Part shown: in pieces, positions 1 through 64,000 of the stretch
Layout of the letters: every line of letters starts with the position of its first letter
Position numbering within the stretch: the stretch's first letter is position 1
Virus record (IMG/VR): IMGVR_UViG_3300035696_002894
Span: 1,283-65,282 of that record
Origin: a virus
Taxonomy: Duplodnaviria > Caudoviricetes
Length of the DNA: 64,000 nucleotides
Reading direction: 5' to 3' (one strand)
Made by a program: the position numbers and the translations under genes
Notes under the pieces: model-generated
What the model saw: only the letters and a program-made list of their open reading frames with translations
Database searches by the model: none
What the model was told of the DNA's origin: nothing

Positions 1-2
1 GG

Positions 3-185
3 AGAGGGGAGCATGGATTCGAGAACTTCCTACACGACGTGGGTGAGCGCCCGCCGGGACGGAATGAAAAGGGACCGTTGTTCACGATCGAGCGAATCAA
101 CAATGACGGGAACTACGAACCTGGGAACTGCCGTTGGGCGACGAGGAAGGAGCAGTGCGCGAACCGTCGCCCTCCTTCTCGTTGA
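3..185 (+). CDS. HNH homing endonuclease, C-terminal fragment (cut by window start; not in ORF track)
   Basis: Frame 3 reads ...[14 protein letters not shown]...[34 protein letters not shown], the typical phage HNH motif. Confidence 0.75.
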
Positions 186-623
186 TCAAGCGACAATGTC
201 AAAATCCGAGGAGATCCAGTCGAAATCCATCGCGACGTAGTCCTTCGCGTTGCCCGCCTCGAGTGGGATGTCGCCGAAGTTCAAGTCGGGGAACGTCATA
301 ACGGGGGACTCGCCGTTCGGGAAATTCATCGTCGCGACGATGTTGAACACGATCGTCGGGTCGATCCTCTCGGCGCGCGTCTGAAGGTCTTGGATGAACC
401 CTGTGAACGCCTCGTCGTAGAGGTGAAACTTCAGCTTCCCCTCGCAGCCGGCGAAGATCTCGTCTGTCCGCACGGTCTGCTCGCCGATGTAGCGCTGCAC
501 AAGCTTCTCGAACTTGAACGTCACACCGAAGCTGTCGATCGCAGTCAGCGTCTCTGCGAGCGATCCGTTGTCCGTGATCGCGAGCGCGACGTCCGCGCCC
601 CTAATGCGTTGGTTGATTGCCAC
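186..623 (-). CDS. putative tail tube protein
   Basis: 145 aa, acidic, beta-rich, directly downstream of the sheath gene. Confidence 0.6.
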   Translation of the reverse strand: MAINQRIRGADVALAITDNGSLAETLTAIDSFGVTFKFEKLVQRYIGEQTVRTDEIFAGCEGKLKFHLYDEAFTGFIQDLQTRAERIDPTIVFNIVATMNFPNGESPVMTFPDLNFGDIPLEAGNAKDYVAMDFDWISSDFDIVA

Positions 624-635
624 GATCCGTTCCTC

Positions 636-2918
636 CTACGTGCTCGTTGTGACGACCGTGTCGCCGATCATGCTGTCAATCACCATGTCGTCCATCGACG
701 GAAGGGTCGTGACGAGCAGGAGGAAGCGCCAGATGCCGAGCGAGGTCGGGGCGATGCCTCCTGCGGGTGCGATGTTCGGCGTCTTCGTGTCGAGATAGAA
801 CCCCGCGATACGCTGCTGATTCAGGTTTTGAGGACTGAGCAATCCGATCATGAACTGCCGGATCATCAGCGTTGCCGCCTGCTGCCGGGCGATTGTCATC
901 AGCTTCTTACAGAAGCCGTCGAGCGCACTCGTAAGCGAGTCCTGGATGTAGTCCGCCATCCTGCGGCGATGGATCGGCGCGAGCGATGGATATGTGCTCG
1001 GGTTCACGCTCGTCACACCACTCTGGAACACCAGCGTGCCGCTCGTGAACTTCGGCGCGCAGATCCCGTTCGCCTTGAAGTTTATGTAGTCGTTGACCGA
1101 GAACGGGTTGCCGCCGTTGACGTTCGGCTCGAGTGCGATCGCCGCGCCCGTGACCGCCGTTAGCTGTCCTGGGTTCTCCTCCGGGTTGAGTTGCGACATC
1201 ACGCTCGCGCAATAGCCATCGCTCCCAACGGTCACAATGCCGGTCGACGTGAAGCCCGTCCCACCCACGATCCCGATGGTCGCGATGGCGGGCACGCTCT
1301 GCGTCACACCCGGATAGTTGTAGATGATCCTGTCGTACGATGTCGCCCCAACGCCAGGAGACGCGACCGAGCTTTCCGCAACGCTCGCGAGCGTTCCGAT
1401 GGGCGGCCGCACACACGCGACACGACCGAGCACGCCGGCGCCGCCATTGTCGCCGAGCGCTTGCATGGTTGCCTTGAGCTGCAACCTGACCGAGTTCGAC
1501 TGCCGTGCTGAAAGCTGGATGTTGATGTCGTGCGAGACGTCATCGGGGTTCAACGTCGCGCCGATGGCTGCCGTGTACGCCGCGTCGATCGCCGACTCCG
1601 ACAACGATGCGCTCACGGTCAGAGGATTGGTCACCGCGAACGAGTCGAGCAGGATAGGCGTGAGCGCATTCACAGCGTTTACCGTTGTCGGAGCGGCACT
1701 CGTCGAAACCGTCACGCCATCGTCCGTTGCCGGACGAATCTTCACGCTGTACGGGCCCGCGCCCGATGCCGTTGTTCCGACGATCGCGGTCGCTGTGACG
1801 TTCACGCTCTGCATGATCACGTACTGGTTTCCAGCAGGTACACCAACGATCGTGCCTGCTGGAATAGTTCCGGCGTTGCCAGTGCTCGCGGCGTCGGTCA
1901 CACCGATCGGGAACCCAAACGCAGTCGCCGTGCTCGTGCTTGCGATCTTGATGCTGTCCGTCGATGGGGTCGACGACGATCGGTAGATGCGTAGCTGCCC
2001 ACTGAGGAGCTGCTCGACGTACGCAGTCGCGACCGCTGTGTGCACGACCGTGTTGATCTCGGACGGCATGACCGCCGCGATGTTCGCGACGTTTCCACCG
2101 CCAGACGTCGTTCCGACCGTCAGGTTCAGAGGCCCGCTGTTTGCCGCGAGCGCAGTGCCCGAGACGACGCGAACCTGTCCCCCCGTTCCTCCTTGGATGC
2201 CTGTGAGCGTCAGCTTCGTGCCGCCGTCGGCACTCGCCATCGTGAAGCCGGCGTACGCGTTGATCCGCGCGATGACCGCGCTCTGGGTCGTGTCCGACCC
2301 CAGGAACGTGACCGTGAAATTCGGCTGTGAATCGATGCCGAGCACGAGCTGCAACCCCGCGGTGATGTTTGCGTACGTTTCTGCCGCCGTGGAGTTGACC
2401 GTCGCCGCCGTCCCCGTGAACGTCACGACCGTCGCGCTACCGCCGTCGATCGAGACGTCGAGATGCGCACCTGTCACTAGCGCGTAGCTGAAGAGGCTGC
2501 CGCCGAGTAGGTTCGCTTGCCTAGTGAGATTCACGGAACCGACGCTCGTGTCGACACGTGTGATGAGCAGACGTGAGTAGCGCTTGCCCGTGAGGTGCAC
2601 AGCACCGTTACCGTTCCAATACTCGGGCACGATCGCGCTGTCAGCGAAGCGTTGCCTCGCGCATGGGTTCTGCCCGACGACCCCGTTGTAGGTATAGCCA
2701 AAGCCCCCGAAGACGCTCGCGAGCTGTGTCGCGCTCGTCACCTCCGTCGTGATGTCGAACGGGCCGTTCTCGAACTCGCCGAGAAGGTTGACCGTTCCAC
2801 TGCCGACGCCGTTGATGCTCTGCGGAGGTGCTCGGTCGAGGATATCGACGCCCTCGATCTGCGTCAGAACACTGTTGCCTGGGTCGTACGTCCAGCGGCG
2901 GACATATCCGGTTGACAT
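636..2918 (-). CDS. contractile tail sheath protein
   Basis: 760 aa; N-terminal SINGVGSGTVNLLGEF, C-terminal RRRMADYIQDSL sheath-type motif; follows neck genes. Confidence 0.75.
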   Translation of the reverse strand: MSTGYVRRWTYDPGNSVLTQIEGVDILDRAPPQSINGVGSGTVNLLGEFENGPFDITTEVTSATQLASVFGGFGYTYNGVVGQNPCARQRFADSAIVPEYWNGNGAVHLTGKRYSRLLITRVDTSVGSVNLTRQANLLGGSLFSYALVTGAHLDVSIDGGSATVVTFTGTAATVNSTAAETYANITAGLQLVLGIDSQPNFTVTFLGSDTTQSAVIARINAYAGFTMASADGGTKLTLTGIQGGTGGQVRVVSGTALAANSGPLNLTVGTTSGGGNVANIAAVMPSEINTVVHTAVATAYVEQLLSGQLRIYRSSSTPSTDSIKIASTSTATAFGFPIGVTDAASTGNAGTIPAGTIVGVPAGNQYVIMQSVNVTATAIVGTTASGAGPYSVKIRPATDDGVTVSTSAAPTTVNAVNALTPILLDSFAVTNPLTVSASLSESAIDAAYTAAIGATLNPDDVSHDINIQLSARQSNSVRLQLKATMQALGDNGGAGVLGRVACVRPPIGTLASVAESSVASPGVGATSYDRIIYNYPGVTQSVPAIATIGIVGGTGFTSTGIVTVGSDGYCASVMSQLNPEENPGQLTAVTGAAIALEPNVNGGNPFSVNDYINFKANGICAPKFTSGTLVFQSGVTSVNPSTYPSLAPIHRRRMADYIQDSLTSALDGFCKKLMTIARQQAATLMIRQFMIGLLSPQNLNQQRIAGFYLDTKTPNIAPAGGIAPTSLGIWRFLLLVTTLPSMDDMVIDSMIGDTVVTTST

Positions 2919-3056
2919 AGCGAATGATCTCCGGAACGCATGAAGCCTTCGTTTCGTGCCCCGGGTACCCGACTATTCTGCCCGCGTCGGTTCGGTAGTG
3001 GAGCGTTGGTCTCACGCGGAGCATCGCAGCCAAGAGACGCGCACCGCAAGGTGAGC

Positions 3057-3866
3057 CTATCGGACGCGCACTTTCGAGAACTCTGGCGTCTCCGTATCCA
3101 TCTCGCCCTGGGGAAGCATGCCAACGACGTTTACGAGGCGCACGATGTCGTACGACATGAACACGCGCAGGAGTCCCTTGAACCTGTTGCGCGCGGCCTG
3201 CGCGTCGTCAGGAAGCTCGGTCCCCTCGAGCATGTAACGCGCCGAGCGCCAATAGTAGTGCGGGGTTCGAAGCAGGAAGCCGTTGCGCTCCTGCGTCGGA
3301 TGAAACGCCTGCTCGAGCCGCGCGAGCAACGCACGGACCTCCGCAAGCGTGCTCGACCAAACCTCGATGGGAACGGTCTCCTCGCGCTCCTCGAGAACGA
3401 GAAGCGCCGTTCCTGGTCCGTGAACATCACGCGTGCTCTCGTCGACGACTGGGTTCATCCCCCTGGGGCGCTCGACGACCGTGCCCGAGAGCGCGACGAG
3501 CGCTGGGAAGATGAGGTCGACCTCAGATGGGGGTCTGTCGACGTGGAAATTCTCCTTTGGTAGCTCGAAATAAACAGGGCAACCTCCGATGGTTCCCGGG
3601 CGACAATACGCAAGGCTCGTTAGGTAGATGCCTAGGCTCTGCAGTGCGGCGGTTCTGCCGTCCACCGGGGTACCATCGAGCAACGCGCGTCGCGGATAGA
3701 CATCGTCGATGGGGGTACCCACCAAGAGCTGACGCGCGCTTGGAGCGGGCGGTACAGCAAGCCGCTGCGGAAGCGGCGGACCCTTCGTCGGCGGCTGATG
3801 CGCAGGCGAGCACGGCGGCGCATTCGGATACGGCGGAAGCGGCGGACGAGGGTACAAATCGCTCAC
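3057..3866 (-). CDS. putative tail completion / neck protein
   Basis: Position between the gp10-like gene and the sheath; start uncertain. Confidence 0.4.
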   Translation of the reverse strand: MSDLYPRPPLPPYPNAPPCSPAHQPPTKGPPLPQRLAVPPAPSARQLLVGTPIDDVYPRRALLDGTPVDGRTAALQSLGIYLTSLAYCRPGTIGGCPVYFELPKENFHVDRPPSEVDLIFPALVALSGTVVERPRGMNPVVDESTRDVHGPGTALLVLEEREETVPIEVWSSTLAEVRALLARLEQAFHPTQERNGFLLRTPHYYWRSARYMLEGTELPDDAQAARNRFKGLLRVFMSYDIVRLVNVVGMLPQGEMDTETPEFSKVRVR

Positions 3867-3972
3867 GTGCTCGACGCTACACCCGAGAGCGGCATCCTTG
3901 CTTCATGAGTGCAACGAGAAGGACTGAACTCACACCGACGGTGTACCGAAGTAGGATCGGCGGAGGCGCACG

Positions 3973-4164
3973 ATGAACCTAGGCGAGCTAGAGCGCGCAC
4001 TCTTCCGCGCGCGGCTCGAAGGCATGAGTCAGGACGACGAGATCGTCATCCTGACTCCCACGCGCAAGCACGCGAGCGGCTCTCTGCGGATCGTGCGGAT
4101 GAACGACGGTGCGCGTGTGGTCCAGATCACGACCGCCGAAGTTGATGAGCATGACGCGACGTGA
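3973..4164 (+). CDS. hypothetical protein
   Basis: GGAGG RBS before ATG; first gene of a small plus-strand island. Confidence 0.4.
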   Translation: MNLGELERALFRARLEGMSQDDEIVILTPTRKHASGSLRIVRMNDGARVVQITTAEVDEHDAT

Positions 4165-4681
4165 TCACTGTCGCTGGTCACGCGAGGAAGAGGAACGCCT
4201 GCGCATGCTATGGCCCGAGTATTCGCTCCATAGCATCGCGTGTCGGATGGGAAGAACGATGCGTGCGATCTCCGTACGCGCGTTTCAACTCGAGCTGGGC
4301 AATCCAGACGAAAACACGCAGACCATGCGCGCGTTCCTTCGCGCGACCGGATACTCCATCACGAGAGTGTTCGCTGCAGCCATAAGGCTTGGCATCGAGT
4401 TCCGACGATCACGCCGACAAGACCCACGGCAACGAAGTCAAACCGTCCGATGGGCAATCACGGACGAGCAGGGAGAGAAGATTCTTCGGTTCCTCGCTGG
4501 AGTTCCTGACGGCAAGCGGCTCTACACGAACCGCGCGCTTCGAAGCGACCGCGGCGTCTGGGACGTGGGAATCAAACCGCCTTGCTGCCGAGAATGCGGC
4601 ACGACGGCCAGGCCGCACCGCGCGAAAGGACGCTGCGCGAGCTGCTACGTGCGCAGGTTCAGAGAAAGGGGATCAACATGA
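4145..4681 (+). CDS. putative DNA-binding protein (Myb/HTH-like N-terminus, C-terminal Cys/His Zn motif)
   Basis: WSREEEERLRMLWPEYSLHSIACRMGRT; CCRECG...H...CASC. Confidence 0.45.
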   Translation: MSMTRRDHCRWSREEEERLRMLWPEYSLHSIACRMGRTMRAISVRAFQLELGNPDENTQTMRAFLRATGYSITRVFAAAIRLGIEFRRSRRQDPRQRSQTVRWAITDEQGEKILRFLAGVPDGKRLYTNRALRSDRGVWDVGIKPPCCRECGTTARPHRAKGRCASCYVRRFRERGST

Positions 4682-4986
4682 CGGGGATGTGCCGACAGAG
4701 GGAGCGACCAACAGGTGCGCTCACGATCGAACATGACCAGGACGACGCCGGCACGTGGGTAACGGCAGACGGCAACCTCGAGATGGCGAACGAGGGAGGC
4801 TACAACGGCTGCGGTATACGCATCCGCGTGCTGCTCGATTGGCTCCGCACGCACCGCCCAGACCTTCTCGACGGCACAGGCCCGATCGTCTTGCCGGGCT
4901 TCCGATGCAAGACGTGTGGTGCATTCACCGGGACAGAAAAGGAAGACCTCACCGAGTGCCGCTGTTGCTGCACTCCCAAACCTTGA
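4678..4986 (+). CDS. hypothetical protein with C-terminal Zn ribbon
   Basis: ATGA overlap with previous gene; CKTC...CRCC; stop TGA lies inside the palindrome at 4981. Confidence 0.45.
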   Translation: MTGMCRQRERPTGALTIEHDQDDAGTWVTADGNLEMANEGGYNGCGIRIRVLLDWLRTHRPDLLDGTGPIVLPGFRCKTCGAFTGTEKEDLTECRCCCTPKP

Positions 4987-5000
4987 GGTCGACCTCAAGG
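4981..5000. repeat. 20-bp palindrome CCTTGAGGTCGACCTCAAGG, perfect
   Basis: Between convergent genes; contains the plus-strand stop. Confidence 0.97.
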
Positions 5001-5001
5001 A

Positions 5002-5541
5002 TCAGAGCCTACCGATCTCGCGACTCACTTCCTCCCCGATGAACCGGGGAAACTGCGCAGACGCCTTCTCAAGCACGCCCAATCCAGGACGACCTTCCTT
5101 CTCGATCGTCTTCACGATCGCCCAAGCAATGCGCCGAGCCTCCGTCTCGGTCGCGCCGATGTGCCGGACCTTGCCGCTCTTGCTCGTCACGGTCCGTCCC
5201 CCGAGGCGCTTGCGCTTCACCCATTCCGCGAGCGCGTCGATGACCTTCCTGCCTGGATGCAGTCTTCCCGGCCTGATAGCCCACTCGATCATCGGCGCGT
5301 AAGGGGAGATGCTTTCGACGACCGCCGCACTCGGCCCGTCCCGCTTCGCACGCCAGCTAGCCCGGTAATGCCCCCGATCGACGGGCGGATGTTCAAGTCC
5401 GGGGATGATATCCGAGACGATGTGCTCGACCGCCCGATGCGCCGCAGACAGAAGTCCTCGAGATGCAGCTTCGCGCATCTCCTTGCCGACGAGCGTGAGC
5501 ATCTGCTGCGCTTCGTTGAGCTTCCATACCGTCTGCGCCAT
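5002..5541 (-). CDS. HK97 gp10-like neck / tail component
   Basis: PVDRGHYRASW and YAPMIEW motifs; start re-set to the ATG overlapping the upstream stop. Confidence 0.55.
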   Translation of the reverse strand: MAQTVWKLNEAQQMLTLVGKEMREAASRGLLSAAHRAVEHIVSDIIPGLEHPPVDRGHYRASWRAKRDGPSAAVVESISPYAPMIEWAIRPGRLHPGRKVIDALAEWVKRKRLGGRTVTSKSGKVRHIGATETEARRIAWAIVKTIEKEGRPGLGVLEKASAQFPRFIGEEVSREIGRL

Positions 5542-6119
5542 CAGCCATACGCGCCCCCGGGCGCGAACCGGCTCGGTCCCTCGACCGTGGAGTCTTCCGA
5601 GATCCGCTCCAAAACCATCGTGTAAGCGACCTTTCCTTCCTGATGCCAAACCTGCGATGCGAGCCTGTACTTCTGCCTGACCGGCAACGCGTCCCCCCGT
5701 CCGTCCTCGAAGACCTCGTAGAAAAAGCCCACGTTCGGAGGCAAAGGATCGAGCAGGACTGCCTCATGTCGCTCCGCGTTCGGGGGCACGACCCTGCCCC
5801 GCAGCTGCTCCTCCGTGTACCGAACCGAGACGCTCCGCAGGCGGATACTTCCCTCTGGCAGAATACCAGCCGAAAAGCTCTTGAGTGCGACCGCGTCGAG
5901 CCCCTCAACCCTGGGGGTAGGCAATACCTCCATCCGGGCAACCTCCCGCTCGTCCCCCTCACCACGAGCAGCACCGCTCCAAAGAGTCCAGACGAGGAAC
6001 ACCCGATGGCTCCGCAGCCCGGTCTTGACCGCAACTTGCCGCGCTCGGTCCACGACCGGCGCGATGCGGTTGAGAATGGTCCCCTTCGCTTCCCTCGGGC
6101 TGAGCGGACGGACCTTCAT
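5541..6119 (-). CDS. putative head closure / head-tail joining protein
   Basis: 192 aa, beta-rich, in the neck gene position. Confidence 0.45.
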   Translation of the reverse strand: MKVRPLSPREAKGTILNRIAPVVDRARQVAVKTGLRSHRVFLVWTLWSGAARGEGDEREVARMEVLPTPRVEGLDAVALKSFSAGILPEGSIRLRSVSVRYTEEQLRGRVVPPNAERHEAVLLDPLPPNVGFFYEVFEDGRGDALPVRQKYRLASQVWHQEGKVAYTMVLERISEDSTVEGPSRFAPGGAYG

Positions 6120-6144
6120 GCCCCGGAGGCTACCCGTCGCCGGG

Positions 6145-6164
6145 CCTTGAGGTCGACCTCAAGG
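6145..6164. repeat. 20-bp palindrome, perfect
   Basis: 12 nt upstream of TAGCCT. Confidence 0.97.
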
Positions 6165-6267
6165 CAACGTCCGGGTGCCCCTAGACGGGGTGGACTAGCG
6201 GGAAGGTCTCTTAGCCCCTCTAGTCCACCGATCCCCCCGCCAAGGACATCCTCGGGGCAGGACGGCG

Positions 6268-6609
6268 CTACTTCACCGAGCGCAGGCGAAGAATGAGCGC
6301 CGAGGGCGCCGTCACCACCATCGCGTTCGGCGCGGCGCCCGCATCCGAGGTCGCGGCGGAGCTCAGCGCGGTCGCGAGCTGCCCGGCGATGGTCACCGCG
6401 GTCCCGGCGTCCGGGAGTAGGCAGACGACGGCGATGCTCGCAGCGTTCGTGTTCCCGCTTGCGACCTGGGTCAGAACGCACGTCGCCGTGTTGATCCCCG
6501 CCTGCTCCGCCTCGCTGATGATGGTCTTCTTCTGCGCTGGCGTCAGAAAACAGCCGGCGAGCAGAAGGGCGAAGGCGAACGGACGGATGACGCTGAGCTT
6601 GCAGCGCAT
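6268..6609 (-). CDS. small lipoprotein
   Basis: Hydrophobic signal followed by lipobox-like LLAGC. Confidence 0.5.
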   Translation of the reverse strand: MRCKLSVIRPFAFALLLAGCFLTPAQKKTIISEAEQAGINTATCVLTQVASGNTNAASIAVVCLLPDAGTAVTIAGQLATALSSAATSDAGAAPNAMVVTAPSALILRLRSVK

Positions 6610-6725
6610 GATGAGATCCTCCTCGTAGGTTGAGAGGCGCAGGATGAGCTATCCTCGTGGAAGAAGAAAGCCCCCGCGCGCTGGTAACGCCGGGAGCCCG
6701 ACCGCGAACCTGAACGGAGGCTGCG

Positions 6726-7473
6726 ATGCGATTTAAGCTACTGGATCTCACAGGGCGTGTCTTTGGTAGCCTGACGGTTCTCGAACTCAGCGGACGCCGC
6801 AGGTATCCGAATCAAACCGTTCCAGTGTGGCGCTGTCGCTGCGTATGTGGCAACGAACGCAACGTCGAAAGCGGAAAGCTTCTAGCCAAGTCTTCACCGG
6901 TACTTTCATGCGGATGTAAGCGCGCAGTACCGCGCGGCGGCTGGTCTGCGATCAACCAAATCCACGGAGATAGCGGTACACCGGAGCATCGCGCATGGGC
7001 GTCAATGCGTACACGGTGCTTACGTTCAACGTATCGCTTCTTCAAGAACTACGGCGGACGCGGGATCCGTATCTGCGCAGCTTGGTCTTCATACGCGACC
7101 TTCCTCGCTGACATGGGCCGGCGCCCATCGCCGAAGCACTCACTCGACCGAAAAAAACAACGATGGACACTACTCATGCGGGAAGTGCCCGGAGTGCATC
7201 GCGAACGGTTGGTCGTCGAACTGTCGCTGGGTAACAATGACAGTTCAGCAGCGTAACAAGCGGTCGAACCGCGTACTTCTCTACCGCGGTGAACGAAAGA
7301 CACTCGCCGAGTGGTCCATTCAATACGGACTCTCATCCGCAACGCTAACGCGGCGGCTCGACCGTGAAGGTCTGTGCCTCGAAAAAGCACGCACGCGACC
7401 GCTCTTCCGAGTACTCAACCGTGAGAAACCGCGATGTTCACCCCACCCCCGCCGCCCCACTGCGACCACCTAG
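6726..7473 (+). pseudogene. HNH homing endonuclease split by a 1-nt frameshift in an A7 run (7151-7157)
   Basis: WRCRCVCG, HGDSGTPEHRAWASMRTRC, YGGRGIRIC, DMGRRPS..SLDR; removing one A gives KNNDGHYSCGKC...NCRWVT and joins ORF 7237-7473. Confidence 0.8.
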
Positions 7474-7825
7474 CGTCAAACGGATTGGGACCAGGAACAC
7501 CGAGGAGGTTGCACAATTCTCCTTGAAAATACTTGTAACGCTGTAGGATTTTTTCGAACTCGTCCTCGCGGAACTCGACCTCGTCTGCCTTCGTGAGCAC
7601 GAGCGCGTCCGCGTTCTCTTCGATCTGCATCTCGAGCCGGTCGAGCCTTCGGAGTGTCTGCCGACACCGATCCTCGGCACCAGGCGCGATGGCGTTCATC
7701 GCCCCCTCGAGCATGAACAAACTCTCCATCGCCGCGGGAACGCCAAGCACGAACGTTTGGATAGCGTTCGCGTTGGGGTAACCCGTGTGATGTTTGATGG
7801 AGACGCGCTCCTCGTCGGTCAACAC
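7415..7825 (-). CDS. putative head-tail connector / head completion protein
   Basis: 136 aa helical protein two genes downstream of the capsid gene; GTG start. Confidence 0.5.
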   Translation of the reverse strand: MLTDEERVSIKHHTGYPNANAIQTFVLGVPAAMESLFMLEGAMNAIAPGAEDRCRQTLRRLDRLEMQIEENADALVLTKADEVEFREDEFEKILQRYKYFQGELCNLLGVPGPNPFDARWSQWGGGGGVNIAVSHG

Positions 7826-7849
7826 GCGCTAGAGCATGCGCTAGCCGAG

Positions 7850-7866
7850 CCTTGAGGTCGACCTCA
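7850..7866. repeat. palindrome variant (right arm shortened)
   Basis: CCTTGAGGTCGACCTCA. Confidence 0.9.
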
Positions 7867-7962
7867 GCACCTAGGAAGACGCGTCCAGTACGCAAAAGAA
7901 CGGCGGCAACCTTCTGCGCAAAGTTGCCGCCGCAGCTGAGCGTCCGGGTTGGGGTGAAACGC

Positions 7963-8250
7963 TCAGGAGCCTACGACCTCATCGGTCCCGTGCCAGACGA
8001 AGTCCGTCGTCGGAAACTTCTGGTTGCACCGAGAGCAAACGAGGGTGCTGAGCACACCTGGTTGCCGCGCATGGAAGTCCGCAACGTCGCTTCGAAGGAT
8101 CGTGACCGGACAGTGCTTGCCGTTGACGACGTGCTCGACCGCATCCCGGTGCGGCCGCACGTAGCCTTTCGCAGACTCCGCGGCACTCGGTTTCGAAGGG
8201 GACAGAGCTGCTTTCACGGCACTATGCTCGTTCTCGGTGTGCTCAGTCAT
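7963..8250 (-). CDS. conserved phage hypothetical protein (Cys/His motif)
   Basis: YVRPHRD...HC...CSRC..KFP..DFVW..TDEVVGS pattern. Confidence 0.5.
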   Translation of the reverse strand: MTEHTENEHSAVKAALSPSKPSAAESAKGYVRPHRDAVEHVVNGKHCPVTILRSDVADFHARQPGVLSTLVCSRCNQKFPTTDFVWHGTDEVVGS

Positions 8251-8630
8251 TACATCATCACTCCAATCTGCTGCTCGTTCTCGCCGACCTCGACGAGCGT
8301 GAATCCTTGTCTACGTATGAACTCGATCGGAAAGTACCTCTCGTCGAGGAGCTTCCCCGGCACGAGGCGCGAATGCCGCCCCTGCTGGTCCACGTACTGC
8401 CTGCCGCCCGGCGGCAGGTTGTCCACCCGGAAGCGACGTACCTTCGGCGGCTCCACGAGCGATGCTGCCGAAGACGACCGCATCGCGCTCTGGACCGGCA
8501 TCCCCGGCTGCGGGATCGCCCCTTCTTGCACGATGTACTTGAGCGGGAGCCCTGCAGGGGTCACCGCCGCTGCCTCGTTCGGGAACACAGGCATCTCTTC
8601 GGGCATGTCTGGCATCTTCTGTCGACCCAT
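8250..8630 (-). CDS. hypothetical protein
   Basis: GGAGG RBS; coupled to the next gene. Confidence 0.5.
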   Translation of the reverse strand: MGRQKMPDMPEEMPVFPNEAAAVTPAGLPLKYIVQEGAIPQPGMPVQSAMRSSSAASLVEPPKVRRFRVDNLPPGGRQYVDQQGRHSRLVPGKLLDERYFPIEFIRRQGFTLVEVGENEQQIGVMM

Positions 8631-8662
8631 CGGTTCTTCCTCCGAGCGAGAGGATGCCCTAG

Positions 8663-8692
8663 CCGAGCCTTGAGGTCGACCTCAAGGCTCGG
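8663..8692. repeat. 20-bp palindrome (8668-8687) extended to 30 bp
   Basis: CCGAG and CTCGG flanks. Confidence 0.97.
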
Positions 8693-8709
8693 GGTGCTTC
8701 GGCTACGAC

Positions 8710-10107
8710 CTAGGCGCTCTCGATTACGACGGCGCGCTTGTACCGGGCCGGCGAGAGGGTCGCCGTGATGTCCGACGGGCACGCGAACGCTGTCGACGCG
8801 CTCCACGTGTGGGAGACAACGTCTTGCAGTCGGTCGATCGGGGAACGGATGACGAGCCGCACACCGTCGGTGCCAATCGCGAGCCCGTTGTTGACGATGG
8901 CGAACTCGCCCATCTTCCCAGTCACACCCGCCTCGCCGATGTATTGCGTCTCGTCGAAGCCGCGCTCGATGAGCGTTCCCTTGCCCGTGATGACGCAGCG
9001 ATTGATCGACACGCCGAGGTTGTTGACGACCTCGCCGCCGATGTCGAATGCGTACGTCGCACCTGCGTTGCCGGTCGACACCTGTCCAATCGTCGTTGCC
9101 GTTGTCGGCGAGTCGTTGTTCATCACGAACATGACACCGAGAACCGGGTTGACCCAGCCCTGCTTGTAATTCGAGTGGTCAGGCAACGCCGTGTTCAGGC
9201 GCTGCCATGCCGGGTCGGAGAAGATCTCCGCGTCCATCACGGGGGGAAGGTGTCCGTGGAACCACCCATCGTCGTGCGGCTGCACACTGTTGGTACGCAG
9301 CACCTGCACCGCGTTCTTGATGTCCTGGAGCGTCAGCGTATCTGCCGCCGTGATTGCATCGACACCGAGCCCACCGCCAGAGCGGATGACAAGCGGCGCG
9401 ACGGTCGAGAGCACCGGCGTACGCACAGGCACGATTTGGCCGATGGCTGCACCGAGATAGAGCGTTCCTGGGCTGTTCGGGTCTGCTGGGTTGTTCAGCT
9501 GCACGCCGACGACCGTGTTCGTCAGGTACGATCCGCCGAAGGGGATACGGATCGCGAGCGGGTTCGCGCTCGAAACCGGAACGGGACGCACGTTCGTAGC
9601 GGCGTTCACGACATCCGTGAACCCGTTGACGCTCGCAACCTGGATGACCGTGTCCGAGGATGCCGTGATAACGGTGCTCATCGTCTGTCCGCTGATGTAA
9701 CTCTGGAAGAGCACATTGCGGGGCACGCGGTTGAGCGTCATGCCGGCCTGGATGCCCTGCTGCTGAATATTCCGGCTGAACTGGTCCGCGTTCGACAGAA
9801 CGCTCGTCGGCATGTGGGTGTCCATCGTGTCGCCGTAGCGCTGCATGGTCACGACCCACTGCTCGTACGTCAGCGTCTTCGGCGTCGGGTCCTGACCAGA
9901 AACGAGCGGCACAATCGCGGGCTGAAGCAGCCCGGCACGGCTCATGATGATCTGGACACCGACCTGCGCGACCCACTCTTCCCAAAGCGCATCGGCGCGG
10001 TAGAGCATCTGCGGCACGAGTGCATCGTGGAACGCACGCACGAGAAGGTTGGTCTGGATCAGGTTGAGGATCGCAGGCGGGATACCTAGGACGATTCCTG
10101 CTGGCAT
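8710..10107 (-). CDS. major capsid protein (N4 gp56-like, HK97 fold, with insertion domain)
   Basis: 465 aa from ATG 10107; LTYEQWVVTMQRYGDTMDT, ITAADTLTLQDIKNAVQVLRTNSV; downstream of portal and scaffold. Confidence 0.75.
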   Translation of the reverse strand: MPAGIVLGIPPAILNLIQTNLLVRAFHDALVPQMLYRADALWEEWVAQVGVQIIMSRAGLLQPAIVPLVSGQDPTPKTLTYEQWVVTMQRYGDTMDTHMPTSVLSNADQFSRNIQQQGIQAGMTLNRVPRNVLFQSYISGQTMSTVITASSDTVIQVASVNGFTDVVNAATNVRPVPVSSANPLAIRIPFGGSYLTNTVVGVQLNNPADPNSPGTLYLGAAIGQIVPVRTPVLSTVAPLVIRSGGGLGVDAITAADTLTLQDIKNAVQVLRTNSVQPHDDGWFHGHLPPVMDAEIFSDPAWQRLNTALPDHSNYKQGWVNPVLGVMFVMNNDSPTTATTIGQVSTGNAGATYAFDIGGEVVNNLGVSINRCVITGKGTLIERGFDETQYIGEAGVTGKMGEFAIVNNGLAIGTDGVRLVIRSPIDRLQDVVSHTWSASTAFACPSDITATLSPARYKRAVVIESA

Positions 10108-10228
10108 TGTGGAAATCTCCGAAAGGGGTTCTCTGCTCGCGCTCGGCTCGAGCGCCATTCTCGCCCTCTCGGTACCCGACGATCTGCCCGCGTCGGTTCG
10201 GTGTTCGGGGCTATCCGTTGCAGCCCAC

Positions 10229-10258
10229 ATCCTCCGCGCGCGAGAGCTGAAGTGTCAA
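10229..10258 (-). promoter_or_regulatory. possible sigma70-type promoter for the capsid gene
   Basis: Perfect TTGACA at 10258-10253, 18-nt spacer, weak -10 GAGGAT. Confidence 0.35.
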
Positions 10259-10459
10259 GCGCACGGCATTATCAAGGCGTGCCTAGCAAACGAAACCGCA
10301 TCGCTCGAGAGATTGCATGTGTCTCTGACGACTACGCTGCGATCCACGATCGCTACCATGCACTACGCGACGCCGGACGGCACCCGCGCCTATTGCGCCG
10401 CACTATCCGGGCCGAAAACCTAACGTGTGAAGTTTCCCTCGTTATCGCGGACGTCGAAC

Positions 10460-11368
10460 CTATCGAGCCGGGTTGATGAACCGCATGTCGTTCGGAAGCG
10501 AGACGCCTTTCTCCCGCGCATAGGCGTACAGCTCGTCGCGCGTCATCTCCGAAACCTTCTTACCCCCCGCGCTAGAAGGCTGCGTCGCACTCGGCTTCTT
10601 GCCGGTAACGCGAGGATCGATCCCGTTGCTCGCCGGCCGCTTCTCGTGATGCTTTGACTCCTCATGCGCTTCTGACGCCGCGCTCATCGTCCGCGCAAAT
10701 TCCGGATGCTTCGCGACGTAATCCTTGAACCAATCCCCCTCATGCCCGACGAGCTTGTCTGCCGCGCGACGAGACATCCCGATTACTTTGGCTCTGAAGA
10801 TGTCGAGCACCATCTCGAGCTTGTCCGGATGCACATGCTCCTTCGCGCTCCGCTCGACGAGCTGCGCCGTCTTCTGAACAACCACCCGGTCGCGCATTCG
10901 GTTCGCTCTGCGCTCCGCGATTTCCTTCGCGCTGAACGCGGCGTCTCGATCGGCCTCGAGCTTCTGCCGCTCGCTCATCTCCGCGCGCTTGCGCTCCTCC
11001 GCTTCCTTCTCGAAGTCGTCGTACTTCTTCTTGATGGCAACGAGCGCATCCTTGTCCGACGTGCCGAAGAGCGCTTTGAGCTCCTTCTTCGTCGACTTCG
11101 CAACCCGCTCCTTGAAGCTCTCGTAGGGCATCGAGATGAACTTCTTGCCGTTCTTCTCCGTGATGCCGAGCTCACTCGCAGGTTCGCTTGTGTCCGCAGC
11201 AGCGGAAGCACCGTTCGTGTTCCCGTTCGCAGAGCCGTTCGTGCTTCCTGCCTGAACACTCGCAGGTGTCGCTTTCCCACCTTCCCCGGCTGTAGCTGCC
11301 CCTGTTTTGTTCGCTTGCTGCGTAGATGTCTCTGTCGTGACCACTGTTGCTGCTATCGCCTCTGGCAT
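10460..11368 (-). CDS. capsid scaffolding protein
   Basis: Charged coiled coil (EAEERKRAEMSERQKLEA), disordered ends, immediately upstream of the capsid gene. Confidence 0.6.
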   Translation of the reverse strand: MPEAIAATVVTTETSTQQANKTGAATAGEGGKATPASVQAGSTNGSANGNTNGASAAADTSEPASELGITEKNGKKFISMPYESFKERVAKSTKKELKALFGTSDKDALVAIKKKYDDFEKEAEERKRAEMSERQKLEADRDAAFSAKEIAERRANRMRDRVVVQKTAQLVERSAKEHVHPDKLEMVLDIFRAKVIGMSRRAADKLVGHEGDWFKDYVAKHPEFARTMSAASEAHEESKHHEKRPASNGIDPRVTGKKPSATQPSSAGGKKVSEMTRDELYAYAREKGVSLPNDMRFINPAR

Positions 11369-11453
11369 CGTTGCGTCTCCTCGCAAGAACGCCCCGAGGT
11401 CGCCCCCGAGGCGTTCGATCTACGCGCCCGCGTCTCCTCGCGGCGCGATGTTT

Positions 11454-12191
11454 TCAAGTGTCTGAGTTTGCAGCTTCGAGCAGCGTGTTCACGTCCGCAC
11501 CGCCCGCAGCACCCGAGTAAACCAGCACGTCAACCACCGCCTGCGTAACTCCGTCGGTCGCGTGGTTGAACCAGATGCCTGTGCCGTCAACGCTCAGCGC
11601 TGCCTTCGTGGTCAAGGTCACAGCCGTCGCCGGAGCAACGATGATCTTCTGCCCCGTGATCGTTCCCGCGATCACATTCGCCTGCATGAGTAGGAGCGCC
11701 GTGCCGCTCAGGTTCGATGGCAACGCCGCAAACCCAGTCGAGGCTACATTCAAGGTCAGGCTCGTCACACCGTTCACGTTATTCGCGAGCTGCCCTTGCA
11801 CGTCTCCCTTGACCGGGATGTAGGTGATGTCCGCGCTCGTGACCGCATCACTCCCGAGGAAGACGATGTCTCCGTTCGGAGCGATCGCAACCTGCGTGGT
11901 CGACGGCGTCGTGCCGTAAGGCTCGATTGTGAACTCACCCGCAGTGACGCCGCACGTTTTGACGGTGCAGCGAAGAATGACCGCCGCCTTTGCATCCTCG
12001 GGCAGCACGACCGTGCCGAGCGACGCGAGTTGCTGCGGTGTCGCACCTGTCGCGCTTGGCGCTACTCCGCGCAGATAGACAGGAAGGGTGCGCAGAACAT
12101 CGCCGAAGTTGATCGAGCGGAGTGCGTCGGCGATGGAGTTCGGATCGACCCGGTTGAAGTACTCGCGCAGTGACTCGTAGGTGTTCGTCAT
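11454..12191 (-). CDS. virion structural protein, paralog of 12216-12956 (possible head decoration)
   Basis: Shared FGDVLR.LPV.L, VLPEDAKAA, APNGDIVF, GVTSLTL.VASTGFAALP, ALSVDGTGIW. Confidence 0.5.
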   Translation of the reverse strand: MTNTYESLREYFNRVDPNSIADALRSINFGDVLRTLPVYLRGVAPSATGATPQQLASLGTVVLPEDAKAAVILRCTVKTCGVTAGEFTIEPYGTTPSTTQVAIAPNGDIVFLGSDAVTSADITYIPVKGDVQGQLANNVNGVTSLTLNVASTGFAALPSNLSGTALLLMQANVIAGTITGQKIIVAPATAVTLTTKAALSVDGTGIWFNHATDGVTQAVVDVLVYSGAAGGADVNTLLEAANSDT

Positions 12192-12215
12192 GATCGTCCT
12201 CTTGCCTTCCCGTCG

Positions 12216-12956
12216 TCAGATGTCCGAAGACGCCGCTTCGAGCAGCGCGTTCACGTCCACGGTGTTGTAGACGAGCACGTCGACCGTCACGCGCGTCGGC
12301 GCGTCGTCGGTGTGATCGAGCCAGATGCCAGTACCATCAACGCTCAACGCGGCGTTCAGTGACGTGGTCGTTACGCTCGTCGTCGGTGCAACGACCACGC
12401 ACTCGCCAGTGTTGGTTCCCGAGACGATGTTCGCCTGCATGAGCAGGAGCGCCTTGCCGCTGAATGCAGCCGGAAGTGCAGCGAATCCGGTCGACGCAAC
12501 CTGGAGCGTCAAACTCGTCACGCCAAGCACACTGTTTGCGCACTGTCCCTTTACCGAGCCCTTGACCGGTACGTAGAGCACATCGACCTGGGTGACAGCA
12601 TCAGTGCTGTAGAAAACGATGTCCCCGTTCGGCGCGACCGAAACCTCCTTCGTCGCCGGATGCGAGCCCGCAGCGTATGCGGCGATCGCATACTCGCCGG
12701 TCTTGCTATTCGCCCCCTTGCGCACCGTGCACCTGAGCACCGACGCTGCTTTCGCGTCCTCGGGCAGCACGATGGTGAGCAGCCCGGTCGGCTGCTGAGG
12801 TACCGCACCCGATACGCTCGGAACGACCCCGAAGAGCTGCACAGGCAGCGCACGAAGCACATCACCGAACACCAGCGTGCGAAGCATGTCGGAAAGACCG
12901 CTCAGATCCGACCTGTTGAGGCTCTCGCGCAGCGATTCGATCGTGTTCATCGTCAT
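12216..12956 (-). CDS. virion structural protein, paralog of 11454-12191
   Basis: Same shared motifs along the full length. Confidence 0.5.
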   Translation of the reverse strand: MTMNTIESLRESLNRSDLSGLSDMLRTLVFGDVLRALPVQLFGVVPSVSGAVPQQPTGLLTIVLPEDAKAASVLRCTVRKGANSKTGEYAIAAYAAGSHPATKEVSVAPNGDIVFYSTDAVTQVDVLYVPVKGSVKGQCANSVLGVTSLTLQVASTGFAALPAAFSGKALLLMQANIVSGTNTGECVVVAPTTSVTTTSLNAALSVDGTGIWLDHTDDAPTRVTVDVLVYNTVDVNALLEAASSDI

Positions 12957-13022
12957 AGCTGTCCTCTCGGTTGCGTCTCCTGGGGTATCAGGCGCGCGCT
13001 GCGCGCCGCAAGATGAGCGCTC

Positions 13023-13457
13023 TCAGGCCGGGCCGGAAATCAGGTACTCGAGATTGCACGTGCCCTGCGCAGCAAGCCCCGTGAGATACCCGCCGACGGG
13101 AAACTCCCAGAGCCCACTACCCCCAAGATTCACGACGCTCACGACGGCGGAACCTCCGGCGAGGTTCTGCTGCGTGAGCTGGATCTGCACCGGCGCGTCG
13201 CTCTTGATGTAGACCGTGTCCGCCATCGTCACGTCGTCAGTCGCGCCGAGCCCACCGATGGCTTGGAACGAACTCGGCGAGCTGAGCGCCTTGTTTCCCC
13301 CGGCGTGCTTCACGCTCGGCTTCGTCGTCGGCGTCAACGAGAGCGGTATGCTCGTCACACCGGCGGGAACCGGAATGCCTGCACAAGCGTAACTAGGTGC
13401 CTCCTGGACGCAGCTGGGGCTCTGGACGATCTGCCCCGAGACGCGAAGCTGGCCCAC
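13023..13457 (-). CDS. hypothetical virion protein
   Basis: 144 aa, beta-rich, in the head cluster. Confidence 0.45.
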   Translation of the reverse strand: MGQLRVSGQIVQSPSCVQEAPSYACAGIPVPAGVTSIPLSLTPTTKPSVKHAGGNKALSSPSSFQAIGGLGATDDVTMADTVYIKSDAPVQIQLTQQNLAGGSAVVSVVNLGGSGLWEFPVGGYLTGLAAQGTCNLEYLISGPA

Positions 13458-13460
13458 GGC

Positions 13461-13853
13461 CTATCGCCCGGTCAGCTTGTACGGCTTTCGGTTCGGTCCA
13501 CCTGGCGCGCTACCCACGGCGAACCCGCTCTTCGGATCAGTCCTGACCGTAGAAGGCTCCGCGCCGCCCTTGACGAACGGAAGCTTGCCGCCTTCGGGCA
13601 CACTTTCCTTGTTCTCGTAGCTGCCCTTCTGCTGCGTCGGCGTCGCCATATTGCCTCCAGGGTTCGCGATGAAGTCATTGCCCCCGCTCTTGTCGCCGGT
13701 CCCCGAGGGGTTGGCGATGAAGTCGTTGCCATTGCCTGACGACGTGCCTGCCGGGTTCTTCATAAAGTCGTTGCCGCCAGCCGGCTTGCCGCCATCTGCG
13801 GGTCCGAAGGGGCTCGTCTTGCCGTCGCCGCTCATGCTTCCGTTGCCTGCCAT
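13461..13853 (-). CDS. Gly-rich low-complexity protein with three GNDF repeats
   Basis: GNDFMKNP, GNDFIANP twice; GGAG RBS; ends KPYKLTGR. Confidence 0.5.
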   Translation of the reverse strand: MAGNGSMSGDGKTSPFGPADGGKPAGGNDFMKNPAGTSSGNGNDFIANPSGTGDKSGGNDFIANPGGNMATPTQQKGSYENKESVPEGGKLPFVKGGAEPSTVRTDPKSGFAVGSAPGGPNRKPYKLTGR

Positions 13854-13866
13854 GGGTGCTCTCCGT

Positions 13867-13886
13867 CCTTGAGGTCGACCTCAAGG
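13867..13886. repeat. 20-bp palindrome, perfect
   Basis: Intergenic. Confidence 0.97.
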
Positions 13887-13900
13887 CTCACACGTTCGAG

Positions 13901-14143
13901 CTACTTCGTCACCTTGTACGGCTTGTGCGGTGCGTCGGGAGGCGGATACGGGATTTCGTCCCGGTACTGCCTGCGCCCACTCGGCCCGACGCTATAGCCC
14001 GAACGAGGACCATCCGGAGACGACTCTTTCAATGCCCGATCCGTGCTCCCCACGACTGGGGATAAGCCTGGCTTCTCATTGGGCATCCGGATCGCAGCAA
14101 GCGGCTTCGGAGGTGTCGGCGTCGGCTTGATCTTCATGCACAT
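13901..14143 (-). CDS. Pro-rich hypothetical protein
   Basis: About 80 aa, ends KPYKVTK; start re-set from ORF track. Confidence 0.4.
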   Translation of the reverse strand: MCMKIKPTPTPPKPLAAIRMPNEKPGLSPVVGSTDRALKESSPDGPRSGYSVGPSGRRQYRDEIPYPPPDAPHKPYKVTK

Positions 14144-14178
14144 GCGGAACCTCCGTCGCGTTCGATCCGAGAATTTCG

Positions 14179-14919
14179 TTAGGGAAGAACGGTGTACAGC
14201 ACGTCGAGCACGAGCGCGCCCGCAGTAGCAGCGTTCACGTCCGCACCCGTCGCCGTCACAGTCGCGACAAGCTGGGAGCTCGACGCGTAGAACGCGAAGG
14301 GGTCCACGCCCCCGGTCGAAGCCTGTGTGCTCGAGAAGTTCCCCGCAGAAGTGAGGATGTCGAGCGCGTCGAAGATGTCGGTCGTACGTCCCGAGATGCC
14401 CACGTTCATCTTCATCGAAGCGATAGCACCACCAGAGAACGCACTCGTGAGGCGACACTCGGTGCTCAGGATGCGGCTGTTTGCCGGCAGCGCCGTTCCG
14501 ACGTTGAAGCTCTGCGACAACCCCACCGTCGTGAGCTGGGCAAAGCCAAGCGTGAGCTCCTTCTTCGAGATGGCGGTTGCGACGGTTGCTGCGATTGGAC
14601 CGAACGCGCTCCCACTGACACCGGACGGACCCTCGAGCGCACCTCCGCTGCCGCCCGCAAGGCTGTAGAAAGCACTCGCGAACATCATGTCGGAGAGTTT
14701 CGCAGATTGCCCCTGTCCGCGGTTCTTGAGCGTCATCACGAGCGCTGCTGCTGCAGCAACGACCGTATCGCTCGACGGCCAGAGGATACCGCCCGCTGCG
14801 AGGATGCCTGCGGTCGGTATCTGCGTATCGTCGATGTACTGCCCCGGGAAGAACCTAACCGGGCCCTGACCCTGCGCGCCGTCCACGATCGTCTCGTTCA
14901 GCAGGTACCAAGTCGACAT
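14179..14919 (-). CDS. virion structural protein; N-terminus resembles 27165-27809
   Basis: LLN...PG.....AGG.L...S.VV.AAAAL......GQ pattern shared by eye. Confidence 0.45.
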   Translation of the reverse strand: MSTWYLLNETIVDGAQGQGPVRFFPGQYIDDTQIPTAGILAAGGILWPSSDTVVAAAAALVMTLKNRGQGQSAKLSDMMFASAFYSLAGGSGGALEGPSGVSGSAFGPIAATVATAISKKELTLGFAQLTTVGLSQSFNVGTALPANSRILSTECRLTSAFSGGAIASMKMNVGISGRTTDIFDALDILTSAGNFSSTQASTGGVDPFAFYASSSQLVATVTATGADVNAATAGALVLDVLYTVLP

Positions 14920-14951
14920 CGCTACTCTCCCGCAGAGGTTGTTGCTTTCTC

Positions 14952-15977
14952 CTACGGGTAGCGCTTCGACGGCCGGCTAAGCAACTCAGGCATCCTTGAG
15001 GTCGACATGACCGCGGGGCGCCCGTGGTACTTCAGTTTTTGCTTCTCGTACTCACGCTGCACATCCGCATCACTCTTCGGCCGGAACGCAGCCGGCACTG
15101 GCCATGACATCCGATGCGCGACGACAACCTCGCGATCGTTGGGCCGGTTCGGCGGCGTCATGAAGTGCGCGTGATCGCCCTTCCAGTTCACGTACTCGAA
15201 CGGCTCGTTCATGCCCCGCACTTCGCCATGCACGTTCCACGAGTCCGCACCGGTTCGGTTGTCGAACGTCGCGACGAGGATGCGCACCATGTCTCCGAGC
15301 TCCTCGTGCGCGCGCTTCATCGCCTCTTGACCACCCTTGTTGTACGCGGCAAACGTCTCCGTGCGGGTCAGCCTCTCCGCCCAGTACTTCGGAGCACCTT
15401 GAAGGAACGGCGATGCTTTCACGAAGCTTGCCCTGACCTCGTCCCAGGGCTTCCTCGTCACGAGCGCGCTCTGCATCTCCCGCTCGAACTTCTCGGCAAC
15501 AGAAAACCCGTAGCGCTGCAGGATGCCTCCCCCCTTGCCATCCGGGTGCTCGACCATGAGCCTGCGGACCACGCTCGCGTTCGCACCCACAACCGCGGCG
15601 TCACTCATCGCGGCCTCGTCGAGCGCGAGCGGCTGGACGATCCCCGTAAACTGCTTCTCCGCTGCTTTCAGGTATCGAGCGACCCCGTCCGAAGCATCCC
15701 TCGCCGCAACCTCGGCACGCGCCGGAATATAGCCGCCCAACCTATCGACGAGGCTCCGGAGCACGAACCGGATCTCGCGCAAGGTCAGCTCCATCTGCCT
15801 TCGCGTAAAGCTCTTACCCATGCTCGGCCGGAGTGCACGATGCGTCTCTAGCCGCGCGGCAAGGTCCGTCTCCGCGCTCTTCAGGATGCGATAGAGCGCT
15901 TGCCCACTCGTCCTGTCGGCAAGCGCGAGAGCCTCGACTCTGGCGCGGCGGAAGATGGCGAGGGGATCGTTCGGCAC
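14952..15977 (-). CDS. minor head / head morphogenesis protein (SPP1 gp7 / Mu gpF family)
   Basis: AERLTRTETFAAYNKG, DNRTGADS, PPNRPNDR; directly after portal. Confidence 0.75.
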   Translation of the reverse strand: MPNDPLAIFRRARVEALALADRTSGQALYRILKSAETDLAARLETHRALRPSMGKSFTRRQMELTLREIRFVLRSLVDRLGGYIPARAEVAARDASDGVARYLKAAEKQFTGIVQPLALDEAAMSDAAVVGANASVVRRLMVEHPDGKGGGILQRYGFSVAEKFEREMQSALVTRKPWDEVRASFVKASPFLQGAPKYWAERLTRTETFAAYNKGGQEAMKRAHEELGDMVRILVATFDNRTGADSWNVHGEVRGMNEPFEYVNWKGDHAHFMTPPNRPNDREVVVAHRMSWPVPAAFRPKSDADVQREYEKQKLKYHGRPAVMSTSRMPELLSRPSKRYP

Positions 15978-15990
15978 GATCGCGAGCTTA

Positions 15991-16010
15991 CCTTGAGGTC
16001 GACCTCAAGG
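15991..16010. repeat. 20-bp palindrome, perfect
   Basis: Abuts TAAGCT. Confidence 0.97.
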
Positions 16011-16146
16011 TCGCAGCCCACAACGGACCAACAAGCGGCTAGCCCCGATGCACAAGTCGCAAAAGCAACGGCTTTCAGAGTGTGCGTTTCGCCCGCGTGC
16101 GATCTTGAGCCATGCGCGGTGCATAGCTAGAAGCCTACGCGCGCCC

Positions 16147-18042
16147 TCAATCCGCTTCAGATGAAAGCTTCGGTCCCTTGAGCTTGCCGATCGGAGGTTC
16201 TTCGCCATCCACGCCTCCCGCGGAACCAGCCCGCTGTGCCCCGACGTTGCCCGTGAACGCGCCTTTCGACATCCCCCCGCCCTGTCCTCCCAGAACACCC
16301 CCCGGCGCACCTGTCGCACCTGCAAACGGCACGGGCTTCGGTTCTGCCGTACCCGAGCTCAAGATCTTCAGCTCCCCCTCCCCTGGGAGCTTCTTCGTCA
16401 GCTCGGTCGTTCTGCCGCCGGCATCCGCGTCCCCAAACGCGTTCGCAGCCATCTCGTGCTCCGCTTGCTGCTCACTCTGAAGCCGCTTCCACTCCTCTGC
16501 AGGATCGCGCCCGTAGGTCTTCGCAGCCTCCTCGTTCGCCGTCTGCGTGCTGATGATCTGCTTCGCCCCCGTCGCGGTACTCAGCGTCGCGATCTCCGCC
16601 GTTCGATCCGTCGCCGTCGCCTGGAAGTACGCAGGCCATTGAAGGTCCAGATCTTCACTCACGCCTGGGACACGCTCGACGAGCTTCTCGTTCTTCTCGC
16701 CCGTCGTCGAATCCACGTCACTCACGACGCGCGGCGGAAGCTTTACGATCTCCTCATCACTCCGATCCCTAGCAACGCGCATCATCTGTGAGACGAGCTG
16801 CGCGACCGCCTTGCCGTACGTACCGCGCAGCACATTACCCGCGCTGAGCATCGGCGCGTAGATGACTTTCAGCGCGACACTACTGATGCCTGCAGCTGCG
16901 ACTTCGTTCGGATCTGCGAGCACGCACTGCGCAACCTCGAGAATCGCCTTCTTCTTCTCGTTGAAGAGCGCGAGCCCCGCCGTCACGCTCGTACCAGCTA
17001 GCTCGAGGTACTTCGCATCGCCGTCCGCACCGACCCTCAACGCGTTGTCCGACCCCTTCGCAACCTCGCGGGTCTGGAGCTTCGCGGGGTCCATCTTCAG
17101 AACGAGCGTCGGATCGAGGTTCAGGACCGTACCGCGGGTCAGAACGCTATAGACGATGTCGAGATCGTCGAAGTCGTCTGTTTGCCCATCGTAATCGGGT
17201 AAGCCGTCGATCTCGTCACTCGGGATGTTCTGTACCCAAACGAAGTGCGCCGCCCCATCGTTGTGCTCGATCACCTCGGCGGGCACCCACGTGGGCTCGA
17301 CTACCTTGCCGTGCTCGCGGACCGGACACGGCTCGAAGAGCACGTCCCGATCGGTATCCCAGTAGCGATGGTACCAGTACCAGTTCTGAACGAACCGCCG
17401 CTTCTCCGCGTCCCATTCCTCATACGGATAGGTGTAGACCTCGCTGATCTTCGCAGGCACGAGCTCCTGACGGTCAAGCCATTCGTGCACGACGAGATGC
17501 TTCGCTCTGTGGATCTCGATGCGCGGTTTGCCCGCGTGGAAGGACCACGAGATGCCTACGGTGCCGCATCCGCCGCCCCAATTGCGAGCCTGGATCATCT
17601 TCGGCCAGAGATCGCACGCCAGCACGAGTGCCGCCGCGTAGTCACTGGCATCGTCATCGCCCGGGTACTTCAGAGCCGGGCATCGGTCCTCGCCAAAGAG
17701 CAGCGCGGAGAAGGCGTTCACGATCAGCTTCGCGAGCGGGTACTGCGCTCTCGGATACCGCTGCGCAAGCGGCACCAGGAAGGGTGCCGGCGCGCTCGCG
17801 AACATCGGCACCGATGTCGGCGGTCCTGGCATCCGGACGTTACCGTCGAAGTCGGCGAACTTGTGCCAGTGCTGGCTGCACTGCGCATAGCTCTCGCGCC
17901 GCTGGAGCATCTGAAAACGCGGGCTGTTCAGAAGCGACTGCGCGCCGAAGTTCCTATCGAACGTGACCGGCGCATGGCTCGCGTTCTCTGCACCGTGCGG
18001 GGTCACGGCGTAGGTCGACGGAAGGGTCACGGCTCCGGGCAT
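16147..18042 (-). CDS. portal protein (SPP1 gp6-like)
   Basis: 631 aa; LIVNAFSALLFGE, AAAGISSVALKVIYAPML, IISTQTA; precedes the gp7-like gene. Confidence 0.7.
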   Translation of the reverse strand: MPGAVTLPSTYAVTPHGAENASHAPVTFDRNFGAQSLLNSPRFQMLQRRESYAQCSQHWHKFADFDGNVRMPGPPTSVPMFASAPAPFLVPLAQRYPRAQYPLAKLIVNAFSALLFGEDRCPALKYPGDDDASDYAAALVLACDLWPKMIQARNWGGGCGTVGISWSFHAGKPRIEIHRAKHLVVHEWLDRQELVPAKISEVYTYPYEEWDAEKRRFVQNWYWYHRYWDTDRDVLFEPCPVREHGKVVEPTWVPAEVIEHNDGAAHFVWVQNIPSDEIDGLPDYDGQTDDFDDLDIVYSVLTRGTVLNLDPTLVLKMDPAKLQTREVAKGSDNALRVGADGDAKYLELAGTSVTAGLALFNEKKKAILEVAQCVLADPNEVAAAGISSVALKVIYAPMLSAGNVLRGTYGKAVAQLVSQMMRVARDRSDEEIVKLPPRVVSDVDSTTGEKNEKLVERVPGVSEDLDLQWPAYFQATATDRTAEIATLSTATGAKQIISTQTANEEAAKTYGRDPAEEWKRLQSEQQAEHEMAANAFGDADAGGRTTELTKKLPGEGELKILSSGTAEPKPVPFAGATGAPGGVLGGQGGGMSKGAFTGNVGAQRAGSAGGVDGEEPPIGKLKGPKLSSEAD

Positions 18043-18060
18043 CGCGAAACCACCCTATCG

Positions 18061-18306
18061 TCAGGGTTCCTTGAGGTCGACCTCAAGGAAGCTAGGCGCG
18101 GAAGGCTCTGTGTCTCGCCGAGCACGGTCCATCTGCACCTGAAGTGCGCTGCGAACACGGTCCTCATCTTCCGCGTCTCCGATCTCGAGCGCCGTCGCAC
18201 GCACCGTCGCAGCTGCAAGATGCTCGGCGACATCCTCGGCGACATCTAGCTGCTGACAGTCCTCGAAGTAATCCACATCGCTCGAGAAGAACCATGCAGG
18301 GTTCAT
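18061..18306 (-). CDS. acidic hypothetical protein; C-terminus reads through the palindrome (LEVDLK)
   Basis: ATGA coupling to the lysozyme stop. Confidence 0.35.
   Translation of the reverse strand: MNPAWFFSSDVDYFEDCQQLDVAEDVAEHLAAATVRATALEIGDAEDEDRVRSALQVQMDRARRDTEPSAPSFLEVDLKEP
18067..18090. repeat. 20-bp palindrome (18069-18088) extended to 24 bp
   Basis: Upstream of portal. Confidence 0.97.
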
Positions 18307-18908
18307 GGCCAGGCGACCGTGTTCACGTCGGTGCCGTCGAGACACGCCGCGAACAGTTGCTGGTTCGCCTTGTTCCGCTGCGCGAGATTCGCGTCCGCAC
18401 GCGCATCCATCTCGCACTCGAGCGCGCACGTTGCCCAGTCTTGGAGCCGGAAGGCTGCGCAGAATTTCGGAAACTCATCGAGCCTGCCTTCTCCCATCGC
18501 GTACGCCATCGAGAGCGTCGCAGCCTGCGCGCTCGCGGGCGACACTTCCCAACACGCAAAGCGCTTCGCCAGGAGCGTGTCCGCTGCACGCATCCGTTCG
18601 CGGAAAAGCGCATCGACGCTCGCAGGCGTGAGCCGGATCGTCGTCACACTTGCGAATGCCGCACCCCCCTTCGGCGCCAGGTCGTCGCGCGCCTTTACGG
18701 CCTGCCAGGCTGCGAGCACAACGGCGCTTTCGACCGGCTCTGCACTCGCGACATCGACCCATGCGAGCGCAAGCGCGAGGGATGCCGGATCGACAAGGCA
18801 GCCGATACCGCATGTCACGAGGTTACGCCGATCGAGGTACAGAAACGGCAAGTCCCCCTCGAAGTGCTTGGACAACGCCAGGAACGGTTCGACGACGCTG
18901 CTCCTCAT
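18303..18908 (-). CDS. endolysin / lysozyme (GH24, T4-lysozyme-like)
   Basis: FEGDLPFLYLDRRNLVTCGIG matches the E...D...T catalytic pattern. Confidence 0.75.
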   Translation of the reverse strand: MRSSVVEPFLALSKHFEGDLPFLYLDRRNLVTCGIGCLVDPASLALALAWVDVASAEPVESAVVLAAWQAVKARDDLAPKGGAAFASVTTIRLTPASVDALFRERMRAADTLLAKRFACWEVSPASAQAATLSMAYAMGEGRLDEFPKFCAAFRLQDWATCALECEMDARADANLAQRNKANQQLFAACLDGTDVNTVAWP

Positions 18909-19103
18909 GGTTTCGGCTTCTCCGGATAGATGGTCGCGCAGGGCGCCCACTCTGTCGACATCTGCACCGTGACCGCGTAGTCACCGACCGCATCGCTGTT
19001 CGGTCGAACACCGAGATGCCAGCAGCGCGCGTCGACGACTCTGCCTGTCTTCGCCCAGGTCGCGCACGATGCCTCGACGAAGACGAAAACCAGCGCTGCG
19101 CTT

Positions 19104-19670
19104 CTACACGCGCAAGATGCGACCAAGCCAACTCCAGAAGCGAGCAAGCACGATCGTCAGGCCGGTCCCAACCACGATGCTGACGACCGTTCCCTGCACC
19201 CAGCGCCAGCGCTTCGCCTCTAGCCCTGTCTCTCGGTTCTTGAGCGCAGCATCGACTGCGACTTTCACGCGTGCGTCGGTACGCGCATCGAGCTGCTCCG
19301 GCGTTGCCTTGTAGTGCGTACCCCCAAGCGTGAGCTCAAGATCGCTGTAGCTGTCCTGCCGCGACCTCGGCGGCAACGTCCTCGCAGAGCGCAGCACCGG
19401 CCAGGCTTCACGCATGTCGGTCAAGAGTCCGTCGACTTGCTCGTTCAGCTTTCCAATCGACTGAGTGTGCAGCGTGATCGCCTCGGTATGCGCGCAGCTC
19501 GCAGCGGAAAGCGTCGAGACTTCTCTGGTCAGCGCACCAATCGCAGCAAGGATCTCGCTCTCGGCATCGGTGAGGACTTCACGTCTCGCGTCCACGCGAC
19601 CTCCGTTTCCGATCTCCTCAGAGGCGTGAGAGAGCGGCGGAGGCCGCAAGGTGTCATCGTTGTCACGCAT
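19104..19670 (-). CDS. coiled-coil protein with C-terminal transmembrane segment (lysis-associated?)
   Basis: Heptad region, then VVSIVVGTGLTIVLARFWSWL. Confidence 0.45.
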   Translation of the reverse strand: MRDNDDTLRPPPLSHASEEIGNGGRVDARREVLTDAESEILAAIGALTREVSTLSAASCAHTEAITLHTQSIGKLNEQVDGLLTDMREAWPVLRSARTLPPRSRQDSYSDLELTLGGTHYKATPEQLDARTDARVKVAVDAALKNRETGLEAKRWRWVQGTVVSIVVGTGLTIVLARFWSWLGRILRV

Positions 19671-19824
19671 GGCTCGTGATCCTCGTTCTCTCCATCCAGC
19701 GCGATACATCCCACTGCACAAGCGCACCCACGAGACAGCCCACCGCGAATCCCCAGTCGAGTGCGAGCTGCCCGTGCCAGCACACCAGGCAGAGCGCGAG
19801 CACGAGCAGAACCGAGCGGCGCAT
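19663..19824 (-). CDS. small membrane protein (holin candidate)
   Basis: 53 aa with two hydrophobic segments, near the lysozyme gene. Confidence 0.35.
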   Translation of the reverse strand: MRRSVLLVLALCLVCWHGQLALDWGFAVGCLVGALVQWDVSRWMERTRITSHA

Positions 19825-20843
19825 CAGTAGCTCACCCCGTACTTCTTCTGGAAGTAGCTGTAGAACGCAGACTGCGTCTCGAAAGACGAGTACGCAACTA
19901 CCTCGCCAATCTTGTAATTGCTCGCGCTGCCGGAGTTGAGCGGTCCTACACACGGATGATTGTTGAGTCCCGGAGAATTTGGCGCACTTGTGGAAACACA
20001 TCCAGCATTATCAGTGCAGGAATAAAGGCTAGAACCGTCCCACGCGGCTAGGGCATAGTGCATTGTGCTAGCACCAGAGACGGAGTTATTTACACTGTAC
20101 TGGCTATACGAATACCCACCACACTGGGTTAGCAACCCGGAGCACCCCGCACCCTCGTACCAGTAGCATCCAGATCCGTAGTTACTCTCATTACAGCAGT
20201 TCCCATCAAAGCAGCTTGGGTAGCAGGTTACAGCGTGGATCAGACTGCAATTGGACACACTGCACGTCGTGGTGCACTGGTAATCGTTCCCACTACAGTT
20301 ACCAGGCTGCGAGCACGCCGACACGAAATAGGCGTATTCCTGATAGGCGTTTACGTACACGGTCGATCCAGACAGGCTCGCCTTAAGCCCCCTGTCTTGC
20401 ACTGAGGAGTCCGCGAAGATCGTGTTCGCCGTTGTGTCGGGATTCTGAAACGCGGCTGCTATTGTCCACGCGCCAGTACCTAGAAACGTGTTCATATTGA
20501 TCGACGAGTCGCATAGCCCCTCGTTCGCACTGTTCGTGTTCGCCCACTGAAGCGCTGTCACTGAGCCAATCGTGGACACAGTGATTTCACTCGACTCAGA
20601 CGTACCTCCTGAGAACACGTAGCTACCTATCCGATCTGTCCAGGTGAGCGATCCCGTTCCGATTCCGCTCACCCCCTTGTCCGCTCGCAACCAGAGCGTG
20701 GGCGAGCCGGGGGGCGTCAGATTCGCCCACGCGCTACCGCCCGTGGTGAGCAGAGGACCGATCCCGGCGACGGCACCCGCCTCTTGCTCGGCCGCGGGAC
20801 AGAGTGCCGCGAGGCACGCCAACGCGAAGACAACCTGCCTCAT
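19824..20843 (-). CDS. secreted or virion LamG/concanavalin A-like protein with Cys-rich insert
   Basis: Signal-like N-terminus; LWLRADKGV; KIGEVVAY; 12-Cys segment. Confidence 0.5.
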   Translation of the reverse strand: MRQVVFALACLAALCPAAEQEAGAVAGIGPLLTTGGSAWANLTPPGSPTLWLRADKGVSGIGTGSLTWTDRIGSYVFSGGTSESSEITVSTIGSVTALQWANTNSANEGLCDSSINMNTFLGTGAWTIAAAFQNPDTTANTIFADSSVQDRGLKASLSGSTVYVNAYQEYAYFVSACSQPGNCSGNDYQCTTTCSVSNCSLIHAVTCYPSCFDGNCCNESNYGSGCYWYEGAGCSGLLTQCGGYSYSQYSVNNSVSGASTMHYALAAWDGSSLYSCTDNAGCVSTSAPNSPGLNNHPCVGPLNSGSASNYKIGEVVAYSSFETQSAFYSYFQKKYGVSY

Positions 20844-22414
20844 CGCGCACTCGCGTACTGGAATACTGCCGACCAATCGATGTTCGTGCTCGCAACTCCA
20901 GTCACGGTCACGACCGCGTTGCACGAGGACATTGCGAGAGACGCGGACCACGCTGTGCCCGCATCCGTCGACCCCCACGTGGTCGACGCGGCACACGCCG
21001 TATAGGTAATGCACGTGCCGTGGTTGTTGAGTACACCACAGCTCCACGTCGCACTTCCGCCGCTCACTCCGGCATCCCCCGCACGCCGCGCCGAGATAAT
21101 CGCACTCACGGTACCGCTCGTGTTGCTCGGGATGACCAGCGACATGCTCGTGTTCGGAGTCGCATTCGTCGTGTAGACCGCCTGTTCGGACGTTGTGGTC
21201 CCATTACCCGCACTCGGTGTGTTGACCACCGTTGCTGCGTTGACCGTAAACGTCGAAGTGCCGAAATCGTAGGTCGTGCTCGTCGCGCTCGGCGGCTTGA
21301 TCGCGAAGTCACCAGACGAGCTGTCCGCGTAGATCACACTCCCTGTCGACGAGGCGCTCGGATTCGCTTGCGCCTTGCCGATCCCAAGCACTCCGTTTCC
21401 TCCGCCAAAGTCCTGCGCGCCTATCTCGTAACCGAACTGCCATCCCTGATACGTGCCGATCAGGTTCACGTCCTGATCGCCGTACCCAATCTCAATCGTA
21501 CCCACCGTCTCCGGAGCGCTCAGGAACGTCGTCGACGAGCTGCCGAGGAGCACCGCCGTACTGAGCGACACGCCAACGCCCACGCCGAAGAACAGACCGG
21601 CATACGAGGGGTTGTACTGCCCGATCGCGGCCATGAACGTGCCGCCGCTGTTGATCTCGAAGACCGGATAGTTTCCGCTTGCACCCGGTGCTGGGAAGTT
21701 GATGTCGAAGTTTCCAGGGGTCTCCGTCGCGACCGTGCTTGAACCAGCATTCGGACCTTCGGTCACGAATACCATGCTGTTAGGCACGTACCCGCTCGCG
21801 GCCGTTAGCTGCGACATGCCCGGTGCCGTCGACGTCGATGGCCATATGAGCGTACCGCTTGTGCCCGGTTGCACGGACATCGGCGCGTTCGACCAGATCC
21901 CACCGTCTGCGTAGTACTCGAACAGGCTCCCCGCACTCTCAGCTGGAAGACCCACGGCGCCGCCGTCGATGCAGATTCCTCTAGCCCCGTAGAGCGACGG
22001 CGTGACGCTGCCTGCAATCCTGCTAGCAGGCAGCTGGCCCGACGTACCAGCATCGATTGGGATCGTCCCCACGAGCCTGGAAGTCGGTAGCCCTCCCGCG
22101 GTCCCTGCATCGATTGGGATCGTCCCGCTGAGATCTGACGTCGGAATGCCAGGACCTACGGCGATCGTGGAGCCATCCACCAGGATGCCAGTACCACCGT
22201 AGTACTGAGCGCCGCCGCCTTCGCCCCACGCACTCGCATCGTTGATCGTACGCAGCGCTTGCCCGTTCAGTCCCGGCGCGATTGTCTTCGGGTCGATGCG
22301 TACCGGCGTCGGACCTGCACCGAGCTTCGCGCTCGACGAGTCGCTCGACGACTCGCACCCGACGATCACGAAGAGCAGCACTGCAAGCCATGCGTAGACG
22401 AACAATCGATTCAT
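20840..22414 (-). CDS. tail-fibre-like protein with lipoprotein-type signal peptide
   Basis: MNRLFVYAWLAVLLFVIVGC; 19-aa repeats L.GTIPIDAGT.G.LP.SR; Gly/Ser/Thr-rich. Confidence 0.5.
   Translation of the reverse strand: MNRLFVYAWLAVLLFVIVGCESSSDSSSAKLGAGPTPVRIDPKTIAPGLNGQALRTINDASAWGEGGGAQYYGGTGILVDGSTIAVGPGIPTSDLSGTIPIDAGTAGGLPTSRLVGTIPIDAGTSGQLPASRIAGSVTPSLYGARGICIDGGAVGLPAESAGSLFEYYADGGIWSNAPMSVQPGTSGTLIWPSTSTAPGMSQLTAASGYVPNSMVFVTEGPNAGSSTVATETPGNFDINFPAPGASGNYPVFEINSGGTFMAAIGQYNPSYAGLFFGVGVGVSLSTAVLLGSSSTTFLSAPETVGTIEIGYGDQDVNLIGTYQGWQFGYEIGAQDFGGGNGVLGIGKAQANPSASSTGSVIYADSSSGDFAIKPPSATSTTYDFGTSTFTVNAATVVNTPSAGNGTTTSEQAVYTTNATPNTSMSLVIPSNTSGTVSAIISARRAGDAGVSGGSATWSCGVLNNHGTCITYTACAASTTWGSTDAGTAWSASLAMSSCNAVVTVTGVASTNIDWSAVFQYASAR
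22050..22126. repeat. 57-bp-period coding repeat (GCATCGATTGGGATCGTCCC x2)
   Basis: Identical 20-mers at 22050 and 22107. Confidence 0.85.
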
Positions 22415-23172
22415 CGGACACCCGTAGTCCACCACTTGCCGGAAGAGTCAGATTCGACCTTCACGGCGCCGTTGTTCCGGTCCATCAAGACCCCCGCTGC
22501 GTTGCCATCGACTACAGCACCCCCCTGTCCAACGATCGTCACCGGATAAGTAGCCTCGTTGCCCGCGACGCCGCGCACCTCGATCGTCCGTGTGATAAGC
22601 CCACCCGGCGCGACCGGAAGCTCGATCGTCCCTGCCGCACTGAAGTTCGTCAAAATCAGGTAATCCTTCACGCTCGAGCGCGAATCGCATGTGTATGAGC
22701 TCGTAACGAGCCAGACCTGTCCGCCCAGGCTGCCAGCGATGAGCAACTCGAGCGCCTGTAACCACGCCTCCATGTACGGGTCCCAGCCGAGCTGCTGACC
22801 GGCGAAGTTCAGACTGTTCGCGTCACCTGTGAAGCTCGGAATGAGATGTCCCGACGCCGTTTTGATGCCGAACGCGCGTACGTCGCTCGCGGTGTTTCCA
22901 CTCGCATCTAAGACCGTGATCTCGATGATGAAGCATCCAGAGACATCGGGCGTAAACGCCCACGTCGGGGTCGCCCCGCTCTGCGCAACCCCGAGCGGAA
23001 TAGAGCTCCCGCTCGGCACCGCAACGACCGTGAACGTCCATGTCACGACGGAGCCGGGCGAAGCCGCAGCGTTCGAAACCGTGACCGACGTCCCGGCTAT
23101 TCCGAAAAGCGCCTGCCCCGCGACCCCGATCGTTGCTCCCTGTACGAACTTGAGCGCGGCTGCAACGGTCAT
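22411..23172 (-). CDS. virion protein with PKD/Ig-like N-terminal domain
   Basis: TWTFTVVAVPSGS...WAFTPDVSGCFIIEITVLDASG. Confidence 0.55.
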   Translation of the reverse strand: MTVAAALKFVQGATIGVAGQALFGIAGTSVTVSNAAASPGSVVTWTFTVVAVPSGSSIPLGVAQSGATPTWAFTPDVSGCFIIEITVLDASGNTASDVRAFGIKTASGHLIPSFTGDANSLNFAGQQLGWDPYMEAWLQALELLIAGSLGGQVWLVTSSYTCDSRSSVKDYLILTNFSAAGTIELPVAPGGLITRTIEVRGVAGNEATYPVTIVGQGGAVVDGNAAGVLMDRNNGAVKVESDSSGKWWTTGVR

Positions 23173-23210
23173 ACGGCGAGAGGCTACAGCACCTCGCCGC
23201 CTAGCTCACG

Positions 23211-23711
23211 CTAGGGCGTGTTCAGGACCGCGCTCATGCTGAACGAGTACTGACCTGCCGTCGGCGACTGCGCCGCGGTGACGACAAGCATGTAGTCCGC
23301 TCCCCCCTGGGCGACGCTCCCATTCGCACTATTCGTGCTCGGCGGCAGATCGCAGAGCGAAACAGCATCGAAGAAGACGACCTCGTTCAAGGTCAGAGTT
23401 ACGGCAGCGCTGTTGACGAGATACCAGTGCTGCGAACTCGCGTCCCAGACGTACAGGTTTCCCGTCGGCGCCGCTGCGCCTGTCGGCCCGCACATAGCGA
23501 CCGCAATACGCTGGACGACCCCCTCGCTCGCGCCGACGATCCTGCACGACAAAACGTTGTCGACGTTCGCCCCCGCTTTCGCACCTGGACCCTGCGGAGG
23601 AGTACCCGGTGTTCCGTACACGGTCGTCGGTGCGCTATCCGCCCCCATCGCGACCGTCGCATTCGAGTCCGGCGTGGTCACATAGCGGTAGAAAACTTTC
23701 TGGAACTGCAT
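23211..23711 (-). CDS. hypothetical structural protein
   Basis: 166 aa, beta-rich, leaderless-type start. Confidence 0.5.
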   Translation of the reverse strand: MQFQKVFYRYVTTPDSNATVAMGADSAPTTVYGTPGTPPQGPGAKAGANVDNVLSCRIVGASEGVVQRIAVAMCGPTGAAAPTGNLYVWDASSQHWYLVNSAAVTLTLNEVVFFDAVSLCDLPPSTNSANGSVAQGGADYMLVVTAAQSPTAGQYSFSMSAVLNTP

Positions 23712-23736
23712 GCCTGCGAAGCTACCCGCTTCACAG

Positions 23737-23756
23737 CCTTGAGGTCGACCTCAAGG
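23737..23756. repeat. 20-bp palindrome, perfect
   Basis: Contains a stop codon; 12 nt from TAGCTT. Confidence 0.97.
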
Positions 23757-24284
23757 AAACTGCGCGAGCGCGAGCCATGCGAGACGGCAATCTCGCGCGT
23801 AGCCATGCAGAGCAAACGCATAGATGCCTGCGCTCATCACCTGGCATGCGACCTGACCGGCAACGACAACGTGCGTCTCCCCTTCGTGCTCCGCACGCCC
23901 GAGGCTGGCGTGATTGCGCGGATCGTCGCCCGCGGGCGCTTGTGCGATCGGTGCCTGGTGCGGGCTACCAACAAGACGGAGCAAACCGGAGCACGGCATT
24001 CCAGCCGGATGTCGAAGCATCGCTGCCCATGAAACGCCCCCATGTCCCGCCTCAAGCCAAAGCGCTCCCTTGCCGACGTACGCAGGCACGACCTCACTCG
24101 TCGGCTCGCCATCGCCGAAGAACTGCATCGACCACGGCGCTAGCGAGATCTTGCATGGCTCTCCCAACACCGGAAGCATCACCACGCCCCGACGCCGCGC
24201 TGCGAAATATCGCTCGTCCGAGATGAGTACCTTTCCCTCGGGAAGCGTTCCGTCTGGATCCCAAACCACCACGAAGCTCTGCAT
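23751..24284 (-). CDS. hypothetical protein
   Basis: Start re-set to MQSFVVVW after a GGAGG RBS; stop inside a palindrome. Confidence 0.45.
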   Translation of the reverse strand: MQSFVVVWDPDGTLPEGKVLISDERYFAARRRGVVMLPVLGEPCKISLAPWSMQFFGDGEPTSEVVPAYVGKGALWLEAGHGGVSWAAMLRHPAGMPCSGLLRLVGSPHQAPIAQAPAGDDPRNHASLGRAEHEGETHVVVAGQVACQVMSAGIYAFALHGYARDCRLAWLALAQFP

Positions 24285-24334
24285 GTTCTCTCTTCCTCCT
24301 GCACGCGACCGTAACAGAGAGGTCGATTGTGGGC

Positions 24335-24652
24335 TCACTTCGCAGCGGCGCAGACACCTCCTCCGCACGCGCGTGCGAGCTCCGGCGTCCGAGCGCGTGA
24401 CAAGCACCGCGCATCGACGTTCGTCAACCGCGCCTCGACCGCCTTCCGAAGCGTCTCCACGCAACGCCCGTCTTTGCCCTCCACGCACCCAAGCGCCCGA
24501 AGGTTCAGGCAGGCTGAGACGTAGATGCCCTGCGCCGCGTCGAGGTTGCCCGTAGATGCGTCTTGGGAACCCCCAAGGGGGGTAATCGCCTTGCTGCAGG
24601 CAGAGGCTGCCAAAAGGCAAAAGAGGAGCGTTTGGATAGGATGCGGGCTCAT
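24335..24652 (-). CDS. Cys-rich lipoprotein
   Basis: TLLFCLLAASAC lipobox-like; ATGA coupling to the peptidase gene. Confidence 0.5.
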   Translation of the reverse strand: MSPHPIQTLLFCLLAASACSKAITPLGGSQDASTGNLDAAQGIYVSACLNLRALGCVEGKDGRCVETLRKAVEARLTNVDARCLSRARTPELARACGGGVCAAAK

Positions 24653-25461
24653 AGGTACAGAGCGTAGCAGTCGACGCATGCCTTTGTGACGTAGTCCTCG
24701 GTCGCCTCCCAATGGCCAGCGCTTCCCCAGGAGGCGCCCCAGCTGTTGGGACCTCGGAAGACGAGCTTGCCCCCTTCCGTCCGAAAGCTCGTTGCGGCCA
24801 GCCAGTGTCCACCCCCATCCGGATCACCGAGGTTCACGCTCGACGGTGGGGGCGCGCCCTGGGTGAAACTCTCGAAGTCAGTATCCACAAACAGCCCGAT
24901 CCCGACCGCACCTGTCGACTGGATCGCTGCTGCCAGCGTCTGCGCGAAACCGGATGCCGTAGGTGCTATCCGCTGCGCAGCACCGAGGATGCTCGCGCAC
25001 GACGTCTCGAGCTCCGCGAGCGTTTCCTCCTCGTTGACGTTCGAGCTGTCGATGTCACTTTGGAACCCAAGTGGGGAAGGAAGCACGAGCGGCCGAATGC
25101 CAAAGGTCGAGATCGCGACGATGACGTCCGCAGGCATGCCCCCGCAGTCCGTCAGCGGAGGAAGAAGCGCTCTTGGGCTCGTTGTAAGCGCGCGGTCGAG
25201 CATGCGCGTGACCCGATAGATGCCCCCCGGAGACGGACGAAACGTGAGCGCTTTGCCAGCAAACGTGTAGGCAACCTCTACCCACTGACTCGTTCCGTGC
25301 CCCGGACACCCCGACGTCAGGTTCTGATCGAGGATGCTTCCCTCGAGCATCTCGGCCGAGAACGCCTCTACCGTCGCGCTCGCCGGCTCGTGAAGAAGGA
25401 ACCGCGCTGCCTTGTGCGCAGCATCCTCGATGTATCCGAGCGCCTTGAGGTTTCGCGTCAT
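24649..25461 (-). CDS. papain-like cysteine peptidase (C1 family)
   Basis: DQNLTSGC (Gln, Cys), GGHWL (His), PNSWGASWG (Asn). Confidence 0.8.
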   Translation of the reverse strand: MTRNLKALGYIEDAAHKAARFLLHEPASATVEAFSAEMLEGSILDQNLTSGCPGHGTSQWVEVAYTFAGKALTFRPSPGGIYRVTRMLDRALTTSPRALLPPLTDCGGMPADVIVAISTFGIRPLVLPSPLGFQSDIDSSNVNEEETLAELETSCASILGAAQRIAPTASGFAQTLAAAIQSTGAVGIGLFVDTDFESFTQGAPPPSSVNLGDPDGGGHWLAATSFRTEGGKLVFRGPNSWGASWGSAGHWEATEDYVTKACVDCYALYL

Positions 25462-25467
25462 GCTCCG

Positions 25468-25509
25468 AAAAGAAACGCCCCCGGAGCCGTGCATGCAACT
25501 CCGGGGGCG
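25468..25509 (-). terminator. intrinsic terminator
   Basis: 11-bp stem CGCCCCCGGAG / CTCCGGGGGCG followed by TTTCTTTT on the minus strand. Confidence 0.7.
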
Positions 25510-25576
25510 CGTGCCCCAGCACAAGAACCATCACGGTCCAAGACGACCGTATGCTCAGGCAGCGTGCGTGTCGAGA

Positions 25577-25596
25577 CCTTGAGGTCGACCTCAAGG
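25577..25596. repeat. 20-bp palindrome, perfect
   Basis: 1 nt after a stop codon. Confidence 0.97.
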
Positions 25597-25597
25597 T

Positions 25598-25987
25598 TCA
25601 GTCGGGTACTCCGGTCGGCGCAGTTCCAGCAACCGTTGCCGGCTGTCCGCTCGGTCCCCCGTGCGTGTTCGGCGGGTAGTTTACGAGGTTCATGTCGAGG
25701 TCTACCGAATCCATCATGGTCCACGCATGGTCGAGCACGCTCTGGACGTATGCACTCGCAACCGCCGTGTCGACGACCAAAACATCACCCGTGAGCCTTC
25801 GCGTCCGATAGATGGCGCTCCAACCGATGGCGGTCCTGTTCGCCGAACCATGCGGTGCCAGGTACTGGAGCGGATGCGTCTTCTGAAGCGGCGCGGCACC
25901 ACTGACGAGGTTCGTCCCCGACGTCTGAGTCAACGTGAACTGCCCACCGTCCGCGCGCGCCTGGAGAGCTGCGAGCGTGACCGTCAT
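25598..25987 (-). CDS. hypothetical protein
   Basis: ATGA coupling to the phosphatase gene. Confidence 0.5.
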   Translation of the reverse strand: MTVTLAALQARADGGQFTLTQTSGTNLVSGAAPLQKTHPLQYLAPHGSANRTAIGWSAIYRTRRLTGDVLVVDTAVASAYVQSVLDHAWTMMDSVDLDMNLVNYPPNTHGGPSGQPATVAGTAPTGVPD

Positions 25988-26547
25988 CGAACGCTGAACC
26001 CGTGCGTCGAAACATCCAGACCGGGCAACCTGATCGCGGCGAGCTCCTCCGGGTAGAACTTGTCGATCTCCTGCTTCATCCCCGCGTTCGAGAATGCCTT
26101 CGGACCGCGAATCTTCTGGATATGCTCGCGTGCTTCCTTCCCCGTCCTCTGCTCACCGATCAGAACGAGCACCATCGCCGCGATCCAGCAGCTTCGGTCG
26201 AGCCCTGCCTCGCACGTGATCAGCACATTGGCTTTGGTGATCTCAACGCGCGCGACACCATCAAACATCTTGTCTTTCCCAAGCTTCACCCAGATCGCCC
26301 AAGGAACCTTCTCTGGAGCGATCGTCCAAGCGACGAGCGCGGCGCACTCCTGTGCGCGCTTCACCTCGGCCGTCGTCGGCACACCATCGTCCGAAAGCGG
26401 ACATCGGTAGACCTTCGTCGGAAACCGATCCACATCGTGTTGTCGCTCCTTCGCAGCGAGCACAACGAGGTTGAAGTTCGCAGTCGCGTCAGGGGAAACA
26501 TCCGCGCCGACCGAGAGATGAGCACCTACGCTCGTAATGTCCGCCAT
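25984..26547 (-). CDS. dual-specificity / PTP-family phosphatase
   Basis: CX5R loop TCEAGLDRS. Confidence 0.7.
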   Translation of the reverse strand: MADITSVGAHLSVGADVSPDATANFNLVVLAAKERQHDVDRFPTKVYRCPLSDDGVPTTAEVKRAQECAALVAWTIAPEKVPWAIWVKLGKDKMFDGVARVEITKANVLITCEAGLDRSCWIAAMVLVLIGEQRTGKEAREHIQKIRGPKAFSNAGMKQEIDKFYPEELAAIRLPGLDVSTHGFSVR

Positions 26548-26570
26548 GCTCCGGAGGCTACCACCCGCAA

Positions 26571-26590
26571 CCTTGAGGTCGACCTCGAGG
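26571..26590. repeat. palindrome variant (one mismatch)
   Basis: CCTTGAGGTCGACCTCGAGG. Confidence 0.95.
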
Positions 26591-26593
26591 TTC

Positions 26594-27004
26594 TCAGAAC
26601 CAATGTACTGCTACGTTCCCGACAGTTCCCGAACTACCAGTGCGTCCGGTCCCATAGCCCACACCTCCCGCACCCCCGTTCGCAGTGACCGTACCGCTCC
26701 CCTGCCGGAATCGCGATAACTGGAACACGTTTCCCCCGCCTCCGCCGCCTCCACCCCCAGCATTACCCCCCGTTCCGATCGCAGCTGCACCTGCGCCCCC
26801 ATTCGCATGGATCGCTCCGTTGTTGATCAGGTTGAGCACGTGGAAGATGAGCAGCCCACCGCCTGCACCTCCACCTCCTCCAACCGCCAAAGCGTTGTCG
26901 CTTCCCCCTCCGCCCCCACCGGCACCACCGCCCACCGCATACAACGTCGGCTGATGGCTCGAGCTCGATAGCCCGTCGAGATACCCAGTCAGCTTCGGCG
27001 TCAA
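26594..27004 (-). CDS. Gly-rich fibre-type domain; frame stays open upstream to 27175 without ATG/GTG/TTG
   Basis: GGGGAGGG motifs, GAIHANGGAG, TVTANGGAGG. Confidence 0.55.
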   Translation of the reverse strand: MTPKLTGYLDGLSSSSHQPTLYAVGGGAGGGGGGSDNALAVGGGGGAGGGLLIFHVLNLINNGAIHANGGAGAAAIGTGGNAGGGGGGGGGNVFQLSRFRQGSGTVTANGGAGGVGYGTGRTGSSGTVGNVAVHWF

Positions 27005-27164
27005 GAAGTGCGACCCCCCTGCATTCGCACCCTGCGACGAATAGGTCCCACCTGCTCCCCCGGCAACACCCCCACCGTCTGCGCCCGTAGCGCCGCCTGC
27101 ACCGCCTACGGCGTTGTAATCGCTCAGCCCCTGCGACTGCGCACCTCCAGCACTGACGTGCGCA

Positions 27165-27809
27165 TCAGAACACCCTCACTTGGACATCGACCGTCCAGAG
27201 TACGACCGCACCTGTTCCGAGAAGCGTTCCGTTCGCGCACGCAATGGTTGGGCTCGTGCCTGACCCTCCTGGCGTAACCGAACTGCCCGCCATCGACGCA
27301 TCGCTATCGATCTCCGGTACCACTTGCAGATTCGTTACGAGCGCGACGCTACCGGAGACATTCTTCACGGTCACCCGCGCACCAAAGCTGTAGACGTCGC
27401 CGAGCGATTCGGAACCACCGCTCCCGACCGTGGTTACCTGCGCAAGCGCCGAAATCGTCAACACCGCGCTGTGACCGATCGGAACTGTCTGTGGAAGCAC
27501 CAGCGTCGTACTCGAAGACGCCCCCGTCAGCATGGTTGAGAGCGTCGATGGCGCCGAGCTCTGCGACAGAAGCGATGCGAGCATCGCGAGCGTCTGCGCC
27601 GTCGAGTCCTGACCTTTCGCCTGAATCTTCCGAGCGAGCGCTGCTGCGGCGAGAACCACGCTCGACTCGGTCACAAGCTGACCTCCCGCCTCCACGACGA
27701 GTGCCTGCGTGATCGAGTCGGTCACGATCTCGCCGGGCAACAACTTGTGCTGCCCCCCGTAGAGGCTCAGCGTAACCGGGTTCAAGAGCACGAGTGCCGT
27801 CGTCGTCAT
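27165..27809 (-). CDS. virion structural protein
   Basis: N-terminal similarity to 14179-14919; leaderless-type start. Confidence 0.5.
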   Translation of the reverse strand: MTTTALVLLNPVTLSLYGGQHKLLPGEIVTDSITQALVVEAGGQLVTESSVVLAAAALARKIQAKGQDSTAQTLAMLASLLSQSSAPSTLSTMLTGASSSTTLVLPQTVPIGHSAVLTISALAQVTTVGSGGSESLGDVYSFGARVTVKNVSGSVALVTNLQVVPEIDSDASMAGSSVTPGGSGTSPTIACANGTLLGTGAVVLWTVDVQVRVF

Positions 27810-27834
27810 GCTCGGCAGACTACGGCCCTGTAAA

Positions 27835-27853
27835 CCTTGAGGTCGACCTCAGG
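27835..27853. repeat. palindrome variant (1-nt deletion)
   Basis: CCTTGAGGTCGACCTCAGG; contains a stop codon. Confidence 0.93.
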
Positions 27854-28358
27854 ATGGAGTCGTTGCCCGAGTCACGCCCGGCTCGATCTCCCACGTCCCC
27901 GCCTCGAGCGTGTGCTTGTTCCCACTCGGATCGATCGCGATCACGTCGTACACCAGGTGCGTCTGACCGTCTCCGAGTGTGATCGTATTCAAGGGCCCGA
28001 CGCTGACCTGCACGAGCCCAGTCGAAACCCCGGTCGGAAACGTGATGATGTTCGGAGCAGTCCCGGTTGACTTGCTGACTGCTACGGCCTGGTTGTCGTA
28101 GTCCGCAACCCATCGCTTCGCCGTGAACTGCACGAACCAACCCGTCAGGTTCATGGGCAACCGCGACGGCTCCGGCGCGACCAACGTGCTCGCTGCAGGT
28201 TCGACCTCGCGCGTCTCGTGCTCACAACCGCACGCAAGATGCGCCGTCCCCGGCTGCCAAACCTGGACCTGGAACACGAGCGTGTCGCCGCGGTAACTCC
28301 AGCGTACGACTCCATACCGCCCACATCTCTCGCAACCGTCGAAATCGTCCTCGAGCAT
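27849..28358 (-). CDS. BppU N-terminal-like baseplate/fibre-associated protein
   Basis: YRGDTLVFQVQV, NLTGWFVQFTAK, GLVQVSV, YDVIAIDPSG. Confidence 0.6.
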   Translation of the reverse strand: MLEDDFDGCERCGRYGVVRWSYRGDTLVFQVQVWQPGTAHLACGCEHETREVEPAASTLVAPEPSRLPMNLTGWFVQFTAKRWVADYDNQAVAVSKSTGTAPNIITFPTGVSTGLVQVSVGPLNTITLGDGQTHLVYDVIAIDPSGNKHTLEAGTWEIEPGVTRATTPS

Positions 28359-28379
28359 GCTCCGGAGGCTATCACCCGC

Positions 28380-28403
28380 AGTCTTGAGGTCGACCTCAAG
28401 ACT
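28380..28403. repeat. symmetric palindrome variant, 24 bp
   Basis: AGTCTTGAGGTCGACCTCAAGACT. Confidence 0.95.
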
Positions 28404-30307
28404 TAGCGCCGAAGGGCGCGCTGCACCTGCGTCAACTGCCCCGGTGCACTCGGTCCCCGAGGACCCGCGTTCATGTGCCCGAGCCCGATCGCCAAGTTGC
28501 GAGCGATGAACGACGCCATCAGCACGTCGGCCGTGTGGTGCTGCGGCGTGTAGCTCGTGCACGCCTCGACGAAGTGCCGCACGGGCTCCGGGCATTCGCC
28601 TTTCATGTCGTTCGGAATGCGCCAGCGTCCGGTCGCCATCTCGAAAAATATGCCGGCAACACCCATCCACGGATGCGCCTTGCCCTGCTGAGTCGTCGTG
28701 AAGCTCCTAATCGGAAGGCTCCGCCCCATCGACTGCGCGACCTGGATCAAGAACTCCTGCTGCCCGTTGTTCTCGACCGCAGCGTAGCTCCGGAATAGCT
28801 CGATCTTCGCGAACAGCTTCGCAACAATGGTCAACGCATCCCAGTGCCCACTCTCGATGTCGAGGATGACGTAGCTCTCGCGCGAGACCTCCGTGAACTC
28901 AGAACCAGGAGCAGAACAACCGGGACACGCGCTTGGACGAACAGCTCCGCTCGCGATCGTGATCACGCGCGCGCAGCGCATGCAGATGAACTCGAAGCCG
29001 ATAGACTTCGAGTTCTGCACACCGAATGTGAAGAAGCTCGTTTCTCCACCCTTCTTGTCGGGCGTCACCGCGAGGTCGACCCCCGTGAACGTCGCCATGT
29101 CGCCGTTGTACGAAGGCGCGAGCGCCCAGATCCCCTCATCGCGTGCCTTCGCCTTGCACCGCTCGATGAACTCCTCCTTGCAGAACGCGCTCTCGTCATC
29201 GCTCGCATCGCTCAAGAAAAACTTCTTGAACAGCCCCGGCGTGTGCACGTACTTCAGCCGCTGCCGCTCTATCTCCTCGCGCGAGTAACGCTCTGACCAG
29301 AGAGGCTTCTTCTTCTCGAGGTCCGGAGCGTGCGCGGTCAAGCGGCACCACTCCGCTTTGACGTTCTGAATCATCTTCGAGCCGACGACGTACAACTCTG
29401 GCGGGCTCCACGCATCATCCGCGTTGCTGACGTAGATGTCTCCCTCCACGCTCATCCGAAGCGCAGGCCAGTAGCGCGCGACCCGATTGACGTAGTCCTC
29501 GTTGTGCCAGGTCGTATTCAGGATACAGAGCCTGCTCGCGAGCTTCGGCTCCATCCGGTTCGCAACCTGCCCGAAGAACTTGTCGTACGTCGCCTGGCGC
29601 TGCTCCGGCGTCGCCGTGTTCTCGACGGAGAGAAGGTCGTCCACGATCGCATAGTCGACGCGCCAGCCCTGGATCTCCTTGCTGTCGATGCCGAGTGCCG
29701 CGAAGCTCGGGTCCTTGATTCCTGCCGGACGGTCGACCGTGATCTTGATGTCACTCCACGGCTCACCCGATCTCCGAGAGGGGAGAAGATGCGGGGCAAT
29801 GAGGCGCAGCTCTGCGCTCGACTCGATCGCCTGCCTTACGAGGAGCAGCGGCTTCTTCGCCTGCTCCTGCGTTGCCGAAACGAAGACGCCCCGCAACCGC
29901 GGATTCTGGCTGAGCAAGAAGAGCCCAAGACCTCCACACGACACCGTCTTCCCCGTTCCAATCGGGAGTATCACGACGCACTTGTCGTGTTTCGGGTGCA
30001 TGATGAAGCTCAGAAGCACACGCTGATGGGGCGGCACAGTGACGTGTCGGTTCGTCGATTCGTCGCGCAGCACGAGCTCGAAGAAGTCGACCGGGTTCGT
30101 CTTCGCCCTTCGCGCCTTCGCCGCGAGCGCGTTACGCGCCTTCGATACCCGGTCCGCGTCGCTCAGGGTCTTCGCGCGCTCACTCGCATCTTCAAACGCC
30201 CTTGTCCGGCAACGCGGACGCGAACACCAGCCGTTCTCGAGTGGTGCAAGCACGCTGCCGCAACTGCAGCAACAACGCTGCGCAGCCTTCAGATTCTGCA
30301 TCCTCAC
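28403..30307 (-). CDS. terL: terminase large subunit
   Basis: Walker A LPIGTGKT, Walker B AIVDDL, coupling motif LNTTW, RNase H-like FTGVDLA ... ENNGQQ ... DVLMA. Confidence 0.85.
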   Translation of the reverse strand: MRMQNLKAAQRCCCSCGSVLAPLENGWCSRPRCRTRAFEDASERAKTLSDADRVSKARNALAAKARRAKTNPVDFFELVLRDESTNRHVTVPPHQRVLLSFIMHPKHDKCVVILPIGTGKTVSCGGLGLFLLSQNPRLRGVFVSATQEQAKKPLLLVRQAIESSAELRLIAPHLLPSRRSGEPWSDIKITVDRPAGIKDPSFAALGIDSKEIQGWRVDYAIVDDLLSVENTATPEQRQATYDKFFGQVANRMEPKLASRLCILNTTWHNEDYVNRVARYWPALRMSVEGDIYVSNADDAWSPPELYVVGSKMIQNVKAEWCRLTAHAPDLEKKKPLWSERYSREEIERQRLKYVHTPGLFKKFFLSDASDDESAFCKEEFIERCKAKARDEGIWALAPSYNGDMATFTGVDLAVTPDKKGGETSFFTFGVQNSKSIGFEFICMRCARVITIASGAVRPSACPGCSAPGSEFTEVSRESYVILDIESGHWDALTIVAKLFAKIELFRSYAAVENNGQQEFLIQVAQSMGRSLPIRSFTTTQQGKAHPWMGVAGIFFEMATGRWRIPNDMKGECPEPVRHFVEACTSYTPQHHTADVLMASFIARNLAIGLGHMNAGPRGPSAPGQLTQVQRALRR

Positions 30308-30333
30308 TTCCTCCGCGCGAAAGGATGCACCCG

Positions 30334-30353
30334 CCTTGAGGTCGACCTCAAGG
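30334..30353. repeat. 20-bp palindrome, perfect
   Basis: Upstream of terL. Confidence 0.97.
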
Positions 30354-30369
30354 ATCGCCGAATCGCGGT

Positions 30370-30597
30370 CTACACGCGCGCAAGCGGAGACTCATCAATT
30401 CTCGGGAGCACCTTGCGAAGAGCCGCGGCATCACAATGCCAGCCGATAGCCTGAAGATCGCTCACTCTGAAGCCCGCATGGGGCCTTGCGTCCGGACCGA
30501 AGAAGAAAACCACCTGCTGCTGCTCATGCCAACCGACCAACATCATGTTCGTCGCCCAATCGCGTCCATCACGAGAACATCCGAGATTCACGTACAC
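30370..30597 (-). CDS. hypothetical protein
   Basis: Tiles with neighbouring genes. Confidence 0.35.
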   Translation of the reverse strand: MYVNLGCSRDGRDWATNMMLVGWHEQQQVVFFFGPDARPHAGFRVSDLQAIGWHCDAAALRKVLPRIDESPLARV

Positions 30598-30817
30598 GCA
30601 TCATCGCAGGGCCAGAGACCCGCACCCCCCACGCGAGCGCAACGTGCACAGCAACGCGCGCACACCAGCTGTAGACAACCGCCTGCCTATCGTCGGCGAC
30701 GACATGCAGCTCGGAGACTGGATACTCGGTAGATGACGCGAACGCGATGCAAATCGGAAACTCGCGTGCGTCCATCGGACCCGCTCGAACCGATCGCTCT
30801 ATCCACATGTCGAACAT
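30569..30817 (-). CDS. hypothetical protein
   Basis: Tiles with neighbouring genes. Confidence 0.4.
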   Translation of the reverse strand: MFDMWIERSVRAGPMDAREFPICIAFASSTEYPVSELHVVADDRQAVVYSWCARVAVHVALAWGVRVSGPAMMRVRESRMFS

Positions 30818-30818
30818 C

Positions 30819-31382
30819 TCAACCTCCCACTAGTGCTTCGATACGCGCAAATGCGCCTCCGGCGAGCGTCCAGGCACATGCACATGCTCGACAATCCCAA
30901 CGGAGAGGATCACACATCCGCCCGTTGCGAAGCCGCATGGTCGCCCCGCAACGCGGACAGAACGTCTGCGGCTTGGTCGTTGTCGCCTCGAGGATGACCG
31001 AGGAGGCGTCTTCGACCCGCGGGGCGCCTCCGCTCCTCAGCTTCTCGAAAAGACGCCTGTAAAGCAGCGCGCGAGCACCACACGCTATCTCCTCCTCGCT
31101 CGCCCAGGAACAGTCCTCGGACGGAGTGCCAGTCCACCCCCGCGCGTCAAAGACACTCACGGGGCGCTGATCTCCACCCCAGTACGCAACAGCACCCCAA
31201 CGAAAGATGAAGCGCGAAACAGCGATACCCAGCACCGCGAGCCGTCGCTCAAGCGCGACCTCGAGCCGAACACCAGGTGGAGCGTGCGAGCCCGGCAAGT
31301 CGAGCTTCTGAAGCCCTTGGAGCGCGAGCAGCAATCCATCAGGACAGCGAACGAGCGCGAGCGCGATCGGCTCCTTGATCAC
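30819..31382 (-). CDS. degenerate NUDIX-like protein with C-terminal Zn ribbon
   Basis: LALVRCPDGLLL...LDLPG; FCPRCG..M......WDCRAC; no intact NUDIX box. Confidence 0.35.
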   Translation of the reverse strand: MIKEPIALALVRCPDGLLLALQGLQKLDLPGSHAPPGVRLEVALERRLAVLGIAVSRFIFRWGAVAYWGGDQRPVSVFDARGWTGTPSEDCSWASEEEIACGARALLYRRLFEKLRSGGAPRVEDASSVILEATTTKPQTFCPRCGATMRLRNGRMCDPLRWDCRACACAWTLAGGAFARIEALVGG

Positions 31383-32215
31383 GGCAAGTACCCGAGCTTC
31401 CGCCCCGAGTCATAGAGCTCAGCGACCAACGTCCAAACCTGCTCGGCGACCGGGGGCTCATCACCGCCGCTGTCGAGAAACGCACACACACCTCCTTGCA
31501 CATCAGCCCACGCTACAACCCGATCCACGATCCATTCGCGCCTATAATCGTCAGCCTGCACTTGCTTCGCGCTGTCTGTCTCACCCAAGCCGACCGCGAC
31601 GAGTTTCTCCTCTGCGCTCTTCGCGCGCATTTGCCAGTACTCCTCGTTCGTCGCGTGCTGCGCAGCCGTGACGATCCAGTTGCGCGCAAACTCATAGAGC
31701 TGACTCGCAGGTACAGTCGAAAGCATCTCGTCCGCCATCTCCAAACGCTTCGCGTCGATGTCCTTCTGCGTCTGCCCCTTCTCAGGTGTACTCGCGAGCT
31801 CCTTCGCGCTGAGCGTGAACGCGTCGTACGTGCGCTTCGCATCAAGCACTTGCTGGATCGTCATCTCTGGTTTCGCGTCGCTCTCGACAGCGCGCGGCTT
31901 CTTCGCAGTTGCGCTCCCTGCCTCATCAAGGTGCGCGCATCCGCACTTCGAGCACTTGGTAGGAGGCTCCGCGCCCCTGCGCACCACGTGAAGCTTCTTG
32001 CACTCTCGACAAATGAACATCCTCGTCATCGGCGTGTCCGTTCCAGGCACGAACACGCGCCCTCCAATGAACCCCTCGTGCGTCCCCACCTCACCCGCGT
32101 CCCATCCTTCAGCAGCGCCGCAGTGCGGACACGCACCCGGAGGTGCCGCTCCTTCCCAGATCGCAAAGCAGAGCTTGCACGTCCACACCTTCGTCCGCGG
32201 CGCCGTCTCACTCAT
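31379..32215 (-). CDS. protein with two rubredoxin-like Zn/Fe ribbons
   Basis: WTCKLC...CPHCG; FICREC...CSKCG. Confidence 0.5.
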   Translation of the reverse strand: MSETAPRTKVWTCKLCFAIWEGAAPPGACPHCGAAEGWDAGEVGTHEGFIGGRVFVPGTDTPMTRMFICRECKKLHVVRRGAEPPTKCSKCGCAHLDEAGSATAKKPRAVESDAKPEMTIQQVLDAKRTYDAFTLSAKELASTPEKGQTQKDIDAKRLEMADEMLSTVPASQLYEFARNWIVTAAQHATNEEYWQMRAKSAEEKLVAVGLGETDSAKQVQADDYRREWIVDRVVAWADVQGGVCAFLDSGGDEPPVAEQVWTLVAELYDSGRKLGYLP

Positions 32216-32577
32216 CGCTCATCACCTCCAGGCGCAGCATGCCGCAAACGAACACGCCGCGCAGAAACAAGAACAGCATCCGCAATCAAGTTCGCCATCT
32301 CCGGCTTCATCTCGGGTAAATCGAGCTCGCCCAAATCCACCTTCTCGGACGCGCGTGTACCGACGGCGACCTCTTCTTTCATGCCGCGCGCCTTCTCGAA
32401 CTCCCGGTTGATCTCCGCGCTACAGAGCGGTGCTTCTCCCTTACGTACGATCATGAAGATCTGCGCCTTACGTGCCGCACCCTTTCGCTCTTTCGCGCGA
32501 ACCTTCTTACCGATCCGTATCGGAATGATCCCCGCCTGCAGCTTCTCTACCGCCCGCCTTCGTGATTCTTTGCCCAT
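32212..32577 (-). CDS. hypothetical protein
   Basis: Coupled to neighbouring genes. Confidence 0.4.
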   Translation of the reverse strand: MGKESRRRAVEKLQAGIIPIRIGKKVRAKERKGAARKAQIFMIVRKGEAPLCSAEINREFEKARGMKEEVAVGTRASEKVDLGELDLPEMKPEMANLIADAVLVSARRVRLRHAAPGGDER

Positions 32578-33197
32578 CGCTCACCCTGCTCCTCTCCATC
32601 GTTCTCGTGCCCGGGTGCAGGAAGCGCGAGAACCGTCCGCGCTGCTTCAATCACGCGCTCTCGCTCCAACTCCTCAGCTGCGAACCGTTCGTACTCGGCG
32701 TCATCGAAGCCTTCCATCGCCTGCCGAAGCCGATCACTCGGCCCAGTCACTTCGACGTGCACCCGCTCAGGCTCATCCCAGCCCGCCATAGTCGCGAGCC
32801 GCGCTTCGACGGCCATGATGCGCGTTGCGAGCATCGCAATGGTCCGCACATCCGACGCGCCCGCATGTAGCAAATAGAGCTTCTGAGCAACGTTCAGCAA
32901 CCGATGGTAACTCGCAGCGCGATCACGCTGCGACCCCGTCGCCATCTCACTACGAAGCTGCTCCTCGGCTCGCCTGACCGCCTCCTCTATCTCGCTCCTA
33001 CGAGGAGCCATTCCCCCGTTCTGCGCCGCTGCCTTCCTGAGCTCCGCGAGCGTCTGCGTCACGAGCGATCCGAACGCGATACCCGCAGTCACTCCCTGCA
33101 TAACAAACCGCTCGATGAGCGCAGCACGCGCCTGGGCATGCTCCTCGGGCACTTGACCGACTTCTCTCGGAGGCAACGGTATGCGGCGACGAGGCAT
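32547..33197 (-). CDS. putative terminase small subunit
   Basis: Helical; IMAVEARLATMAGWDEPERVHVEVTG resembles TerS C-termini; upstream of TerL. Confidence 0.45.
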   Translation of the reverse strand: MPRRRIPLPPREVGQVPEEHAQARAALIERFVMQGVTAGIAFGSLVTQTLAELRKAAAQNGGMAPRRSEIEEAVRRAEEQLRSEMATGSQRDRAASYHRLLNVAQKLYLLHAGASDVRTIAMLATRIMAVEARLATMAGWDEPERVHVEVTGPSDRLRQAMEGFDDAEYERFAAEELERERVIEAARTVLALPAPGHENDGEEQGERWAKNHEGGR

Positions 33198-33209
33198 ATC
33201 AAACGCGAA

Positions 33210-33734
33210 TCATGCCGCCTGCGCGCCGAACCGCAGCTCAGAGCTTCGGACGGTCGGCGGCGCCGGTTCTATCTCCGCGCGCTCCGCCTTGAGGTCGACC
33301 TCAAGGAACCTCTCGGACCCCCTCGGAACGAGAACTACCCCAGCTGGACACACCAAAGCGACGGCTAGGGTCCAAAGCACCCAGCAATGACCAGCTCCCT
33401 CCACACGCGAGGGGGTCCAACCCCGCGCTGCGCCGATGAGCATGTCGATAGCTCGAACGACTTCCGGACCATCCGGGTAGTCGGCAACGAGCTCGAGCGC
33501 GCCGATGAGCGACCACTCGGTCGCACGAACATCTCGGGCTGAGCACGCGATCTTCCGATACCCGTCCGGATACGCGTGCTCGGGAGCCATGTGTACCGGC
33601 TTACGACTCACGCGCCTCCAGCGCATGGCCGCACGCGCATCGCGGCTCCAGCACGCGCGGTCGGCGAGAACGCTCGCTGCGAGCTGCAGAAGGTCACGCG
33701 CGTCGGCATCCAACGTAGTGGTTGCAGAGCCCAC
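33210..33734 (-). CDS. hypothetical protein
   Basis: WSLIGALE motif; annotated 3' end runs through a palindrome, so the true end is uncertain. Confidence 0.35.
   Translation of the reverse strand: MGSATTTLDADARDLLQLAASVLADRACWSRDARAAMRWRRVSRKPVHMAPEHAYPDGYRKIACSARDVRATEWSLIGALELVADYPDGPEVVRAIDMLIGAARGWTPSRVEGAGHCWVLWTLAVALVCPAGVVLVPRGSERFLEVDLKAERAEIEPAPPTVRSSELRFGAQAA
33287..33306. repeat. 20-bp palindrome, perfect
   Basis: Upstream of the putative terS. Confidence 0.97.
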
Positions 33735-33779
33735 GCTTCAAGAAGGTATGGCACGTATGGCGGAACGCAAGGATTTGCA

Positions 33780-34079
33780 TCACCACGGATGAAGGCGCCG
33801 ATGTGTGACAGCGAACCTCGTGATCCAACTCCGCGCATCGCCCGCATCACACGATCGCTGCGCGGTCTCTCCGCAAACAAGACATCGCAGCGCGATCCGC
33901 TGCGGAGGATCCGTCGGATCGAAAAGCGTGTATTGCCCTTCGACCTTTCCCTCTGCCCAATGCGGTGTCCACGTCGTCTGGGGCGCGTCGCTCAAGGGTC
34001 GCTCCTGATCGGCTTCGATTCTGTCGCGGCAATCAACGCATTCGCAACTGCATTTCTTTCTCGCTCGAGCACTGCGCAC
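33780..34079 (-). CDS. hypothetical protein with CxxC/Zn motif
   Basis: LRCLVCG...H..LH. Confidence 0.35.
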   Translation of the reverse strand: MRSARARKKCSCECVDCRDRIEADQERPLSDAPQTTWTPHWAEGKVEGQYTLFDPTDPPQRIALRCLVCGETAQRSCDAGDARSWITRFAVTHRRLHPW

Positions 34080-34228
34080 CGCTCCTCGCTCTTACCGAGC
34101 GCTTCGGCGAGCCGTGCGCATTCCCTCTCGGCGTCGACGAGCAGGCGCGCGTACACTTGCGCGACACAGACCGATGCGTGTGCACTCGCAACAAGCGCGT
34201 TACTGACGTCCCGCGCCATCTCGCTCAC
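33992..34228 (-). CDS. coiled-coil hypothetical protein
   Basis: GTGA coupling to the upstream gene. Confidence 0.35.
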   Translation of the reverse strand: MSEMARDVSNALVASAHASVCVAQVYARLLVDAERECARLAEALGKSEERCAVLERERNAVANALIAATESKPIRSDP

Positions 34229-34617
34229 GTCCAGCTCTCCTTCTCATGTGTAGACAGCTTCAGGAGTGCACCCCCCTGCACCTGCAAGAGCCTTCCGACG
34301 ATCAAGAACGTGAGCTGAGGACTCAGCCCACTACTCGCCGCCGCCGCGCACATCGCCTTCGTAAGCACCTGCATCGCCTTCGACACGTCACGATAGAACG
34401 CCTCCGCCTTCGGCTCATCGATGACCGTCCACGCTGCGAGTGCGTCCGGTGTCGCGATGAACGATTCTCCACCCTCAAACTCAATCACCGGCGCATCCAC
34501 CGACAACCCATTCGCGGGCGATACATACGCACTCTTCTCGTGTGCCTTCGCAACCCTTCCGATGACGTTTCGAGCGACGTCATAGACGACCTTCCCAACC
34601 AGCTCTTCGGGCTTCAT
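34225..34617 (-). CDS. hypothetical protein
   Basis: Start MKPEEL lies 7 nt after CATGAT. Confidence 0.5.
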   Translation of the reverse strand: MKPEELVGKVVYDVARNVIGRVAKAHEKSAYVSPANGLSVDAPVIEFEGGESFIATPDALAAWTVIDEPKAEAFYRDVSKAMQVLTKAMCAAAASSGLSPQLTFLIVGRLLQVQGGALLKLSTHEKESWT

Positions 34618-34641
34618 GCAGCCCATCATGCCGCATCAGAT

Positions 34642-34658
34642 CTTGAGGTCGACCTCAA
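34642..34658. repeat. palindrome variant
   Basis: CTTGAGGTCGACCTCAA; contains a stop codon. Confidence 0.93.
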
Positions 34659-35080
34659 CGCCGCGGACCTCGCCTTTGCCCAGCCTGCTCCGCGTACGCG
34701 TTGGTCAGCGCCTCGACGGCACGCGCCGCGTTCTCCCTCGGCACATCATCGAGAGGCACTACAGTACTCGGCTCGTACGCAGGCACGTTCCAGGCTTCTT
34801 GCTCGAGCACCTTCTCGGCAAACGCAACCGCCGCGTTTGGCTCCTCCCAATCGGGACCGAGCCGCTCGGTCCGCTCGAACCCACGCGCGTAACCCTGCTG
34901 GTACGCCGAGTCCGCGTGCCTCGCAGCGAAGTCGACCCACTCGGCAACGGTTGCTCGCGGAGACGTTGATGCGAACGCCTCGACGAGCTTCCGAAGACGC
35001 GGCGGCGGCTCCGGACCTTCTTCCCACGTGCCGAGATGCTTCTCGACGATACGCTTGAGGCTCTTCAGGAAAGGAGTCAC
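34655..35080 (-). CDS. hypothetical protein
   Basis: GGGAGAG RBS; stop inside a palindrome. Confidence 0.5.
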   Translation of the reverse strand: MTPFLKSLKRIVEKHLGTWEEGPEPPPRLRKLVEAFASTSPRATVAEWVDFAARHADSAYQQGYARGFERTERLGPDWEEPNAAVAFAEKVLEQEAWNVPAYEPSTVVPLDDVPRENAARAVEALTNAYAEQAGQRRGPRR

Positions 35081-35097
35081 CTCTCCCTTGTCGCCTT

Positions 35098-35116
35098 CCT
35101 TGAGGTCGACCTCAAG
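35098..35116. repeat. palindrome variant (19 of 20)
   Basis: Contains the methyltransferase stop codon. Confidence 0.95.
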
Positions 35117-37415
35117 CTCTTGTCACTTGCGAACTTGCCGTAACAGATCCGGCCCGATCCTTGCTCTCTCTCTCTCTCCTGAGCATGCGCTTGTCGAGCA
35201 AGCCGCTGAACACTCCGCCCTTCTGAATCCTCTTCTTCGCGATCTCGATGTACTCGGCTTCCCCTTCGATCCCCATGACCTCATCCCAGCCGGCCTGCAA
35301 GCAACCGATCATCTCGGAACCCGCACCTGAAAAAGGAACGAGAATGCGCCTGGGCTGACCATCCTTGCGCGAAGGGGGGAGCAACATCGTCGCAAGCCAT
35401 CGCGTCAGCTCGATAGGCTTGAGCGTCGGATGCACGTTGGAGACAAGACCGGTTCTTCCAGCGCCAGCGCGCGGTAAGCTAGCCCCTTTACTACCTGGCG
35501 GACATAGTTGATTCACAACTCCAGCCCGTTTCCCATCGCGCAAGGCGCCGACGCCTTGCGCCTTCCCCGGCAACTCATGACACCCCGATTCGCGCTCTGC
35601 ACGCGATACCTTCGTCGTGTAGAAGAAGCGCGAACTTCCAGAATGCTCCGCGTCGAGCATGGCTGCCGCCTCTTCATCGAACATGACGTTCGCAGGCCAG
35701 CGACCCACTGCACTCCGTCCTTCACTCTCACCATTCGCAATCGACGACCACATTCCAGAATGCGTCGGCGACGCATTCCACCGTTCTTCATCTCCAACCC
35801 TGCACGCATCGATCGCCAGCGCACCCGTACCCCAGCGCTGCACGTTGTCCGCGAACGTCCCGTCGAGCGGCTTCATCGCGAGCAACACAGGCTCGTATGC
35901 GGGCTTCAAAGCCGTCCCATAACCAGAGCACTGCTGAGGCTCAGCAGTGATCGCTTCACCCTTCACGCTTCTCTCGAAGTTCGGACCGCCCATCCCCACG
36001 TTCTCACTCTTCTGCTTACCAGCACGACCTCGCCAGTGACCCTTCTGCTTGTCGAGCGCCTTCGCAATATCGCTGCTCTTCGGAAAGCCCGAATTACCAG
36101 TCACGAACGCCTTACCGTTCCGACGCGCAACAAACGCCCCGGTCGGAACATTCACGCACCAAACGACACCTTCAAGATAGAAGGGCTCGAACCTCGCCAA
36201 ATCGGCTCGGGTGAACCGCGATGCTCGAATAACTTGTGATCGCGGTTCGTGGCAAAAAGCATCAAATTCCCCAAGCGATTGTCCGCCGGATCGCGATTGC
36301 CATGATGAACGATCTCCACACGCATCAAGCAACGCCCTATCGCCATAGCCACGAACAGTCGATGCTCCATCACATAACCATCCTTCCGAGCCATCGACAG
36401 AAACTCCTTCGGGCATCGCACATACCGCACACCCGCATAGTTTCCGTGCTTGCGGAAGATCGTCACTCCTCCCTTCCATGCAGGATTGCTCGCGCCCGAC
36501 ATGCGCACACTGAACCGCGCTTTCGCTTCCAGCGACCACGCAGCACGCCCCTTGTGAGAGTGCTTCATCAATTCTCGTGCTCGAAGCACTCCTCGACAGT
36601 GCTTCGAGCACGTCACCCCCTTGCGAATTGCACGCATCTGCGAACGAAAACGCCACACCTTCTTCTTGCACACTGTGCACAGCACATTGACTAACCCCGC
36701 ACGCTGCTCCTTCGGCTTGCCGGTGCCCATTCGATTGCGACTCTGCACATCGCCAAGACACCCCTTCCCGCAATTCTCCTTGCGGTTCACCTGAGCGATC
36801 GTGTGACACGGGAAGAGCTTCGAGCAATTCCTGCACACCTTCCAGAACGGGTACACATGCTCCCGCGCCGACCTCGTATGCCTGCTCGAATACGTACGCT
36901 CCGCCTTGTTCAACAAGACAACGATGCGTGCGGGTAACAATTTGGTCTGTAAAATCCGATCGAATTCGATAAGCGGTATCCGCGTAGGGATAAACGAAGA
37001 GCTGACGGATCGGTAACCATTCAAAGCTGTCACGCTCAACGTCGTAGCACATCGCGAGACGCCCTTCCGTAGCTTCAAGGTAAGGCACCCATCCCCCATC
37101 GACGAGGATCTCGGTGTCCTCGCTCAAGCACCCGTGCAGATACATCAGCAGATCGGTCGGCAAGAACCCTGCATCCTCAACATTCACGACAAGACGATGA
37201 AATGTCCTGGGACCACCGAACAACAAGATGTGCGTCCCGGGCTTGCAGACCCGTAGCAACTCACTCCACACGTTCGCGCTCGGCATCTCGTAATCCCAAC
37301 GCGCACCCATGAACTTATACGCGTAGGGTGGATCGCTCAGCACCGCGTCGAAGTGATCATCAGGGAACGTCTTGAGCGTCTTGCGCACGTCCCCGTGCTC
37401 AATCCTCCAGGTCAT
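35112..37415 (-). CDS. DNA methyltransferase (N6-A/N4-C, beta class) containing an intein
   Basis: SDPPY; spliced junction YLHG|SGFPKS; HPTLKP; LVPFSGAGS. Confidence 0.9.
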   Translation of the reverse strand: MTWRIEHGDVRKTLKTFPDDHFDAVLSDPPYAYKFMGARWDYEMPSANVWSELLRVCKPGTHILLFGGPRTFHRLVVNVEDAGFLPTDLLMYLHGCLSEDTEILVDGGWVPYLEATEGRLAMCYDVERDSFEWLPIRQLFVYPYADTAYRIRSDFTDQIVTRTHRCLVEQGGAYVFEQAYEVGAGACVPVLEGVQELLEALPVSHDRSGEPQGELREGVSWRCAESQSNGHRQAEGAACGVSQCAVHSVQEEGVAFSFADACNSQGGDVLEALSRSASSTRIDEALSQGACCVVAGSESAVQCAHVGREQSCMEGRSDDLPQARKLCGCAVCAMPEGVSVDGSEGWLCDGASTVRGYGDRALLDACGDRSSWQSRSGGQSLGEFDAFCHEPRSQVIRASRFTRADLARFEPFYLEGVVWCVNVPTGAFVARRNGKAFVTGNSGFPKSSDIAKALDKQKGHWRGRAGKQKSENVGMGGPNFERSVKGEAITAEPQQCSGYGTALKPAYEPVLLAMKPLDGTFADNVQRWGTGALAIDACRVGDEERWNASPTHSGMWSSIANGESEGRSAVGRWPANVMFDEEAAAMLDAEHSGSSRFFYTTKVSRAERESGCHELPGKAQGVGALRDGKRAGVVNQLCPPGSKGASLPRAGAGRTGLVSNVHPTLKPIELTRWLATMLLPPSRKDGQPRRILVPFSGAGSEMIGCLQAGWDEVMGIEGEAEYIEIAKKRIQKGGVFSGLLDKRMLRRERESKDRAGSVTASSQVTRA
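36093..37130 (-). mobile_element. intein in methyltransferase (346 aa)
   Basis: Starts CLSEDTEILVDGGW, block B IVTRTHR, ends VWCVNVPTGAFVARRNGKAFVTGN|S. Confidence 0.9.
36152..36856 (-). CDS. HNH endonuclease with Zn-finger repeats, in an alternate frame inside the intein
   Basis: CRNC...C..C, CTVC...CSKHC, NPAWKGG, GYVMEHRL...IVHHGNRDPADNRLGNLML; likely GTG start at 36856 (frame open from 37099). Confidence 0.85.
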   Translation of the reverse strand: MYPFWKVCRNCSKLFPCHTIAQVNRKENCGKGCLGDVQSRNRMGTGKPKEQRAGLVNVLCTVCKKKVWRFRSQMRAIRKGVTCSKHCRGVLRARELMKHSHKGRAAWSLEAKARFSVRMSGASNPAWKGGVTIFRKHGNYAGVRYVRCPKEFLSMARKDGYVMEHRLFVAMAIGRCLMRVEIVHHGNRDPADNRLGNLMLFATNRDHKLFEHRGSPEPIWRGSSPSILKVSFGA

Positions 37416-37425
37416 GAGGTCGCTC

Positions 37426-38091
37426 TCAAGCCGCGCGCTTCTTCGAAGGCTTCTTCTTGCTCAGCCCCAACGCGACCGCAACAAGCTGCCCCGTCATCTG
37501 CTTCGTCGTCTTCGCGTTCGCGCTCAAGAGCTTCTTCACCTTGTCCCTGAGCGCAACCGTCTCGAACGCAATACTGAGCATGATGCTCTTGCCGAAACTG
37601 CCCGGCTCTTCTCCGCCATCCGGGAGCGACAGCGGTACACGCTCCGGCTCCACAAGGCGGATGAACTTCTCCGCCTCCTGCGCCGCAAAGCCAAGCAACG
37701 AGAACTCGTCGGTCGGTAGCGGCATCTTCTCGTCGTCGTAGATGTCGACAAGAAGCTCGCCGAGCAGCCTCGCTTCGAACTCCCCCTGCACCTTGTTCAG
37801 CTTGATGTTGATCTTGCGCGCCGTCTTGTCGTCGACGTCGAGCACCGTGCACGGCAAGTCGGGCACCGGCTTCGCAGCCTCGACACAAAGCTCCTTGCAC
37901 GCACGCAAACGCTGATGCCCACCGATGATCTTGAGCCCCTTCTTCTGCACCACGAGCGGCTCAAGGAAGCCGTGCTCCCGAATGCTTTCCTTCAGCGCTT
38001 CGAACTTCTCAGGGCTGATCGCACGCGGATTGTATGCGCTCGGATTCAGCTCCGCTGCGCGCAGCATGACGCTCTCGTGAACCTTGAACAT
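37426..38091 (-). CDS. ParB/Srx N-terminal domain protein
   Basis: YNPRAIS...LKESIREHGFLEPLVV...IIGGHQRL. Confidence 0.75.
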   Translation of the reverse strand: MFKVHESVMLRAAELNPSAYNPRAISPEKFEALKESIREHGFLEPLVVQKKGLKIIGGHQRLRACKELCVEAAKPVPDLPCTVLDVDDKTARKINIKLNKVQGEFEARLLGELLVDIYDDEKMPLPTDEFSLLGFAAQEAEKFIRLVEPERVPLSLPDGGEEPGSFGKSIMLSIAFETVALRDKVKKLLSANAKTTKQMTGQLVAVALGLSKKKPSKKRAA

Positions 38092-38215
38092 AGCTCTTGT
38101 ATCTCCTTCTCCGAAGATGCAGATTACGCCGTGTTCGAGGGACAAAGCACGTTTTGAGGGTGCTCGAGAGGTTGTCATACCCGAGCAAGACAGCACGGCG
38201 CCGATCGATCGTACG

Positions 38216-38815
38216 TCAGCCAGAGGCGAGACAGGGCAAGCCGAGTGTGTGTCGTGCGGCATTGCAGACGATGAACGCGTCTCTCGTGTCTTCGTCTGGA
38301 AAGGGTGCGCCCAGTTTCTCGAACTCGCTCTTGATGAGCGCCTTGGTTTCCTTCCGGCTCATTCTCGGGAGCTTTCCGAAGAGGAGTTTACGCGCGGATG
38401 AGGCGACGATGGGAACGGTTTCGATCTTCAGCGACGTATGGAGTGTTTCCTTGATCGCACCGACGAGTTCGGCGACGTGGGTGATGGCGTTTGGGGCGAA
38501 GCTAAAGGCGTACTGCTCGACGAAGGCTTTGGTGACGCCTTCCCTGACGGCAAGTTTCCACACGGCATGAACGATGGCGGAGGTTCTCTCTTGTCCTCTC
38601 AGCGCGCCTTGTTCTCCGAAGCGCTGGAAGGAGATGGCTGTCCACGGTGCAGATGGGTTCCAGCCTTTCGGGAGCACGACTGCGGCGGAGCCTGTGAGCG
38701 AGAGGTCGAGCCCGAGAACGGCGTGGTCTGTTGGGGTTCGGTCCTGGGCGTCTTGGAAAGCAGGTGTGGCTCTGGGAAAGAGCACCTGGTGCATGGGTAG
38801 GGTGTGTCTGGGCAT
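38216..38815 (-). CDS. ruvC: RuvC-like Holliday junction resolvase
   Basis: VLGLDLSLTGSA, FVEQY, DTRDAF acidic catalytic pattern. Confidence 0.75.
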   Translation of the reverse strand: MPRHTLPMHQVLFPRATPAFQDAQDRTPTDHAVLGLDLSLTGSAAVVLPKGWNPSAPWTAISFQRFGEQGALRGQERTSAIVHAVWKLAVREGVTKAFVEQYAFSFAPNAITHVAELVGAIKETLHTSLKIETVPIVASSARKLLFGKLPRMSRKETKALIKSEFEKLGAPFPDEDTRDAFIVCNAARHTLGLPCLASG

Positions 38816-38826
38816 CTACGTGCGAA

Positions 38827-38846
38827 CCTTGAGGTCGACCTCGAGG
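38827..38846. repeat. palindrome variant (one mismatch)
   Basis: Abuts the sbcC stop codon. Confidence 0.95.
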
Positions 38847-40784
38847 TCAGACGGCAACCGCGACGGTTGCCCAGCGGCCGTCGCTTCTGATCTCAATCGC
38901 ACCTGGCAGAGACGCGACGCTCGCCGGGTCGTGCGAGACCACTAGCGCTTGCTGCACATGCGCAGCGGCGAGAAGGGCAGGCACGTGTTGCGCGAACGCT
39001 CTGCGATGAGATTTGTCGAGCTGCGCGGTCGGCTCGTCAAGCACGACGAGGCTCCAGGGCGAGCCCCTGTCGATTCGCAGGTGCTGCCCTGCTGCGAGGC
39101 TAAGCGCGAGCCCTGCGAGGTCCTCGGCAGCGCCGGAGCGTGCCGATAGATCGACATCGAGCCTCTGCACCCGCTTCGGTCCTCTCTCTGCGCCGCAGGA
39201 GCCGCAGCGCTTCACCTTCGCGGAGGATGGGTACGCAGCACCGCACACATCACAATCGTCGGCGAGCCCTTTGCATTCTCGCTCCCAGACGATATCGAGC
39301 GAGAGATCGGCACCAATGGCTGAAAGCATCCCATTCGCCCTGGCACCGATAGCTGTAAGTACTCCCTCCGCGAGCCGTCTCTGCGCGCCAGAGCGGCCCA
39401 GGATGGCTCGTGCTTCTCGGCAAACCTCGAGCTCGTCGATCACAGCGCGCGTTTGCTTCTCCAGCCTGGCGATCTCTGCCTCCGCGCCCTCTGCCTCTGC
39501 AATCTTCGCTTTGAGCGCGAGAAGCGCTGTAGAGAATGCATCTCTGCGCGCCTGCAGCTCCTCCGGCGGTCCGACGTACACCCGCTGCCCAGCGTCCGCA
39601 TCTAGCCGCCGCAGCTGATCCCGAAGCAGCGTTAGCCTGGTCGCGCGCACATCACGCGCGAGCACCCTATCGTTCGCCTCCCTCTGCGTACGCCAGGTCC
39701 CCTGAGCGTGCTCTTGTGCCGCCAAGAGCGCCTTCTGCGCATCTTTCGCCTCTCTCGTGGCGCTCTCTCCACTCCTGTTGATCTCGTCGGATACGGGGCA
39801 TCCTCGGCCTGAGACGGGGCACTGCCCGCCGAACGTCCCCTTCGCGACGGTCGCGCGCTGCCTGAAGACCTCCTGGCGCTCAACCACAATAGCGCGCGCC
39901 TCCTCATCTCTCGCGAGTGCCTCGTGCAGCACCTTGACGAGCGCCTCGCCGTCCTCCGCTTTGTGCTCCCGGAGCAATGCAACGCCTTCCGCGCGCACCC
40001 TGGCACGCTCCGCTGCGAGCCGCTCGCCTGCATCCCACTCCCGGGCGAGCTTCAACGCACCGTCCGCATCCGCGAGTTCACGCTCGAGCGAGGGTACGCG
40101 CTCTCGGAGCTGCACGAGCATCACAACCTCGTCTGCAGACCCATCGGTCAGCGCTCTTGCGAGTCTCTGCCTCGCCGCCTCTTCTTTTCCACGCAACCTC
40201 TCGAGGTCGCGCGCGAGCCCATCTGCCTTTCCCCCGACCGACTTCGCACATGCCGCGAGCGGCTCGAGCCTTAGCCAACGCGCTACCGTCGCCGTCCTCG
40301 TCGCCGGGTCCGCCCTGATCATGCTCGAAATCGCCCCCTGGGCGAAGAAGCTCGTCGTGCCGAAGTCTTCAGCACCGAGACCTAGGATCTGCTCGACCCG
40401 CCGCTGCGCGACGTCGCCCGCGAACAGCTTCTCATCCTTCGACGCGTCACCACCCGCGGTGCTTCCCCCCGGCTGCCTTACCTCGAGCTTCGTGCCCCCA
40501 GACGCTGCGCGCCAGCGACGAACCACGATGCCGTTGCTCAAGACGAGCGTAACCCCTCCCGACTTCTCACCTTCCGATACCCAGCCTTCCTCGAACCTGT
40601 GCCTGTGCGTTCCGTAGAACGCAAACCGGATCGCCTCGAGCAGCGCGCTCTTGCCGCTCCAGTTCGACGAGTCTGGGTTCCGATCGCGCTGCGCCGTCAC
40701 CGCGTACGCGATCGGCTCGAGCCGCAGCACGTGCTCCCCCCTGTACGGCATCCAATTCTCGAGAGTCAGCTCCGCGACGTGCAT
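38847..40784 (-). CDS. sbcC: SbcC/Rad50-like SMC ATPase
   Basis: Walker A NWSGKS, coiled coils, CPVS hook, Walker B LVVLDEP, VVSH. Confidence 0.85.
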   Translation of the reverse strand: MHVAELTLENWMPYRGEHVLRLEPIAYAVTAQRDRNPDSSNWSGKSALLEAIRFAFYGTHRHRFEEGWVSEGEKSGGVTLVLSNGIVVRRWRAASGGTKLEVRQPGGSTAGGDASKDEKLFAGDVAQRRVEQILGLGAEDFGTTSFFAQGAISSMIRADPATRTATVARWLRLEPLAACAKSVGGKADGLARDLERLRGKEEAARQRLARALTDGSADEVVMLVQLRERVPSLERELADADGALKLAREWDAGERLAAERARVRAEGVALLREHKAEDGEALVKVLHEALARDEEARAIVVERQEVFRQRATVAKGTFGGQCPVSGRGCPVSDEINRSGESATREAKDAQKALLAAQEHAQGTWRTQREANDRVLARDVRATRLTLLRDQLRRLDADAGQRVYVGPPEELQARRDAFSTALLALKAKIAEAEGAEAEIARLEKQTRAVIDELEVCREARAILGRSGAQRRLAEGVLTAIGARANGMLSAIGADLSLDIVWERECKGLADDCDVCGAAYPSSAKVKRCGSCGAERGPKRVQRLDVDLSARSGAAEDLAGLALSLAAGQHLRIDRGSPWSLVVLDEPTAQLDKSHRRAFAQHVPALLAAAHVQQALVVSHDPASVASLPGAIEIRSDGRWATVAVAV

Positions 40785-41162
40785 CTACAGCCCCGCTCCT
40801 TTCAGCATCTCCTCGACGAGCGCTACGAGCTTCTCTTTCTGACGTGAGCGGCTCTCGGCGAGCATCTCCTCGACGACGCGCCGCGCCGACAAATGCGGGC
40901 GCGCCTCTGCCTTCTCGGCGAACTCCTCACCGCTCAAGATCGCGTCCCTGCGAGTCCTCTCGACCTTCACCGCGACCGCTCCGCAATCAAGCGCCTGCGC
41001 GCGCATCCTCACCACATCCTCGTCGGGACAGTTGAGCGGCGGATCGAGCCGCACAAAGAGCCCGGTCACATCGCCCATCGCAGCCGGCTCTTTCCAGCAA
41101 GCGTCGTCGGGACCAAACGTCTTCATCACTGCCGCGTCTACCGGCACGCTCTCGATCTTCAT
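40785..41162 (-). CDS. hypothetical protein, possibly the detached C-terminal (capping) domain of SbcD
   Basis: Lies between sbcD and sbcC; starts KIESVPVD; contains LFVRL. Confidence 0.45.
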   Translation of the reverse strand: MKIESVPVDAAVMKTFGPDDACWKEPAAMGDVTGLFVRLDPPLNCPDEDVVRMRAQALDCGAVAVKVERTRRDAILSGEEFAEKAEARPHLSARRVVEEMLAESRSRQKEKLVALVEEMLKGAGL

Positions 41163-41178
41163 GCTCCCGATGATGCCG

Positions 41179-41198
41179 CCTTGAGGTCGACCTCAAGG
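41179..41198. repeat. 20-bp palindrome, perfect
   Basis: 3 nt from CATCAT. Confidence 0.97.
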
Positions 41199-41202
41199 CC
41201 GC

Positions 41203-41925
41203 TCACGCAAGCTCGATGACGAGGAATTGAGGCGTATTCGATTCTTCGCCGAAGGTCAGCCGCGCGAGACTGCCAACGACCTGGATGCCATCCTCCGTCG
41301 TCTGGCGTCGATGATAGTGCCCAGAGACCACGAGCAACGGTCGCGCCGCACGCATCTCCTCAAGCGGAAAGTTCCTATCCTTCCCCCGCGCCATCTCGCT
41401 CGACTCAGAGCCGAGGTGCATCCCTGGCAACATCAAGTGCGAGAAAACGACGAACCGCTGCCCGCTCTTCACAGCATCATCTGCCGCCGCACGCATCGCA
41501 GCACTCGCATCGTACGGCATCGGTGAATACGGGAGCAGGAGAAACATGAACTCCCCTCGCGATCCCAACGTCGAAATGTGCAAACCCGTCGAGACGACCA
41601 CGATGTTGTCATCACAGAGATACCGAAGCGGCTCGAGCGTCGTCGTCTCACCATCCTTCACAGAGTCGTGGTTTCCAGCGATCCAGATCGACGGGATGCG
41701 CACCGACGAAAGTCGTCTAGCGATGCCGACAGCGTAGGCGGACGCTCGAAGAACATCACGCCCATCTTCCGGATCGCAAAGATCGCCGCAGAACACGAAT
41801 AGGTCCGCCGACGCCTTGATCGCGTAGTCGACCACCTGCTCGCAGCTCTCCCGGATCTCGTCAAACCGCTCCACCCCCGCCGTTCGAGCGTCGAGATGCC
41901 AGTCACTGCTGCACACGATCTTCAT
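41203..41925 (-). CDS. sbcD: SbcD/Mre11-like metallophosphoesterase nuclease
   Basis: SDWH, GDLCD, GNHD, SH, GHYH motifs. Confidence 0.85.
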   Translation of the reverse strand: MKIVCSSDWHLDARTAGVERFDEIRESCEQVVDYAIKASADLFVFCGDLCDPEDGRDVLRASAYAVGIARRLSSVRIPSIWIAGNHDSVKDGETTTLEPLRYLCDDNIVVVSTGLHISTLGSRGEFMFLLLPYSPMPYDASAAMRAAADDAVKSGQRFVVFSHLMLPGMHLGSESSEMARGKDRNFPLEEMRAARPLLVVSGHYHRRQTTEDGIQVVGSLARLTFGEESNTPQFLVIELA

Positions 41926-42146
41926 CCCAAGCTCCTCGCTGTGATCGCATCTGCAATCTCATTCTCGAAGTTCTCAACAAGCTCCATAAACGCTTCCGGA
42001 TCACGTGCGCGCAACTGCTCGAGCTGCACCTGCACGAGCGCTGTCTTCGGCGCTGCCCCGACTCGCACGAGCTGCTGCCAACGCCTGCGCTCCAGACGCG
42101 ATAGCTGCCAACCTTTGCCCACCAGTGCTGCAGGAATCCTATCCAT
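41922..42146 (-). CDS. hypothetical protein
   Basis: Overlap-coupled between recA and sbcD. Confidence 0.4.
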   Translation of the reverse strand: MDRIPAALVGKGWQLSRLERRRWQQLVRVGAAPKTALVQVQLEQLRARDPEAFMELVENFENEIADAITARSLG

Positions 42147-43326
42147 CGCGCACCTCTCCCGTCACCGGATCGTGAACACTCTCGACCGCAGTCTCCTTGA
42201 ACTTCGCCCGCACACGTCGATCAAGCTCGTCACGTAGCGCGGCATCGGCAGCAAGCCGCTTCACAGCCTGGCTCCTGCCCTGCCAGCGCTTGTTGCCAAA
42301 GGTGAACCATGTTCCCGACTGTCGCACGACGCCGAGCACAATCCCGAGCTCAAAGATGTCGCGCGCCAGATCAAAGCCTTCAGGTGTCAGCTTCCCGTTG
42401 CTCGTCCAAAAACTGAAAACCTCTTCCTTGTCGTCCTTGCCTGCGACCTTGCTCTTGTAGATCGCAACATCGTGCCTCTCGCCGACGACCTCTGCATCTG
42501 GTCCCGTTCCGGTTCTCTCCCAATCGCGCTCAACCCTCATCATCAGGCTCCCCTCGAAGAGCACAGCTCGCCCCCCGGTCAGCTTCCAATCCGGCACGCC
42601 CTGCGCCTTGTCCCTGTTCTCGCTCTCTCTAGCGATGATGAGCATTCCTGCACCGCTCTCGTGCAAGAGCCCAGTCAACTCGTCGAACCAGTCGGCGTTC
42701 ATCTTCGCCTTGATCGCCGCACCCATGCCGTTCATGCCGTCGATCGAGCCCTTCTGTCCCTGCGCTCCGTACTTCGCGATCTTCGCAAGAAAATTCTCAG
42801 GCACGAGCTTGCGCAGGCTATCGATCACGAAGAGCGCGCTCGTGTCCTTCGGCAGCTCTCCCGTCTTCTTCGCCGCGATGAGCGCCTTGCATCCCTGCCT
42901 CACAGCGTCGGCCGTCTCCTCGTAGCTGTTCGGCCGAAGCGCGAGATAGCACGGGTTACGCACGTGCTCGGCGAACAGGTCTTCAACCCACGTGATGGGC
43001 GTCGTCTTCTCAGCATCGACATGGAAGAAGAAATGACGGCGCATGAGGAACGACAAGCCGAACCCAAGTGCGAGCGCCGTCTTCCCCTCCGCACTCGGCC
43101 CATGCACGACGCTGATGCGCTCAACCGGAAACCCACCCACACGCGTCGAGTAATCGAACCATGGAAAGATCGTCGGCACAGCAAGAACGGAGCGGAGCAC
43201 CTGACGCGGAGGTCTCCAAAGCTGCATACGGCCCGCGACGCGCGCAAGCGCGTCGCGCACCTTGTCCTTCGGCGGGTCTGGCAACTCCACCAAAGACTCT
43301 GCGCTCGGTATCGGCTTACGTCCCAT
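42139..43326 (-). CDS. recA: RecA/UvsX-like recombinase
   Basis: GGFPVERISVVHGPSAEGKT, FVIDSL, GGRAVLF, KSKVA. Confidence 0.85.
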   Translation of the reverse strand: MGRKPIPSAESLVELPDPPKDKVRDALARVAGRMQLWRPPRQVLRSVLAVPTIFPWFDYSTRVGGFPVERISVVHGPSAEGKTALALGFGLSFLMRRHFFFHVDAEKTTPITWVEDLFAEHVRNPCYLALRPNSYEETADAVRQGCKALIAAKKTGELPKDTSALFVIDSLRKLVPENFLAKIAKYGAQGQKGSIDGMNGMGAAIKAKMNADWFDELTGLLHESGAGMLIIARESENRDKAQGVPDWKLTGGRAVLFEGSLMMRVERDWERTGTGPDAEVVGERHDVAIYKSKVAGKDDKEEVFSFWTSNGKLTPEGFDLARDIFELGIVLGVVRQSGTWFTFGNKRWQGRSQAVKRLAADAALRDELDRRVRAKFKETAVESVHDPVTGEVRDG

Positions 43327-43329
43327 GGC

Positions 43330-44877
43330 TCAAAAGGGGATTTCATCTGCGCCGAAGTCGCCGAACCCGACGTCATCCTCTGGCGACTCTCCCATGCCTG
43401 CGGGTGATTCCACAGCAACAGGCGGCGCGGACGCGCGAGGCACCTGCGCAGGTGCAACTACCTGACGATGCATCGTCGGTACCGGCGCTGCTACCGGAGC
43501 CGGCTTGTTCAACTCGCTCCGGCGCCGAAGCAGAGGGAGTGGCTTCGGCGCCGGAGCTGCCTCGACCTCATACTGCATTCCGCAATGCGCGCATACGGTA
43601 TCGGTCGCCTTGATGGGCTGACCACACGTATCGCAACCGAACATCTCTGGCTCGGGCACGCGCAGCGGAGGCGCTGCTAGTGCCTGCCTCGGTGGAGGTA
43701 GGGGTTGCGACGTGTGCATCGGAGGCGCAGCTAGTGCCTGCCTCGGTGGAGGTAGGGGTTGCGACGTGTGCAGCGGAGGCGCTGCTAGTGCCTGCCTCGG
43801 TGGAGGTAGGGGTTGCGACGTGTGCAGCGAAGACGCAACTGGCTGTGGACGCGGGGGAACACGAAACGATGCCGGTTGCGATGCTCGCAACGGAGCCGGC
43901 GACGGCACCTGTTCCTCTTGCATCGCAGACAACTGCGCTTCTGCGTCGGGCGTGAAGAACGTATCCCACGGCAACTCGATCTGCGCTGCTCGTTCAAGCT
44001 GCGCTCTGAGCGTCGCGGGCTGGTAGTTGCCCGCAAGCATGCTGATGTCCGGCGCGTCGGTCTCACTGATGAGCCCGTTGACGACGGCATCGAGCGGAAT
44101 ATCGACCCGATAGGCGTCGTACTTCCGATCGGGAGACTCGTTCTCCTTGTACTCGAGGCAAAACGGATACGGGTTCTTCACCGGGTCGCCGAGCCCGGGA
44201 TTGCGCAGACTGCGTTTCATCTCCTTCTGAATCGCGAGCTTCACCTTGTCCCCCGCAGCCTGACCCTCCTTCATGACCTGGACACCCTTCGCCGGCTGAT
44301 CCGCGTCGACGAGGCAAAGGATGTATTTCAGTCCCGCCTGGCAGTTCTCCTTCCACCCAAACTTCGGGCTGATGCCGGCGTCGTACATCTCCTGCTTCTG
44401 CACGTCCGCAAGCCGATCCGGCTTGTAGCCGTTCCACATACCCGCCGCTCGCACAACGACGCGCGTGTTCGGATCTCCAGCATCGAAGTCGAAGATCGGC
44501 TGTAGCCAGTGAATCCGACCTGCGAGAACCAGCCCGTGGACGTACTCGACGAGCAAGCAAATTGGGCAAAGATGCGGGGGGTTCTTCCGTGCACCCGTCT
44601 CCCGATCGCGCCGGTATTGCTCCTTCAACACGTCGTCGTCTTCGAGACACCGATAGCTCCCCGAGAAAACAACTCGGTGCGGCGTGCGCGTCTCGGGATC
44701 GTCCCGAACGTCGATGCGCGGCAACCCATGTTGCCATCCCATCGCGAACGGAAGACGCCGATGCAACCAGAAGTTCAGAAACCCCTTCTTCTTCCACTCC
44801 GCACCGAGGAACTCACTCCGGCTCCTGCTGTCGTACGAGAGGAAGTCATCCACACCCATGATTCGCAGACCGCTCAT
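43330..44877 (-). CDS. putative ssDNA-binding / recombination protein with Pro-rich linker
   Basis: Acidic C-terminal tail DFGADEIPF typical of SSBs; next to recA. Confidence 0.45.
   Translation of the reverse strand: MSGLRIMGVDDFLSYDSRSRSEFLGAEWKKKGFLNFWLHRRLPFAMGWQHGLPRIDVRDDPETRTPHRVVFSGSYRCLEDDDVLKEQYRRDRETGARKNPPHLCPICLLVEYVHGLVLAGRIHWLQPIFDFDAGDPNTRVVVRAAGMWNGYKPDRLADVQKQEMYDAGISPKFGWKENCQAGLKYILCLVDADQPAKGVQVMKEGQAAGDKVKLAIQKEMKRSLRNPGLGDPVKNPYPFCLEYKENESPDRKYDAYRVDIPLDAVVNGLISETDAPDISMLAGNYQPATLRAQLERAAQIELPWDTFFTPDAEAQLSAMQEEQVPSPAPLRASQPASFRVPPRPQPVASSLHTSQPLPPPRQALAAPPLHTSQPLPPPRQALAAPPMHTSQPLPPPRQALAAPPLRVPEPEMFGCDTCGQPIKATDTVCAHCGMQYEVEAAPAPKPLPLLRRRSELNKPAPVAAPVPTMHRQVVAPAQVPRASAPPVAVESPAGMGESPEDDVGFGDFGADEIPF
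43662..43830. repeat. 54-bp tandem repeat x3 encoding LHTSQPLPPPRQALAAPP-type units
   Basis: Units begin at 43662, 43716 and 43770. Confidence 0.9.
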
Positions 44878-44917
44878 TCGTCGTGTCCTTTCGTGCTGCT
44901 CCTGATGAACGATGCCG

Positions 44918-44937
44918 CCTTGAGGTCGACCTCAAGG
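44918..44937. repeat. 20-bp palindrome, perfect
   Basis: 1 nt after a stop codon. Confidence 0.97.
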
Positions 44938-44938
44938 A

Positions 44939-46237
44939 TCACTTGCGCACCGACGAGAGCATCGTGTTGAGACTCCGCACCTTCTGACTCCAGAGCTCGC
45001 TAAAGCGCTCACAGCGCTCCACCGTGATCTTCGAGCGCTCGAGCCGCAGCTTTCCACCTCTCCACTCATCAGGGAACAACTCGGCGATCTTCGATTCGAC
45101 ATCGAGGTTCGTGATCATCTTGCGCCGCGCTGCTGGCTTCTTCTCCTTCTTCCCCTTCGTCTCTTTCGTCGGCTCCTCTTCCGTCGGCTCCTCTTCTGGT
45201 TGTGCCATTTCGAGCGCCTCGCGCGCCTGCTTCCAAAGCGACGCATCGACCTCTGCCTGGTCGAGCTTCAGCCTCTCATGCTCTAGCCGCGCAGCAGCCC
45301 ATATTCCGTGCGCACGAAGCGCTCGCCTCTCCGCTTTATCGAGCGCCTCGTACACGGTCGCGTAATCGCGCCTGTTGTCACCGACCTCAAGAAGCTGCTC
45401 GAGCTCCTCATACTCGCGGTCGATGTTCATCTTCCGAAGCACATTGCAGACAAGCTTGTTGTAGTCGACGCTCTCGCTCACGACCACGCCGAGATCTGAG
45501 GAAGACTCGCGCGGTGAAGGAACGCGCTTCTTCCACTCGTCGCTAGGAAGAGCGTGCAGTGGATTCTCCGGCACCGTCGCGTCCATCAACGCATCGACCT
45601 GCGGAACTACTTCCTGAACAACCTGAGCGAACCCCTGCTGCACCTGCGCAATACTCGCGCGCATACCCTCTACCAACTGCTTCGCTACCGGCGACTTGTC
45701 CAGGCTCAACACTACCTGCGGCGGAGGAAGATACTCGCTCAAGAACTCGGGCATGCTCGACGACGTTGCGCCTTGCTCTACCCACGCGATCGCTACGTCC
45801 CGCTGCATCTGCGAAAAGCCTTCAACGTTCGCCATCGTCACGTGCAGACCCCCTTCGACGAAGAGCCTCTCCTGCAACGCCTTCGCGTCCGGCCCTTGTC
45901 TCTTGATCGACAGCCGGTACGGCAACAAGCACTCAGGCAACGACTGAACAGGCGAGGCGGCTGCGTCCAAACCCAACCGCCATGCGCGCACCTTCTCCCG
46001 CTGCTCGGGTCCCCACGCGGCTGCGACGAGAAGGCTCACGTCGATACCCACCTCCTTCAAGCTGGCAACGAACTCGCTGATGTTCTCCATCGCGGGCGCT
46101 GTACGCGTCGGTGCATGCGGCTCAAACTCCTCGAACGATTCTTGCGGCTTGTCGCCGATGTTCGCCGACACTCCGACCTGCGTCTGACCTTTTGCCTTGC
46201 CTATCTCGCTGCGCTTCCTCAACGGGGGGTTGTTCAT
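44939..46237 (-). CDS. hypothetical protein with C-terminal coiled coil
   Basis: 432 aa, leaderless-type start. Confidence 0.55.
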   Translation of the reverse strand: MNNPPLRKRSEIGKAKGQTQVGVSANIGDKPQESFEEFEPHAPTRTAPAMENISEFVASLKEVGIDVSLLVAAAWGPEQREKVRAWRLGLDAAASPVQSLPECLLPYRLSIKRQGPDAKALQERLFVEGGLHVTMANVEGFSQMQRDVAIAWVEQGATSSSMPEFLSEYLPPPQVVLSLDKSPVAKQLVEGMRASIAQVQQGFAQVVQEVVPQVDALMDATVPENPLHALPSDEWKKRVPSPRESSSDLGVVVSESVDYNKLVCNVLRKMNIDREYEELEQLLEVGDNRRDYATVYEALDKAERRALRAHGIWAAARLEHERLKLDQAEVDASLWKQAREALEMAQPEEEPTEEEPTKETKGKKEKKPAARRKMITNLDVESKIAELFPDEWRGGKLRLERSKITVERCERFSELWSQKVRSLNTMLSSVRK

Positions 46238-46253
46238 ACGCGAGATGATGCCG

Positions 46254-46273
46254 CCTTGAGGTCGACCTCAAGG
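46254..46273. repeat. 20-bp palindrome, perfect
   Basis: Contains the polymerase stop codon; 3 nt from CATCAT. Confidence 0.97.
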
Positions 46274-48670
46274 TTCACCGAAAAGGCTCCCCGTCTTCGA
46301 CTTCGCCTTCCTCGGCGCACGCTTGACCGCCTGCGCATCGTCCGCGAACAACTCGCGCACAACCTTCGTTCCTGGTGCGTCGAAACGCGCCCAGTCCTCG
46401 GCTGGAAACGCGCTCTCCAGTAGCCGGCGCGTCGGTGCCCAAACCACGTCGTCCCAGAGATACCTTCGGTCACAACTCCCGGCGTAGTCACATGCTGGGA
46501 TCACACCTTGCGGCTTCGCCTTCCCGTCAGAGACCACATACGCAATCTTCGAGCCCATGCCGACGTAGACGCCTCTCGCCGACAGCATCTGCGCAACCCG
46601 CACGTGCGGAGGCTGAGCAACGTCGTTCCCCTTCGTGCTCTTGCGCCGCGAGTAGTGCTTCAGCTCCTGCGAAAGCCCTTTGACGATCTGCACCTCCTCG
46701 ACCGCAAGCTCCCCCTCGAGCACACGCACACGCCAGCGCGTTGCCATCTCCGCGTACAACGCTACATCCTCACTCGGCCCAGGCGTCTTCGAGACACCCA
46801 TTCCCCCCATCAACAAATCGATCGCCTCTGCCATCAGCTCGCGCGCGAGCTTCGCCGCGTCCCCACGCTTGTACGCGAGCCCCTTGATCTCGGGCTTCGA
46901 ACCCGCAACCGCAGCCGTGCCCTTATAATGCGCGAAGCGGCCCGAGTACAATTTTGCACCGCAGAATACCAAACGCTCGAACTCCTTCTCATAGGCGAGC
47001 TTCACGATGTTCTTCTCGCAGCCGCAGTCCTTGAGCAGGCGCGGGTAGACCTCGCTGTTCAACCACACAACTGCCTCTTCTGCGGTCTTTCTGTCGATGC
47101 CTTGGAGCCAAAGCCCATCGGTGTCGACATAGATCACGCGCACCTCCGGGTACCGCTCGACAATCGCCCACTCCGTTTTCTCCGCGAGCCATGCTCCTGT
47201 TTGCGAAACCGACTCCGCGACCCGCTTGTCGTGGAACCTACACCCAGCGTTTCCCTGTCCTCCGTAGAAGCTGTTCGGGACGACCTTGAAGCCGGTCGTC
47301 CAGCGCTCAGCATCGTGTGCCTCCGGCGTTCCGGGCGGAAGCGAAGCTCGGAGCACGCTCCAGCGCTTACGCTCTGCGAGCATATGCTCGATCGCCTCTG
47401 GCACGATGCCGAGCACGTCAGTCCGGAAACAGATGCCCGTCTTCGGCGCGCGACACAACCCTACCGGCACCGGGCCATTGCACGGACCCGGAGTACGCGT
47501 CTCGTAGGACATGTTCCACGAGACCATGATGCTCGGATACATCGACGAGAAGTCAACGACATGCACGCCCTTCAAGATGCCTGCCTTCGTAGGCGGCGCC
47601 TTGTTGTAGCTCCCCTTGTACTGCTCCCCCGGGTGCTCCTCTGCGCTCCGGCGCACACTTGGAAAGTGCACGCCGCGCTTGTGTCCGATCCGCAGCAAAC
47701 AGGCATCCATCTGCGCGGTCGGCAGAAGCGCGTAGCTGTCCGAGAAGAGCCCGCAGATCTCCGCAACCGTCTGGTGCAAACGCAGGTAGCCCGTCTTCGC
47801 CTCAATGCGTCGCATCAGGTCTGTGTCCCGATAGCAATACCGCACGAGCCGCTCTCGCTCGTCACCTCCCGCCGCCCACGCATCGTAGGTGCGCCGCGCG
47901 TCGAACTCGTCCTTGCCCTCTCCGAGCTGCGCATGCGCGACCGCGTTCAGCGCGTAGCTCTGCTTCTCCTCTCCCGACTCCGAGACCTGCGCATTGAGAC
48001 GCTTGTAGAGCGCCATGTGATCCATCCGCAACCACCGGCGCGGAATGCCTCCCCCGATCTTCCGATCGCGCGTACGCATGGCGAGGATCGGAAAGTCGAA
48101 GTCGTCACCGTTCCACGCGCAGATCTGGTCGAATGGTTCAAGCGCAAGATAGAGCTGCTTCAGAAGCACGCGCTCGGCATGCTCGGTATCGTCCTCGAGC
48201 ACACCCTCAGCATGGTTTCCCTCGTCATCGACGAGGCTCCAGCAAAGAATGCGAGCACCATCCTTCTTCGCAACCCCAAGCGGCACGCGGCTGTCCGTCT
48301 CAAGATCGAGATACGCTCGGCGCGGTCGCTGGATCTGCACCTCCGGATGATCGGCCATCCAACGCTTCGCGGGCGAGCAGTCGCCCTCGTACGTCGCGAT
48401 GCCTTCCTCGTGCATGTCGTGCACAACCACGCGCCGCGCGTTCCAATCACGCCATCGTGTTCTCCACCATTCGCCCTCGGGCACATAGCCCGTGCAAAAC
48501 TGGTCCTTGCGCCATGCACGCGCGCGCTCCGGCGTCACATCCAATCGCGCGAAGTAGACGACGAACTCGGCGCGCACACGGTGTCGCTTCAGCTCTCCAT
48601 CGGGCGCTCGGTGCAAAAGCATCACATGCGCCTCATCGCCTTCCAGATACGCATTGACCAGCGCACTCAT
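46268..48670 (-). CDS. family B DNA polymerase with 3'-5' exonuclease
   Basis: DLET, WNGDDFD, YCYRD; DFSSMYPSIM, KVVPNSFYG, YVDTDG. Confidence 0.92.
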   Translation of the reverse strand: MSALVNAYLEGDEAHVMLLHRAPDGELKRHRVRAEFVVYFARLDVTPERARAWRKDQFCTGYVPEGEWWRTRWRDWNARRVVVHDMHEEGIATYEGDCSPAKRWMADHPEVQIQRPRRAYLDLETDSRVPLGVAKKDGARILCWSLVDDEGNHAEGVLEDDTEHAERVLLKQLYLALEPFDQICAWNGDDFDFPILAMRTRDRKIGGGIPRRWLRMDHMALYKRLNAQVSESGEEKQSYALNAVAHAQLGEGKDEFDARRTYDAWAAGGDERERLVRYCYRDTDLMRRIEAKTGYLRLHQTVAEICGLFSDSYALLPTAQMDACLLRIGHKRGVHFPSVRRSAEEHPGEQYKGSYNKAPPTKAGILKGVHVVDFSSMYPSIMVSWNMSYETRTPGPCNGPVPVGLCRAPKTGICFRTDVLGIVPEAIEHMLAERKRWSVLRASLPPGTPEAHDAERWTTGFKVVPNSFYGGQGNAGCRFHDKRVAESVSQTGAWLAEKTEWAIVERYPEVRVIYVDTDGLWLQGIDRKTAEEAVVWLNSEVYPRLLKDCGCEKNIVKLAYEKEFERLVFCGAKLYSGRFAHYKGTAAVAGSKPEIKGLAYKRGDAAKLARELMAEAIDLLMGGMGVSKTPGPSEDVALYAEMATRWRVRVLEGELAVEEVQIVKGLSQELKHYSRRKSTKGNDVAQPPHVRVAQMLSARGVYVGMGSKIAYVVSDGKAKPQGVIPACDYAGSCDRRYLWDDVVWAPTRRLLESAFPAEDWARFDAPGTKVVRELFADDAQAVKRAPRKAKSKTGSLFGEP

Positions 48671-48738
48671 CTCCACACCTCCAGCACACCCCAAGGATGC
48701 CGCACCCCAGGCAGCTCCCGGCAAATTTGCCGGAAGCT

Positions 48739-48758
48739 CCTTGAGGTCGACCTCAAGG
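48739..48758. repeat. 20-bp palindrome, perfect
   Basis: Contains the second methyltransferase stop codon. Confidence 0.97.
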
Positions 48759-49574
48759 ATCGCCGAAAAGCGGTTCCTGCCTCGCTTCTCGCGCCTCGCG
48801 AGTCGTTACGCACGCTGCGTCCGCGAGCCTGGCGCGTCCGATCGCCGCAACCTTCGCGTCCTTCTCGATCCCAACGTAGCGACGAGCGAGCGTGAGCGCC
48901 GCAACACCGAGCGTCGCAACGCCCGCAAACGGATCGAGAATGATGTCGCCCCTGTCCGTAAACAACTCGACGAGCTCGAGCATCAGCGAAAGCGGCTTCT
49001 CGGTCGCATGGCTCCGCACCAACTTGCCCCGGTTGATCACGACCGCATGCGACCAGACGCCCGCATGCCCTCCACCATTCCAGTGCTTCCGCCCCGGCTT
49101 CCGATGACAGATGACGACCTCATCGTGCCCAGCCGCGGGCCGGTCGCCGGAGAACTGCGGCGCTGGGTTCAGCCTCACCCACGCGCCGGTCCTGGCATAA
49201 CTCAGCCCGGCGTCGACGAGACTCCTGCGCCAGCGCCAGGCACTCTCTGGATCCGAGAAGACCAAACTCCAACGAGAGACCAGGCGTGCTGCCTCCAGGG
49301 CGACGATTCTGCGCGTCGCCCTGGATAGAGGTGCAAACCCCACGTCGACCACCCGACAAACTCTGCTACGGGCATCCTCGCGCCATGCCGAGCCAGCCTT
49401 CTGGCCGCTCCGCACGTTCACCTGTACCCGCCTGCCATACGGCGGATCGGTGATCATGTGATCGACTCTGCCCGCGAGCTTCGGAAGCACATGCCGCGCA
49501 TCTCCATGGACGAGCGCCCAGCGCCGTTCTCGCGCAAGAACACGCGCGGCAGCAACAAGCTCCGCGGCGCTCAC
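48753..49574 (-). CDS. second DNA methyltransferase (N6-A/N4-C)
   Basis: ITDPPY, HATEKP, LDPFAG; GTGA coupling to the upstream gene. Confidence 0.85.
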   Translation of the reverse strand: MSAAELVAAARVLARERRWALVHGDARHVLPKLAGRVDHMITDPPYGRRVQVNVRSGQKAGSAWREDARSRVCRVVDVGFAPLSRATRRIVALEAARLVSRWSLVFSDPESAWRWRRSLVDAGLSYARTGAWVRLNPAPQFSGDRPAAGHDEVVICHRKPGRKHWNGGGHAGVWSHAVVINRGKLVRSHATEKPLSLMLELVELFTDRGDIILDPFAGVATLGVAALTLARRYVGIEKDAKVAAIGRARLADAACVTTREAREARQEPLFGDP

Positions 49575-50701
49575 ACCCCGGTCCGCCGCGCCTCGTAGCT
49601 GATCTTCCAACCCTTGCCATCCGGCATCTTCAGAACGCTGAGCAAAATCTGCACTCCATTCTGCGCGTCGATCCATCCGTAATTGTCGCTCAGCTGAGTC
49701 GTGCGCACCGGCTTCTCCTCGACGTTCTTGGTCCGCCGATAAAGCCATATCTGACCCTTCGGCTTCGCCAGGACGATCGTCGTCAGGCCGTCCGCCTTCT
49801 CTTCAGCCTTCTCATGCGACTTTGCCTTCTCGAGCTGCTTCGCCTTCAGCGTCTCCTTGCCCTTGCGCTGCGCCTCTCCTCGTCCCGCCGCGATGTTCAG
49901 CTCACGAACCTTCTCACGGAGCTGACGCACCGGCGTCGTTCCTGCAGCAGCAAGAAGCTTCTCACGCGCCTTCGGGGGTGCGTTCAGCACGATCTCGAGT
50001 TTTGCCATTCCGGTCAGCGCAAGCTGCTCACGCTGGTACGTCTTCGCCGCGTACATCAACCCATCCGCCATGCGCGCAGAGAACCCAACCTCGGCCCGAA
50101 GGAACGCCTTGAACGTCGTATAGCTAGGCGCCTTGCCATCCTCATCCATCCGCAAACGCCAGAGCGCAGGATTCTCGCTCGACTCCTCGGCGATACGATT
50201 CAACTCGTTGCCAATATCCCAGCAGTTCTCGCTGAACGTGCGCTTGTAGCGCTGAATATTTCCGACCGCGACTTCTAGCTCGTTCTCCGTCGCTATCGGC
50301 CGCAGCTTCTCGACACGCACAATCGGACGCGTAAACACGTTCTGCCCCGCCGGAACAATCAGCCCCTTCTCCTCAACCCTAGCTGCCGCGAGCGAGCTAT
50401 CCGCCTCACTATCGCTCCCTCCCCCGATCGCGCTCGACGAAGGCGCACCATTGAGCTCCCCGCAAAACGGACACGCATCGAACGCGGCAGGTCCGACCGC
50501 TCGACACCTATCGCACTGCGCCATCTCTACCCGCTGCTCTCGGAGCTGCTTCTCGTAGTGCGCATTCAACTGCTGCGCGAGCTCCGCAATGCTCCCCTTC
50601 GCCGCGGGTGCAATCTTCGCTGTCCGAAGATTCACCCTGATGCGGGCTGCGTTACACCGCTCAAGATCAATCCCCTGCTTTTCACTATCTACACTTATCA
50701 T
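49571..50701 (-). CDS. hypothetical protein (Zn ribbon plus DUF3102-like helical region)
   Basis: CDRC...CPFCG; WDIGNELNRI...FKAFL. Confidence 0.5.
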   Translation of the reverse strand: MISVDSEKQGIDLERCNAARIRVNLRTAKIAPAAKGSIAELAQQLNAHYEKQLREQRVEMAQCDRCRAVGPAAFDACPFCGELNGAPSSSAIGGGSDSEADSSLAAARVEEKGLIVPAGQNVFTRPIVRVEKLRPIATENELEVAVGNIQRYKRTFSENCWDIGNELNRIAEESSENPALWRLRMDEDGKAPSYTTFKAFLRAEVGFSARMADGLMYAAKTYQREQLALTGMAKLEIVLNAPPKAREKLLAAAGTTPVRQLREKVRELNIAAGRGEAQRKGKETLKAKQLEKAKSHEKAEEKADGLTTIVLAKPKGQIWLYRRTKNVEEKPVRTTQLSDNYGWIDAQNGVQILLSVLKMPDGKGWKISYEARRTGV

Positions 50702-51357
50702 AACACTCCTCCGTTCTCGCAGCCCAACAACACGCGCCTCGCGCGCCAAACCTCGTCCTTAATGATCGTCCTCGCGCTCTTCGGCGTCAGGCTGAAAAGC
50801 CGCTTGTCCAAAGGGTTCGCGATCCACGCGCGTACAGCAACGTCGACGTCTCCCCCCGCCGCGATGAGCGCGTGCAACGCGGCGCGCCCGGCAAACGTCT
50901 GCGCAACCTCAGGGAGAAGCCGAAGCATCTCGCCGTAATCGTGCGCATCCTCTACTAGAGGTCGCTCGTCAGCGTAGCTCTCCAGCAACTGCGCACTCGA
51001 ATTGCCCTCTTTCATGAGCGCACTCACACACCACGCATACTGGCCCGGCCCTTTGCGAGTGTGCTTGTTGCACTGGCGCTGCATGTGAATCCAACGCGTC
51101 GCCTTGTTGTGCGCGCACCAGCAGACGTACCCGCCTAACGGCATGCCGCCAGCCTTCCACCGACCGAGCGCAATCCATGCGCCAAGCAAAAGCTCTTGCT
51201 CGACGTCGTCGACCGTGACAGTGGGGGGCAGCTTCCAATCGCGAAAAAGCGCAACGGCCATGCGGTGCCAGTCCGCGCGCGTCCGCTGATAGAAACTCCT
51301 GAACGTGATCTGTTTCGTCCGGAGCGCATGCAGCTCCGTCGACAAGTTCGACGCCAT
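50698..51357 (-). CDS. sigma70/ECF-like factor
   Basis: Region 2-like DDVEQELLLGAWIALGRW...LGGY; divergent C-terminus. Confidence 0.5.
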   Translation of the reverse strand: MASNLSTELHALRTKQITFRSFYQRTRADWHRMAVALFRDWKLPPTVTVDDVEQELLLGAWIALGRWKAGGMPLGGYVCWCAHNKATRWIHMQRQCNKHTRKGPGQYAWCVSALMKEGNSSAQLLESYADERPLVEDAHDYGEMLRLLPEVAQTFAGRAALHALIAAGGDVDVAVRAWIANPLDKRLFSLTPKSARTIIKDEVWRARRVLLGCENGGVL

Positions 51358-51384
51358 CGTACTGATCTCCTCGGGATAAGCCTC

Positions 51385-51867
51385 TTACGCCCTACCATCG
51401 CGGCTGGGAACTACCTTCGCATGCGCGATCCGCGGCGCCTTATAAAGGGGGTGCGCGATATAGTTCTGAACAGCACAACGGAGCTGAAAGAGGTCGTCGA
51501 CGACACTCGGCGCATCCGCCTTCTGTAACCCCGCCGCGAACCGCACGGCACACACGACCACAGCACGCTCGAGCTCTTCGAACGCCTGCAGCTCCATCGC
51601 GCGCTCGACACCGGGCGACAGCGCGTGGGAGATCGGCGCCTTCTCGATCAGCTCCGAGCTTAGGCGCACCCCCTTGTGCTGGCGCCGCACGTGCAACGAG
51701 AAATGCGTTCCGATGCTCGGCGCGTTGCGCAGCGCCTCGTACTCGGACGCCGGAACGCCGGCATACTCGTACTCCCCCCCATTGCTGAACCGAATCCGCA
51801 GCACCCGGCGCTCTGCGTCGTAGCCGACATGAGAAATGTTGCTGCTCTGCACTGGTTCCATCAGCAT
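51385..51867 (-). CDS. KTSC domain protein
   Basis: PVQSSNISHVGYD...LRIRFSNGGEYEYAGVP...SIG. Confidence 0.85.
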   Translation of the reverse strand: MLMEPVQSSNISHVGYDAERRVLRIRFSNGGEYEYAGVPASEYEALRNAPSIGTHFSLHVRRQHKGVRLSSELIEKAPISHALSPGVERAMELQAFEELERAVVVCAVRFAAGLQKADAPSVVDDLFQLRCAVQNYIAHPLYKAPRIAHAKVVPSRDGRA

Positions 51868-51969
51868 GTTTGCACCCTCCTTCGTCCTCACCGCACGAAT
51901 CGAACGCGCGCGCCGCTCTGCCTCTACCAGAAACACAACGATGGGTCCGCCCGCGAGGAACTCTCCAAA

Positions 51970-51989
51970 CCTTGAGGTCGACCTCAAGG
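51970..51989. repeat. 20-bp palindrome, perfect
   Basis: 3 nt after the UvrD stop codon. Confidence 0.97.
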
Positions 51990-51992
51990 TCG

Positions 51993-53534
51993 TTAACTCT
52001 GCTTTCTCGGCTGCACGAGAATCAACGACTTCCGCGCACGCGTAACGGCAACGTACTTGAGGTTCTGCTCCTCGATCGACACACCCTCCGCGCCGCGCGA
52101 CAGCAGGTATGTCCCCTCGAGCACCCACGCGCGATCGCGTTCCATCCCCTTCGCCTTGTGCGTACTCGAGAGCGTGATGCGCGTCGTCTCATCGCCATCC
52201 GCAAACAAGCGCAGGATCTTCGCAACTACAGCCGTGACGCTTGATTCACCCTCCGAAAGCACATCAACACACGCGTGAATGTCAGCGATCCCGCGCGCAT
52301 CCTTCCCGCGCTTCGTGAGCCGCGCTTCCTCTCGAGCACACCAACTCGCGACATACTCAAGCATCGTGTCGACATCGTCCGTCTTCGCCCTCCGCACGAC
52401 ACCGGCGAGCTTCGCGCCGACATCGCGCCCTTGAATGGCAGCTGGAACGTTGCAGCGGAGAAACGAGAGACACAGCTTCAGCAAAGGCGCATTGACCCGC
52501 GAAAGAATAAAATCGCCGGGCTGCGCCTTTACGAGCATCTCCCCCTCGCTCGCGCGCTCCACAGAGCCTTCCTCCGCGCCTGGCGCCGCCTCGATGTACG
52601 GCACGATCTGCTGCGCCTCCGCAACGATAGCGCGCGCACAGCGATAACTGACTGAGAGAGGGAGCACCTTCGCGCCGAGCGCCGAACGGACCTTCTCGAA
52701 CGCATCCGCAGCTGCACCGCGAAACGTATAGATGCACTGCCGCGGGTCACCCACCGCGACGATCCTTCCTTTCGGCCGAACGGCCTTCAGCACAAGCGCG
52801 ATCTGCGCGGCGTTCAGATCCTGTGTCTCATCGACGAACACACGATCGTATTGAGGGACCTGAAGATCGAGCACGTACGGCAAGAAAATCATGTCGTCGA
52901 AGTCGATCGTCGATTCGTCGTCTAGGCACGCATTGATCACCGCACGGACATCCTTGATGAAGGCGCCGCGCTCTTCCTCTCTCTCCGGCGGACAGATTCC
53001 GTGCAGATCGACAACCTCGAGCATCTCCTCGTCGCCACGCGCCAAGTGGCTCTTGCAGAGCGAAACTGCCTTCACCACCGACGTGCACCACTCGCGCTTC
53101 TCGGGATGTGCCTCTACCTCCAGGAGCTTGCGCGCGATCGTCGCGCATTTGTCCTGATCAATCACTGGGCGGTTCAACGCACGCGAGACTGCGCGTAGAC
53201 CTAACGAGTGAAGCGTCGCGATCTCGGCATCGCTCGTCTTCCCCGTGCCGCAGCACCTCCCACACATCGATCGCAGCGAGTACGAGCCTATGGGCTCGCA
53301 ATAGCCCGTTCCCCCGCAGGCCGTACAGATCAGCCGCAGCTTGAGCTCGTTCACAATCGATCGATTGAACGCGGCGAAAAGCACGCTCGCACCTTCCGGC
53401 ACGTAGCGGAGCGCTTCGAGAATTGTCGACGTTTTGCCCGACCCTGCAACGGCAGAGATCATCGTATGCCCGGTGCCCGAGGCGACATCCTCGAACACAG
53501 CGCGCTGATACTCACTCCAAATTCTCTCACCCAT
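51993..53534 (-). CDS. UvrD/Rep-like SF1 helicase
   Basis: AVAGSGKT, VDETQD, VGDPRQCIY, SYRC, THKAKG, YVAVTRA. Confidence 0.9.
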   Translation of the reverse strand: MGERIWSEYQRAVFEDVASGTGHTMISAVAGSGKTSTILEALRYVPEGASVLFAAFNRSIVNELKLRLICTACGGTGYCEPIGSYSLRSMCGRCCGTGKTSDAEIATLHSLGLRAVSRALNRPVIDQDKCATIARKLLEVEAHPEKREWCTSVVKAVSLCKSHLARGDEEMLEVVDLHGICPPEREEERGAFIKDVRAVINACLDDESTIDFDDMIFLPYVLDLQVPQYDRVFVDETQDLNAAQIALVLKAVRPKGRIVAVGDPRQCIYTFRGAAADAFEKVRSALGAKVLPLSVSYRCARAIVAEAQQIVPYIEAAPGAEEGSVERASEGEMLVKAQPGDFILSRVNAPLLKLCLSFLRCNVPAAIQGRDVGAKLAGVVRRAKTDDVDTMLEYVASWCAREEARLTKRGKDARGIADIHACVDVLSEGESSVTAVVAKILRLFADGDETTRITLSSTHKAKGMERDRAWVLEGTYLLSRGAEGVSIEEQNLKYVAVTRARKSLILVQPRKQS

Positions 53535-53962
53535 CGCTCCTCACTCCTCTCCTCCAGCGTCGTAGACACACCTCGAGCGCCCGCTGACAAATCTCAGGAG
53601 GCTCCTCGTTGCGCGCGCCCCGGTGCTGCCGCACTTCGCACGCGCGCGACAACTCAGCGGTCGAGCGCTGCAGGCGCCCGCGCTCCAGGACACACAGCGA
53701 CACAATCACTGATTCTCCGCGCTGCACATACCGCGAGTACGAGCCCACACAATGCTGCTGCGCGCGCCCATCCGCGACGAGCTCCGCCGCCGAGAGCAGT
53801 AGGCGCGCACATCGACGCTTAGATCACATGTAGCCATGACAACCTCATCTTCTGTTTTGAGGGGTGAACCGAATCGCTATCTACTAATAGTCTTAGCGCA
53901 CTCTCCCGCTCAGCTCTAAGACTTTTTGCAGAGGCCAGTACGATTTCTCAGGAGCACACAAA

Positions 53963-54217
53963 TCACGCATCATTCCGCGGCCCGCCCGGCCGGCCGATCG
54001 CAGCTCGCGGCGCCTTCCGGAGCACCGAATCATCTCGCAACCAGCGGAAAAGCGTGTCGCGCGAGATCCCTAGGATCGTCGCAGCACCGGCCCATCCCGC
54101 GTAGTCGCGCACGTGCCCTTCGGCGCGGCACATCGCATCCAAGATGATCCTACGCCAGCGCGCTGGCTCACGGTATCGCAATAGCCGCAACGCGGCCGCG
54201 CTCACCGACGCCTTCAC
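53963..54217 (-). CDS. small Fis-like HTH protein
   Basis: AATILGISRDTLFRWL. Confidence 0.6.
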   Translation of the reverse strand: MKASVSAAALRLLRYREPARWRRIILDAMCRAEGHVRDYAGWAGAATILGISRDTLFRWLRDDSVLRKAPRAAIGRPGGPRNDA

Positions 54218-54474
54218 TTAACACCTCCTCTGACAGGCCGAAAATCCCACGAGCGCCTACCCAGCCAGCCCGGATAGTGCCCACTCCTGCACTGAATCAG
54301 AGCAACGATCCCAAGCCGCCGAACGTATTTGCGCAATGTTCGCGGTGCGACGTGGAGCTTCCGCGCCGCGACCTCCGGCCAGCCATCCCCGGCATCGTAC
54401 GCCGCGAGAATTTTCTCGATCGCCTGCTCGGGAGCAGAGCGCACAAGTCGCAAAATCAGTCTCGTCATCGCCAT
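54214..54474 (-). CDS. small Fis-like HTH protein
   Basis: AARKLHVAPRTLRKYV. Confidence 0.6.
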   Translation of the reverse strand: MAMTRLILRLVRSAPEQAIEKILAAYDAGDGWPEVAARKLHVAPRTLRKYVRRLGIVALIQCRSGHYPGWLGRRSWDFRPVRGGVK

Positions 54475-54524
54475 CTTCTCGATCCTATAGATGCCGCACT
54501 CCGTGCATCCTCGGCAAGCGCCCC

Positions 54525-54548
54525 GATCTTGAGGTCGACCTCAAGATC
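54525..54548. repeat. symmetric palindrome variant, 24 bp
   Basis: GATCTTGAGGTCGACCTCAAGATC; inside the HTH gene cluster. Confidence 0.95.
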
Positions 54549-54549
54549 T

Positions 54550-54786
54550 TCACCGAGCCTTCTCGGGGTCCGCAAAGCGCGTGCAAAACGCACTCTCTGC
54601 CGCGCGCAACTCATCTCGAAGCCCGAGCTGCGCGACCACCTGCACGAACTTGTCCACCCCCACACGTAGCGCGCGCGCCGTCGCTGCGTGCGAACACGCA
54701 TTCAGCGCGAAGAGCTCACGGACGATCCTGCGCGCCGATTCCGGATCGATGTACGCAAGATCGCCGAGGTACAGATCGCGAATCAT
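54550..54786 (-). CDS. small HTH-like protein
   Basis: ATARALRVGVDKF. Confidence 0.45.
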   Translation of the reverse strand: MIRDLYLGDLAYIDPESARRIVRELFALNACSHAATARALRVGVDKFVQVVAQLGLRDELRAAESAFCTRFADPEKAR

Positions 54787-55736
54787 AGCGCCGCCTCGAC
54801 GAGCGCTCGCAGCGCGCTCGGCTCCATCTCGTTCGCATCGAAACCCTCGGGCGGGCGCGCGCGTACGACCCGCCTGTCCGTGAGCACAGAAGAAATAACC
54901 GCGTACGCGCGATCTCCCGCTGTGTCCGCATCCGTCGCGATCACGAACGCATCAAAACGTCGGAGTTTGTCGACGACACGCGGGTCCGTCGCATGCCCCA
55001 CTCCTCCAGTGCCAAGAACGGCAATCGCGACACCGCGAACCACGCGCTCAATGGCGAGCGCATCAAAACTTCCCTCGGCAACGACGACAGTTCCTCCGCC
55101 AGGTCCCCAGTGCTCCTCGCCGAAAACAGCACCCGTATCCGCACCCTCCTCTTGCGCAGGCGTCAAATACCGAACCGGCGCACGTCTATCAACCGCGCGC
55201 GCCGTGTAGCTAAGAAGCCGCCCCGAGGAGCTCCTCGTCGGAACAACAACTCGTCCCGCAAGCCTACCCTCGAGCGCGAACGCGAGCCGCCATCTACGTG
55301 CTTGCCAAAGAGTCACGCCACGCTGAGCGAGGTAGCGCCTGAACGGCTGCGGCCAGGCGAGCACATCGGAGATCTCGACGCCGGCTGGAAACCGGAAGAT
55401 TGGCACGCGCGCGATCTCGACCTGCGCCATCGTCGGCACGTCGTCTTCCTCGACGAGCGCGAACTCCACGATCCAATCGTCGACGCCGTAGTAGACCCCG
55501 AGAACCTCGCGCACTAGCTCCCTCGGTCCTCCGCCAAAGCCGCAAGCGAAACAGTGATGCGACGCGTGGCGCGCACTTGCGGGGTCATCCACGATCGTCC
55601 AGCTACCCACGTTCCTGTCGTCATGCCGAGGCGCCGGACAGAGTGCGGTCCAACCCTCTCCACGCCGCCGACCAACGATGTCGAGCGACACGAGAAGCTT
55701 CCCAACGTCGACCCGGCTCCGCACTTCAATCTCCAA
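54783..55736 (-). CDS. DNA primase (Zn-binding plus TOPRIM)
   Basis: CPAPRHDD, HCFACG, VAEGSFDA, DADTAG. Confidence 0.85.
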   Translation of the reverse strand: MEIEVRSRVDVGKLLVSLDIVGRRRGEGWTALCPAPRHDDRNVGSWTIVDDPASARHASHHCFACGFGGGPRELVREVLGVYYGVDDWIVEFALVEEDDVPTMAQVEIARVPIFRFPAGVEISDVLAWPQPFRRYLAQRGVTLWQARRWRLAFALEGRLAGRVVVPTRSSSGRLLSYTARAVDRRAPVRYLTPAQEEGADTGAVFGEEHWGPGGGTVVVAEGSFDALAIERVVRGVAIAVLGTGGVGHATDPRVVDKLRRFDAFVIATDADTAGDRAYAVISSVLTDRRVVRARPPEGFDANEMEPSALRALVEAAL

Positions 55737-56019
55737 ATAGATGGCGCCAAGCCCAAACTAGGCGCGCAATAAACCCGCGCGGCCGCTCGAGCCAGCGATA
55801 CGCCAGCTGGTGCTTGATCAATCCGTGAGAAACCCCGATCGGCGCGCGCACAACGAGCAGATCGTTGATCGCCGAGTCCACGCTCTGAAGCGTCGCACAT
55901 GGTCTCTCGAAAACCCCACCGCACATGTCCGCAGGTGTCCTAAACCCGTGCATCTCCGCGATCCGCTGCCTGTACTCCCGATCGAACATCCCCAACCTCC
56001 TCCTGCACTCAATCCTCAA
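55726..56019 (-). CDS. hypothetical protein
   Basis: Coupled to neighbouring genes. Confidence 0.35.
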   Translation of the reverse strand: MRIECRRRLGMFDREYRQRIAEMHGFRTPADMCGGVFERPCATLQSVDSAINDLLVVRAPIGVSHGLIKHQLAYRWLERPRGFIARLVWAWRHLFGD

Positions 56020-56207
56020 GCCTGCGCGATCACCGGCACATCGTCGAGGAACGCGCCTATCGCGAGCTGCACCTGCCTAAGCGTCCGGTCCACCCTCGCT
56101 CGCACTTCCTCGTATCCCGGATCGATCCAAGGAGGCTCGTAGTCCAGCAGCGCCGCACGTGCGTCCTCAATTCCTCTGATGATCCCATCGACGCGCTGCC
56201 TGTCCAT
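56016..56207 (-). CDS. hypothetical protein
   Basis: Coupled to neighbouring genes. Confidence 0.35.
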   Translation of the reverse strand: MDRQRVDGIIRGIEDARAALLDYEPPWIDPGYEEVRARVDRTLRQVQLAIGAFLDDVPVIAQA

Positions 56208-56225
56208 ATCCTGTGTCCGATCCTC

Positions 56226-58766
56226 TCAACCATGATGCCGCTTCGACTTCTTCCCCCCGCCACTGAAACTATCCATCGCATCCGGTCCTTCCCGCTCACT
56301 GGGCCGATCGTAAGGCACGCTCGTTCCTCGACCGAACCACGCAAGATCTGGGTTCCATTCCAGCTCGACGCTCAAAGGCCAGGGTGCGTAGCGCTGCTTG
56401 AGCACGTCGACGACGATCATGTCGTCCGGCACGTTCTTCCACTGCGCAGGCCGATAGACACCGAGGATAGTGTCGGCAACATCAACCCACGCACTCGTCC
56501 CCTTGATGCCCTCGCGCGTCGGACGCTTGTCCGCGCGTACCTCGACATCCTTCAGCCTCTGCTGCTGCAACAAGATGCCATGGCACTTCGTCCCCTCGCA
56601 GATCGCTTGCTGCCGCCATAGTGCCTGCTGAATCTCGCTCGGCGAATCATCGACGAGGCATCGGTCCCAAAGGTCTGCGATGAACACGTCAGCACCAGAG
56701 TCTTCAATCAGGTGCTGGACGATGTCGAGGTTCTCGCCGTTCGTCTCCTTGCCAGAATGCTGAAAGGGGTTCGGGATGTACCTCACCACCTTGTCGATCT
56801 CTTTCGCGCGCGCCTCGACCGCACAAATCATCTCCTCCGACGCGCCTATCTGAAGTTGCCTACGGCTGACACACACGTTCTCTTCCGCAAGGCTCATCAC
56901 GGCCATCAGCTCGCTCGTCTCCTCGGCGCTCATCTCCCAGGCGCCGTAGAGCACACGCCGCCTCTGTCGCGCCTGTCCGAGCGCGATGCGCGCCGCGATG
57001 GTGCTGTTATGCGTAGGAATCATCGATCGCCCCGCTAAAAACAAGTGCGAAGGCGCATCCACAGCAATACACCTCACAGGAACAGATGGCACAGGGCGAA
57101 CCGCCTCGATATACCGGCGCTTGTGCACACCGCGACGCTTACCCGTGCGCAACAAACATGCTTTGCGCTGCAACCTGAACAGCGGAAAGTCCGCCGTAAA
57201 GTGCACGTTCCACGCATCCCCAATCACGCGTCCCCCGATCTTCGCTACTTTGTGCGAAGCGACACTTTTCACACCAAGTGTAGCCAAAAGCTCAAGAAAC
57301 CCATCCCGAAGTACAGGGCTCGTCGTGCACCAGGACGCTTTGCCAAGACAACGATCCACCGTACCATCCATGTCCATCAGCCCCTGTAGCAGCGCGCGCC
57401 GCTGCACCTCCGATGCGCGCAAATATATCACAGGAATGTGTTTCCGATTCAGCACCCCCAGCCGCTGCAAATCACCCTTCAGTCCACTTACACACCAACG
57501 CCCCTTCGTACTCTTCTGCTCCCACACGCTATATCCTAGGGCACGTATCTCCTCCACAATCTGCACATCGAACTTCGTATAATAGCCCGCCGAGCTAGTG
57601 TCGTCGCCCAACCACACACCTAATAAGTACGGATGCACGGGTAAATGCACATCCGGAAGTATTAGCGGCGCAGCTACCGCTACAGCATGGTTCACCTCCT
57701 CACGACTTGCCGTGCAGAAACGAAGTGTTTTGGCAATTTCTATGGTCGTTCTTACCTTTCCCGATACATCACTTCGCGTGTCGGCATGGTGTAACAACAA
57801 CGCATCCGAGACATGCGGCCTACGCACTATGGCCCCGCGCCTACGTCGTCGTTGTTCTCGAAACTCAGGCGTCCGCAAACGAGACAACGCCCGTTCTCGC
57901 GCACTCATCGTCAGCCATAAATGTTCCGCGTCCGCAACGATCCGCGAACCATCCGAAAAGAGCAGCTCGTAACATTCGTGCTCCAACATCACGGATGAGC
58001 ACCACACGACTCGCGTAATTGCACCACTCTCTGCAAAAACTAGATCGCCCGGCACAATAGCACCCATCGTTGTCCACCCACCCGGGGTAGGAATTGGCGT
58101 ATCCAACGCCAAAGCCTTCCCGCCGCCCGATGTCCCAGTGATTACCGTGATCTTCCCCGGCTTTGCTGCCGGGATCAGCCGCGGCTCTCCAGTCTCATCC
58201 TGGTACGTATCGAGCCCGGCGATCCCGTAGGGATAAATGCCGTGCCCCGCTGCACGTGCACGAAGATCTACGCCGAGCTTCGTCGAAACCTCGCTCGGCG
58301 AAAGAATCCTCGCTCGCTCACGCCAGACGCCGAACGTATCCCCAACTGCGCGAGCAAGCCCACGCACCTTCGCCGGCTCCGAGAGCGGGTCAGCAAGTGC
58401 CTCGAGCAGCGTCGTAATGGGCCCGCGTACGGCGTCTGCGCGAAGAGCATCCCACCGCACGCCTTCGACGTAGTGCGAGAGATCTGGCGGAACCTCGGGG
58501 CGCGACGACGCGAGCTGCGAGAGATACTCGATATCCAGATCTGGAAACAGCCGCTTCGCAGCGGCCGGGTCGTACGCGACGCCTCGACGTTCAAGTTCCG
58601 CAAGCGCTACGACCGCTGCGCGATGCTCTGGAATCTGCCAGCGCTCTGGCGGAAGCACGCGCAAGAGTCGTCGTCGCTGCTCGCTTGAGACGAGCAACGC
58701 GGCAAGCACAACCTGCTCGGTGTGCTCGTCGATCCGCACCGTCCGGCTCGGCGCCTGACCGGGCAC
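56226..58766 (-). CDS. dnaB: DnaB-like replicative helicase containing an intein
   Basis: Spliced Walker A GTSGGGK|ST, WEMS, IADL, QQQR, ADTILGVYR; start approximate. Confidence 0.85.
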   Translation of the reverse strand: MPGQAPSRTVRIDEHTEQVVLAALLVSSEQRRRLLRVLPPERWQIPEHRAAVVALAELERRGVAYDPAAAKRLFPDLDIEYLSQLASSRPEVPPDLSHYVEGVRWDALRADAVRGPITTLLEALADPLSEPAKVRGLARAVGDTFGVWRERARILSPSEVSTKLGVDLRARAAGHGIYPYGIAGLDTYQDETGEPRLIPAAKPGKITVITGTSGGGKALALDTPIPTPGGWTTMGAIVPGDLVFAESGAITRVVWCSSVMLEHECYELLFSDGSRIVADAEHLWLTMSARERALSRLRTPEFREQRRRRRGAIVRRPHVSDALLLHHADTRSDVSGKVRTTIEIAKTLRFCTASREEVNHAVAVAAPLILPDVHLPVHPYLLGVWLGDDTSSAGYYTKFDVQIVEEIRALGYSVWEQKSTKGRWCVSGLKGDLQRLGVLNRKHIPVIYLRASEVQRRALLQGLMDMDGTVDRCLGKASWCTTSPVLRDGFLELLATLGVKSVASHKVAKIGGRVIGDAWNVHFTADFPLFRLQRKACLLRTGKRRGVHKRRYIEAVRPVPSVPVRCIAVDAPSHLFLAGRSMIPTHNSTIAARIALGQARQRRRVLYGAWEMSAEETSELMAVMSLAEENVCVSRRQLQIGASEEMICAVEARAKEIDKVVRYIPNPFQHSGKETNGENLDIVQHLIEDSGADVFIADLWDRCLVDDSPSEIQQALWRQQAICEGTKCHGILLQQQRLKDVEVRADKRPTREGIKGTSAWVDVADTILGVYRPAQWKNVPDDMIVVDVLKQRYAPWPLSVELEWNPDLAWFGRGTSVPYDRPSEREGPDAMDSFSGGGKKSKRHHG
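57006..58115 (-). mobile_element. Ala1 (class 3-type) intein with LAGLIDADG endonuclease (370 aa)
   Basis: ALALDTPIPTPGGW; DAEHLW; YLLGVWLGD; LLQGLMDMDG; VRCIAVD...IPTHN|S. Confidence 0.9.
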
Positions 58767-58770
58767 CTGA

Positions 58771-58794
58771 GACCTTGAGGTCGACCTCAAGGTC
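58771..58794. repeat. 20-bp palindrome (58773-58792) extended to 24 bp
   Basis: Contains a stop codon; upstream of dnaB. Confidence 0.97.
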
Positions 58795-59311
58795 CACCCG
58801 TTGACGCACTACCTCCTCCGTTTGCTCTCCACCGCACGACCTGCCGCGCGCTGAACTGCAGCCGCCAGCCGAGCGGATTGATGACCCGCCCGTTGTTGCG
58901 CCTCCACTTCGTGCTTCGCCGCTCCTCGCCCCACGTCCAGCGAAGAAGCGGCACCGCCGCCTCCGCCTTCCCTTCGAACTCGCGCTTGACCAGTGCGTCC
59001 GCCGCGAACATCGCAAGCTTCCAATCCTGCGCGGTCATCGCGGGCGCGACCCCGTAAGTCTGCTCATGGCACCACGCCCAAAGCGCGACAAGATGTAGCG
59101 CGCCCGCCCCCGCGTAGTTGTCCGCGAGGCGCATCTGCACAACCTCGCCGCACACCTCCTCAATCCGACCTTTCGACGGCGCGCGTGATCTGCCGCGCTT
59201 GCGCGTCGAGAGCTTCTCCGAGAGCGCAACCGACGCGTTCGCGATCGCGATCACGCTAAATCTTCCCGCTGCAGACTCCAGCCCTAACATCTGTCGCCCC
59301 ATAGCGCGCAC
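58787..59311 (-). CDS. hypothetical protein
   Basis: Upstream of dnaB; stop inside a palindrome. Confidence 0.5.
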   Translation of the reverse strand: MRAMGRQMLGLESAAGRFSVIAIANASVALSEKLSTRKRGRSRAPSKGRIEEVCGEVVQMRLADNYAGAGALHLVALWAWCHEQTYGVAPAMTAQDWKLAMFAADALVKREFEGKAEAAVPLLRWTWGEERRSTKWRRNNGRVINPLGWRLQFSARQVVRWRANGGGSASTGGP

Positions 59312-59321
59312 GAAGAGTGAA

Positions 59322-59561
59322 TCAGCGGGACTTCATCGCTGCACTCGACTCCTGCAGCGCTACCTTGAACGCCGCGATCTTCGTCGCATACGACTTGCGA
59401 GCAAACGCCTCGCACGCGGCGTACGCACGCGCCATCGCCTGCTCAGGCGTCTCGCCGTCTTTCACTACGGTTGTCATCTCGAACGGCCCGATGTCGAAGT
59501 TGTTGTACCGCTCGGGGGAAACCTTCATCAGACCCCACGTCACCGTCACCGTATCAACCAT
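59322..59561 (-). CDS. hypothetical protein
   Basis: GGAG RBS before MVDTVTV. Confidence 0.45.
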   Translation of the reverse strand: MVDTVTVTWGLMKVSPERYNNFDIGPFEMTTVVKDGETPEQAMARAYAACEAFARKSYATKIAAFKVALQESSAAMKSR

Positions 59562-61555
59562 CGCGTTTCTCCTTGGTAGCTGCTGCATGATGCCGCACTC
59601 GGAACCGCAACCGACTTCGCGCGCCTGCGCTCCTTTCGCGCGTCGATCCACTCGCCATCCTCGCCTTGAACGAACACCGGCCGCCCATCATCGAAGAGCG
59701 CAGGCCAGTCCTTCGCGCGACAAGCGTCCAGCAGATAGTAGAGACGCGCCGGTCCTTCTCCCCCCGCGATGCGACAAATGCGCCCAGCGACCTGTCCGAA
59801 AAGTTGCCGGTTGCTTGCGACAGGCATCGCCGCGATGCCAACTCCAACACGAGGAAGATCAACACCGGTCCCCACAGCCTGCACCGTTCCTACGGCGACC
59901 CGCAAAGAACCACCGAGAAGACCTTCCACCGCCTGATCAAGCGCAGCCTTGTGCTCAGCACCTCCAACCATCAGCCCCGCAGCAATGCCGCCCCTCGCCA
60001 GCTTCCCGACGAGCCTTCTGCAATGCTCCACCCGCAAGCTGAAGACCAAGATCTGCTCACCACGCGCTCGCTCCTGCTCGACCACGCGCAGCACATGCTC
60101 GTCTCGTCCATCCGCCTGCGCCATCGCGTCGAGCATCTCGCGATACTGATCACCACTGCTCCCCACCATCGAATCCACAGGGGACTTCCAGCCTGTGGGG
60201 ATGACCCGAATCTCGACATCCCGCACACGCTTCCTCGCAACGAGCTCCTTGCGATTGATGCTCAGCGCGAGATCGCCGAACAGGTCGTACGCGAGAAACT
60301 CCTTCCTGTCCGCACGCCGCTCATCGGCAGAAACACCGACCCGATAGCGCGCCGCGAACGGATCGATGCTCGCGATGAATGTCGGTGCGCTGAAGCGCTG
60401 CAATTCATCGGCGATGACTACGCCGAACGCGTCGAACACAGGATCGCCAGCCGGAAACCTCGCAAGCGCCTGCTGCATCGCGACCGTGATCGCACCCACC
60501 GTCTTCTTGCCTCCACGGATCTGACCCACGAAAGCACGCTTTACACCGAGCCCATCCCTGATGCGCTCCATCCACTGCGAGAACAGAGCACCGGTCCAGA
60601 CGACCACGATCGTCGGCTTGCGCACCCGCGCGATCAGCGCGAGGCATATCTCCGTTTTTCCGGAGTTGTGTACCGCAACACCGTTCGCAATGAACGCCGC
60701 TGCGCGCTCGACTTCTAAGTCATACGTTGCTTGCCGACCTGCGTACTCGACGCTTACTAGCTGCCGCGGTGCAAGCATCGACTTCCGACCCCTGGTACCC
60801 ATCACACCGTCAAACAACACAGCAGCACCGACCGAAAGTGCATCCAGCCGCATCCAGCCGTGCGACGTCAGCAAACGGTGATCACACGTCAGCGTCAGAA
60901 CACAACCACCCGCGAACTTTGCACGATAAACATCGCGCACGCCGCTACTGCGCGCTGCAAGAACACGCGCAAGATGAACAGTCCCATCTTCGAACGGCGC
61001 ACGTACGAACGTAGTGATGTCACTTCTCCACCGACGACCTGCGCAAAGACCGCCATTGAATGCGTACACCACATGGTCAAGGCGCATTTTCGCGCCTTTT
61101 CCAGCGCGATTGATCGTCACTATCGTATCGCCAACCAAACACCCTGTAGGCGCGCGCAGATAACACGTCTGCCGAGCAACCACGCGCTCGAGCGCCTCCG
61201 CCTGGTCCTCGAAAAGCGTCCTGCGAAGCTCGGGCCATTGGAAACTGGACGCTGGCACGTATGCGCCGTCACTCCGCGCGTCCTTGACCCGAAGCTCAGC
61301 ACCACTCGAGACGAGAAGCGCGCGCACTCGCGACATTCCTCCCCTCGGAAGCGATAGCCATGCGCCCTCGTCACGCCATGTCTTGATGAGCCTCGACTCC
61401 TTGCGATGGTCGAACCGGATACCGAGATGCCGCATCTTCTCGTGCTGCGGGTTCTTGTGTTCGAAGAGCGCGCGTAGCGCATCGAAATACTCCATCGAGA
61501 GGTCCGCGCGAAAGACGCGCACACGCGAATCGACCAAAACACGAACGATGCTCAC
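59546..61555 (-). CDS. SF2 (DEAD/DEXH) helicase containing a mini-intein
   Basis: Spliced APTG|SGKT, IADE, VSA, GTGVDLP, QVAGRICR. Confidence 0.88.
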   Translation of the reverse strand: MSIVRVLVDSRVRVFRADLSMEYFDALRALFEHKNPQHEKMRHLGIRFDHRKESRLIKTWRDEGAWLSLPRGGMSRVRALLVSSGAELRVKDARSDGAYVPASSFQWPELRRTLFEDQAEALERVVARQTCYLRAPTGCLVGDTIVTINRAGKGAKMRLDHVVYAFNGGLCAGRRWRSDITTFVRAPFEDGTVHLARVLAARSSGVRDVYRAKFAGGCVLTLTCDHRLLTSHGWMRLDALSVGAAVLFDGVMGTRGRKSMLAPRQLVSVEYAGRQATYDLEVERAAAFIANGVAVHNSGKTEICLALIARVRKPTIVVVWTGALFSQWMERIRDGLGVKRAFVGQIRGGKKTVGAITVAMQQALARFPAGDPVFDAFGVVIADELQRFSAPTFIASIDPFAARYRVGVSADERRADRKEFLAYDLFGDLALSINRKELVARKRVRDVEIRVIPTGWKSPVDSMVGSSGDQYREMLDAMAQADGRDEHVLRVVEQERARGEQILVFSLRVEHCRRLVGKLARGGIAAGLMVGGAEHKAALDQAVEGLLGGSLRVAVGTVQAVGTGVDLPRVGVGIAAMPVASNRQLFGQVAGRICRIAGGEGPARLYYLLDACRAKDWPALFDDGRPVFVQGEDGEWIDARKERRRAKSVAVPSAASCSSYQGETRWLIR
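60665..61141 (-). mobile_element. mini-intein (159 aa, no endonuclease)
   Basis: CLVGDTIV; TCDHRLLTSHGW; TYDLEV...FIANGVAVHN|S. Confidence 0.9.
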
Positions 61556-61591
61556 CGCGCGCATGATGCCGCGTACGACACAAAGAACACC

Positions 61592-61786
61592 ATGAACGAA
61601 CTGGACGATAGACTCTGGGAAGAGCGGCGCAGGCTGACGCGAGATGACCGATGCGCGCTCGTCGCAACTGCAGCTCTCGCTCTGCTCATCATCCTCGGCG
61701 TACTCACCGGCGAGATCTGGTGGTGCACCCGCGCACCCTCACACTGCCCACCTACCGTTCTCCGAAGTGGTAAGAATCAACCATAG
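61592..61786 (+). CDS. small membrane protein
   Basis: One hydrophobic segment; divergent from the SF2 helicase gene. Confidence 0.35.
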   Translation: MNELDDRLWEERRRLTRDDRCALVATAALALLIILGVLTGEIWWCTRAPSHCPPTVLRSGKNQP

Positions 61787-62088
61787 GCCATTCCTCCCGG
61801 CTCGGTTCCTGCACAACCAGAAGTTTCACATCAGTTCTCACAAAACTTACGTCAGAGCTTCCAGGACAACAGGCTGACACCGGGGAACTCCCGGTCAACA
61901 TCTTCAAGTTGAGCGATGCGTGCTCGTCGAGGGACAGCACGACGAGCACGCACCAAATCGCGCAACCAACGTTCTGCGCAAACTCGCTCCGCCTCCTCCG
62001 GCTCACGACGCGCGCTGCCGCGCGACCAGCCAGACGACGCACGCGACGAAGACAAGCGTCGCGATGACCTCTCCCCACGCCACACGGC

Positions 62089-62349
62089 TCACGGAGACAG
62101 ACTCGCGAGGCGACCGACCTCTACAGACAAACGCGCGACGGCCGCGGCGGATACCTTCCCGCCCCCCGAAAGCTTCGTCAGCAGAGTCTCGCTCGTCCGT
62201 AACTCACGCAGCACACGCATCTTGCCTAACCGCACGCACTCTCGCGCGATCGCCTTCTCGAGCTCCGCAGGTACGCTCACCTGCGCGCTGACGAAAAAAC
62301 GCGGACTCTTCAGCCCATCTGCCGTCCTGCGTACCCGCGTGTCCGCCAT
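62089..62349 (-). CDS. hypothetical protein
   Basis: GGAG RBS before MADTRVRR. Confidence 0.45.
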   Translation of the reverse strand: MADTRVRRTADGLKSPRFFVSAQVSVPAELEKAIARECVRLGKMRVLRELRTSETLLTKLSGGGKVSAAAVARLSVEVGRLASLSP

Positions 62350-62395
62350 TGCTCCATCTCCGCCATCACATACACAGATGATGCCGCCATGCGGC

Positions 62396-62614
62396 CTACC
62401 CCGACCACGACCCCGACCGCGACCTCGACCGCGACCACGACCACGACCCCGACCGCGACCACGACCTCGACCGCGACCACGACCACGACCCCGACCCCGA
62501 CCACGACCACGACCGCGACCCCGACCCCAACCTCGACCGCGACCACGACCGCGACCACGACCCCGACCACGACCCCGCGCGGTCAAAACCGCCGCGCAGG
62601 ATTGCAGCATTCAC
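62396..62614 (-). CDS. Ser/Arg/Trp/Gly dipeptide-repeat micro-protein, copy 1
   Basis: GTGA coupling; VNAAILRGGFD followed by (W/R/G)S repeats. Confidence 0.55.
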   Translation of the reverse strand: MNAAILRGGFDRAGSWSGSWSRSWSRSRLGSGSRSWSWSGSGSWSWSRSRSWSRSGSWSWSRSRSRSGSWSG

Positions 62615-62961
62615 TTCGCAATCCTCGGCAACGAATGGGCCCAGGGCGCACTATCCACCAACGCCCCACGCCAAATAACCGCGCGCACCGGGTACGGCTC
62701 AAACTCCCGTATCAACCCCTTCGACAAAAACTCCCCATAGCGCTCAGTATCGGCAACCCATCCTGCCTCTTCAAGCAAGAAGAAGTCCGGTCCGATCGCA
62801 ACCACACGTCCAATGTTGATCATCGTGACGCTGCGAAATACCCACGCCTCGCCGACCTTGATCGGCAGCTCTATCGATACCTGCGTCCCGGCAACGTTAC
62901 CCACCAAAGCTGCGATTTCGCGAATCTGCTTCACGCTTAACTCTTCGATGTTCAGTTCCAT
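62611..62961 (-). CDS. conserved phage protein (DUF6948-like by recollection)
   Basis: FRSVT..IGRVV...LEEAGWVADTERY..FL..G...E.EP....RGALVD. Confidence 0.55.
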   Translation of the reverse strand: MELNIEELSVKQIREIAALVGNVAGTQVSIELPIKVGEAWVFRSVTMINIGRVVAIGPDFFLLEEAGWVADTERYGEFLSKGLIREFEPYPVRAVIWRGALVDSAPWAHSLPRIAK

Positions 62962-63015
62962 GCTCCATCTCCGCCATCTCCGCCATCACATACACAGATG
63001 ATGCCGCCATGCGGC

Positions 63016-63327
63016 CTACCCCGACCACGACCCCAACCGCGACCTCGACCCCGACCACGACCACGACCCCGACCGCGACCACGACCGCGACCTCGACCGC
63101 GACCACGACCACGACCCCGACCGCGACCACGACCCCGACCGCGACCACGACCACGACCCCGACCCCGACCACGACCACGACCGCGACCCCGACCGCGACC
63201 CCAACCTCGACCGCGACCACGACCCCGACCACGACCCCGACCTCGACCCCGACCTCGACCGCGACCGCGACCCCGACCGCGACCAACAAGTCACATCAAA
63301 ACCGCCGCGCAGGATTGCAGCATTCAC
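63016..63327 (-). CDS. Ser/Arg/Trp/Gly dipeptide-repeat micro-protein, copy 2
   Basis: Same leader VNAAILRGGFD and same end WSG*; GGAG RBS; start approximate. Confidence 0.55.
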   Translation of the reverse strand: MNAAILRGGFDVTCWSRSGSRSRSRSGSRSGSWSGSWSRSRLGSRSGSRSWSWSGSGSWSWSRSGSWSRSGSWSWSRSRSRSWSRSGSWSWSGSRSRLGSWSG

Positions 63328-63351
63328 TTCTCCTCCGTCATGCGTAGACAA

Positions 63352-63381
63352 TGCTTCCTTGAGGTTGACCTCAAGGAAGCA
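63352..63381. repeat. palindrome variant, 30 bp with a central mismatch (GTTGAC)
   Basis: TGCTTCCTTGAGGTTGACCTCAAGGAAGCA. Confidence 0.95.
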
Positions 63382-63546
63382 ACACTCTCATCGCAGCGCT
63401 CCGCAACCGCCGGGCAGCCTCCGCAATCTCTTCTCATCCGGCAGATACCAGCGCGAACGCCGCGCGCACGATCTCGACCATCTGGGCCTTTACCTTCTGC
63501 TGCTCCGTCGATGCCTTGTTCATGCTCCCCATGATGCCGCGCCGCT

Positions 63547-63566
63547 CCTTGAGGTCGACCTCAAGG
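63547..63566. repeat. 20-bp palindrome, perfect
   Basis: 10 nt from CATCAT. Confidence 0.97.
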
Positions 63567-63658
63567 CACCTTGCAGACACCCCAAACGAACCACACGAGC
63601 ACCATCACCACAGCCGCAAGCACACACAGACCCGGCCCAACCGCCCATCGCCCGCTCA

Positions 63659-64000
63659 TCACTCCCTAGCGCTCAGCACCGCGCACGTAGATGGCATGTC
63701 TCTCTCGAGCCAGTACCTGAACGCCGATTGATACGCTACCCACCGGACTGCGACCTGCTCGGCGTTTCGCGCGATCCATTGCGCATGCGCAGCCGCAACA
63801 CTCAGATGCTGGCTCCCGAGCAACAGCATCGCTCGCAGCTGAAACTCCTCCCGCATCTCGAGCGCGCGCCTGTAGTCGTCTGCGATGCGCTTGTCCCCAC
63901 ACGCCGCGAAGAACCTCTCACGCCTAGCCTCCTCGCCCTCCACTACAACACGCGCGCTCTCTACGATCGTCAGCAGCGACTTCTTCTGCTCTTCATCCAT
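63659..64000 (-). CDS. hypothetical protein
   Basis: 113 aa helical ORF starting at the window edge. Confidence 0.45.
   Translation of the reverse strand: MDEEQKKSLLTIVESARVVVEGEEARRERFFAACGDKRIADDYRRALEMREEFQLRAMLLLGSQHLSVAAAHAQWIARNAEQVAVRWVAYQSAFRYWLERDMPSTCAVLSARE

Follow-up and report, generated by a model that had tools for sequence, protein, structure and literature searches.

What does one short palindrome do at the gene junctions of a phage genome? The window, that is the whole 64,000-nucleotide stretch of DNA analysed here, was scanned in full for the 20-mer CCTTGAGGTCGACCTCAAGG, whose perfect two-fold symmetry includes the central TCGA. The scan returned the 17 exact copies and nine variants (1-3 mismatches) counted in the first-pass annotation, each exact copy where it had been placed and a single variant shifted, to 34641 instead of 34642. 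One extra copy of the 14-bp core alone (TGAGGTCGACCTCA) lies at 3509-3528, within a gene, and another perfect copy sits outside the window, 0.9 kb to its left, at 341-360 of the same 65,282-bp IMG/VR record. The number of copies expected by chance is zero (none in 100 dinucleotide-preserving shuffles).

Distribution and authenticity of the palindrome

At about one copy per 2.4 kb, palindromes occur in the replication module (PolB, DnaB, primase, UvrD-like helicase, RecA and SbcC-like genes) and in the structural module (terminase, portal and major head) alike, as had been claimed. The statement that they lie almost always between genes also holds: about 22 copies either lie in intergenic DNA or share nothing more than a stop codon with a gene, copy 3509 is clearly intragenic, and copies 33287, 18069 and 63547 are within, or in the final codons of, uncertain ORF calls.

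That the repeat might be an artefact of assembly or of adaptors, or else a REP element abundant in the host, is a practically negligible explanation, for which we found no supporting point. Indeed, the same phage was assembled independently in two other samples (ENA assemblies L064 and L065; 99.96% and 100% identity to the window over 5.2 and 2.2 kb, copy 54527 included), and relatives carry co-varying versions at orthologous junctions, which rules out the artefact. As far as collections reach, an 18-mer of the palindrome has 38 matches in 596 Gb of prokaryote genomes, each of them a single-copy chance match, and none in other IMG/VR contigs, which rules out a host REP.

The palindrome as part of a boundary cassette

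Nearly all genes are encoded on the minus strand, and on that strand the palindrome adjoins the preceding stop codon or provides it. For about 30 of 49 copies, the distance from stop to palindrome falls between -6 and +4 nt; the palindrome's own TGA is the stop in 13 copies, and the stop lies 0-4 nt upstream in about 17 others. A -10-like hexamer follows the palindrome in 17 of the 27 copies (15 within 0-12 nt, two at 39 nt), placed 7 nt ahead of a leaderless ATG/GTG or a GGAGG leader and with no regular -35, and 10/27 copies are promoter-less. The spacing between palindrome and hexamer is variable, centre-to-hexamer distances clustering at 13, 15-17 and 20-22 nt. Copies are present at 30% of gene junctions. 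We read the palindrome as the upstream half of a stop-palindrome-promoter-start boundary cassette, and it marks the boundaries of about 25 short predicted transcription units. The core of the earlier proposal, a phage-wide control or organisation system, holds in this form and as a family trait of related phages. The sites are listed below (-10, -10-like hexamer; SD, Shine-Dalgarno).

Palindromes (no strand assigned)
63547-63566, perfect; minus-strand -10 CATCAT 63531-63536, leaderless ATG 63521-63523
63357-63376, variant; sense-strand centre TCAA, pairing extended to a 13-bp stem, no promoter recognised
58773-58792, perfect; own TGA is the stop of gene 58787-59254, DnaB GTG 6 nt downstream, no promoter
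54527-54546, symmetric variant TCTTGAGG..CCTCAAGA, separating the first small HTH gene from the second; -10 TAGGAT 54482-54487, 39 nt downstream, then 7 nt and ATG 54472-54474
51970-51989, perfect; 3 nt past the UvrD-like helicase stop, no promoter recognised
48739-48758, perfect; gives the stop of methyltransferase gene 48753-49610; promoter GGCATCCT 39 nt downstream (hexamer 48694-48699), ahead of PolB
46254-46273, perfect; gives the PolB stop; -10 CATCAT 46245-46250, leaderless ATG 46235-46237
44918-44937, perfect; 1 nt past a stop; -10 CATCGT 44909-44914, then SD leader
41179-41198, perfect; between Metallophos (SbcD-like) gene 41203-41925 and gene 40785-41162; -10 CATCAT 41170-41175, ATG 41160-41162
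38827-38846, variant, sense CCTCGAGG..CCTCAAGG, C.A mismatch in sense RNA; abuts the SbcC-like stop, no promoter
35098-35117, variant, outermost pair broken; methyltransferase gene 35112-37415 takes its stop from it, and an SD-led GTG follows 17 nt downstream
34641-34660, variant at two outer positions; -10 CATGAT 34625-34630, ATG 34615-34617
33287-33306, perfect; close to the 3' end of ORF 33210-33713; promoter-less, and L043 has the orthologous copy
30334-30353, perfect; upstream of terminase, position conserved in 5/5 lineages; -10 CATCCT 30322-30327, 7 nt, GGAGGAA leader
28382-28401, symmetric variant TCTT..AAGA; 1 nt past the terminase stop; -10 TAGCCT 28366-28371, ATG 28356-28358
27835-27854, variant, stop-side arm degenerate; -10 TAGTCT 27817-27822, ATG 27807-27809
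26571-26590, variant, C.A mismatch in sense RNA; -10 TAGCCT 26555-26560, ATG 26545-26547
25577-25596, perfect; canonical hairpin+U terminator about 65 nt later (25510-25475), arrangement kept in L043
23737-23756, perfect; gives a stop; -10 TAGCTT 23719-23724, ATG 23709-23711
18069-18088, perfect; upstream of the portal gene; -10 TAGGGT 18052-18057
15991-16010, perfect; -10 TAAGCT immediately adjoining (15985-15990), leaderless GTG 15975-15977
13867-13886, perfect; SD-led ATG 13 nt downstream, no promoter
8668-8687, perfect, extended to 30 bp; after the major head gene, 13-bp stem, -27 kcal/mol; -10 CATCCT 8651-8656
7850-7869, variant, stop-side arm degenerate (5-bp stem); 30 nt downstream of canonical terminator 7933-7900; -10 CATGCT 7833-7838, GTG 7823-7825
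6145-6164, perfect; -10 TAGCCT 6127-6132, ATG 6117-6119
4981-5000, perfect; convergent ends of minus gene 5002-5541 and a plus ORF that terminates on the palindrome's TGA (4984-4986), no promoter
3509-3528, 14-bp core only; inside gene 3057-3866
Other features
7900-7933, minus, canonical intrinsic terminator outside the repeat family; 14-pair stem + TCTTTT
25475-25510, minus, canonical intrinsic terminator; 15-pair stem + TTCTTTT, conserved in L043
53963-54786, minus, three tandem small Fis-like HTH genes (54550-54786, 54214-54474, 53963-54217); candidate binders
50698-51357, minus, sigma-70 region-2 protein; possible reader of one of two -10 classes

Lineage-specific arms in related phages

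The palindrome-promoter boundary cassette belongs to a whole family of uncultured phages. Its layout is common to four related metagenomic lineages (five with the window phage); three other relatives have no palindrome copies in the DNA available. The centre GGTCGACC is invariant in 69 copies from the five lineages. The arms are symmetric and lineage-specific (CTTGAGG, AAGTGAGG, AAGTCAGG or GCTCCGG), their positions being uniform inside one lineage and changing symmetrically from lineage to lineage. Orthologous promoter-less sites, such as 13867 in the window and 37122 in G1, also bear each lineage's own arms, which would be difficult to account for if each lineage lacked a reader of its own. 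Since the copies are identical within a genome and all shift together between lineages, a sequence-specific factor must read them; since the motif is not a repeat in the prokaryote genomes searched, this reader is probably phage-encoded.

A putative phage regulator of the palindrome duplex

The explanation that we favour, tentatively, is that a two-fold symmetric (dimeric) phage-encoded regulator binds the palindrome duplex as both operator and roadblock. Next to a promoter, such a dimeric DNA-binding protein would cover the -35/spacer region and act as an operator; at every boundary, it would block RNA polymerase coming from the preceding unit, in the manner of a stoperator. A single protein could then silence or insulate all units together. 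The sequences themselves show the copies and where they lie, the promoter grammar, the co-variation by lineage and an exchange of cassettes between sites. Four elements of this model are ones that we infer: the protein nature of the reader, DNA and not RNA as its target, its repressive action and the identity of its gene.

Several observations are consistent with such a regulator. The symmetry extends through TCGA around an invariant centre, the lineage-specific arms resemble the positions of stoperators that track immunity, and these arms are found at promoter-less orthologous sites as well. The closeness of palindrome and -10 in the 15 copies mentioned above, and their overlap in L048, would suit an operator, as would the tolerance of two in-frame copies in the SbcC gene of G1. 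By our own count, about 22 arm deviations are uncompensated and two are compensated; they fall mostly in the arm overlapping the upstream coding end, while the other arm keeps the consensus. The lack of compensation suggests that each arm is kept for its sequence and not for pairing. Finally, no U-tract follows the palindrome at any copy, and strong canonical terminators stand 30-65 nt from palindromes 7850 and 25577; the one at 7900-7933 indicates that ordinary terminators are in use next to the palindrome.

Other features sit less well with an operator and roadblock, namely the anchoring to the upstream stop codon with a variable distance to the -10, stems that extend past the 20-mer more than expected (see below), and a centre that is the most conserved part. 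Indeed, in HTH-dimer operators the outer half-sites are usually more conserved than the centre. The only candidate binders are the three Fis-like HTH genes, which score below Pfam thresholds and whose orthologues could not be tied to arm sequence. We found no integrase or classical repressor in the window, so that a lysogeny-type global repressor would have no visible context. As for the promoters, it is possible that the sigma-70 region-2 protein reads one of the two -10 classes.

Alternative explanations

The main rival, possible but in our view rather doubtful, is an RNA hairpin attenuator akin to PeSLs (promoter-early stem-loops), the composite terminator/promoter cassettes of T4-type phages (PMC2839356, PMC4122927), whose stem-loops overlap promoter boxes and terminate transcription by experiment (PMC2839356). 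The transcribed palindrome would fold into an 8-13-bp hairpin at the end of a unit, attenuating read-through or protecting the upstream mRNA 3' end; the centre TCGACC would also serve as a -35-like box for the next promoter, and gene conversion among cassettes would maintain copy identity. The order stop, stem-loop, -10, start is that of PeSLs, and both the stop-codon anchoring and the promoter-less copies, such as 4981 between convergent gene ends, suit a hairpin. In the window, pairing continues past the fixed 20-mer with bases that vary: there are 24 additional pairs where 8.95 would be expected from shuffled flanks (p = 5e-5), and the longest stem is the one behind the major head gene. These extensions suggest that a hairpin has been selected for. 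Across lineages, 16 of the 36 copies linked to a promoter have TCGACC 16-18 nt ahead of the -10, and at 7850, preceded by a canonical terminator, decay is confined to the stop-side arm. Gene conversion is supported by the 28 nt of spacer and promoter after copy 6145, which are identical before an unrelated gene in L043/L044, and by the in-frame palindrome patches in the SbcC gene of G1; yet promoter-less 20-bp copies are perfect despite little homology. Against the hairpin stand the missing U-tract, when canonical hairpin+U terminators are used elsewhere, and the pattern of change: a structure-only element should compensate across 27 old copies, whereas here the sequence is fixed and broken arms stay uncompensated. 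Moreover, stems reach only 5-6 bp in about 40% of the L043 and L051 copies, three window variants have C.A mismatches in sense RNA, and a self-complementary 4-nt loop is not expected of RNA.

It is improbable that the hairpin is instead read by a phage RNA-binding or processing protein that would cut or stabilise polycistronic transcripts at boundaries, as Cas6 does on CRISPR repeats, lambda N on boxB or RNase III at T7 sites. An invariant loop with invariant loop-proximal pairs above a lineage-variable lower stem, a within-genome identity that calls for a sequence-specific reader, and the position at gene 3' ends would all agree with it. However, the broken arms speak against pairing here too, we found no RNA-binding or nuclease candidate and no Rfam family matching the hairpin, and an 8-bp stem is too short for RNase III.

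We consider it equally improbable that the palindrome is mainly a joint for recombination or a cassette that spreads selfishly, with a regulatory appearance that is secondary. On whether breakpoints of gene gain and loss fall on the motif, a check proposed at first pass, the answer is divided: when the window is compared with L043, several of the differences in gene content are [genes + palindrome] blocks that palindromes delimit, but other indels lie away from them, and the association is weak because insertions must fall between genes and 30% of junctions have a copy. Two lineages have an identical 46-nt palindrome and promoter ahead of genes that are unrelated, one copy has an HNH-like cassette inserted directly next to it, and PeSLs mediate comparable shuffling (PMC2839356, PMC4122927). 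Nonetheless, there is no transposase or RAYT-type gene among the proteins scanned, a proposed splitting of SbcD by a cassette found no support, and the copies on both sides of terminase, at core junctions, are conserved in 5/5 lineages, which fits function better than parasitism.

Finally, parS-like sites for ParB loading or partition, suggested by the size of the palindrome and by a ParB_N-domain gene, are very improbable, since the best matches of its product are ParB-like modules at the N-terminus of phage DNA methyltransferases, the gene adjoins a methyltransferase gene, L049 has both genes and no palindrome in 21.7 kb, the centre is unlike the parS consensus (as already noted at first pass), and 27 evenly spread sites tied to stops and promoters differ from parS clusters.

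Comparison with known phage repeats

The palindrome had been considered not to be a described element. This stands for its sequence but not for its kind: dispersed intergenic palindromes and stem-loop/promoter cassettes have been described (PMC4351075, PMC7302621, PMC2839356, PMC4122927). Repeats of this kind are known in other phages and are unusually regular here, the closest apparent analogues being T4-type PeSLs, Cluster O/EG palindromes and stoperators.

PeSLs are likewise repeated intergenic cassettes leading from the upstream stop through a promoter-overlapping stem-loop to the next start, and they flank gene indels and are apparently exchanged between sites. They differ by stems made of variable G/C tracts instead of a single fixed perfect palindrome, by promoters with full sigma-70 consensus, AT-rich UP region and SD, and by clustering in hyperplastic regions rather than in core replication and structural modules; their termination was demonstrated, while any termination at our palindrome is putative.

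Stoperator arrays of Cluster A mycobacteriophages (L5 gp71), Rhodococcus CA and Streptomyces R4 phages (PMC9283540, PMC6550527, PMC5559632, PMC5721134, PMC10276819) also comprise 20-30 near-identical sites in short intergenic gaps over the whole genome, at promoters and away from them, and combine invariant positions with group-differing ones that track immune specificity (PMC5559632). They are, however, asymmetric 13-bp sites whose orientation matters, and the temperate-phage repressor that binds them is a monomer, in contrast to the 20-bp perfect palindrome of a window with no such repressor or integrase found.

Cluster O mycobacteriophages have more than 30 copies of the 17-bp palindrome TGTTCGGNNNCCGAACA (PMC4351075), and Cluster EG Microbacterium phages have 18-bp repeats, GATCAACCNNGGTTGATC, 14-22 bp upstream of start codons (PMC7302621). 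As here, many copies of one short inverted repeat occupy mostly short intergenic gaps of a high-GC genome and are conserved among relatives although flanks diverge. The sequence is another one, our palindrome has no variable central spacer and is most conserved at its centre, and Cluster O copies fall within genes in about a third of cases, while nearly all of ours abut stop codons; the leaderless-promoter link and lineage-specific arms are undescribed for those phages.

In the Streptomyces phage phiC31, Ingham and colleagues reportedly described in 1994 CIR operators with a 17-bp inverted repeat, present in many highly conserved intergenic copies bound by the phage repressor; their sequence and phage lineage are different. 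T7 has RNase III processing hairpins at gene junctions next to phage promoters, which are long, imperfect, downstream of the promoter and non-identical in sequence, in contrast to the 8-bp stem here, but the gene-junction hairpins near promoters are similar and the terminase of our phage is distantly T7/SIO1-like.

A genome-wide palindrome array

The first-pass annotation had listed 26 copies of the 20-mer CCTTGAGGTCGACCTCAAGG, and we recovered them all: 17 are exact and the rest carry at most three mismatches, at the positions it had listed except that one variant starts at 34641, not 34642. A dinucleotide-preserving shuffled sequence contained zero copies. A scan for the 12-bp core added a degenerate, intragenic copy at 3509-3528, and one further perfect palindrome lies left of the window, at 341-360 of the 65,282-bp IMG/VR record, which is labelled a provirus and is about 70% complete. 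The window spans positions 1283-65282 of that record.

The G+C content is 62% across the window, and gene calling by codon usage placed almost all genes on the minus strand, the exceptions being a short operon on the plus strand (about 3900-4986) and, left of the window, a plus-strand zinc-ribbon gene with an ORF behind it. Pfam and PHROG scans revealed the gene content of a tailed phage. The replication module comprises an intein-bearing DnaB, a primase, a UvrD-like helicase, a sigma-70 region-2 protein, a family B polymerase and RecA, together with a Metallophos and SbcC-like pair and two DNA methyltransferases, one of them preceded by a ParB_N module. The packaging and structural module holds the large terminase, portal, a MuF-like protein and the major head protein. 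The roughly 70 proteins and ORFs scanned included no member of an integrase or repressor family, and searches of the window returned no Rfam family and no tRNA. A 20-kb Megablast query had no nucleotide match in 50,697 phage records, the terminase is only about 22% identical to T7/SIO1-like terminases, and a host search via RecA neighbours returned viral clusters alone.

The phage is also present in two other ENA assemblies, with identities of 99.96% and 100%, copy 54527 included, which leads us to reject an assembly artefact. An abundant host REP, the alternative that the annotation had set against its own proposals, was not borne out either, since the 18-bp core has only 38 single-copy matches in 596 Gb of prokaryote genomes, about the chance level, and no genome has two; taken jointly, artefact and REP/RAYT-type host repeat are of negligible probability. 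The same core had no match in other IMG/VR contigs, and the scan of window proteins turned up no Y1 transposase. We also rejected restriction sites as an explanation, GTCGAC (SalI) and TCGA both occurring at the expected frequency outside the palindromes.

Lineage-specific versions in relatives

Metagenomic relatives were reached through terminase homologues (47-71% identity) and their contigs were compared with the window. The palindrome was found in four lineages of relatives.

Table. Palindrome versions in contigs of metagenomic relatives (contig; terminase identity; element; copies)
L043/L044; 71%; the window's 18-mer; about 11 copies in 20 kb
L048, L067 (one sample); 67%; GCTCCGGTCGACCGGAGC; 7 copies in 11 kb and 4 in 4.7 kb
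G1/G2 (L045-47, L052-53); 55%; GAAAGTGAGGTCGACCTCACTTTC; 17 copies in 43 kb and 15 in 41 kb
L051; 49%; AAGTCAGGTCGACCTGACTT; 7 copies in 10 kb
L049, L050; 47-49%; no element in about 21 kb each; 0 copies
L066; not applicable; none at the junction occupied in the window and L067; 0 copies

An alignment of 69 copies shows an unvarying centre, GGTCGACC. Another five base pairs differ between lineages, both sides changing together (140 double-change cells vs 71 after shuffling, with none of 500 shuffles as high); the version of the L048/L067 lineage, for instance, is CTCCGGTCGACCGGAG. Orthologous promoter-less sites bear the arms of their own lineage (window 13867 vs G1 37122), the promoter grammar is identical in every lineage, and the terminase gene is flanked by palindromes in all five lineages. 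The array is a real, family-wide feature.

Two other repeats or insertions were seen in the palindrome-free contigs. L049 carries an IS605-type TnpA/TnpB insertion at 7128-8772, and the pentapeptide-repeat gene of L050 (3700-4000) has an array of 15-bp tandem repeats that at first resembled a dispersed repeat.

Anatomy of the cassette

Once aligned on the minus strand, all copies show one fixed order: stop codon, palindrome, then promoter where present. The upstream stop lies 0-4 nt before the palindrome or is the palindrome's own TGA (positions 4-6); of 49 copies drawn from five lineages, 13 show a stop-to-palindrome distance of -6 and about 17 one of 0 to 4. Downstream, 15 of the 27 window copies have a -10-like hexamer 0-12 nt away, and two more have one at 39 nt. 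Indeed, the strict promoter pattern stands after 12/27 palindromes vs 1.8% of random positions (p = 2e-14). The hexamer lies 6-7 nt ahead of a leaderless ATG or GTG without Shine-Dalgarno (SD) sequence, or 7 nt ahead of a GGAGGAA leader, and falls into two classes: gcGGCATCAT, CATCCT or CATGAT, found largely in the replication half, and GGGTAGCCT, TAGCTT or TAAGCT, found largely in the structural half.

Examples of promoters
63005, 62385, 61570, 59594, 56239, 48701, 33216, 32243, minus strand: GGCAT-type promoters
23172, 3866, minus strand: TAGC-type promoters

Neither class is accompanied by a regular -35, and consensus sigma-70 promoters are not above their shuffled frequency in the window. 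The two may represent temporal classes, with the host sigma and the phage's own sigma-like protein (50698-51357) as their readers. Between this gene and the helicase gene lies a KTSC-domain protein (51385-51936; Pfam E = 2e-21).

Palindrome and promoter are separable elements. About ten promoters with this grammar stand without a palindrome, and ten window palindromes have no recognisable promoter; among the latter, copies 58773, 35098 and 13867 are directly followed by an SD-led start, and 4981 sits between convergent gene ends. None of the copies is followed by a T-run. The predicted hairpins (-13 to -27 kcal/mol) do not qualify as intrinsic terminators, as they have no U-tract, and the same scanner detects real hairpin-plus-T sites elsewhere, two of which neighbour palindromes.

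Canonical terminators
7933-7900, minus strand: strong terminator, 30 nt upstream of palindrome 7850
25510-25475, minus strand: strong terminator, about 65 nt downstream of palindrome 25577, an arrangement conserved in a relative

Duplex-DNA operator or RNA hairpin

We lean, tentatively, towards a palindrome that is recognised as duplex DNA by a dimeric phage regulator and would serve as operator and roadblock. Three observations argue for duplex recognition. First, the two-fold symmetry continues without a break across the central TCGA, where an RNA loop needs no self-complementarity. Second, departures from the consensus fall mainly in the arm that lies over the upstream coding end, and the opposite arm stays consensus instead of compensating (by our count, about 22 uncompensated changes vs 2 compensated). 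Third, the copies are uniform within each genome, old orthologous promoter-less ones included, and a few symmetric positions differ between lineages. The specificity groups of stoperators show the same pattern of variation (PMC5559632, PMC6550527).

The main rival, which we hold possible although less probable, is an RNA hairpin acting as attenuator within a cassette resembling the promoter-early stem-loops (PeSLs), the composite terminator/promoter cassettes of T4-type phages. It is supported by the anchoring of the palindrome, which is on the stop codon and not on the -10: the spacing between its centre and the hexamer falls into clusters of 13, 15-17 and 20-22 nt, and it differs between orthologous promoters. 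Pairing also runs past the fixed 20-mer with varying bases, with 24 extra pairs in the window vs 8.95 in flank-shuffled controls (p = 5e-5); 12 of 20 copies gain one pair or more (p = 0.011). In two copies the palindrome reaches 30 bp, and one of these, after the major head gene, has a predicted fold of -27 kcal/mol. Part of this extended pairing could arise without selection, by template-switch mutation at palindromes. The ten copies that control no promoter also point to a hairpin, but the roadblock model explains them equally well. The uncompensated arm changes count against a hairpin; in about 40% of the copies in the L043 and L051 contigs the stem is left at only 5-6 bp. A hairpin read by a protein appears quite unlikely.

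The varied spacing also bears on two promoter-related roles. An activator site of fixed geometry is unlikely, since orthologous promoters of different lineages differ in their -10 spacing. Among 36 promoter-linked copies, 16 place the central TCGACC (4/6 matches to TTGACA) 16-18 nt ahead of the -10; the idea that it serves as a general -35 box was dropped, since it fits the 20-22-nt class and not those at 13 or 15-17 nt. Functions may partly overlap at the element. At copy 7850, which lies downstream of a canonical terminator, only the stop-side arm (the one overlapping the upstream gene end) is lost.

Candidate binding proteins

Three tandem small proteins encoded after the primase gene have Fis-like helix-turn-helix (HTH) signatures, below Pfam thresholds.

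Small HTH genes
54550-54786: first gene
54214-54474: second gene
53963-54217: third gene

A symmetric variant of the palindrome lies between the first and second of them. The trio is syntenic in relatives, L066 and L067 included, with too few homologues to tie the recognition helix to the arms; two IMG/VR fragments of the G1 lineage have no HTH orthologues because they do not contain the early region. The basic recognition helix of the second protein reads PRTLRKYVRR in the window vs RDSLHKWNRR in the CCGG-type lineage, a difference that proves nothing given an overall identity of 48%.

Other candidates fared less well. The ParB_N protein matches modules linked to methyltransferases and is most readily understood as the N-terminal part of a phage methyltransferase that has been split, and L049 carries ParB_N without any palindrome; the parS/ParB-type loading site proposed by the first-pass annotation was therefore rejected as highly improbable. 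A Bac_DnaA_C protein (L043, L045) was dropped as binder, as the window lacks a homologue of the L043 gene. The window gene at 25984-26547 (187 aa) is homologous to another L043 gene, not DnaA_C, and has a phosphatase-like appearance.

Possible mobility and exchange

The cassette may be exchanged between phages independently of its genes. Downstream of palindrome 6145, a 28-nt stretch (spacer, -10 and ATG) recurs unchanged after a palindrome in L043/L044 (window 6117-6164 vs L043 17994-18041 vs L044 15855-15882), the identical cassette amounting to 46 nt. The genes behind it are unrelated (BLASTP E = 2.1), the terminases of the two phages are only 71% identical, and the window orthologue of the L043/L044 downstream gene has a different spacer. 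Whether breakpoints of gene gain and loss fall on the motif, as had been suggested, received a mixed answer: several differences in gene content between the window and L043 are palindrome-bounded blocks of genes plus palindrome, and other differences are not. In the G1 lineage, the SbcC-like gene contains two in-frame palindromes (L058 1717-1740 and 3058-3081, encoding GEVDLT and FEVDLT) that replace similar ancestral codons with no indel, which may reflect gene conversion in short patches or else selection for internal sites.

In a broader reading, unlikely in our view, the cassette is a self-homogenising punctuation unit (stop, insulator, promoter and start in about 45 nt) that would propagate through gene conversion, including in-frame copies within coding sequence, and co-evolve with a dedicated phage reader of the hairpin or palindrome. 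It would be a phage-internal counterpart of REP/RAYT or of CRISPR-repeat/Cas6, setting the transcript architecture of the whole genome. Recombination or a selfish element as the main role is improbable: we consider exchange a by-product of the repeats and not their purpose. The apparent cassette exchange in this family resembles the gene shuffling of T4-type phages, which proceeds by recombination between PeSLs (PMC2839356, PMC4122927). Gene blocks may thus bring their own expression signals when moving between phages.

Comparison with known systems

The element is a transcription-unit boundary cassette of a known kind, which includes PeSLs, the Cluster O/EG repeats and stoperators; the CIRs of phiC31 are another instance. 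Like PeSLs, it combines a stem-loop and a promoter in one short intergenic unit running from upstream stop to downstream start, but PeSLs use a sigma-70 consensus -35/-10 and an AT-rich upstream region whereas the window cassettes use the CATCAT and TAGCCT classes. With Cluster O/EG repeats it shares a single short inverted repeat in 8 to >30 copies, conserved among related phages, and differs in sequence (TGTTCGGNNNCCGAACA, GATCAACCNNGGTTGATC) and phage cluster. Cluster A-type stoperators also occur in many copies in short intergenic gaps genome-wide. Unlike this perfect 20-bp palindrome, they are 13 bp long, asymmetric and oriented with transcription, and they are bound by the immunity repressor of temperate phages, while our scan of the window, from a record about 70% complete and labelled provirus, found no repressor or integrase. 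We count the cassette as a new form because of its regularity, perfect symmetry, supply of the stop codon, leaderless promoter partner and lineage-specific variants.

Dispersed palindromes are known, and unexplained, from several actinophage clusters, and this family is a much cleaner case: copies are strictly placed (stop codon, palindrome, -10, leaderless start), and the natural specificity variants of four related lineages, together with palindrome-free relatives, are built-in controls. If a reader protein is found, the system would provide compact orthogonal insulator/operator parts for high-GC hosts, and a model for the joint change in specificity of about 25 sites and their reader. A hairpin acting by itself would instead be relevant to the disputed question of termination without a U-tract in high-GC bacteria.

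Individual genes and loci

Several loci next to palindromes or promoters were examined individually.

Loci
Record 381-1467, into window 1-184, plus strand: block with GGCATCAT promoter, 64-aa zinc-ribbon gene and HNH-endonuclease-like ORF
3891-4986, plus strand: operon with GGCATCCT promoter at 3891, ending on the TGA inside palindrome 4981
40785-41925: Metallophos (SbcD-like) ORF of 240 aa, then palindrome and promoter, then a 125-aa ORF conserved in L043

On one side of the zinc-ribbon block is the stop of gene 186-623 (minus strand), on the other the palindrome at 341-360 of the record; the block looks like a mobile insertion beside the cassette, and its HNH-like call comes from inspection by eye, Pfam having given nothing. 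The promoter at 3891 is divergent from the leaderless TAGCGT promoter of gene 3057-3866. None of the ORFs of this operon has a Pfam hit, so that the "Myb-like" gene reported at 4145 found no backing. The same holds for an SbcD split by the cassette: the upstream ORF is a Metallophos nuclease, and the 125-aa ORF has no fused homologue, no PDB sequence match and, with a mediocre model (pLDDT 72), no fold match.

Intein signatures are present in DnaB (56226-58766, LAGLIDADG) and in the ResIII/helicase gene 59546-61564. Finally, the same 42-nt promoter context (…GGCATCATctgtgtATG…) occurs at 62385 and 63005, 620 nt apart, pointing to small genes that have been duplicated locally towards the right end.

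Follow-up and report, generated by a model that had tools for sequence, protein, structure and literature searches.

Several described systems combine repeated sites, promoters and start codons in ways that bear on the phage genome considered here. The stoperators of Cluster A mycobacteriophages (sites of L5 gp71) and the conserved inverted repeats in Streptomyces phage phiC31 comprise 20-30 copies of a short site at gene junctions and close to actinophage promoters, read by one phage regulator; stoperators are asymmetric, orientation-dependent and used by a lysogenic repressor. In the C-protein operators of restriction-modification systems an HTH dimer binds a palindrome placed immediately ahead of a -10 box, and the transcript is leaderless, although these are autoregulatory switches at a single locus as opposed to the genome-wide array in this phage. 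With regard to leaderless transcription in general, a quarter of the genes of M. tuberculosis are leaderless, with GTG usable as the start, and the TSS is preceded by TANNNT at 7-12 bp but by no -35 consensus (PMC3898074); TANNNT about 12 nt ahead of the start codon is the mark of leaderless genes (PMC3160421). Cluster O mycobacteriophages (the Corndog group) carry more than 30 copies of a 17-bp dyad repeat, together with predicted SigA promoters that would give leaderless mRNAs (PMC4351075).

The window, the whole 64,000-nt stretch analysed here, represents about 70% of an uncultured tailed phage with 62% GC, and its minus strand carries all of its genes. The original prediction listed 13 minus-strand starts in it, each preceded by a -10-like hexamer and exactly 7 nt, and all 13 were verified to have the given hexamer, exactly 7 nt and then ATG or GTG. 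The sites fall into two sequence classes. Class 2 has a TAnnnT-type box (TAGCCT in this phage, TAGGCT as the family consensus), sometimes with TGn before it, and is given below together with class 2-like and ambiguous sites.

3864-3879, minus strand: class 2-like site without palindrome, missed by the original prediction; TAGCGT, 7 nt, GTG 3866 of a conserved 269-aa gene
6117-6164, minus strand: class 2 unit; palindrome 6145-6164, 12-nt gap, TAGCCT, 7 nt, ATG 6119 of a 192-aa gene that relatives share
7823-7869, minus strand: unit with (G)CATGCT; degenerate palindrome 7850-7869, 11-nt gap, hexamer, 7 nt, GTG 7825
15975-16010, minus strand: class 2 unit; palindrome 15991-16010 abutting TAAGCT, 7 nt, GTG 15977 of a MuF-like head morphogenesis gene
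18040-18088, minus strand: class 2-like unit absent from the original list; palindrome 18069-18088, 11-nt gap, TAGGGT, 9 nt, ATG 18042 (portal)
23170-23186, minus strand: class 2-like candidate promoter without palindrome; TAGCCT, 8 nt, ATG 23172
23709-23756, minus strand: class 2 unit; palindrome 23737-23756, 12-nt gap, TAGCTT, 7 nt, ATG 23711
26545-26590, minus strand: class 2 unit; palindrome (1 mismatch), 10-nt gap, TAGCCT, 7 nt, ATG 26547; a near-duplicate of the 28358 cassette
27807-27854, minus strand: class 2 unit; palindrome (2 mismatches), 12-nt gap, TAGTCT, 7 nt, ATG 27809
28356-28401, minus strand: class 2 unit; palindrome variant TCTTGAGGTCGACCTCAAGA, 10-nt gap, TAGCCT, 7 nt, ATG 28358 of a 169-aa gene (phrog_1084)
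54472-54546, minus strand: ambiguous unit; palindrome variant 54527-54546, GCGGCATCTA overlapping TAGGAT, 7 nt, ATG 54474

In class 1, GCGGCAT(C/G)NT, the hexamer begins with C and a -35 cannot be recognised; to our knowledge the class matches none of the known sigma consensus sequences, which tells against its reading as a promoter. On the coding strand GCGGCAT occurs 22 times against 9.8 expected, and on the other strand 5 times against 6.4. Class 1 sites and two palindrome-bearing units with leaders are as follows.

8628-8687, minus strand: palindrome 8668-8687, GGCATCCT, 20-nt leader with GGAGGA, ATG 8630
30299-30353, minus strand: palindrome 30334-30353, 6-nt gap, GCATCCT, GGAGGA-bearing leader, start of the large terminase
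32213-32245, minus strand: class 1 candidate promoter within the preceding gene; GCGGCATGCT, GGAGG-bearing leader, ATG 32215
33195-33218, minus strand: class 1 candidate promoter with a very short leader; GCGGCATGAT, 11 nt, ATG 33197
34615-34660, minus strand: class 1 unit; palindrome (2 mismatches), GCGGCATGAT, 7 nt, ATG 34617
41160-41198, minus strand: class 1 unit of repeat family D5; palindrome, 3-nt gap (c+GG), CATCAT, 7 nt, ATG 41162
44875-44937, minus strand: class 1 candidate promoter with leader; palindrome, GGCATCGT, 31-nt leader, ATG 44877
46235-46273, minus strand: class 1 unit of family D5; palindrome, 3-nt gap, CATCAT, 7 nt, ATG 46237 of a 432-aa gene
48668-48703, minus strand: class 1 candidate promoter with leader; GCGGCATCCT, GGAGG-bearing leader, start of the family B DNA polymerase
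56205-56241, minus strand: class 1 candidate promoter without palindrome; GCGGCATCAT, 24-nt leader, ATG 56207
61553-61572, minus strand: class 1 candidate promoter without palindrome; GCGGCATCAT, 7 nt, GTG 61555 (SNF2-type helicase)
62959-63007, minus strand: class 1 candidate promoter without palindrome; 36-nt leader to ATG 62961, with a duplicate copy at about 62378-62387
63521-63566, minus strand: class 1 unit; palindrome, 10-nt gap, GCGGCATCAT, 7 nt, ATG 63523 of an ORF of only 29 codons

The distance between hexamer and start codon is strongly enriched. Among 83 mechanically called first starts, TAxxxT stands at 7 nt in eight against about 0.3 expected, and at any other distance from 0 to 25 nt in 0-2 each. 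The shuffle check that had been proposed with the original prediction, performed as 2000 dinucleotide-preserving shuffles of the 40 nt upstream of starts, bore out the enrichment of the 7-nt spacing: no shuffle matched the TAxxxT count, none reached the count for TAxxxT or CATxxT (10 observed, 0.41 in shuffles), and one of the 2000 reached that for the loose xAxxxT (10 observed, mean 2.8). A search for TAGxxT-N7-ATG/GTG that made no use of gene calls returned 9 coding-strand occurrences, where other spacings gave about 1.5, and none on the opposite strand. Because the generic xAxxxT has no genome-wide enrichment, the signal lies in the specific TAG and CAT classes at gene starts. The claim that a Shine-Dalgarno sequence (SD) is mostly missing in between also holds, with no usable SD (core sought 4-12 nt) at 12 of the 13 sites; at the sole exception, 54474, AGGA lies inside TAGGAT, and this start may be SD-led via that AGGA at 8 nt. 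Two qualifications are in order. "Exactly 7" is the mode and not a rule (N8 at 23172 and 33734, N9 at 18042, N11 at 33197), and both 34617 and 61555 have alternative in-frame ATGs within the hexamer. Furthermore, the genome holds fewer than 13 independent observations, since several units are near-duplicates of one another (families D4, D5, D7 and D8).

The predicted leaderless promoters are well supported by comparison with relatives. The TAxxxT peak at 6-7 nt recurs in eight of them, including G002, G003, G005 (a count of 15 at 6 nt), G006, G007 and G010. Orthologous genes switch between SD-led and TAnnnT-N6/7 starts (Fisher p=4e-12, for starts that are not phylogenetically independent): among 326 non-identical orthologous starts, 25 of the 27 with TAnnnT at 6-7 nt have no SD, and 223 of the 299 with no hexamer have one. 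For instance, orthologues of the 7825 gene start at the same residue, behind either TAGGCT-N6/7 or an SD, and the MCP orthologues have the hexamer in 0/63 and an SD in 59/63. The class 2 consensus TAGGCT is unusually uniform in the family, with C at position 5 in 23/27. As to class 1, the orthologues of the 61555 helicase in G010 and G007 retain (G)GCATCAT-N7-GTG at the start, and the complete relative G004 has 12 promoter-like class 1 copies, as GCGGCATAA[C/G] or GCGGCATTA[C/G], which start just past the sigma gene, with none in the structural block.

The two hexamer classes divide the genome, as had been predicted: all 14 class 1 sites lie above 32 kb, in the replication half, and TAG-type hexamers are found mostly in the structural half, with 9 of the 11 class 2-type sites below 28.4 kb (hypergeometric p about 3e-5, by our own arithmetic). 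The classes may correspond to early and late promoters. The phage also encodes a candidate reader for one of them.

50698-51357, minus strand: sigma-70-family factor of 219 aa, with a Sigma70_r2 match above the curated cut-off

Its AF2 model has a pLDDT of 82 with only sigma factors as the best PDB matches, and the gene is kept in eight of nine relatives searched (four of five in each of two batches). Both this factor and the class 1 motif are conserved across the family, and the phage sigma might conceivably read class 1 promoters; the uniformity of class 2 across the family means, however, that class 2 could be the one read by the phage sigma instead. The evidence for the class 1 assignment is circumstantial, and the location of the sigma gene within the class 1 region of this phage was counted against it.

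We consider it rather likely that the hexamers are -10 elements that give leaderless mRNAs, in two classes, with the palindrome as a separate module. The fixed distance, the missing SD, the reuse of the same motifs ahead of SD-bearing leaders and the family-wide conservation all support the -10 reading, and are consistent with the original proposal that the predicted transcription start coincides with the start codon. Class 1 in particular also heads SD-bearing leaders, where it lies 11-36 nt upstream of the start; as it occurs either there or 7 nt from the start codon, it would be a -10/TSS signal and not a translation signal. That the hexamers are no promoters at all, the genes being served by long polycistronic transcripts and the motif being chance or a translational signal, seems to us very improbable. 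A classical TTGACA-N17-TATAAT promoter was indeed not found in 20 kb, as that explanation would have it, yet the motifs are strand-specific at a fixed distance, their distance varies where an SD-bearing leader is present, hexamer and SD exclude each other across orthologues, and the layout fits mapped actinobacterial promoters (PMC3898074).

What the 20-bp palindrome contributes is a different matter. According to the original prediction it is an integral part of the promoter, occupying the -35/spacer region and binding a dimer on one helical face in two phase classes, and this full model we regard as decidedly unlikely. The palindrome-to-hexamer gaps were given correctly (0, 3, 3 and 10-12 at 11 sites, with a gap of 39 at 54474 and no palindrome at 61555). 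A -10-like hexamer follows within 12 nt of 17-18 of the 27 palindromes, with gaps clustering at 3 and 10-12; where the gap is 10-12, the centre of the palindrome, TCGACC (4/6 match to TTGACA), is 16-18 bp from the hexamer, and a dimer would be compatible with the perfect two-fold symmetry. Nevertheless, the palindrome is missing from at least eight class 1 promoters, no hexamer stands near nine or ten of the palindromes, and G006 and G010 keep the -10/start peak although they lack palindromes. Some palindromes abut an SD instead, as do most of those in G004; the example at 13867, a layout also present in L002 and L003, is the following.

13851-13886, minus strand: palindrome (13867) followed directly by GGAG and ATG 13853, with no -10 hexamer

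Nor do the two gap groups differ by about one helical turn: with centre-to-hexamer distances of 10, 13 and 20-22 the difference is 7-9 bp instead of 10.5, the distances in relatives span 9-25 bp without a common phase, and the groups coincide with the duplicated cassettes of families D4, D5, D7 and D8. It might be that the spacing is simply inherited, a few ancestral palindrome-promoter-start cassettes having spread by duplication or recombination in the manner of the PeSLs of T4-type phages. This is possible, if on balance somewhat doubtful. The similarity does run from palindrome through spacer and hexamer to the start codon (26547/28358, D4, 91% over 45 nt; 41162/46237, D5, 90% over 41 nt; 7825/8630, D8, 90% over 42 nt; 6119/23711, D7, 78% over 59 nt), whereas the 6-7 nt spacing is also seen with unrelated flanks in eight relatives and at orthologous genes. 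The -10/start distance would therefore itself be under selection, and cassette ancestry would explain the palindrome-to-hexamer gaps only. Alternatively, the palindrome might act as an RNA hairpin (a terminator, processing site or mRNA-end stabiliser) that is near promoters merely on account of short intergenic gaps. We think this unlikely, despite a predicted 9-bp stem with a 4-nt loop at -20 to -24 kcal/mol (40-nt stretches with perfect or near-perfect copies), a palindrome that mostly begins close to the upstream stop codon (from 6 nt ahead of it to 4 nt past it), its position immediately 5' of the SD at more than 15 genes in G004, and the precedent of PeSL cassettes that join stem-loop and promoter (PMC4122927). 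No T-tract follows the palindrome, promoterless genes directly behind it would need read-through, no Rfam family matched, uncompensated mismatches (C.A and G.G) occur at the outer positions of variant copies, and the copy at 25577-25596 is non-terminating, as a canonical terminator sits 67 nt downstream of it.

25475-25510, minus strand: canonical intrinsic terminator with a 15-bp stem and T-tract

In addition, the would-be loop is self-complementary, which RNA folding does not need: two-fold symmetry is perfect through the centre in all 36 loci with the repeated hairpin-type inverted repeat. Because of this symmetry a putative DNA-binding dimer is likely, so that the dimeric regulator of the original prediction stays plausible, and its binding on one helical face is not supported.

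We therefore return to leaderless promoters with a separate palindrome, for which the following scheme can be envisaged. RNA polymerase would recognise the hexamers as -10 elements of sigma-70-family promoters and begin transcription with the first base, A or G, of the start codon, and elsewhere identical -10 elements would serve genes whose transcripts have SD-bearing leaders of 11-36 nt. Class 1 would be an extended -10-only motif limited to the replication and nucleotide-metabolism half, while class 2, resembling primary-sigma promoters of high-GC bacteria, would head structural, lysis and host-interaction genes. The palindrome would be a module located in the stretch that separates the preceding stop codon from the promoter or SD, most likely as the putative binding site of a phage-encoded two-fold symmetric protein, and it would act as a gate on the promoter wherever it overlaps positions -45 to -14.

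Neither a palindrome-binding protein nor a homologue of the C-proteins was identified in this phage. Symmetry sets the sites here apart from stoperators, and none of the five genomes examined yielded an integrase; the phage is probably lytic. As in the T4-type PeSLs, small stem-loop and promoter units are repeated between genes with similarity across both parts, but PeSLs are terminator/promoter units of hyperplastic regions with E. coli-type early promoters and leaders (PMC2839356, PMC4122927), whereas here there is no T-tract, the predicted starts are leaderless and the units are genome-wide. Cluster O likewise has one invariant inverted repeat across the phage genome, mostly at gene junctions, and some promoters predicted to start at the first codon; its repeat, however, has a variable centre (7+3+7 bp) and no described promoter coupling, while the palindrome here is perfect through the centre and about two thirds of the copies have a -10 box close behind (PMC4351075). 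No sequence relationship between the two was found, and the palindrome here is lineage-specific, differing between lineages of one family. The promoters themselves resemble high-GC leaderless promoters: the first T of TANNNT stands 12-13 nt ahead of the start codon, a conserved -35 and an SD are absent, TGn precedes the box now and then, and both ATG and GTG serve as predicted 5'-terminal codons (PMC3898074, PMC3160421); they differ in that they serve phage genes with predicted starts, and in the second, non-TANNNT class, GCGGCAT(C/G)NT, of equal geometry. The -10-at-start arrangement is thus already known from actinobacteria and their phages, and the variant here is that two sequence classes split the replication from the structural half of the genome, together with a separate repeated palindrome.

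All 13 minus-strand starts for which the original prediction had described a -10-like hexamer followed by 7 nt and a start codon read as claimed, as do the gaps at these sites between the hexamer and the palindrome, the repeated 20-bp symmetric element of this phage. Each of the 13 hexamers, with A at position 2 and T at position 6, ends at the 6-7 nt before the start codon that a sigma-70-type promoter of a leaderless mRNA would require; a Shine-Dalgarno (SD) core at 4-12 nt is absent from 12 of them, and the GGAG that stands 1 nt before the ATG at four is too close for SD function. Further hexamer sites are the following:

3866, minus strand: hexamer site, 7 nt before the start
18042, minus strand: hexamer site
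23172, minus strand: hexamer site

When 83 first starts were called purely mechanically, TAxxxT stood 7 nt ahead of eight of them and at no other distance from 0 to 25 nt ahead of more than two, and CATxxT at 7 nt added two starts, or five when alternative starts were admitted. TAxxxT or CATxxT was observed 10 times against a mean of 0.41 in dinucleotide-preserving shuffles of the upstream 40 nt (n = 2,000; count reached in 0 of 2,000), and the loose form xAxxxT 10 times against a shuffled mean of 2.8 (reached in 1 of 2,000). The 7-nt spacing is thus enriched over shuffled upstream regions, the comparison that had been named as a test able to refute it. A scan made without gene calls found the signal to be strand-specific and confined to the TAG and CAT classes, generic xAxxxT counts being dominated by codon periodicity. 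We note that "exactly 7 nt" holds as the mode but not as a rule, since spacings of 8, 9 and 11 nt occur at 23172, 33734, 18042 and 33197.

The window covers bases 1283-65282 of an IMG/VR virus record of 65,282 bp, which is labelled "provirus" and is estimated to be 70% complete; the window is 62% GC, its GC skew is negative throughout, and 94% of its minus strand is covered by long ORFs. Its recognisable genes are these:

Family B DNA polymerase
DnaB with an intein
Primase
UvrD-type helicase and SNF2-type helicase
RecA and SbcCD
Two DNA methyltransferases
ParB-N protein
50698-51357, minus strand: sigma-70 region 2 protein, 219 aa
Large terminase, portal and major capsid protein (MCP)

Inteins appear in three replication or modification genes (35112-37415, 56226-58790 and 59546-61564, minus strand); the signs are LAGLIDADG matches in DnaB, an Intein_splicing match in the SNF2 helicase and methyltransferase domains that are split far apart.

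With an MCP identity of at most 30%, cultured phages are distant kin only, and the metagenomic relatives of the MCP number in the hundreds. An alignment-based MCP scan of IMG/VR gathered 80 loci; eight near-complete relatives, 83-95 kb long with 53-69% GC, serve as comparison genomes, and three partial contigs (L002-L004) have an MCP identity of 71-75%. An 8-kb megablast query against 50,697 phage records and an IMG/VR scan with a single terminase sequence both came back empty. Five genomes, four of them at least 90% complete, were searched for a tyrosine or serine integrase and yielded none, and because of this the family is, judged from gene content, probably lytic. The "provirus" label is doubtful, since an integrase is lacking and the relatives are linear or have terminal repeats, as does G004, a complete 93-kb relative (loci L097-L101) with direct terminal repeats.

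Among these relatives G005 has 15 TAxxxT hexamers at 6 nt, and G002, G003, G006, G007 and G010 have 4-8 at 6-7 nt as compared to about 0-1 elsewhere; G004 (53% GC) is SD-led and has no TAxxxT spacing peak. With orthologous starts anchored on conserved N-termini, the orthologues of the genes starting at 7825, 6119 and 15977 have either an SD-led start or a TAnnnT-N6/7 start without an SD, and those of the MCP and the scaffold-like genes are SD-led in every case. Across 326 non-identical upstream regions hexamer and SD are nearly mutually exclusive (25:2 versus 76:223; p = 4e-12, which is not an independent-sample probability, the sequences being related). The doubtful site at 61555 gains support from (G)GCATCAT-N7-GTG, which recurs at the helicase start in both G010 and G007. 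In Mycobacterium tuberculosis, mapped promoters carry TANNNT 7-12 bp upstream of the transcription start and have no -35 consensus; one gene in four is leaderless there, and GTG works as well as ATG (PMC3898074). In Actinobacteria, Deinococcus-Thermus and some other phyla, leaderless genes are marked by a TANNNT signal that precedes the start codon by about 12 nt (PMC3160421). The hexamer-start geometry seen here agrees with both, and we strongly infer from sequence that the hexamers are sigma-70-type promoters that would yield leaderless mRNAs.

In the original prediction CAT-type hexamers dominated replication genes and TAG-type hexamers structural genes, and a division between the replication half and the structural half of the genome is borne out (p ~3e-5 by our own hypergeometric arithmetic on the class 1 and class 2 lists). 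The class 1 motif, GCGGCAT(C/G)NT, extends beyond a hexamer; on the coding strand GCGGCAT has 22 occurrences where 9.8 are expected, and on the other strand 5 where 6.4 are expected. All 14 class 1 copies in a promoter-like context map to the replication half, above 32 kb; a start at 7 nt follows five or six of them, and the rest have leaders of 11-36 nt, several with GGAGG. At least eight copies have no palindrome nearby, and weaker GCAT(C/G)CT variants lie upstream of the terminase, 8630 and 7825 genes. Class 2 comprises TAGCCT, TAGCTT, TAGTCT, TAAGCT, TAGCGT and TAGGGT; 9 of its 11 sites fall in the half with structural, lysis and host-interaction genes, below 28.4 kb. At orthologous genes its family consensus is TAGGCT (G in 18 of 27, G in 16 of 27 and C in 23 of 27), preceded by TGn at 7 of 27 sites. 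Class 1 is kept in G002 as CGGCATGATGGGG, in G004 as GCGGCATAA(C/G) or GCGGCATTA(C/G), and in G005 as GCGCCATAGT; no -35 element is shared by the class 1 upstream regions inspected in the studied phage and G002. The class 1 box with its flank ggccgcatggCGGCATCATctgtgtatgtgatggcgg is present twice, at ~63004 and ~62384, in a duplicated, repeat-rich micro-gene region (62300-63010, minus strand). A second, unrelated inverted repeat, AGCTTCCGGCAAA/TTTGCCGGGAGCT (48700-48738, minus strand), lies between the palindrome at 48739-48758 and the class 1 box ahead of the DNA polymerase gene.

The sigma-like protein matches Pfam PF04542 (region 2) at 27-29 bits, the cut-off being 24, and is kept in eight of nine relatives searched. 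Its homologues are from phages or metagenomes only, some of which JGI labels as sigma-24 family. Two helical domains make up the AF2 model (pLDDT 82), whose best Foldseek matches in the PDB are all sigma factors, though weak (E about 0.01-0.2); by sequence the PDB gave no match. Region 4, the -35-binding HTH, has no Pfam match; a C-terminal helical domain is modelled at high pLDDT. A T7-like RNA polymerase (PF00940) gave no match in five genomes, which is weak evidence of absence since the control genomes gave none either. We lean towards class 1 being the class that the phage sigma would read, because the motif is non-canonical and conserved alongside the sigma gene, and because in G004 it begins downstream of that gene: the 12 promoter-like copies start just after it, and the structural block has none. 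Alternatively, class 2 could be the phage-sigma class, since TAGGCT likewise varies unusually little within the family; counts of individual class 2 hexamers over the whole genome were too noisy for a sigma assignment. The compact 10-bp GCGGCAT(C/G)NT could be the site that a new phage sigma factor recognises.

The palindrome occurs in 27 copies with at most 4 mismatches, around a nearly invariant 16-bp core, TTGAGGTCGACCTCAA, and most copies start in the interval from 6 nt ahead of the upstream stop codon to 4 nt past it. A -10-like hexamer follows within 12 nt at 17 or 18 of the 27 copies; after the remaining ones comes an SD (13867), a canonical terminator (for the copy at 25577, 67 nt further on) or nothing obvious. 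Of the nine near-complete genomes, the studied phage included, seven have a perfect palindrome of their own, 18-30 bp long and in 6-34 copies.

Palindromes of the seven near-complete genomes
Studied phage: GGTCGACC core
G002: TTGGAAACCCGGGTTTCCAA
G007: TGGAATCCCGGGATTCCA, CCCGGG-centred, related; fewest copies
G003: 30-mer around GGATCGATCC
G004: CCGCAACACGTGTTGCGG
G005: ACGCCGGATCGATCCGGCGT
G009: CGTAAACCGCGGTTTACG

L002 and L003, partial contigs and the two closest relatives, have variants of the GGTCGACC core, and the exact 20-mer is absent from IMG/VR outside the source record. Neither G006 nor G010 has a palindrome, and since both retain the -10/start grammar, the palindrome does not belong to the core promoter, contrary to what had been proposed. 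The family-wide, palindrome-independent geometry is thereby separated from a lineage-specific element, two things that look like one unit. Two observations in the relatives and one in the window concern the placement of such elements. In G004 more than 15 genes have an SD (..GCGGtAGGAGG..) that the palindrome directly adjoins. The class 1 box is found there ~4-9 nt ahead of the palindrome or overlapping the 3' end of the palindrome; therefore some transcripts would start at or inside the palindrome. In the window TAGGCT stands 5 nt upstream of the palindrome at 4981-5000, within the end of the preceding gene (4981-5013, minus strand); if this is a promoter, its start would fall at the palindrome edge, as in G004. 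In palindrome-free G006 (L108, minus strand, roughly 26.5-38 kb of the record) there are six copies of TTGACC-N12-CATAAACCGAAACCC, each with a strong hairpin and T-run ~35 nt later, which may be small RNA genes or promoter-terminator mini-units.

As RNA the palindrome would fold into a stable hairpin. We nevertheless favour a DNA-level site, because the loops are symmetric, no T-tract follows and the variant copies have uncompensated outer mismatches. The would-be loop is self-complementary in 36 of 36 loci with a repeated hairpin-type inverted repeat, a property unneeded for RNA folding and explained by a two-fold symmetric DNA-binding protein; the element is, as expected of an operator, a two-fold symmetric duplex conserved within the genome. 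An Rfam search matched no family. An intrinsic (rho-independent) terminator was considered and rejected, as the hairpin would form but lacks a T-tract and the single canonical terminator found is another element:

25475-25510, minus strand: strong canonical intrinsic terminator, 15-bp stem with 11 GC pairs, TTCTTTTC tail

This terminator follows the gene at 25598-25987, 67 nt beyond the palindrome at 25577-25596, and directly precedes an ATG with GGAGC ahead of it. A Pfam search of 30 small or conserved proteins for a palindrome binder gave nothing beyond sub-threshold HTH matches, as at 53963-54474; a Zn-ribbon protein beside the sigma gene is a weak, DUF3102-like lead (Atlas), and presence/absence profiling against the two palindrome-free relatives found no gene exclusive to palindrome-bearing genomes.

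The proposal that the palindrome occupies two positions about one helical turn apart was not supported. Centre-to-hexamer distances are 10, 13 and 20-22 in the studied phage and 9-25 in the relatives, the two main groups differ by 7-9 bp, short of a full turn, and neither a fixed position nor a fixed helical phase relative to the promoter was found. The spacing groups coincide with the duplicated palindrome-hexamer-start cassettes D4, D5, D7 and D8, which resemble each other all the way from palindrome through to start codon, so shared descent would be a simpler explanation than a helical-face constraint. Such repeats, similar across both stem-loop and promoter, are in that respect PeSL-like, and the T4-type PeSL promoter/stem-loop cassettes are a precedent (PMC4122927). 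Alternatively, where the gap is 10-12 nt, the TCGACC in the middle of the palindrome lies 16-18 bp from the hexamer and could act as a weak -35. A fuller scheme, which we hold to be rather unlikely, would have each lineage's perfect palindrome (18-30 bp) read by a fast-evolving phage dimer that gates both phage-sigma-specific and host-type promoters, many of them firing at the start codon, so that the timing of replication and virion genes would need no mRNA leaders.

Predicted leaderless GTG use and the TAnnnT box narrow the host prediction and point to a host with actinobacterial-type initiation. The host search found no tRNA genes. The five GTDB contigs with relatives (L082-L086) are entire phage contigs assigned to MAGs of five unrelated taxa, and for this reason carry no host information; their placement looks like mis-binning. 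More than 100 related contigs of 83-100 kb are all without annotation, and the starts, if confirmed, would provide a ready promoter map and start-codon corrections for a large soil and freshwater phage family.

The stoperators of temperate Cluster A phages are asymmetric and orientation-dependent and occur with a repressor and an integrase. The sites described here differ in being symmetric, and a stoperator-like model of prophage silencing was dropped given the lack of a tyrosine or serine integrase in five genomes. The closest described case is that of the Cluster O mycobacteriophages, whose genomes contain a 17-bp dyad repeat in more than 30 copies as well as SigA-like promoters for which leaderless mRNAs are predicted (PMC4351075). 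Because of this precedent the basic -10/start grammar is counted as known, and as it is textbook for high-GC bacteria our surprise is moderate. What is new as compared to these systems is the extended class 1 motif, the clean division of the two classes between the halves of the genome, the association with a phage sigma that the family conserves, and a large, unannotated phage family with lineage-specific palindromes.

Follow-up and report, generated by a model that had tools for sequence, protein, structure and literature searches.

Publications of 2025-26 have already described both inteins whose endonuclease is out of frame and HNH genes hidden in the methylases of phages, and this kind of layout was first described in 2025. 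The actinobacteriophage inteins of Gosselin, Arsenault and Gogarten (bioRxiv 10.1101/2025.01.02.630785) carry the endonuclease in a separate frame. The ShiLan domain, reported from DNA methylases of mycobacteriophages (Arsenault, Gosselin and Gogarten 2025, PMC11855218), is an HNH concealed out of frame, and a cyanobacterial dnaX intein whose homing endonuclease lies out of frame has been reported by Phillips, DeSimone and Gogarten (bioRxiv 10.64898/2026.09.14.751524). Here we analyze a related arrangement in the window, the whole stretch of 64,000 nucleotides examined, whose source is one metagenomic provirus record. Our analysis makes it very probable that a methylase of this provirus carries a class-1 intein, the putative homing endonuclease of which is a separate zinc-finger HNH gene overprinted at +1.

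The locus resembles the actinophage inteins (bioRxiv 10.1101/2025.01.02.630785) in having an endonuclease ORF between the splicing blocks in another frame, with an intein frame that is free of stops and a middle without predicted structure; the two also share a proposed invasion by a free-standing endonuclease and evidence of continued transfer. The same-strand out-of-frame type in actinophages, however, is endonuclease VII-like and lies in frame 3, whereas the endonuclease here is a zinc-finger HNH at +1, and the HNH inteins of actinophages are in frame while the HNH here is out of frame (bioRxiv 10.1101/2025.01.02.630785). The non-canonical actinophage inteins occupy DNA polymerase, minor capsid, terminase and thymidylate synthase genes, and the present one an N6/N4 methylase (bioRxiv 10.1101/2025.01.02.630785). 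Also unlike the actinophage inteins, the present family occurs on both viral and genome contigs, with a GC content of 0.30-0.68, and its overlap extends into the folded HINT N-domain.

The ShiLan domain shares with this locus the host enzyme family and a host frame that is stop-free over an out-of-frame zinc-finger HNH gene. In addition, the HNH of the window is a distant homologue of the ShiLan-type Mantra gp64 (29% identity, E 6e-7). The ShiLan domain, however, has no splicing domain; its insert is retained in the methylase, after HEPVVVARKP, in frame 3 (+2), whereas the window HNH lies inside a true intein at YG/SGFPKS and is offset by +1. Since the window has a complete HINT domain, it is not a ShiLan domain. 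The dnaX intein is similar in its overlapping endonuclease ORF, in selection that depends on the frame (low for the endonuclease, relaxed for the intein), and in the co-existence of mini-intein alleles. Its endonuclease, in contrast, is a LAGLIDADG protein in the '+2ORF' and its host is a cellular replication gene; here the host is a phage methylase and the endonuclease an HNH at +1.

Methylase, intein and hidden reading frame

The methylase and its intein are read in frame A, and the HNH in frame B, which is offset by +1 relative to frame A. The features are as follows:

35112..37415, (-) strand: frame A methylase precursor including the intein, a single 767-aa ORF; beta-class N6/N4 DNA methyltransferase
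37131..37415, (-) strand: N-extein, 95 aa, C-terminal ...LMYLHG; in relatives, (W)xYG ends the extein at the same place
36093..37130, (-) strand: class-1 intein in frame A, 346 aa, CLSEDTE...FVTGN and then SGFPKS
35115..36092, (-) strand: C-extein, 326 aa, begins SGFPKS and contains a variable loop up to GYGTALKP
36152..37099, (-) strand: frame B (+1) HNH homing-endonuclease ORF, 315 aa from ATG, predicted from Pfam HNH_3, PHROG HNH and AlphaFold
36857..37006, (-) strand: stretch constrained in both frames, about 50 codons 5' of the first zinc finger, from codon-phase rates and open frame B
36854..36864, (-) strand: earlier-proposed start (GGGAG 36864-36860, CAT, GTG 36856-36854), an unlikely start

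The preliminary description of a methylase interrupted at YLHG/SGFPKS by a 346-aa intein holds to the nucleotide (ORF 35112-37415, intein exactly 37130-36093). In frame A the methylase has DPPY near its N-terminus and FSGAGS near its C-terminus; the Pfam N6_N4_Mtase match is weak (20.6 bits) and under the cut-off, while PF01555 is found in most homologues with the same intein, several of which are named DNA modification methylase. The insertion is in frame and falls within the conserved host motif YG/SGFPKS, which is uninterrupted (YGSGFPKS) in the intein-free alleles of the loop-type loci described below and of Mantra gp64. When a phage collection was searched at the DNA level, nothing close to the window gene came up, the sole match being 118 bp to mycobacteriophage methylases.

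The frame A insert is assigned to class 1 of the inteins and has a predicted HINT fold and putative splicing. It has Cys1, a block B T-x-x-H motif (TRTH, H69), a terminal Gly-Asn (N346) and a +1 Ser; C1, H69 and N346 do not vary across 49 sequences, and CL..., ...TGN and SGFPK are read in all 59 relatives. The penultimate residue is Gly345, invariant in the family, in place of the usual His. A penultimate His in block G is common, though not universal, among splicing inteins, so that Gly345 is not taken to exclude membership of class 1. Profile searches of both frames recover the HNH in frame B and leave the frame A intein unrecognised by Pfam as well as by the PHROGs, and a fold search was therefore needed: the top ten Foldseek matches of the frame A intein are nine inteins and one Hedgehog HINT domain, with probability 1.00. 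AlphaFold predicts the HINT parts, residues 1-113 and 300-346, at a pLDDT of 91-98, whereas residues ~120-295, a linker of ~180 aa, are predicted to be disordered (pLDDT 40-50). This linker is read-through of the HNH gene.

Frame B is open from 37123 to a stop at 36152-36154, or 324 codons, and the sole ATG in this open stretch of the window copy, at 37099, would give a protein of 315 aa. The stop falls within the DNA coding the C-terminal block of the intein. Since frame B is open over this whole distance inside the single ORF of frame A, both frames are open over ~320 codons, more than the ~230 given previously; HNH homology covers ~234 codons of frame B. The third frame of the intein DNA has 18 stops and a longest open run of 40 codons, and thus holds no third overlapping gene. 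An intron reading of the insert was dropped, as an Rfam search of 35000-37600 gave zero matches and an intron leaves the stop-free host frame unexplained.

The HNH proposed one base over on the same strand is borne out by Pfam HNH_3 (25.8 bits against a cut-off of 24.8) and by five HNH families among the PHROGs (E 6e-13 to 1.5e-5). The frame B protein has two Cys4 zinc ribbons and an HNH_3 catalytic core. H246, H265, H266, N274, N285 and H288 are invariant in the family, and so present in the window copy by definition, and the nearly invariant C141, C144, C164 and C168 are all found there too. AlphaFold models the protein as ordered from residue ~40 to 300. The top VIA-align match of the model is I-HmuI (PDB 1u3e), at a weak Z of 5.0 over 79 residues; the possible likeness would lie in the HNH (beta-beta-alpha-metal) catalytic core, whereas I-HmuI is intron-encoded and has no counterpart of the two N-terminal Cys4 ribbons. 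Foldseek found no significant match in the PDB for the whole frame B model, and a profile search of PDB sequences returned weak zinc-finger matches only, so that the HNH call rests on Pfam, the PHROGs and the weak match to I-HmuI. Frame B has 639 homologous protein clusters, and the closest relative of the window copy is ~60% identical to it.

Constraint on the two frames

The preliminary description also proposed that the intein frame stays free of stops so that splicing can still restore the methylase. Our analysis supports this, with selection as the force that excludes the stops and the HNH as a separate gene in the other frame: stop avoidance in 71 distinct loci, a frame-specific switch in substitutions and the structure predictions all point this way. 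A T-ending codon precedes none of the 3986 frame B codons that start with AA, AG or GA, while T makes up 24.7% elsewhere, although the pooled statistics are not fully independent because the loci are related. When the HNH codons of the window were shuffled synonymously, 0 of 2000 shuffles left frame A open (analytic P 2.6e-8). A chance origin of the double open frame is excluded.

The substitution pattern across 11-13 pairs of loci follows the two frames in turn. The most variable codon phase in the exteins and splicing blocks is A3 (0.33-0.50), and in the HNH core it is B3 (0.371 versus 0.186 and 0.151), with a sharp return from B3 to A3 at the HNH stop. An HNH-frame stop is present in just 1 of 83 loci. 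These comparisons show that frame A is kept stop-free by selection and that frame B, at the level of the family, is kept as a protein.

In the stretch at 36857..37006 all three codon phases are slow in relatives (0.145/0.093/0.176), compared with a wobble rate of 0.33-0.50 in regions under constraint in frame A only. Here frame A encodes the HINT block-B strands and frame B a predicted two-helix N-terminal segment, the helices of which (residues 43-70) are modeled at a pLDDT of 95-97, although frame A may have contributed to this confidence by the conservation that it enforces. In 42 of 42 distinct long-form loci, 50 or more codons of frame B are open 5' of the zinc finger, against a background +1 stop density of 4.2% per codon. 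Judging from these rates and open frames, some 50 codons on the 5' side are constrained in both frames.

Proposed expression of the HNH gene

Frame A translation would yield a precursor in which the two HINT halves are joined by ~180 disordered residues, and protein splicing would then remove the whole insert and restore the methylase. The HNH endonuclease of the window copy would be made by internal initiation in frame B. Its targets are presumably methylase alleles of co-resident phages that have no intein, nicked or cut close to the DNA that codes for SGFPKS, after which repair would copy intein and HNH together.

The internal start formerly assigned to GTG 36856, with GGGAG as its ribosome binding site, is not borne out. 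The GTG lies just 3 nt 3' of GGGAG and part of the family lacks it, and it is an unlikely start because the site is 3' of the conserved frame B N-terminal segment: the frame B constraint and the AlphaFold-ordered two-helix segment begin ~47-50 codons 5' of it. The relatives point to another position. An ATG stands 46-52 codons 5' of the first zinc finger in 28 of 45 distinct long-form relatives, half of them with a Shine-Dalgarno-like motif (AAGGAG ~8 nt upstream in several), and the short-form relatives have a clear ATG straight after an upstream stop. The window copy is without the ATG and Shine-Dalgarno site of many of its relatives, and its ATG 37099 is preceded by just GAGGA, 16 nt upstream.

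The remaining long-form loci leave room for an alternative in which the HNH is made by programmed +1 frameshifting, as a fusion of N-extein, HINT-N and HNH. About 40% of them, the window included, have no ATG at -46 to -52, four are devoid of any ATG in the open frame B leader, and the open frame B 5' of the zinc finger in every long-form locus would suit such a fusion. We nevertheless regard frameshifting as unlikely: the textbook Shine-Dalgarno sequence and ATG recur at a fixed position in many relatives, the short forms begin with their own ATG, neither a slippery shift site nor one with a stop is evident, frame A is free there of stops and of obvious pause codons, and the fusion would be without the C-terminal splicing blocks.

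An equally improbable reading is that the HNH frame of the window is an untranslated relic, that only the intein frame matters and that the element is decaying towards a mini-intein. It draws on the poor ribosome binding site and ATG of the window at the usual start, and on the decay seen in the family as deletion derivatives and the one copy with a stop. Against it, frame B of the window is intact over its 324 codons and keeps every residue that is invariant or nearly so, among them those of the two Cys4 clusters and of the HNH core, and the frame is under purifying selection at the family level.

Conservation and mobility of the layout

A methylase with the same-site intein and an HNH at +1 is found in 62 of 80 IMG/VR loci, in 11 of 22 genome-contig loci and in the jumbo phage LR756508.1, and in all such loci, across GC contents of 0.30-0.68, frame A is open over the whole HNH ORF. 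Although in-frame HNH inteins are known (cited in bioRxiv 10.1101/2025.01.02.630785) and the window comes from one metagenomic provirus record, an artefact in which two compensating indels conceal an ordinary intein with an in-frame HNH domain is refuted by the comparative data, for more than 70 independent assemblies share the +1 offset, frame A stays open in each despite strong odds, and the sole fusion among longer proteins is an A-to-B frameshifted read-through without a C-terminal splicing block. No true in-frame HNH version was found among the longer proteins, a search that gives weak evidence of absence.

The preliminary description had derived the layout from a free-standing HNH that invaded a mini-intein. 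Such an invasion may have occurred, and free-standing relatives of the frame B HNH do exist. The mini-inteins at the YG/SGFPKS site, however, were rejected as support for it. Four were found, of 156-160 aa, and in both of the two that were read at the DNA level the HNH ORF has undergone an internal deletion. The ones examined are thus deletion derivatives and not ancestors, and mini-inteins at the site are best read as decay products.

The unit also appears to be mobile. Two relatives, L011 and L012, form a mosaic, with 98-100% identity between the first base of the intein and the stop of the HNH but 43-88% in the flanking DNA, which is evidence for lateral transfer of intein and HNH as a unit between those loci. 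In a third arrangement, seen in 17 viral and 7 genome loci, the same HNH family stands at +1 in the loop after SGFPKS, the variable one up to GYGTALKP, of an intein-free methylase; these loop-type loci resemble ShiLan in principle. In a tree of the HNH made by a quick method, the loop-type copies fall among those of the intein type in at least two places, with support too weak for a direction.

A tentative extension of these observations is that the HNH family is a frame-transparent mobile cassette independent of the intein. It would always lie at +1 in the methylase ORF with a stop-free host frame, might have moved more than once between the intein and the bare loop ~10-15 codons downstream, and, when inside the intein, would have its first ~47 residues, predicted to form a two-helix module, co-encoded with the folded HINT block-B strands. 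If true, this would be dual coding of two structured segments, kept across bacterial and archaeal viromes with the in-frame form never arising.

The window adds a well-supported example to the 2025-26 class in which the endonuclease of an intein is an overprinted gene and not an intein domain. The layout is not confined to actinophages; a large intein family, which counts hundreds of protein clusters, has it as its normal state and apparently knows no other. Gene callers report only one gene of the pair, so that endonucleases of this kind systematically escape notice. The family supports the view of splicing domains and endonucleases as separate partners, and it is a natural experiment on long-term overlapping coding.

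The HNH frame within the methylase intein

The methylase of the window, which comes from a 65 kb IMG/VR provirus record, is read on the minus strand (frame A), and the HNH open reading frame (ORF) lies in the +1 frame of the same DNA (frame B):

35112-37415, minus strand: methylase plus intein, frame A, a single 767-aa ORF
37130-36093, minus strand: intein, 346 residues (CLSEDTE...FVTGN), between ...LMYLHG and SGFPKS
37123 to the stop at 36152-36154, minus strand: HNH ORF, frame B (+1 to frame A), open throughout; its only ATG, at 37099, gives 315 aa

The frame A protein has an N-terminal DPPY motif and a C-terminal FSGAGS motif. Its N6_N4_Mtase match is below the Pfam threshold; among homologues that share the insert, most contain PF01555 and several bear the name DNA modification methylase. 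The position of the interruption between the two methylase halves (exteins) defines the intein, and this ORF reading agrees exactly with the preliminary description (36093-37130). That an HNH gene is hidden in another frame of the intein is likewise confirmed by the ORF map and by matches of frame B to Pfam HNH_3 (25.8 bits, above the curated cut-off of 24.8) and to five PHROG HNH families (best E 6e-13); the overlap reaches further than had been stated. Two Cys4 clusters precede the catalytic core, and the third frame over the same DNA contains 18 stops. A ParB_N-domain gene (37426-38262, minus strand; Pfam E 3.7e-9) adjoins the methylase directly upstream, and the ORF overlapping that gene on its upstream side (38216-38815, minus strand) has no Pfam match.

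AlphaFold models were built from alignments of 49 (frame A) and 38 (frame B) sequences. In the intein, residues 1-113 and 300-346 are predicted to form a confident beta-rich domain (pLDDT 91-98), with pLDDT of 40-50 at residues about 120-295; Foldseek ranks inteins and Hedgehog HINT domains highest. In the frame B model, residues 1-33 are disordered and order extends from about residue 40 to 300; the two predicted helices at 43-70, within the ordered part, share DNA with the HINT block-B strands of frame A. Its best match in the whole PDB is the HNH homing endonuclease I-HmuI, with a Z of only 5.0.

Relatives and the start of the HNH gene

Relatives were not selected for an open intein frame because the HNH frame alone served as the query. 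The protein database contains 639 clusters with E below 1e-5 to this frame, and a scan of IMG/VR gave 115 relatives, 80 of which were retained and sorted by tblastn, for which segments of the exteins, the intein and the HNH were the queries. In 62 of the 80 loci, a single frame takes in the N-extein, the two intein blocks and the C-extein, and the HNH is at +1; frame A is open over the entire HNH ORF in all 62 (locus GC 0.30 to 0.65). All 59 inteins checked start with CL and end with TGN, followed by SGFPK. Eleven more cases occur on genome contigs, from bins of many bacterial phyla and a Methanospirillum MAG. A tblastn search of phages found the same methylase and intein site in an uncultured, AT-rich jumbo phage (LR756508.1, GC 0.41), whose HNH, 41.5% identical to that of the window, is at +1 with both frames open.

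The HNH gene had been proposed to start at GTG 36856 behind GGGAG, which appears to be the wrong site: the GTG sits 3 nt after GGGAG, a gap too short for the usual Shine-Dalgarno spacing, and leader data from the family point further upstream. In each of 42 distinct long-form loci, at least 50 codons ahead of the zinc finger are free of stops in frame B; given a +1 stop density of 4.2% per codon in the exteins, the median per-locus probability of such openness is 0.16. Of 45 distinct loci, 28 have an ATG at -46 to -52, frequently just behind the upstream stop; half of these 28 have an SD-like motif, in several cases AAGGAG about 8 nt upstream. Short-form relatives have an ATG start about 8-10 codons before the first Cys. 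Because of the open leader, the ATG/SD sites and the short-form ATGs, our analysis favours independent internal initiation of the HNH in this family, and an N-terminus some 47 residues longer than was assumed. The window has no ATG at the family position of -46 to -52, and its candidate starts are ATG 37099 or the TTG/GTG codons at 37078-37024. Production of the HNH by a +1 frameshift out of the intein frame seems quite improbable.

We give practically no credence to an artefact in which two compensating sequencing errors mask an ordinary in-frame HNH intein, because the identical +1 layout recurs in the 62 IMG/VR loci, LR756508.1 and the 11 genome-contig cases. A search of longer proteins found no true in-frame HNH version. 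Its single hit, P0121 (440 aa, from a Logan assembly), runs from the N-extein and intein N-domain in frame A into the HNH frame up to the HNH stop, and reads as an A-to-B frameshifted read-through with a single frameshift within the overlap, due to either mutation or error.

Selection on the two frames

A stop can arise in frame A only where a frame B codon ending in T precedes a codon whose first two bases are AA, AG or GA. Across the 71 distinct loci analysed, T-ending codons precede such risky codons in 0 of 3986 cases, compared with 24.7% T endings among other codons, and the median chance per locus of an open frame A is 2.6e-8. The window has this same value, and 0 of 2000 synonymous shuffles left frame A open. 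The risky contexts and the shuffles thus uphold the earlier proposal that selection holds the intein frame stop-free.

Substitution rates by codon phase show which frame is under selection: frame A in the exteins and splicing blocks, and frame B in the HNH core. In 11 disjoint locus pairs, the frame A wobble position (A3) is the fastest phase in exteins and splicing blocks (0.33-0.50); in the HNH core, A1 (equivalent to B3) is fastest (0.371 vs 0.186 and 0.151) and A3 slowest. At a finer scale (13 pairs), A3 dominates up to a point some 51 codons ahead of the zinc-finger motif YPFWK.C, codons -50 to -6 relative to this motif are slow in all three phases, B3 dominates from codon -5 to about 7 codons short of the HNH stop, and A3 dominance returns sharply once the stop is passed (0.46-0.54). 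The HNH frame contains a stop in only one of 83 loci (L022 3001-3654, codon 22 of the match), where the intein frame is open; this stop may reflect decay of the copy or an error in sequencing.

Other arrangements, origin and published systems

The same HNH family also occurs at +1 in methylases without the intein, mostly as a shorter version that begins at a clear ATG. These copies (17 viral and 7 genome loci) occupy the variable loop that links SGFPKS to GTALKP in the methylase; here too, no stop interrupts the host frame. Mini-inteins of 156-160 aa are found at the same methylase site as the full inteins, as are partial forms:

L053-L055, L058-L060, L063, L065, L069, L071, L072, L075-L080: loop-type viral loci (e.g. 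L053 2950-3444)
L095, L097-L102: loop-type genome loci
L106 1915-2394: mini-intein, 160 aa
L107 1816-2292: mini-intein, 159 aa

A tree made by a quick method nests loop-type copies inside the intein-type set in at least two positions; its support is weak. At L074, a free-standing HNH ORF of the short form (2557-3075), with a stop on either side, divides the methylase into N-terminal and C-terminal pieces in different frames; a split gene, breakage of the gene or an intron that escaped recognition could each account for this. On plasmid pCPAA3 of Curtobacterium pusillum (CP018784.1; L096 1379-3429), an uninterrupted, shorter methylase (1379-2515) has a long-form HNH immediately downstream as a separate, overlapping ORF, that is, a free-standing neighbour. 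The intein of L035 (2529-3809) is 427 aa long, and the N-terminal region of its HNH ORF is expanded and has extra Cys-rich repeats.

Mini-inteins had been regarded as the ancestral state, but the two read at the DNA level, L106 and L107, are derived. In both, the +1 frame runs through the HNH leader and one half of the first zinc finger before it jumps to the HNH C-terminal tail. Because they retain the HNH ends, they are products of clean internal deletion from an intein that bore the HNH, and do not represent a state before invasion; the proteins P0148 and P0155 are apparent partial deletions. Locus L011 is 98-100% identical to L012/L013 from the first intein base to the HNH stop (~2727-3663) and only 43-88% identical outside this stretch, the 3' edge of the block lying within the intein just past the HNH stop. 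This mosaic of identity points to recent transfer. It is reasonable to infer that a free-standing HNH invaded an intein.

The principle of an intein with an out-of-frame endonuclease is already published. The ShiLan domain is an out-of-frame HNH (frame 3) inside mycobacteriophage methylases that lacks the splicing element (Arsenault et al. 2025, PMC11855218), whereas the HNH of the window is at +1 within an intein. The loop-type loci resemble ShiLan in arrangement but differ from it in site and frame. Mycobacterium phage Mantra gp64 (L002 1461-3785), a ShiLan-type methylase with 29% identity in the HNH search, has its HNH at +2; an in-frame insert of LAGLIDADG type (LAGLIDGEGCF), located between its DPPY and VLKPGG motifs, is probably the known intein of the methylase family. 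In actinophage inteins whose endonuclease lies out of frame or on the opposite strand, the enzyme is endonuclease VII-like (frame 3) or an antisense LAGLIDADG or VSR type; these inteins occur in polymerase, minor capsid, terminase and thymidylate synthase genes; the HNH inteins of that study have the endonuclease in frame (Gosselin et al., bioRxiv 10.1101/2025.01.02.630785), whereas that of the window is at +1 and its host is a methylase. Our literature search found no published description of a methylase intein that contains its HNH at +1. A cyanobacterial dnaX intein with an out-of-frame LAGLIDADG (Phillips et al., bioRxiv 10.64898/2026.09.14.751524) and the HNH-intein family display the same kind of frame-dependent selection.

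Sequence comparison supports the core reading of a separate +1-frame HNH gene in a methylase intein whose own frame is stop-free. Elements of this kind have been described only recently and the surprise to specialists would be limited; the picture of the HNH-intein family is nevertheless richer than that of published accounts.
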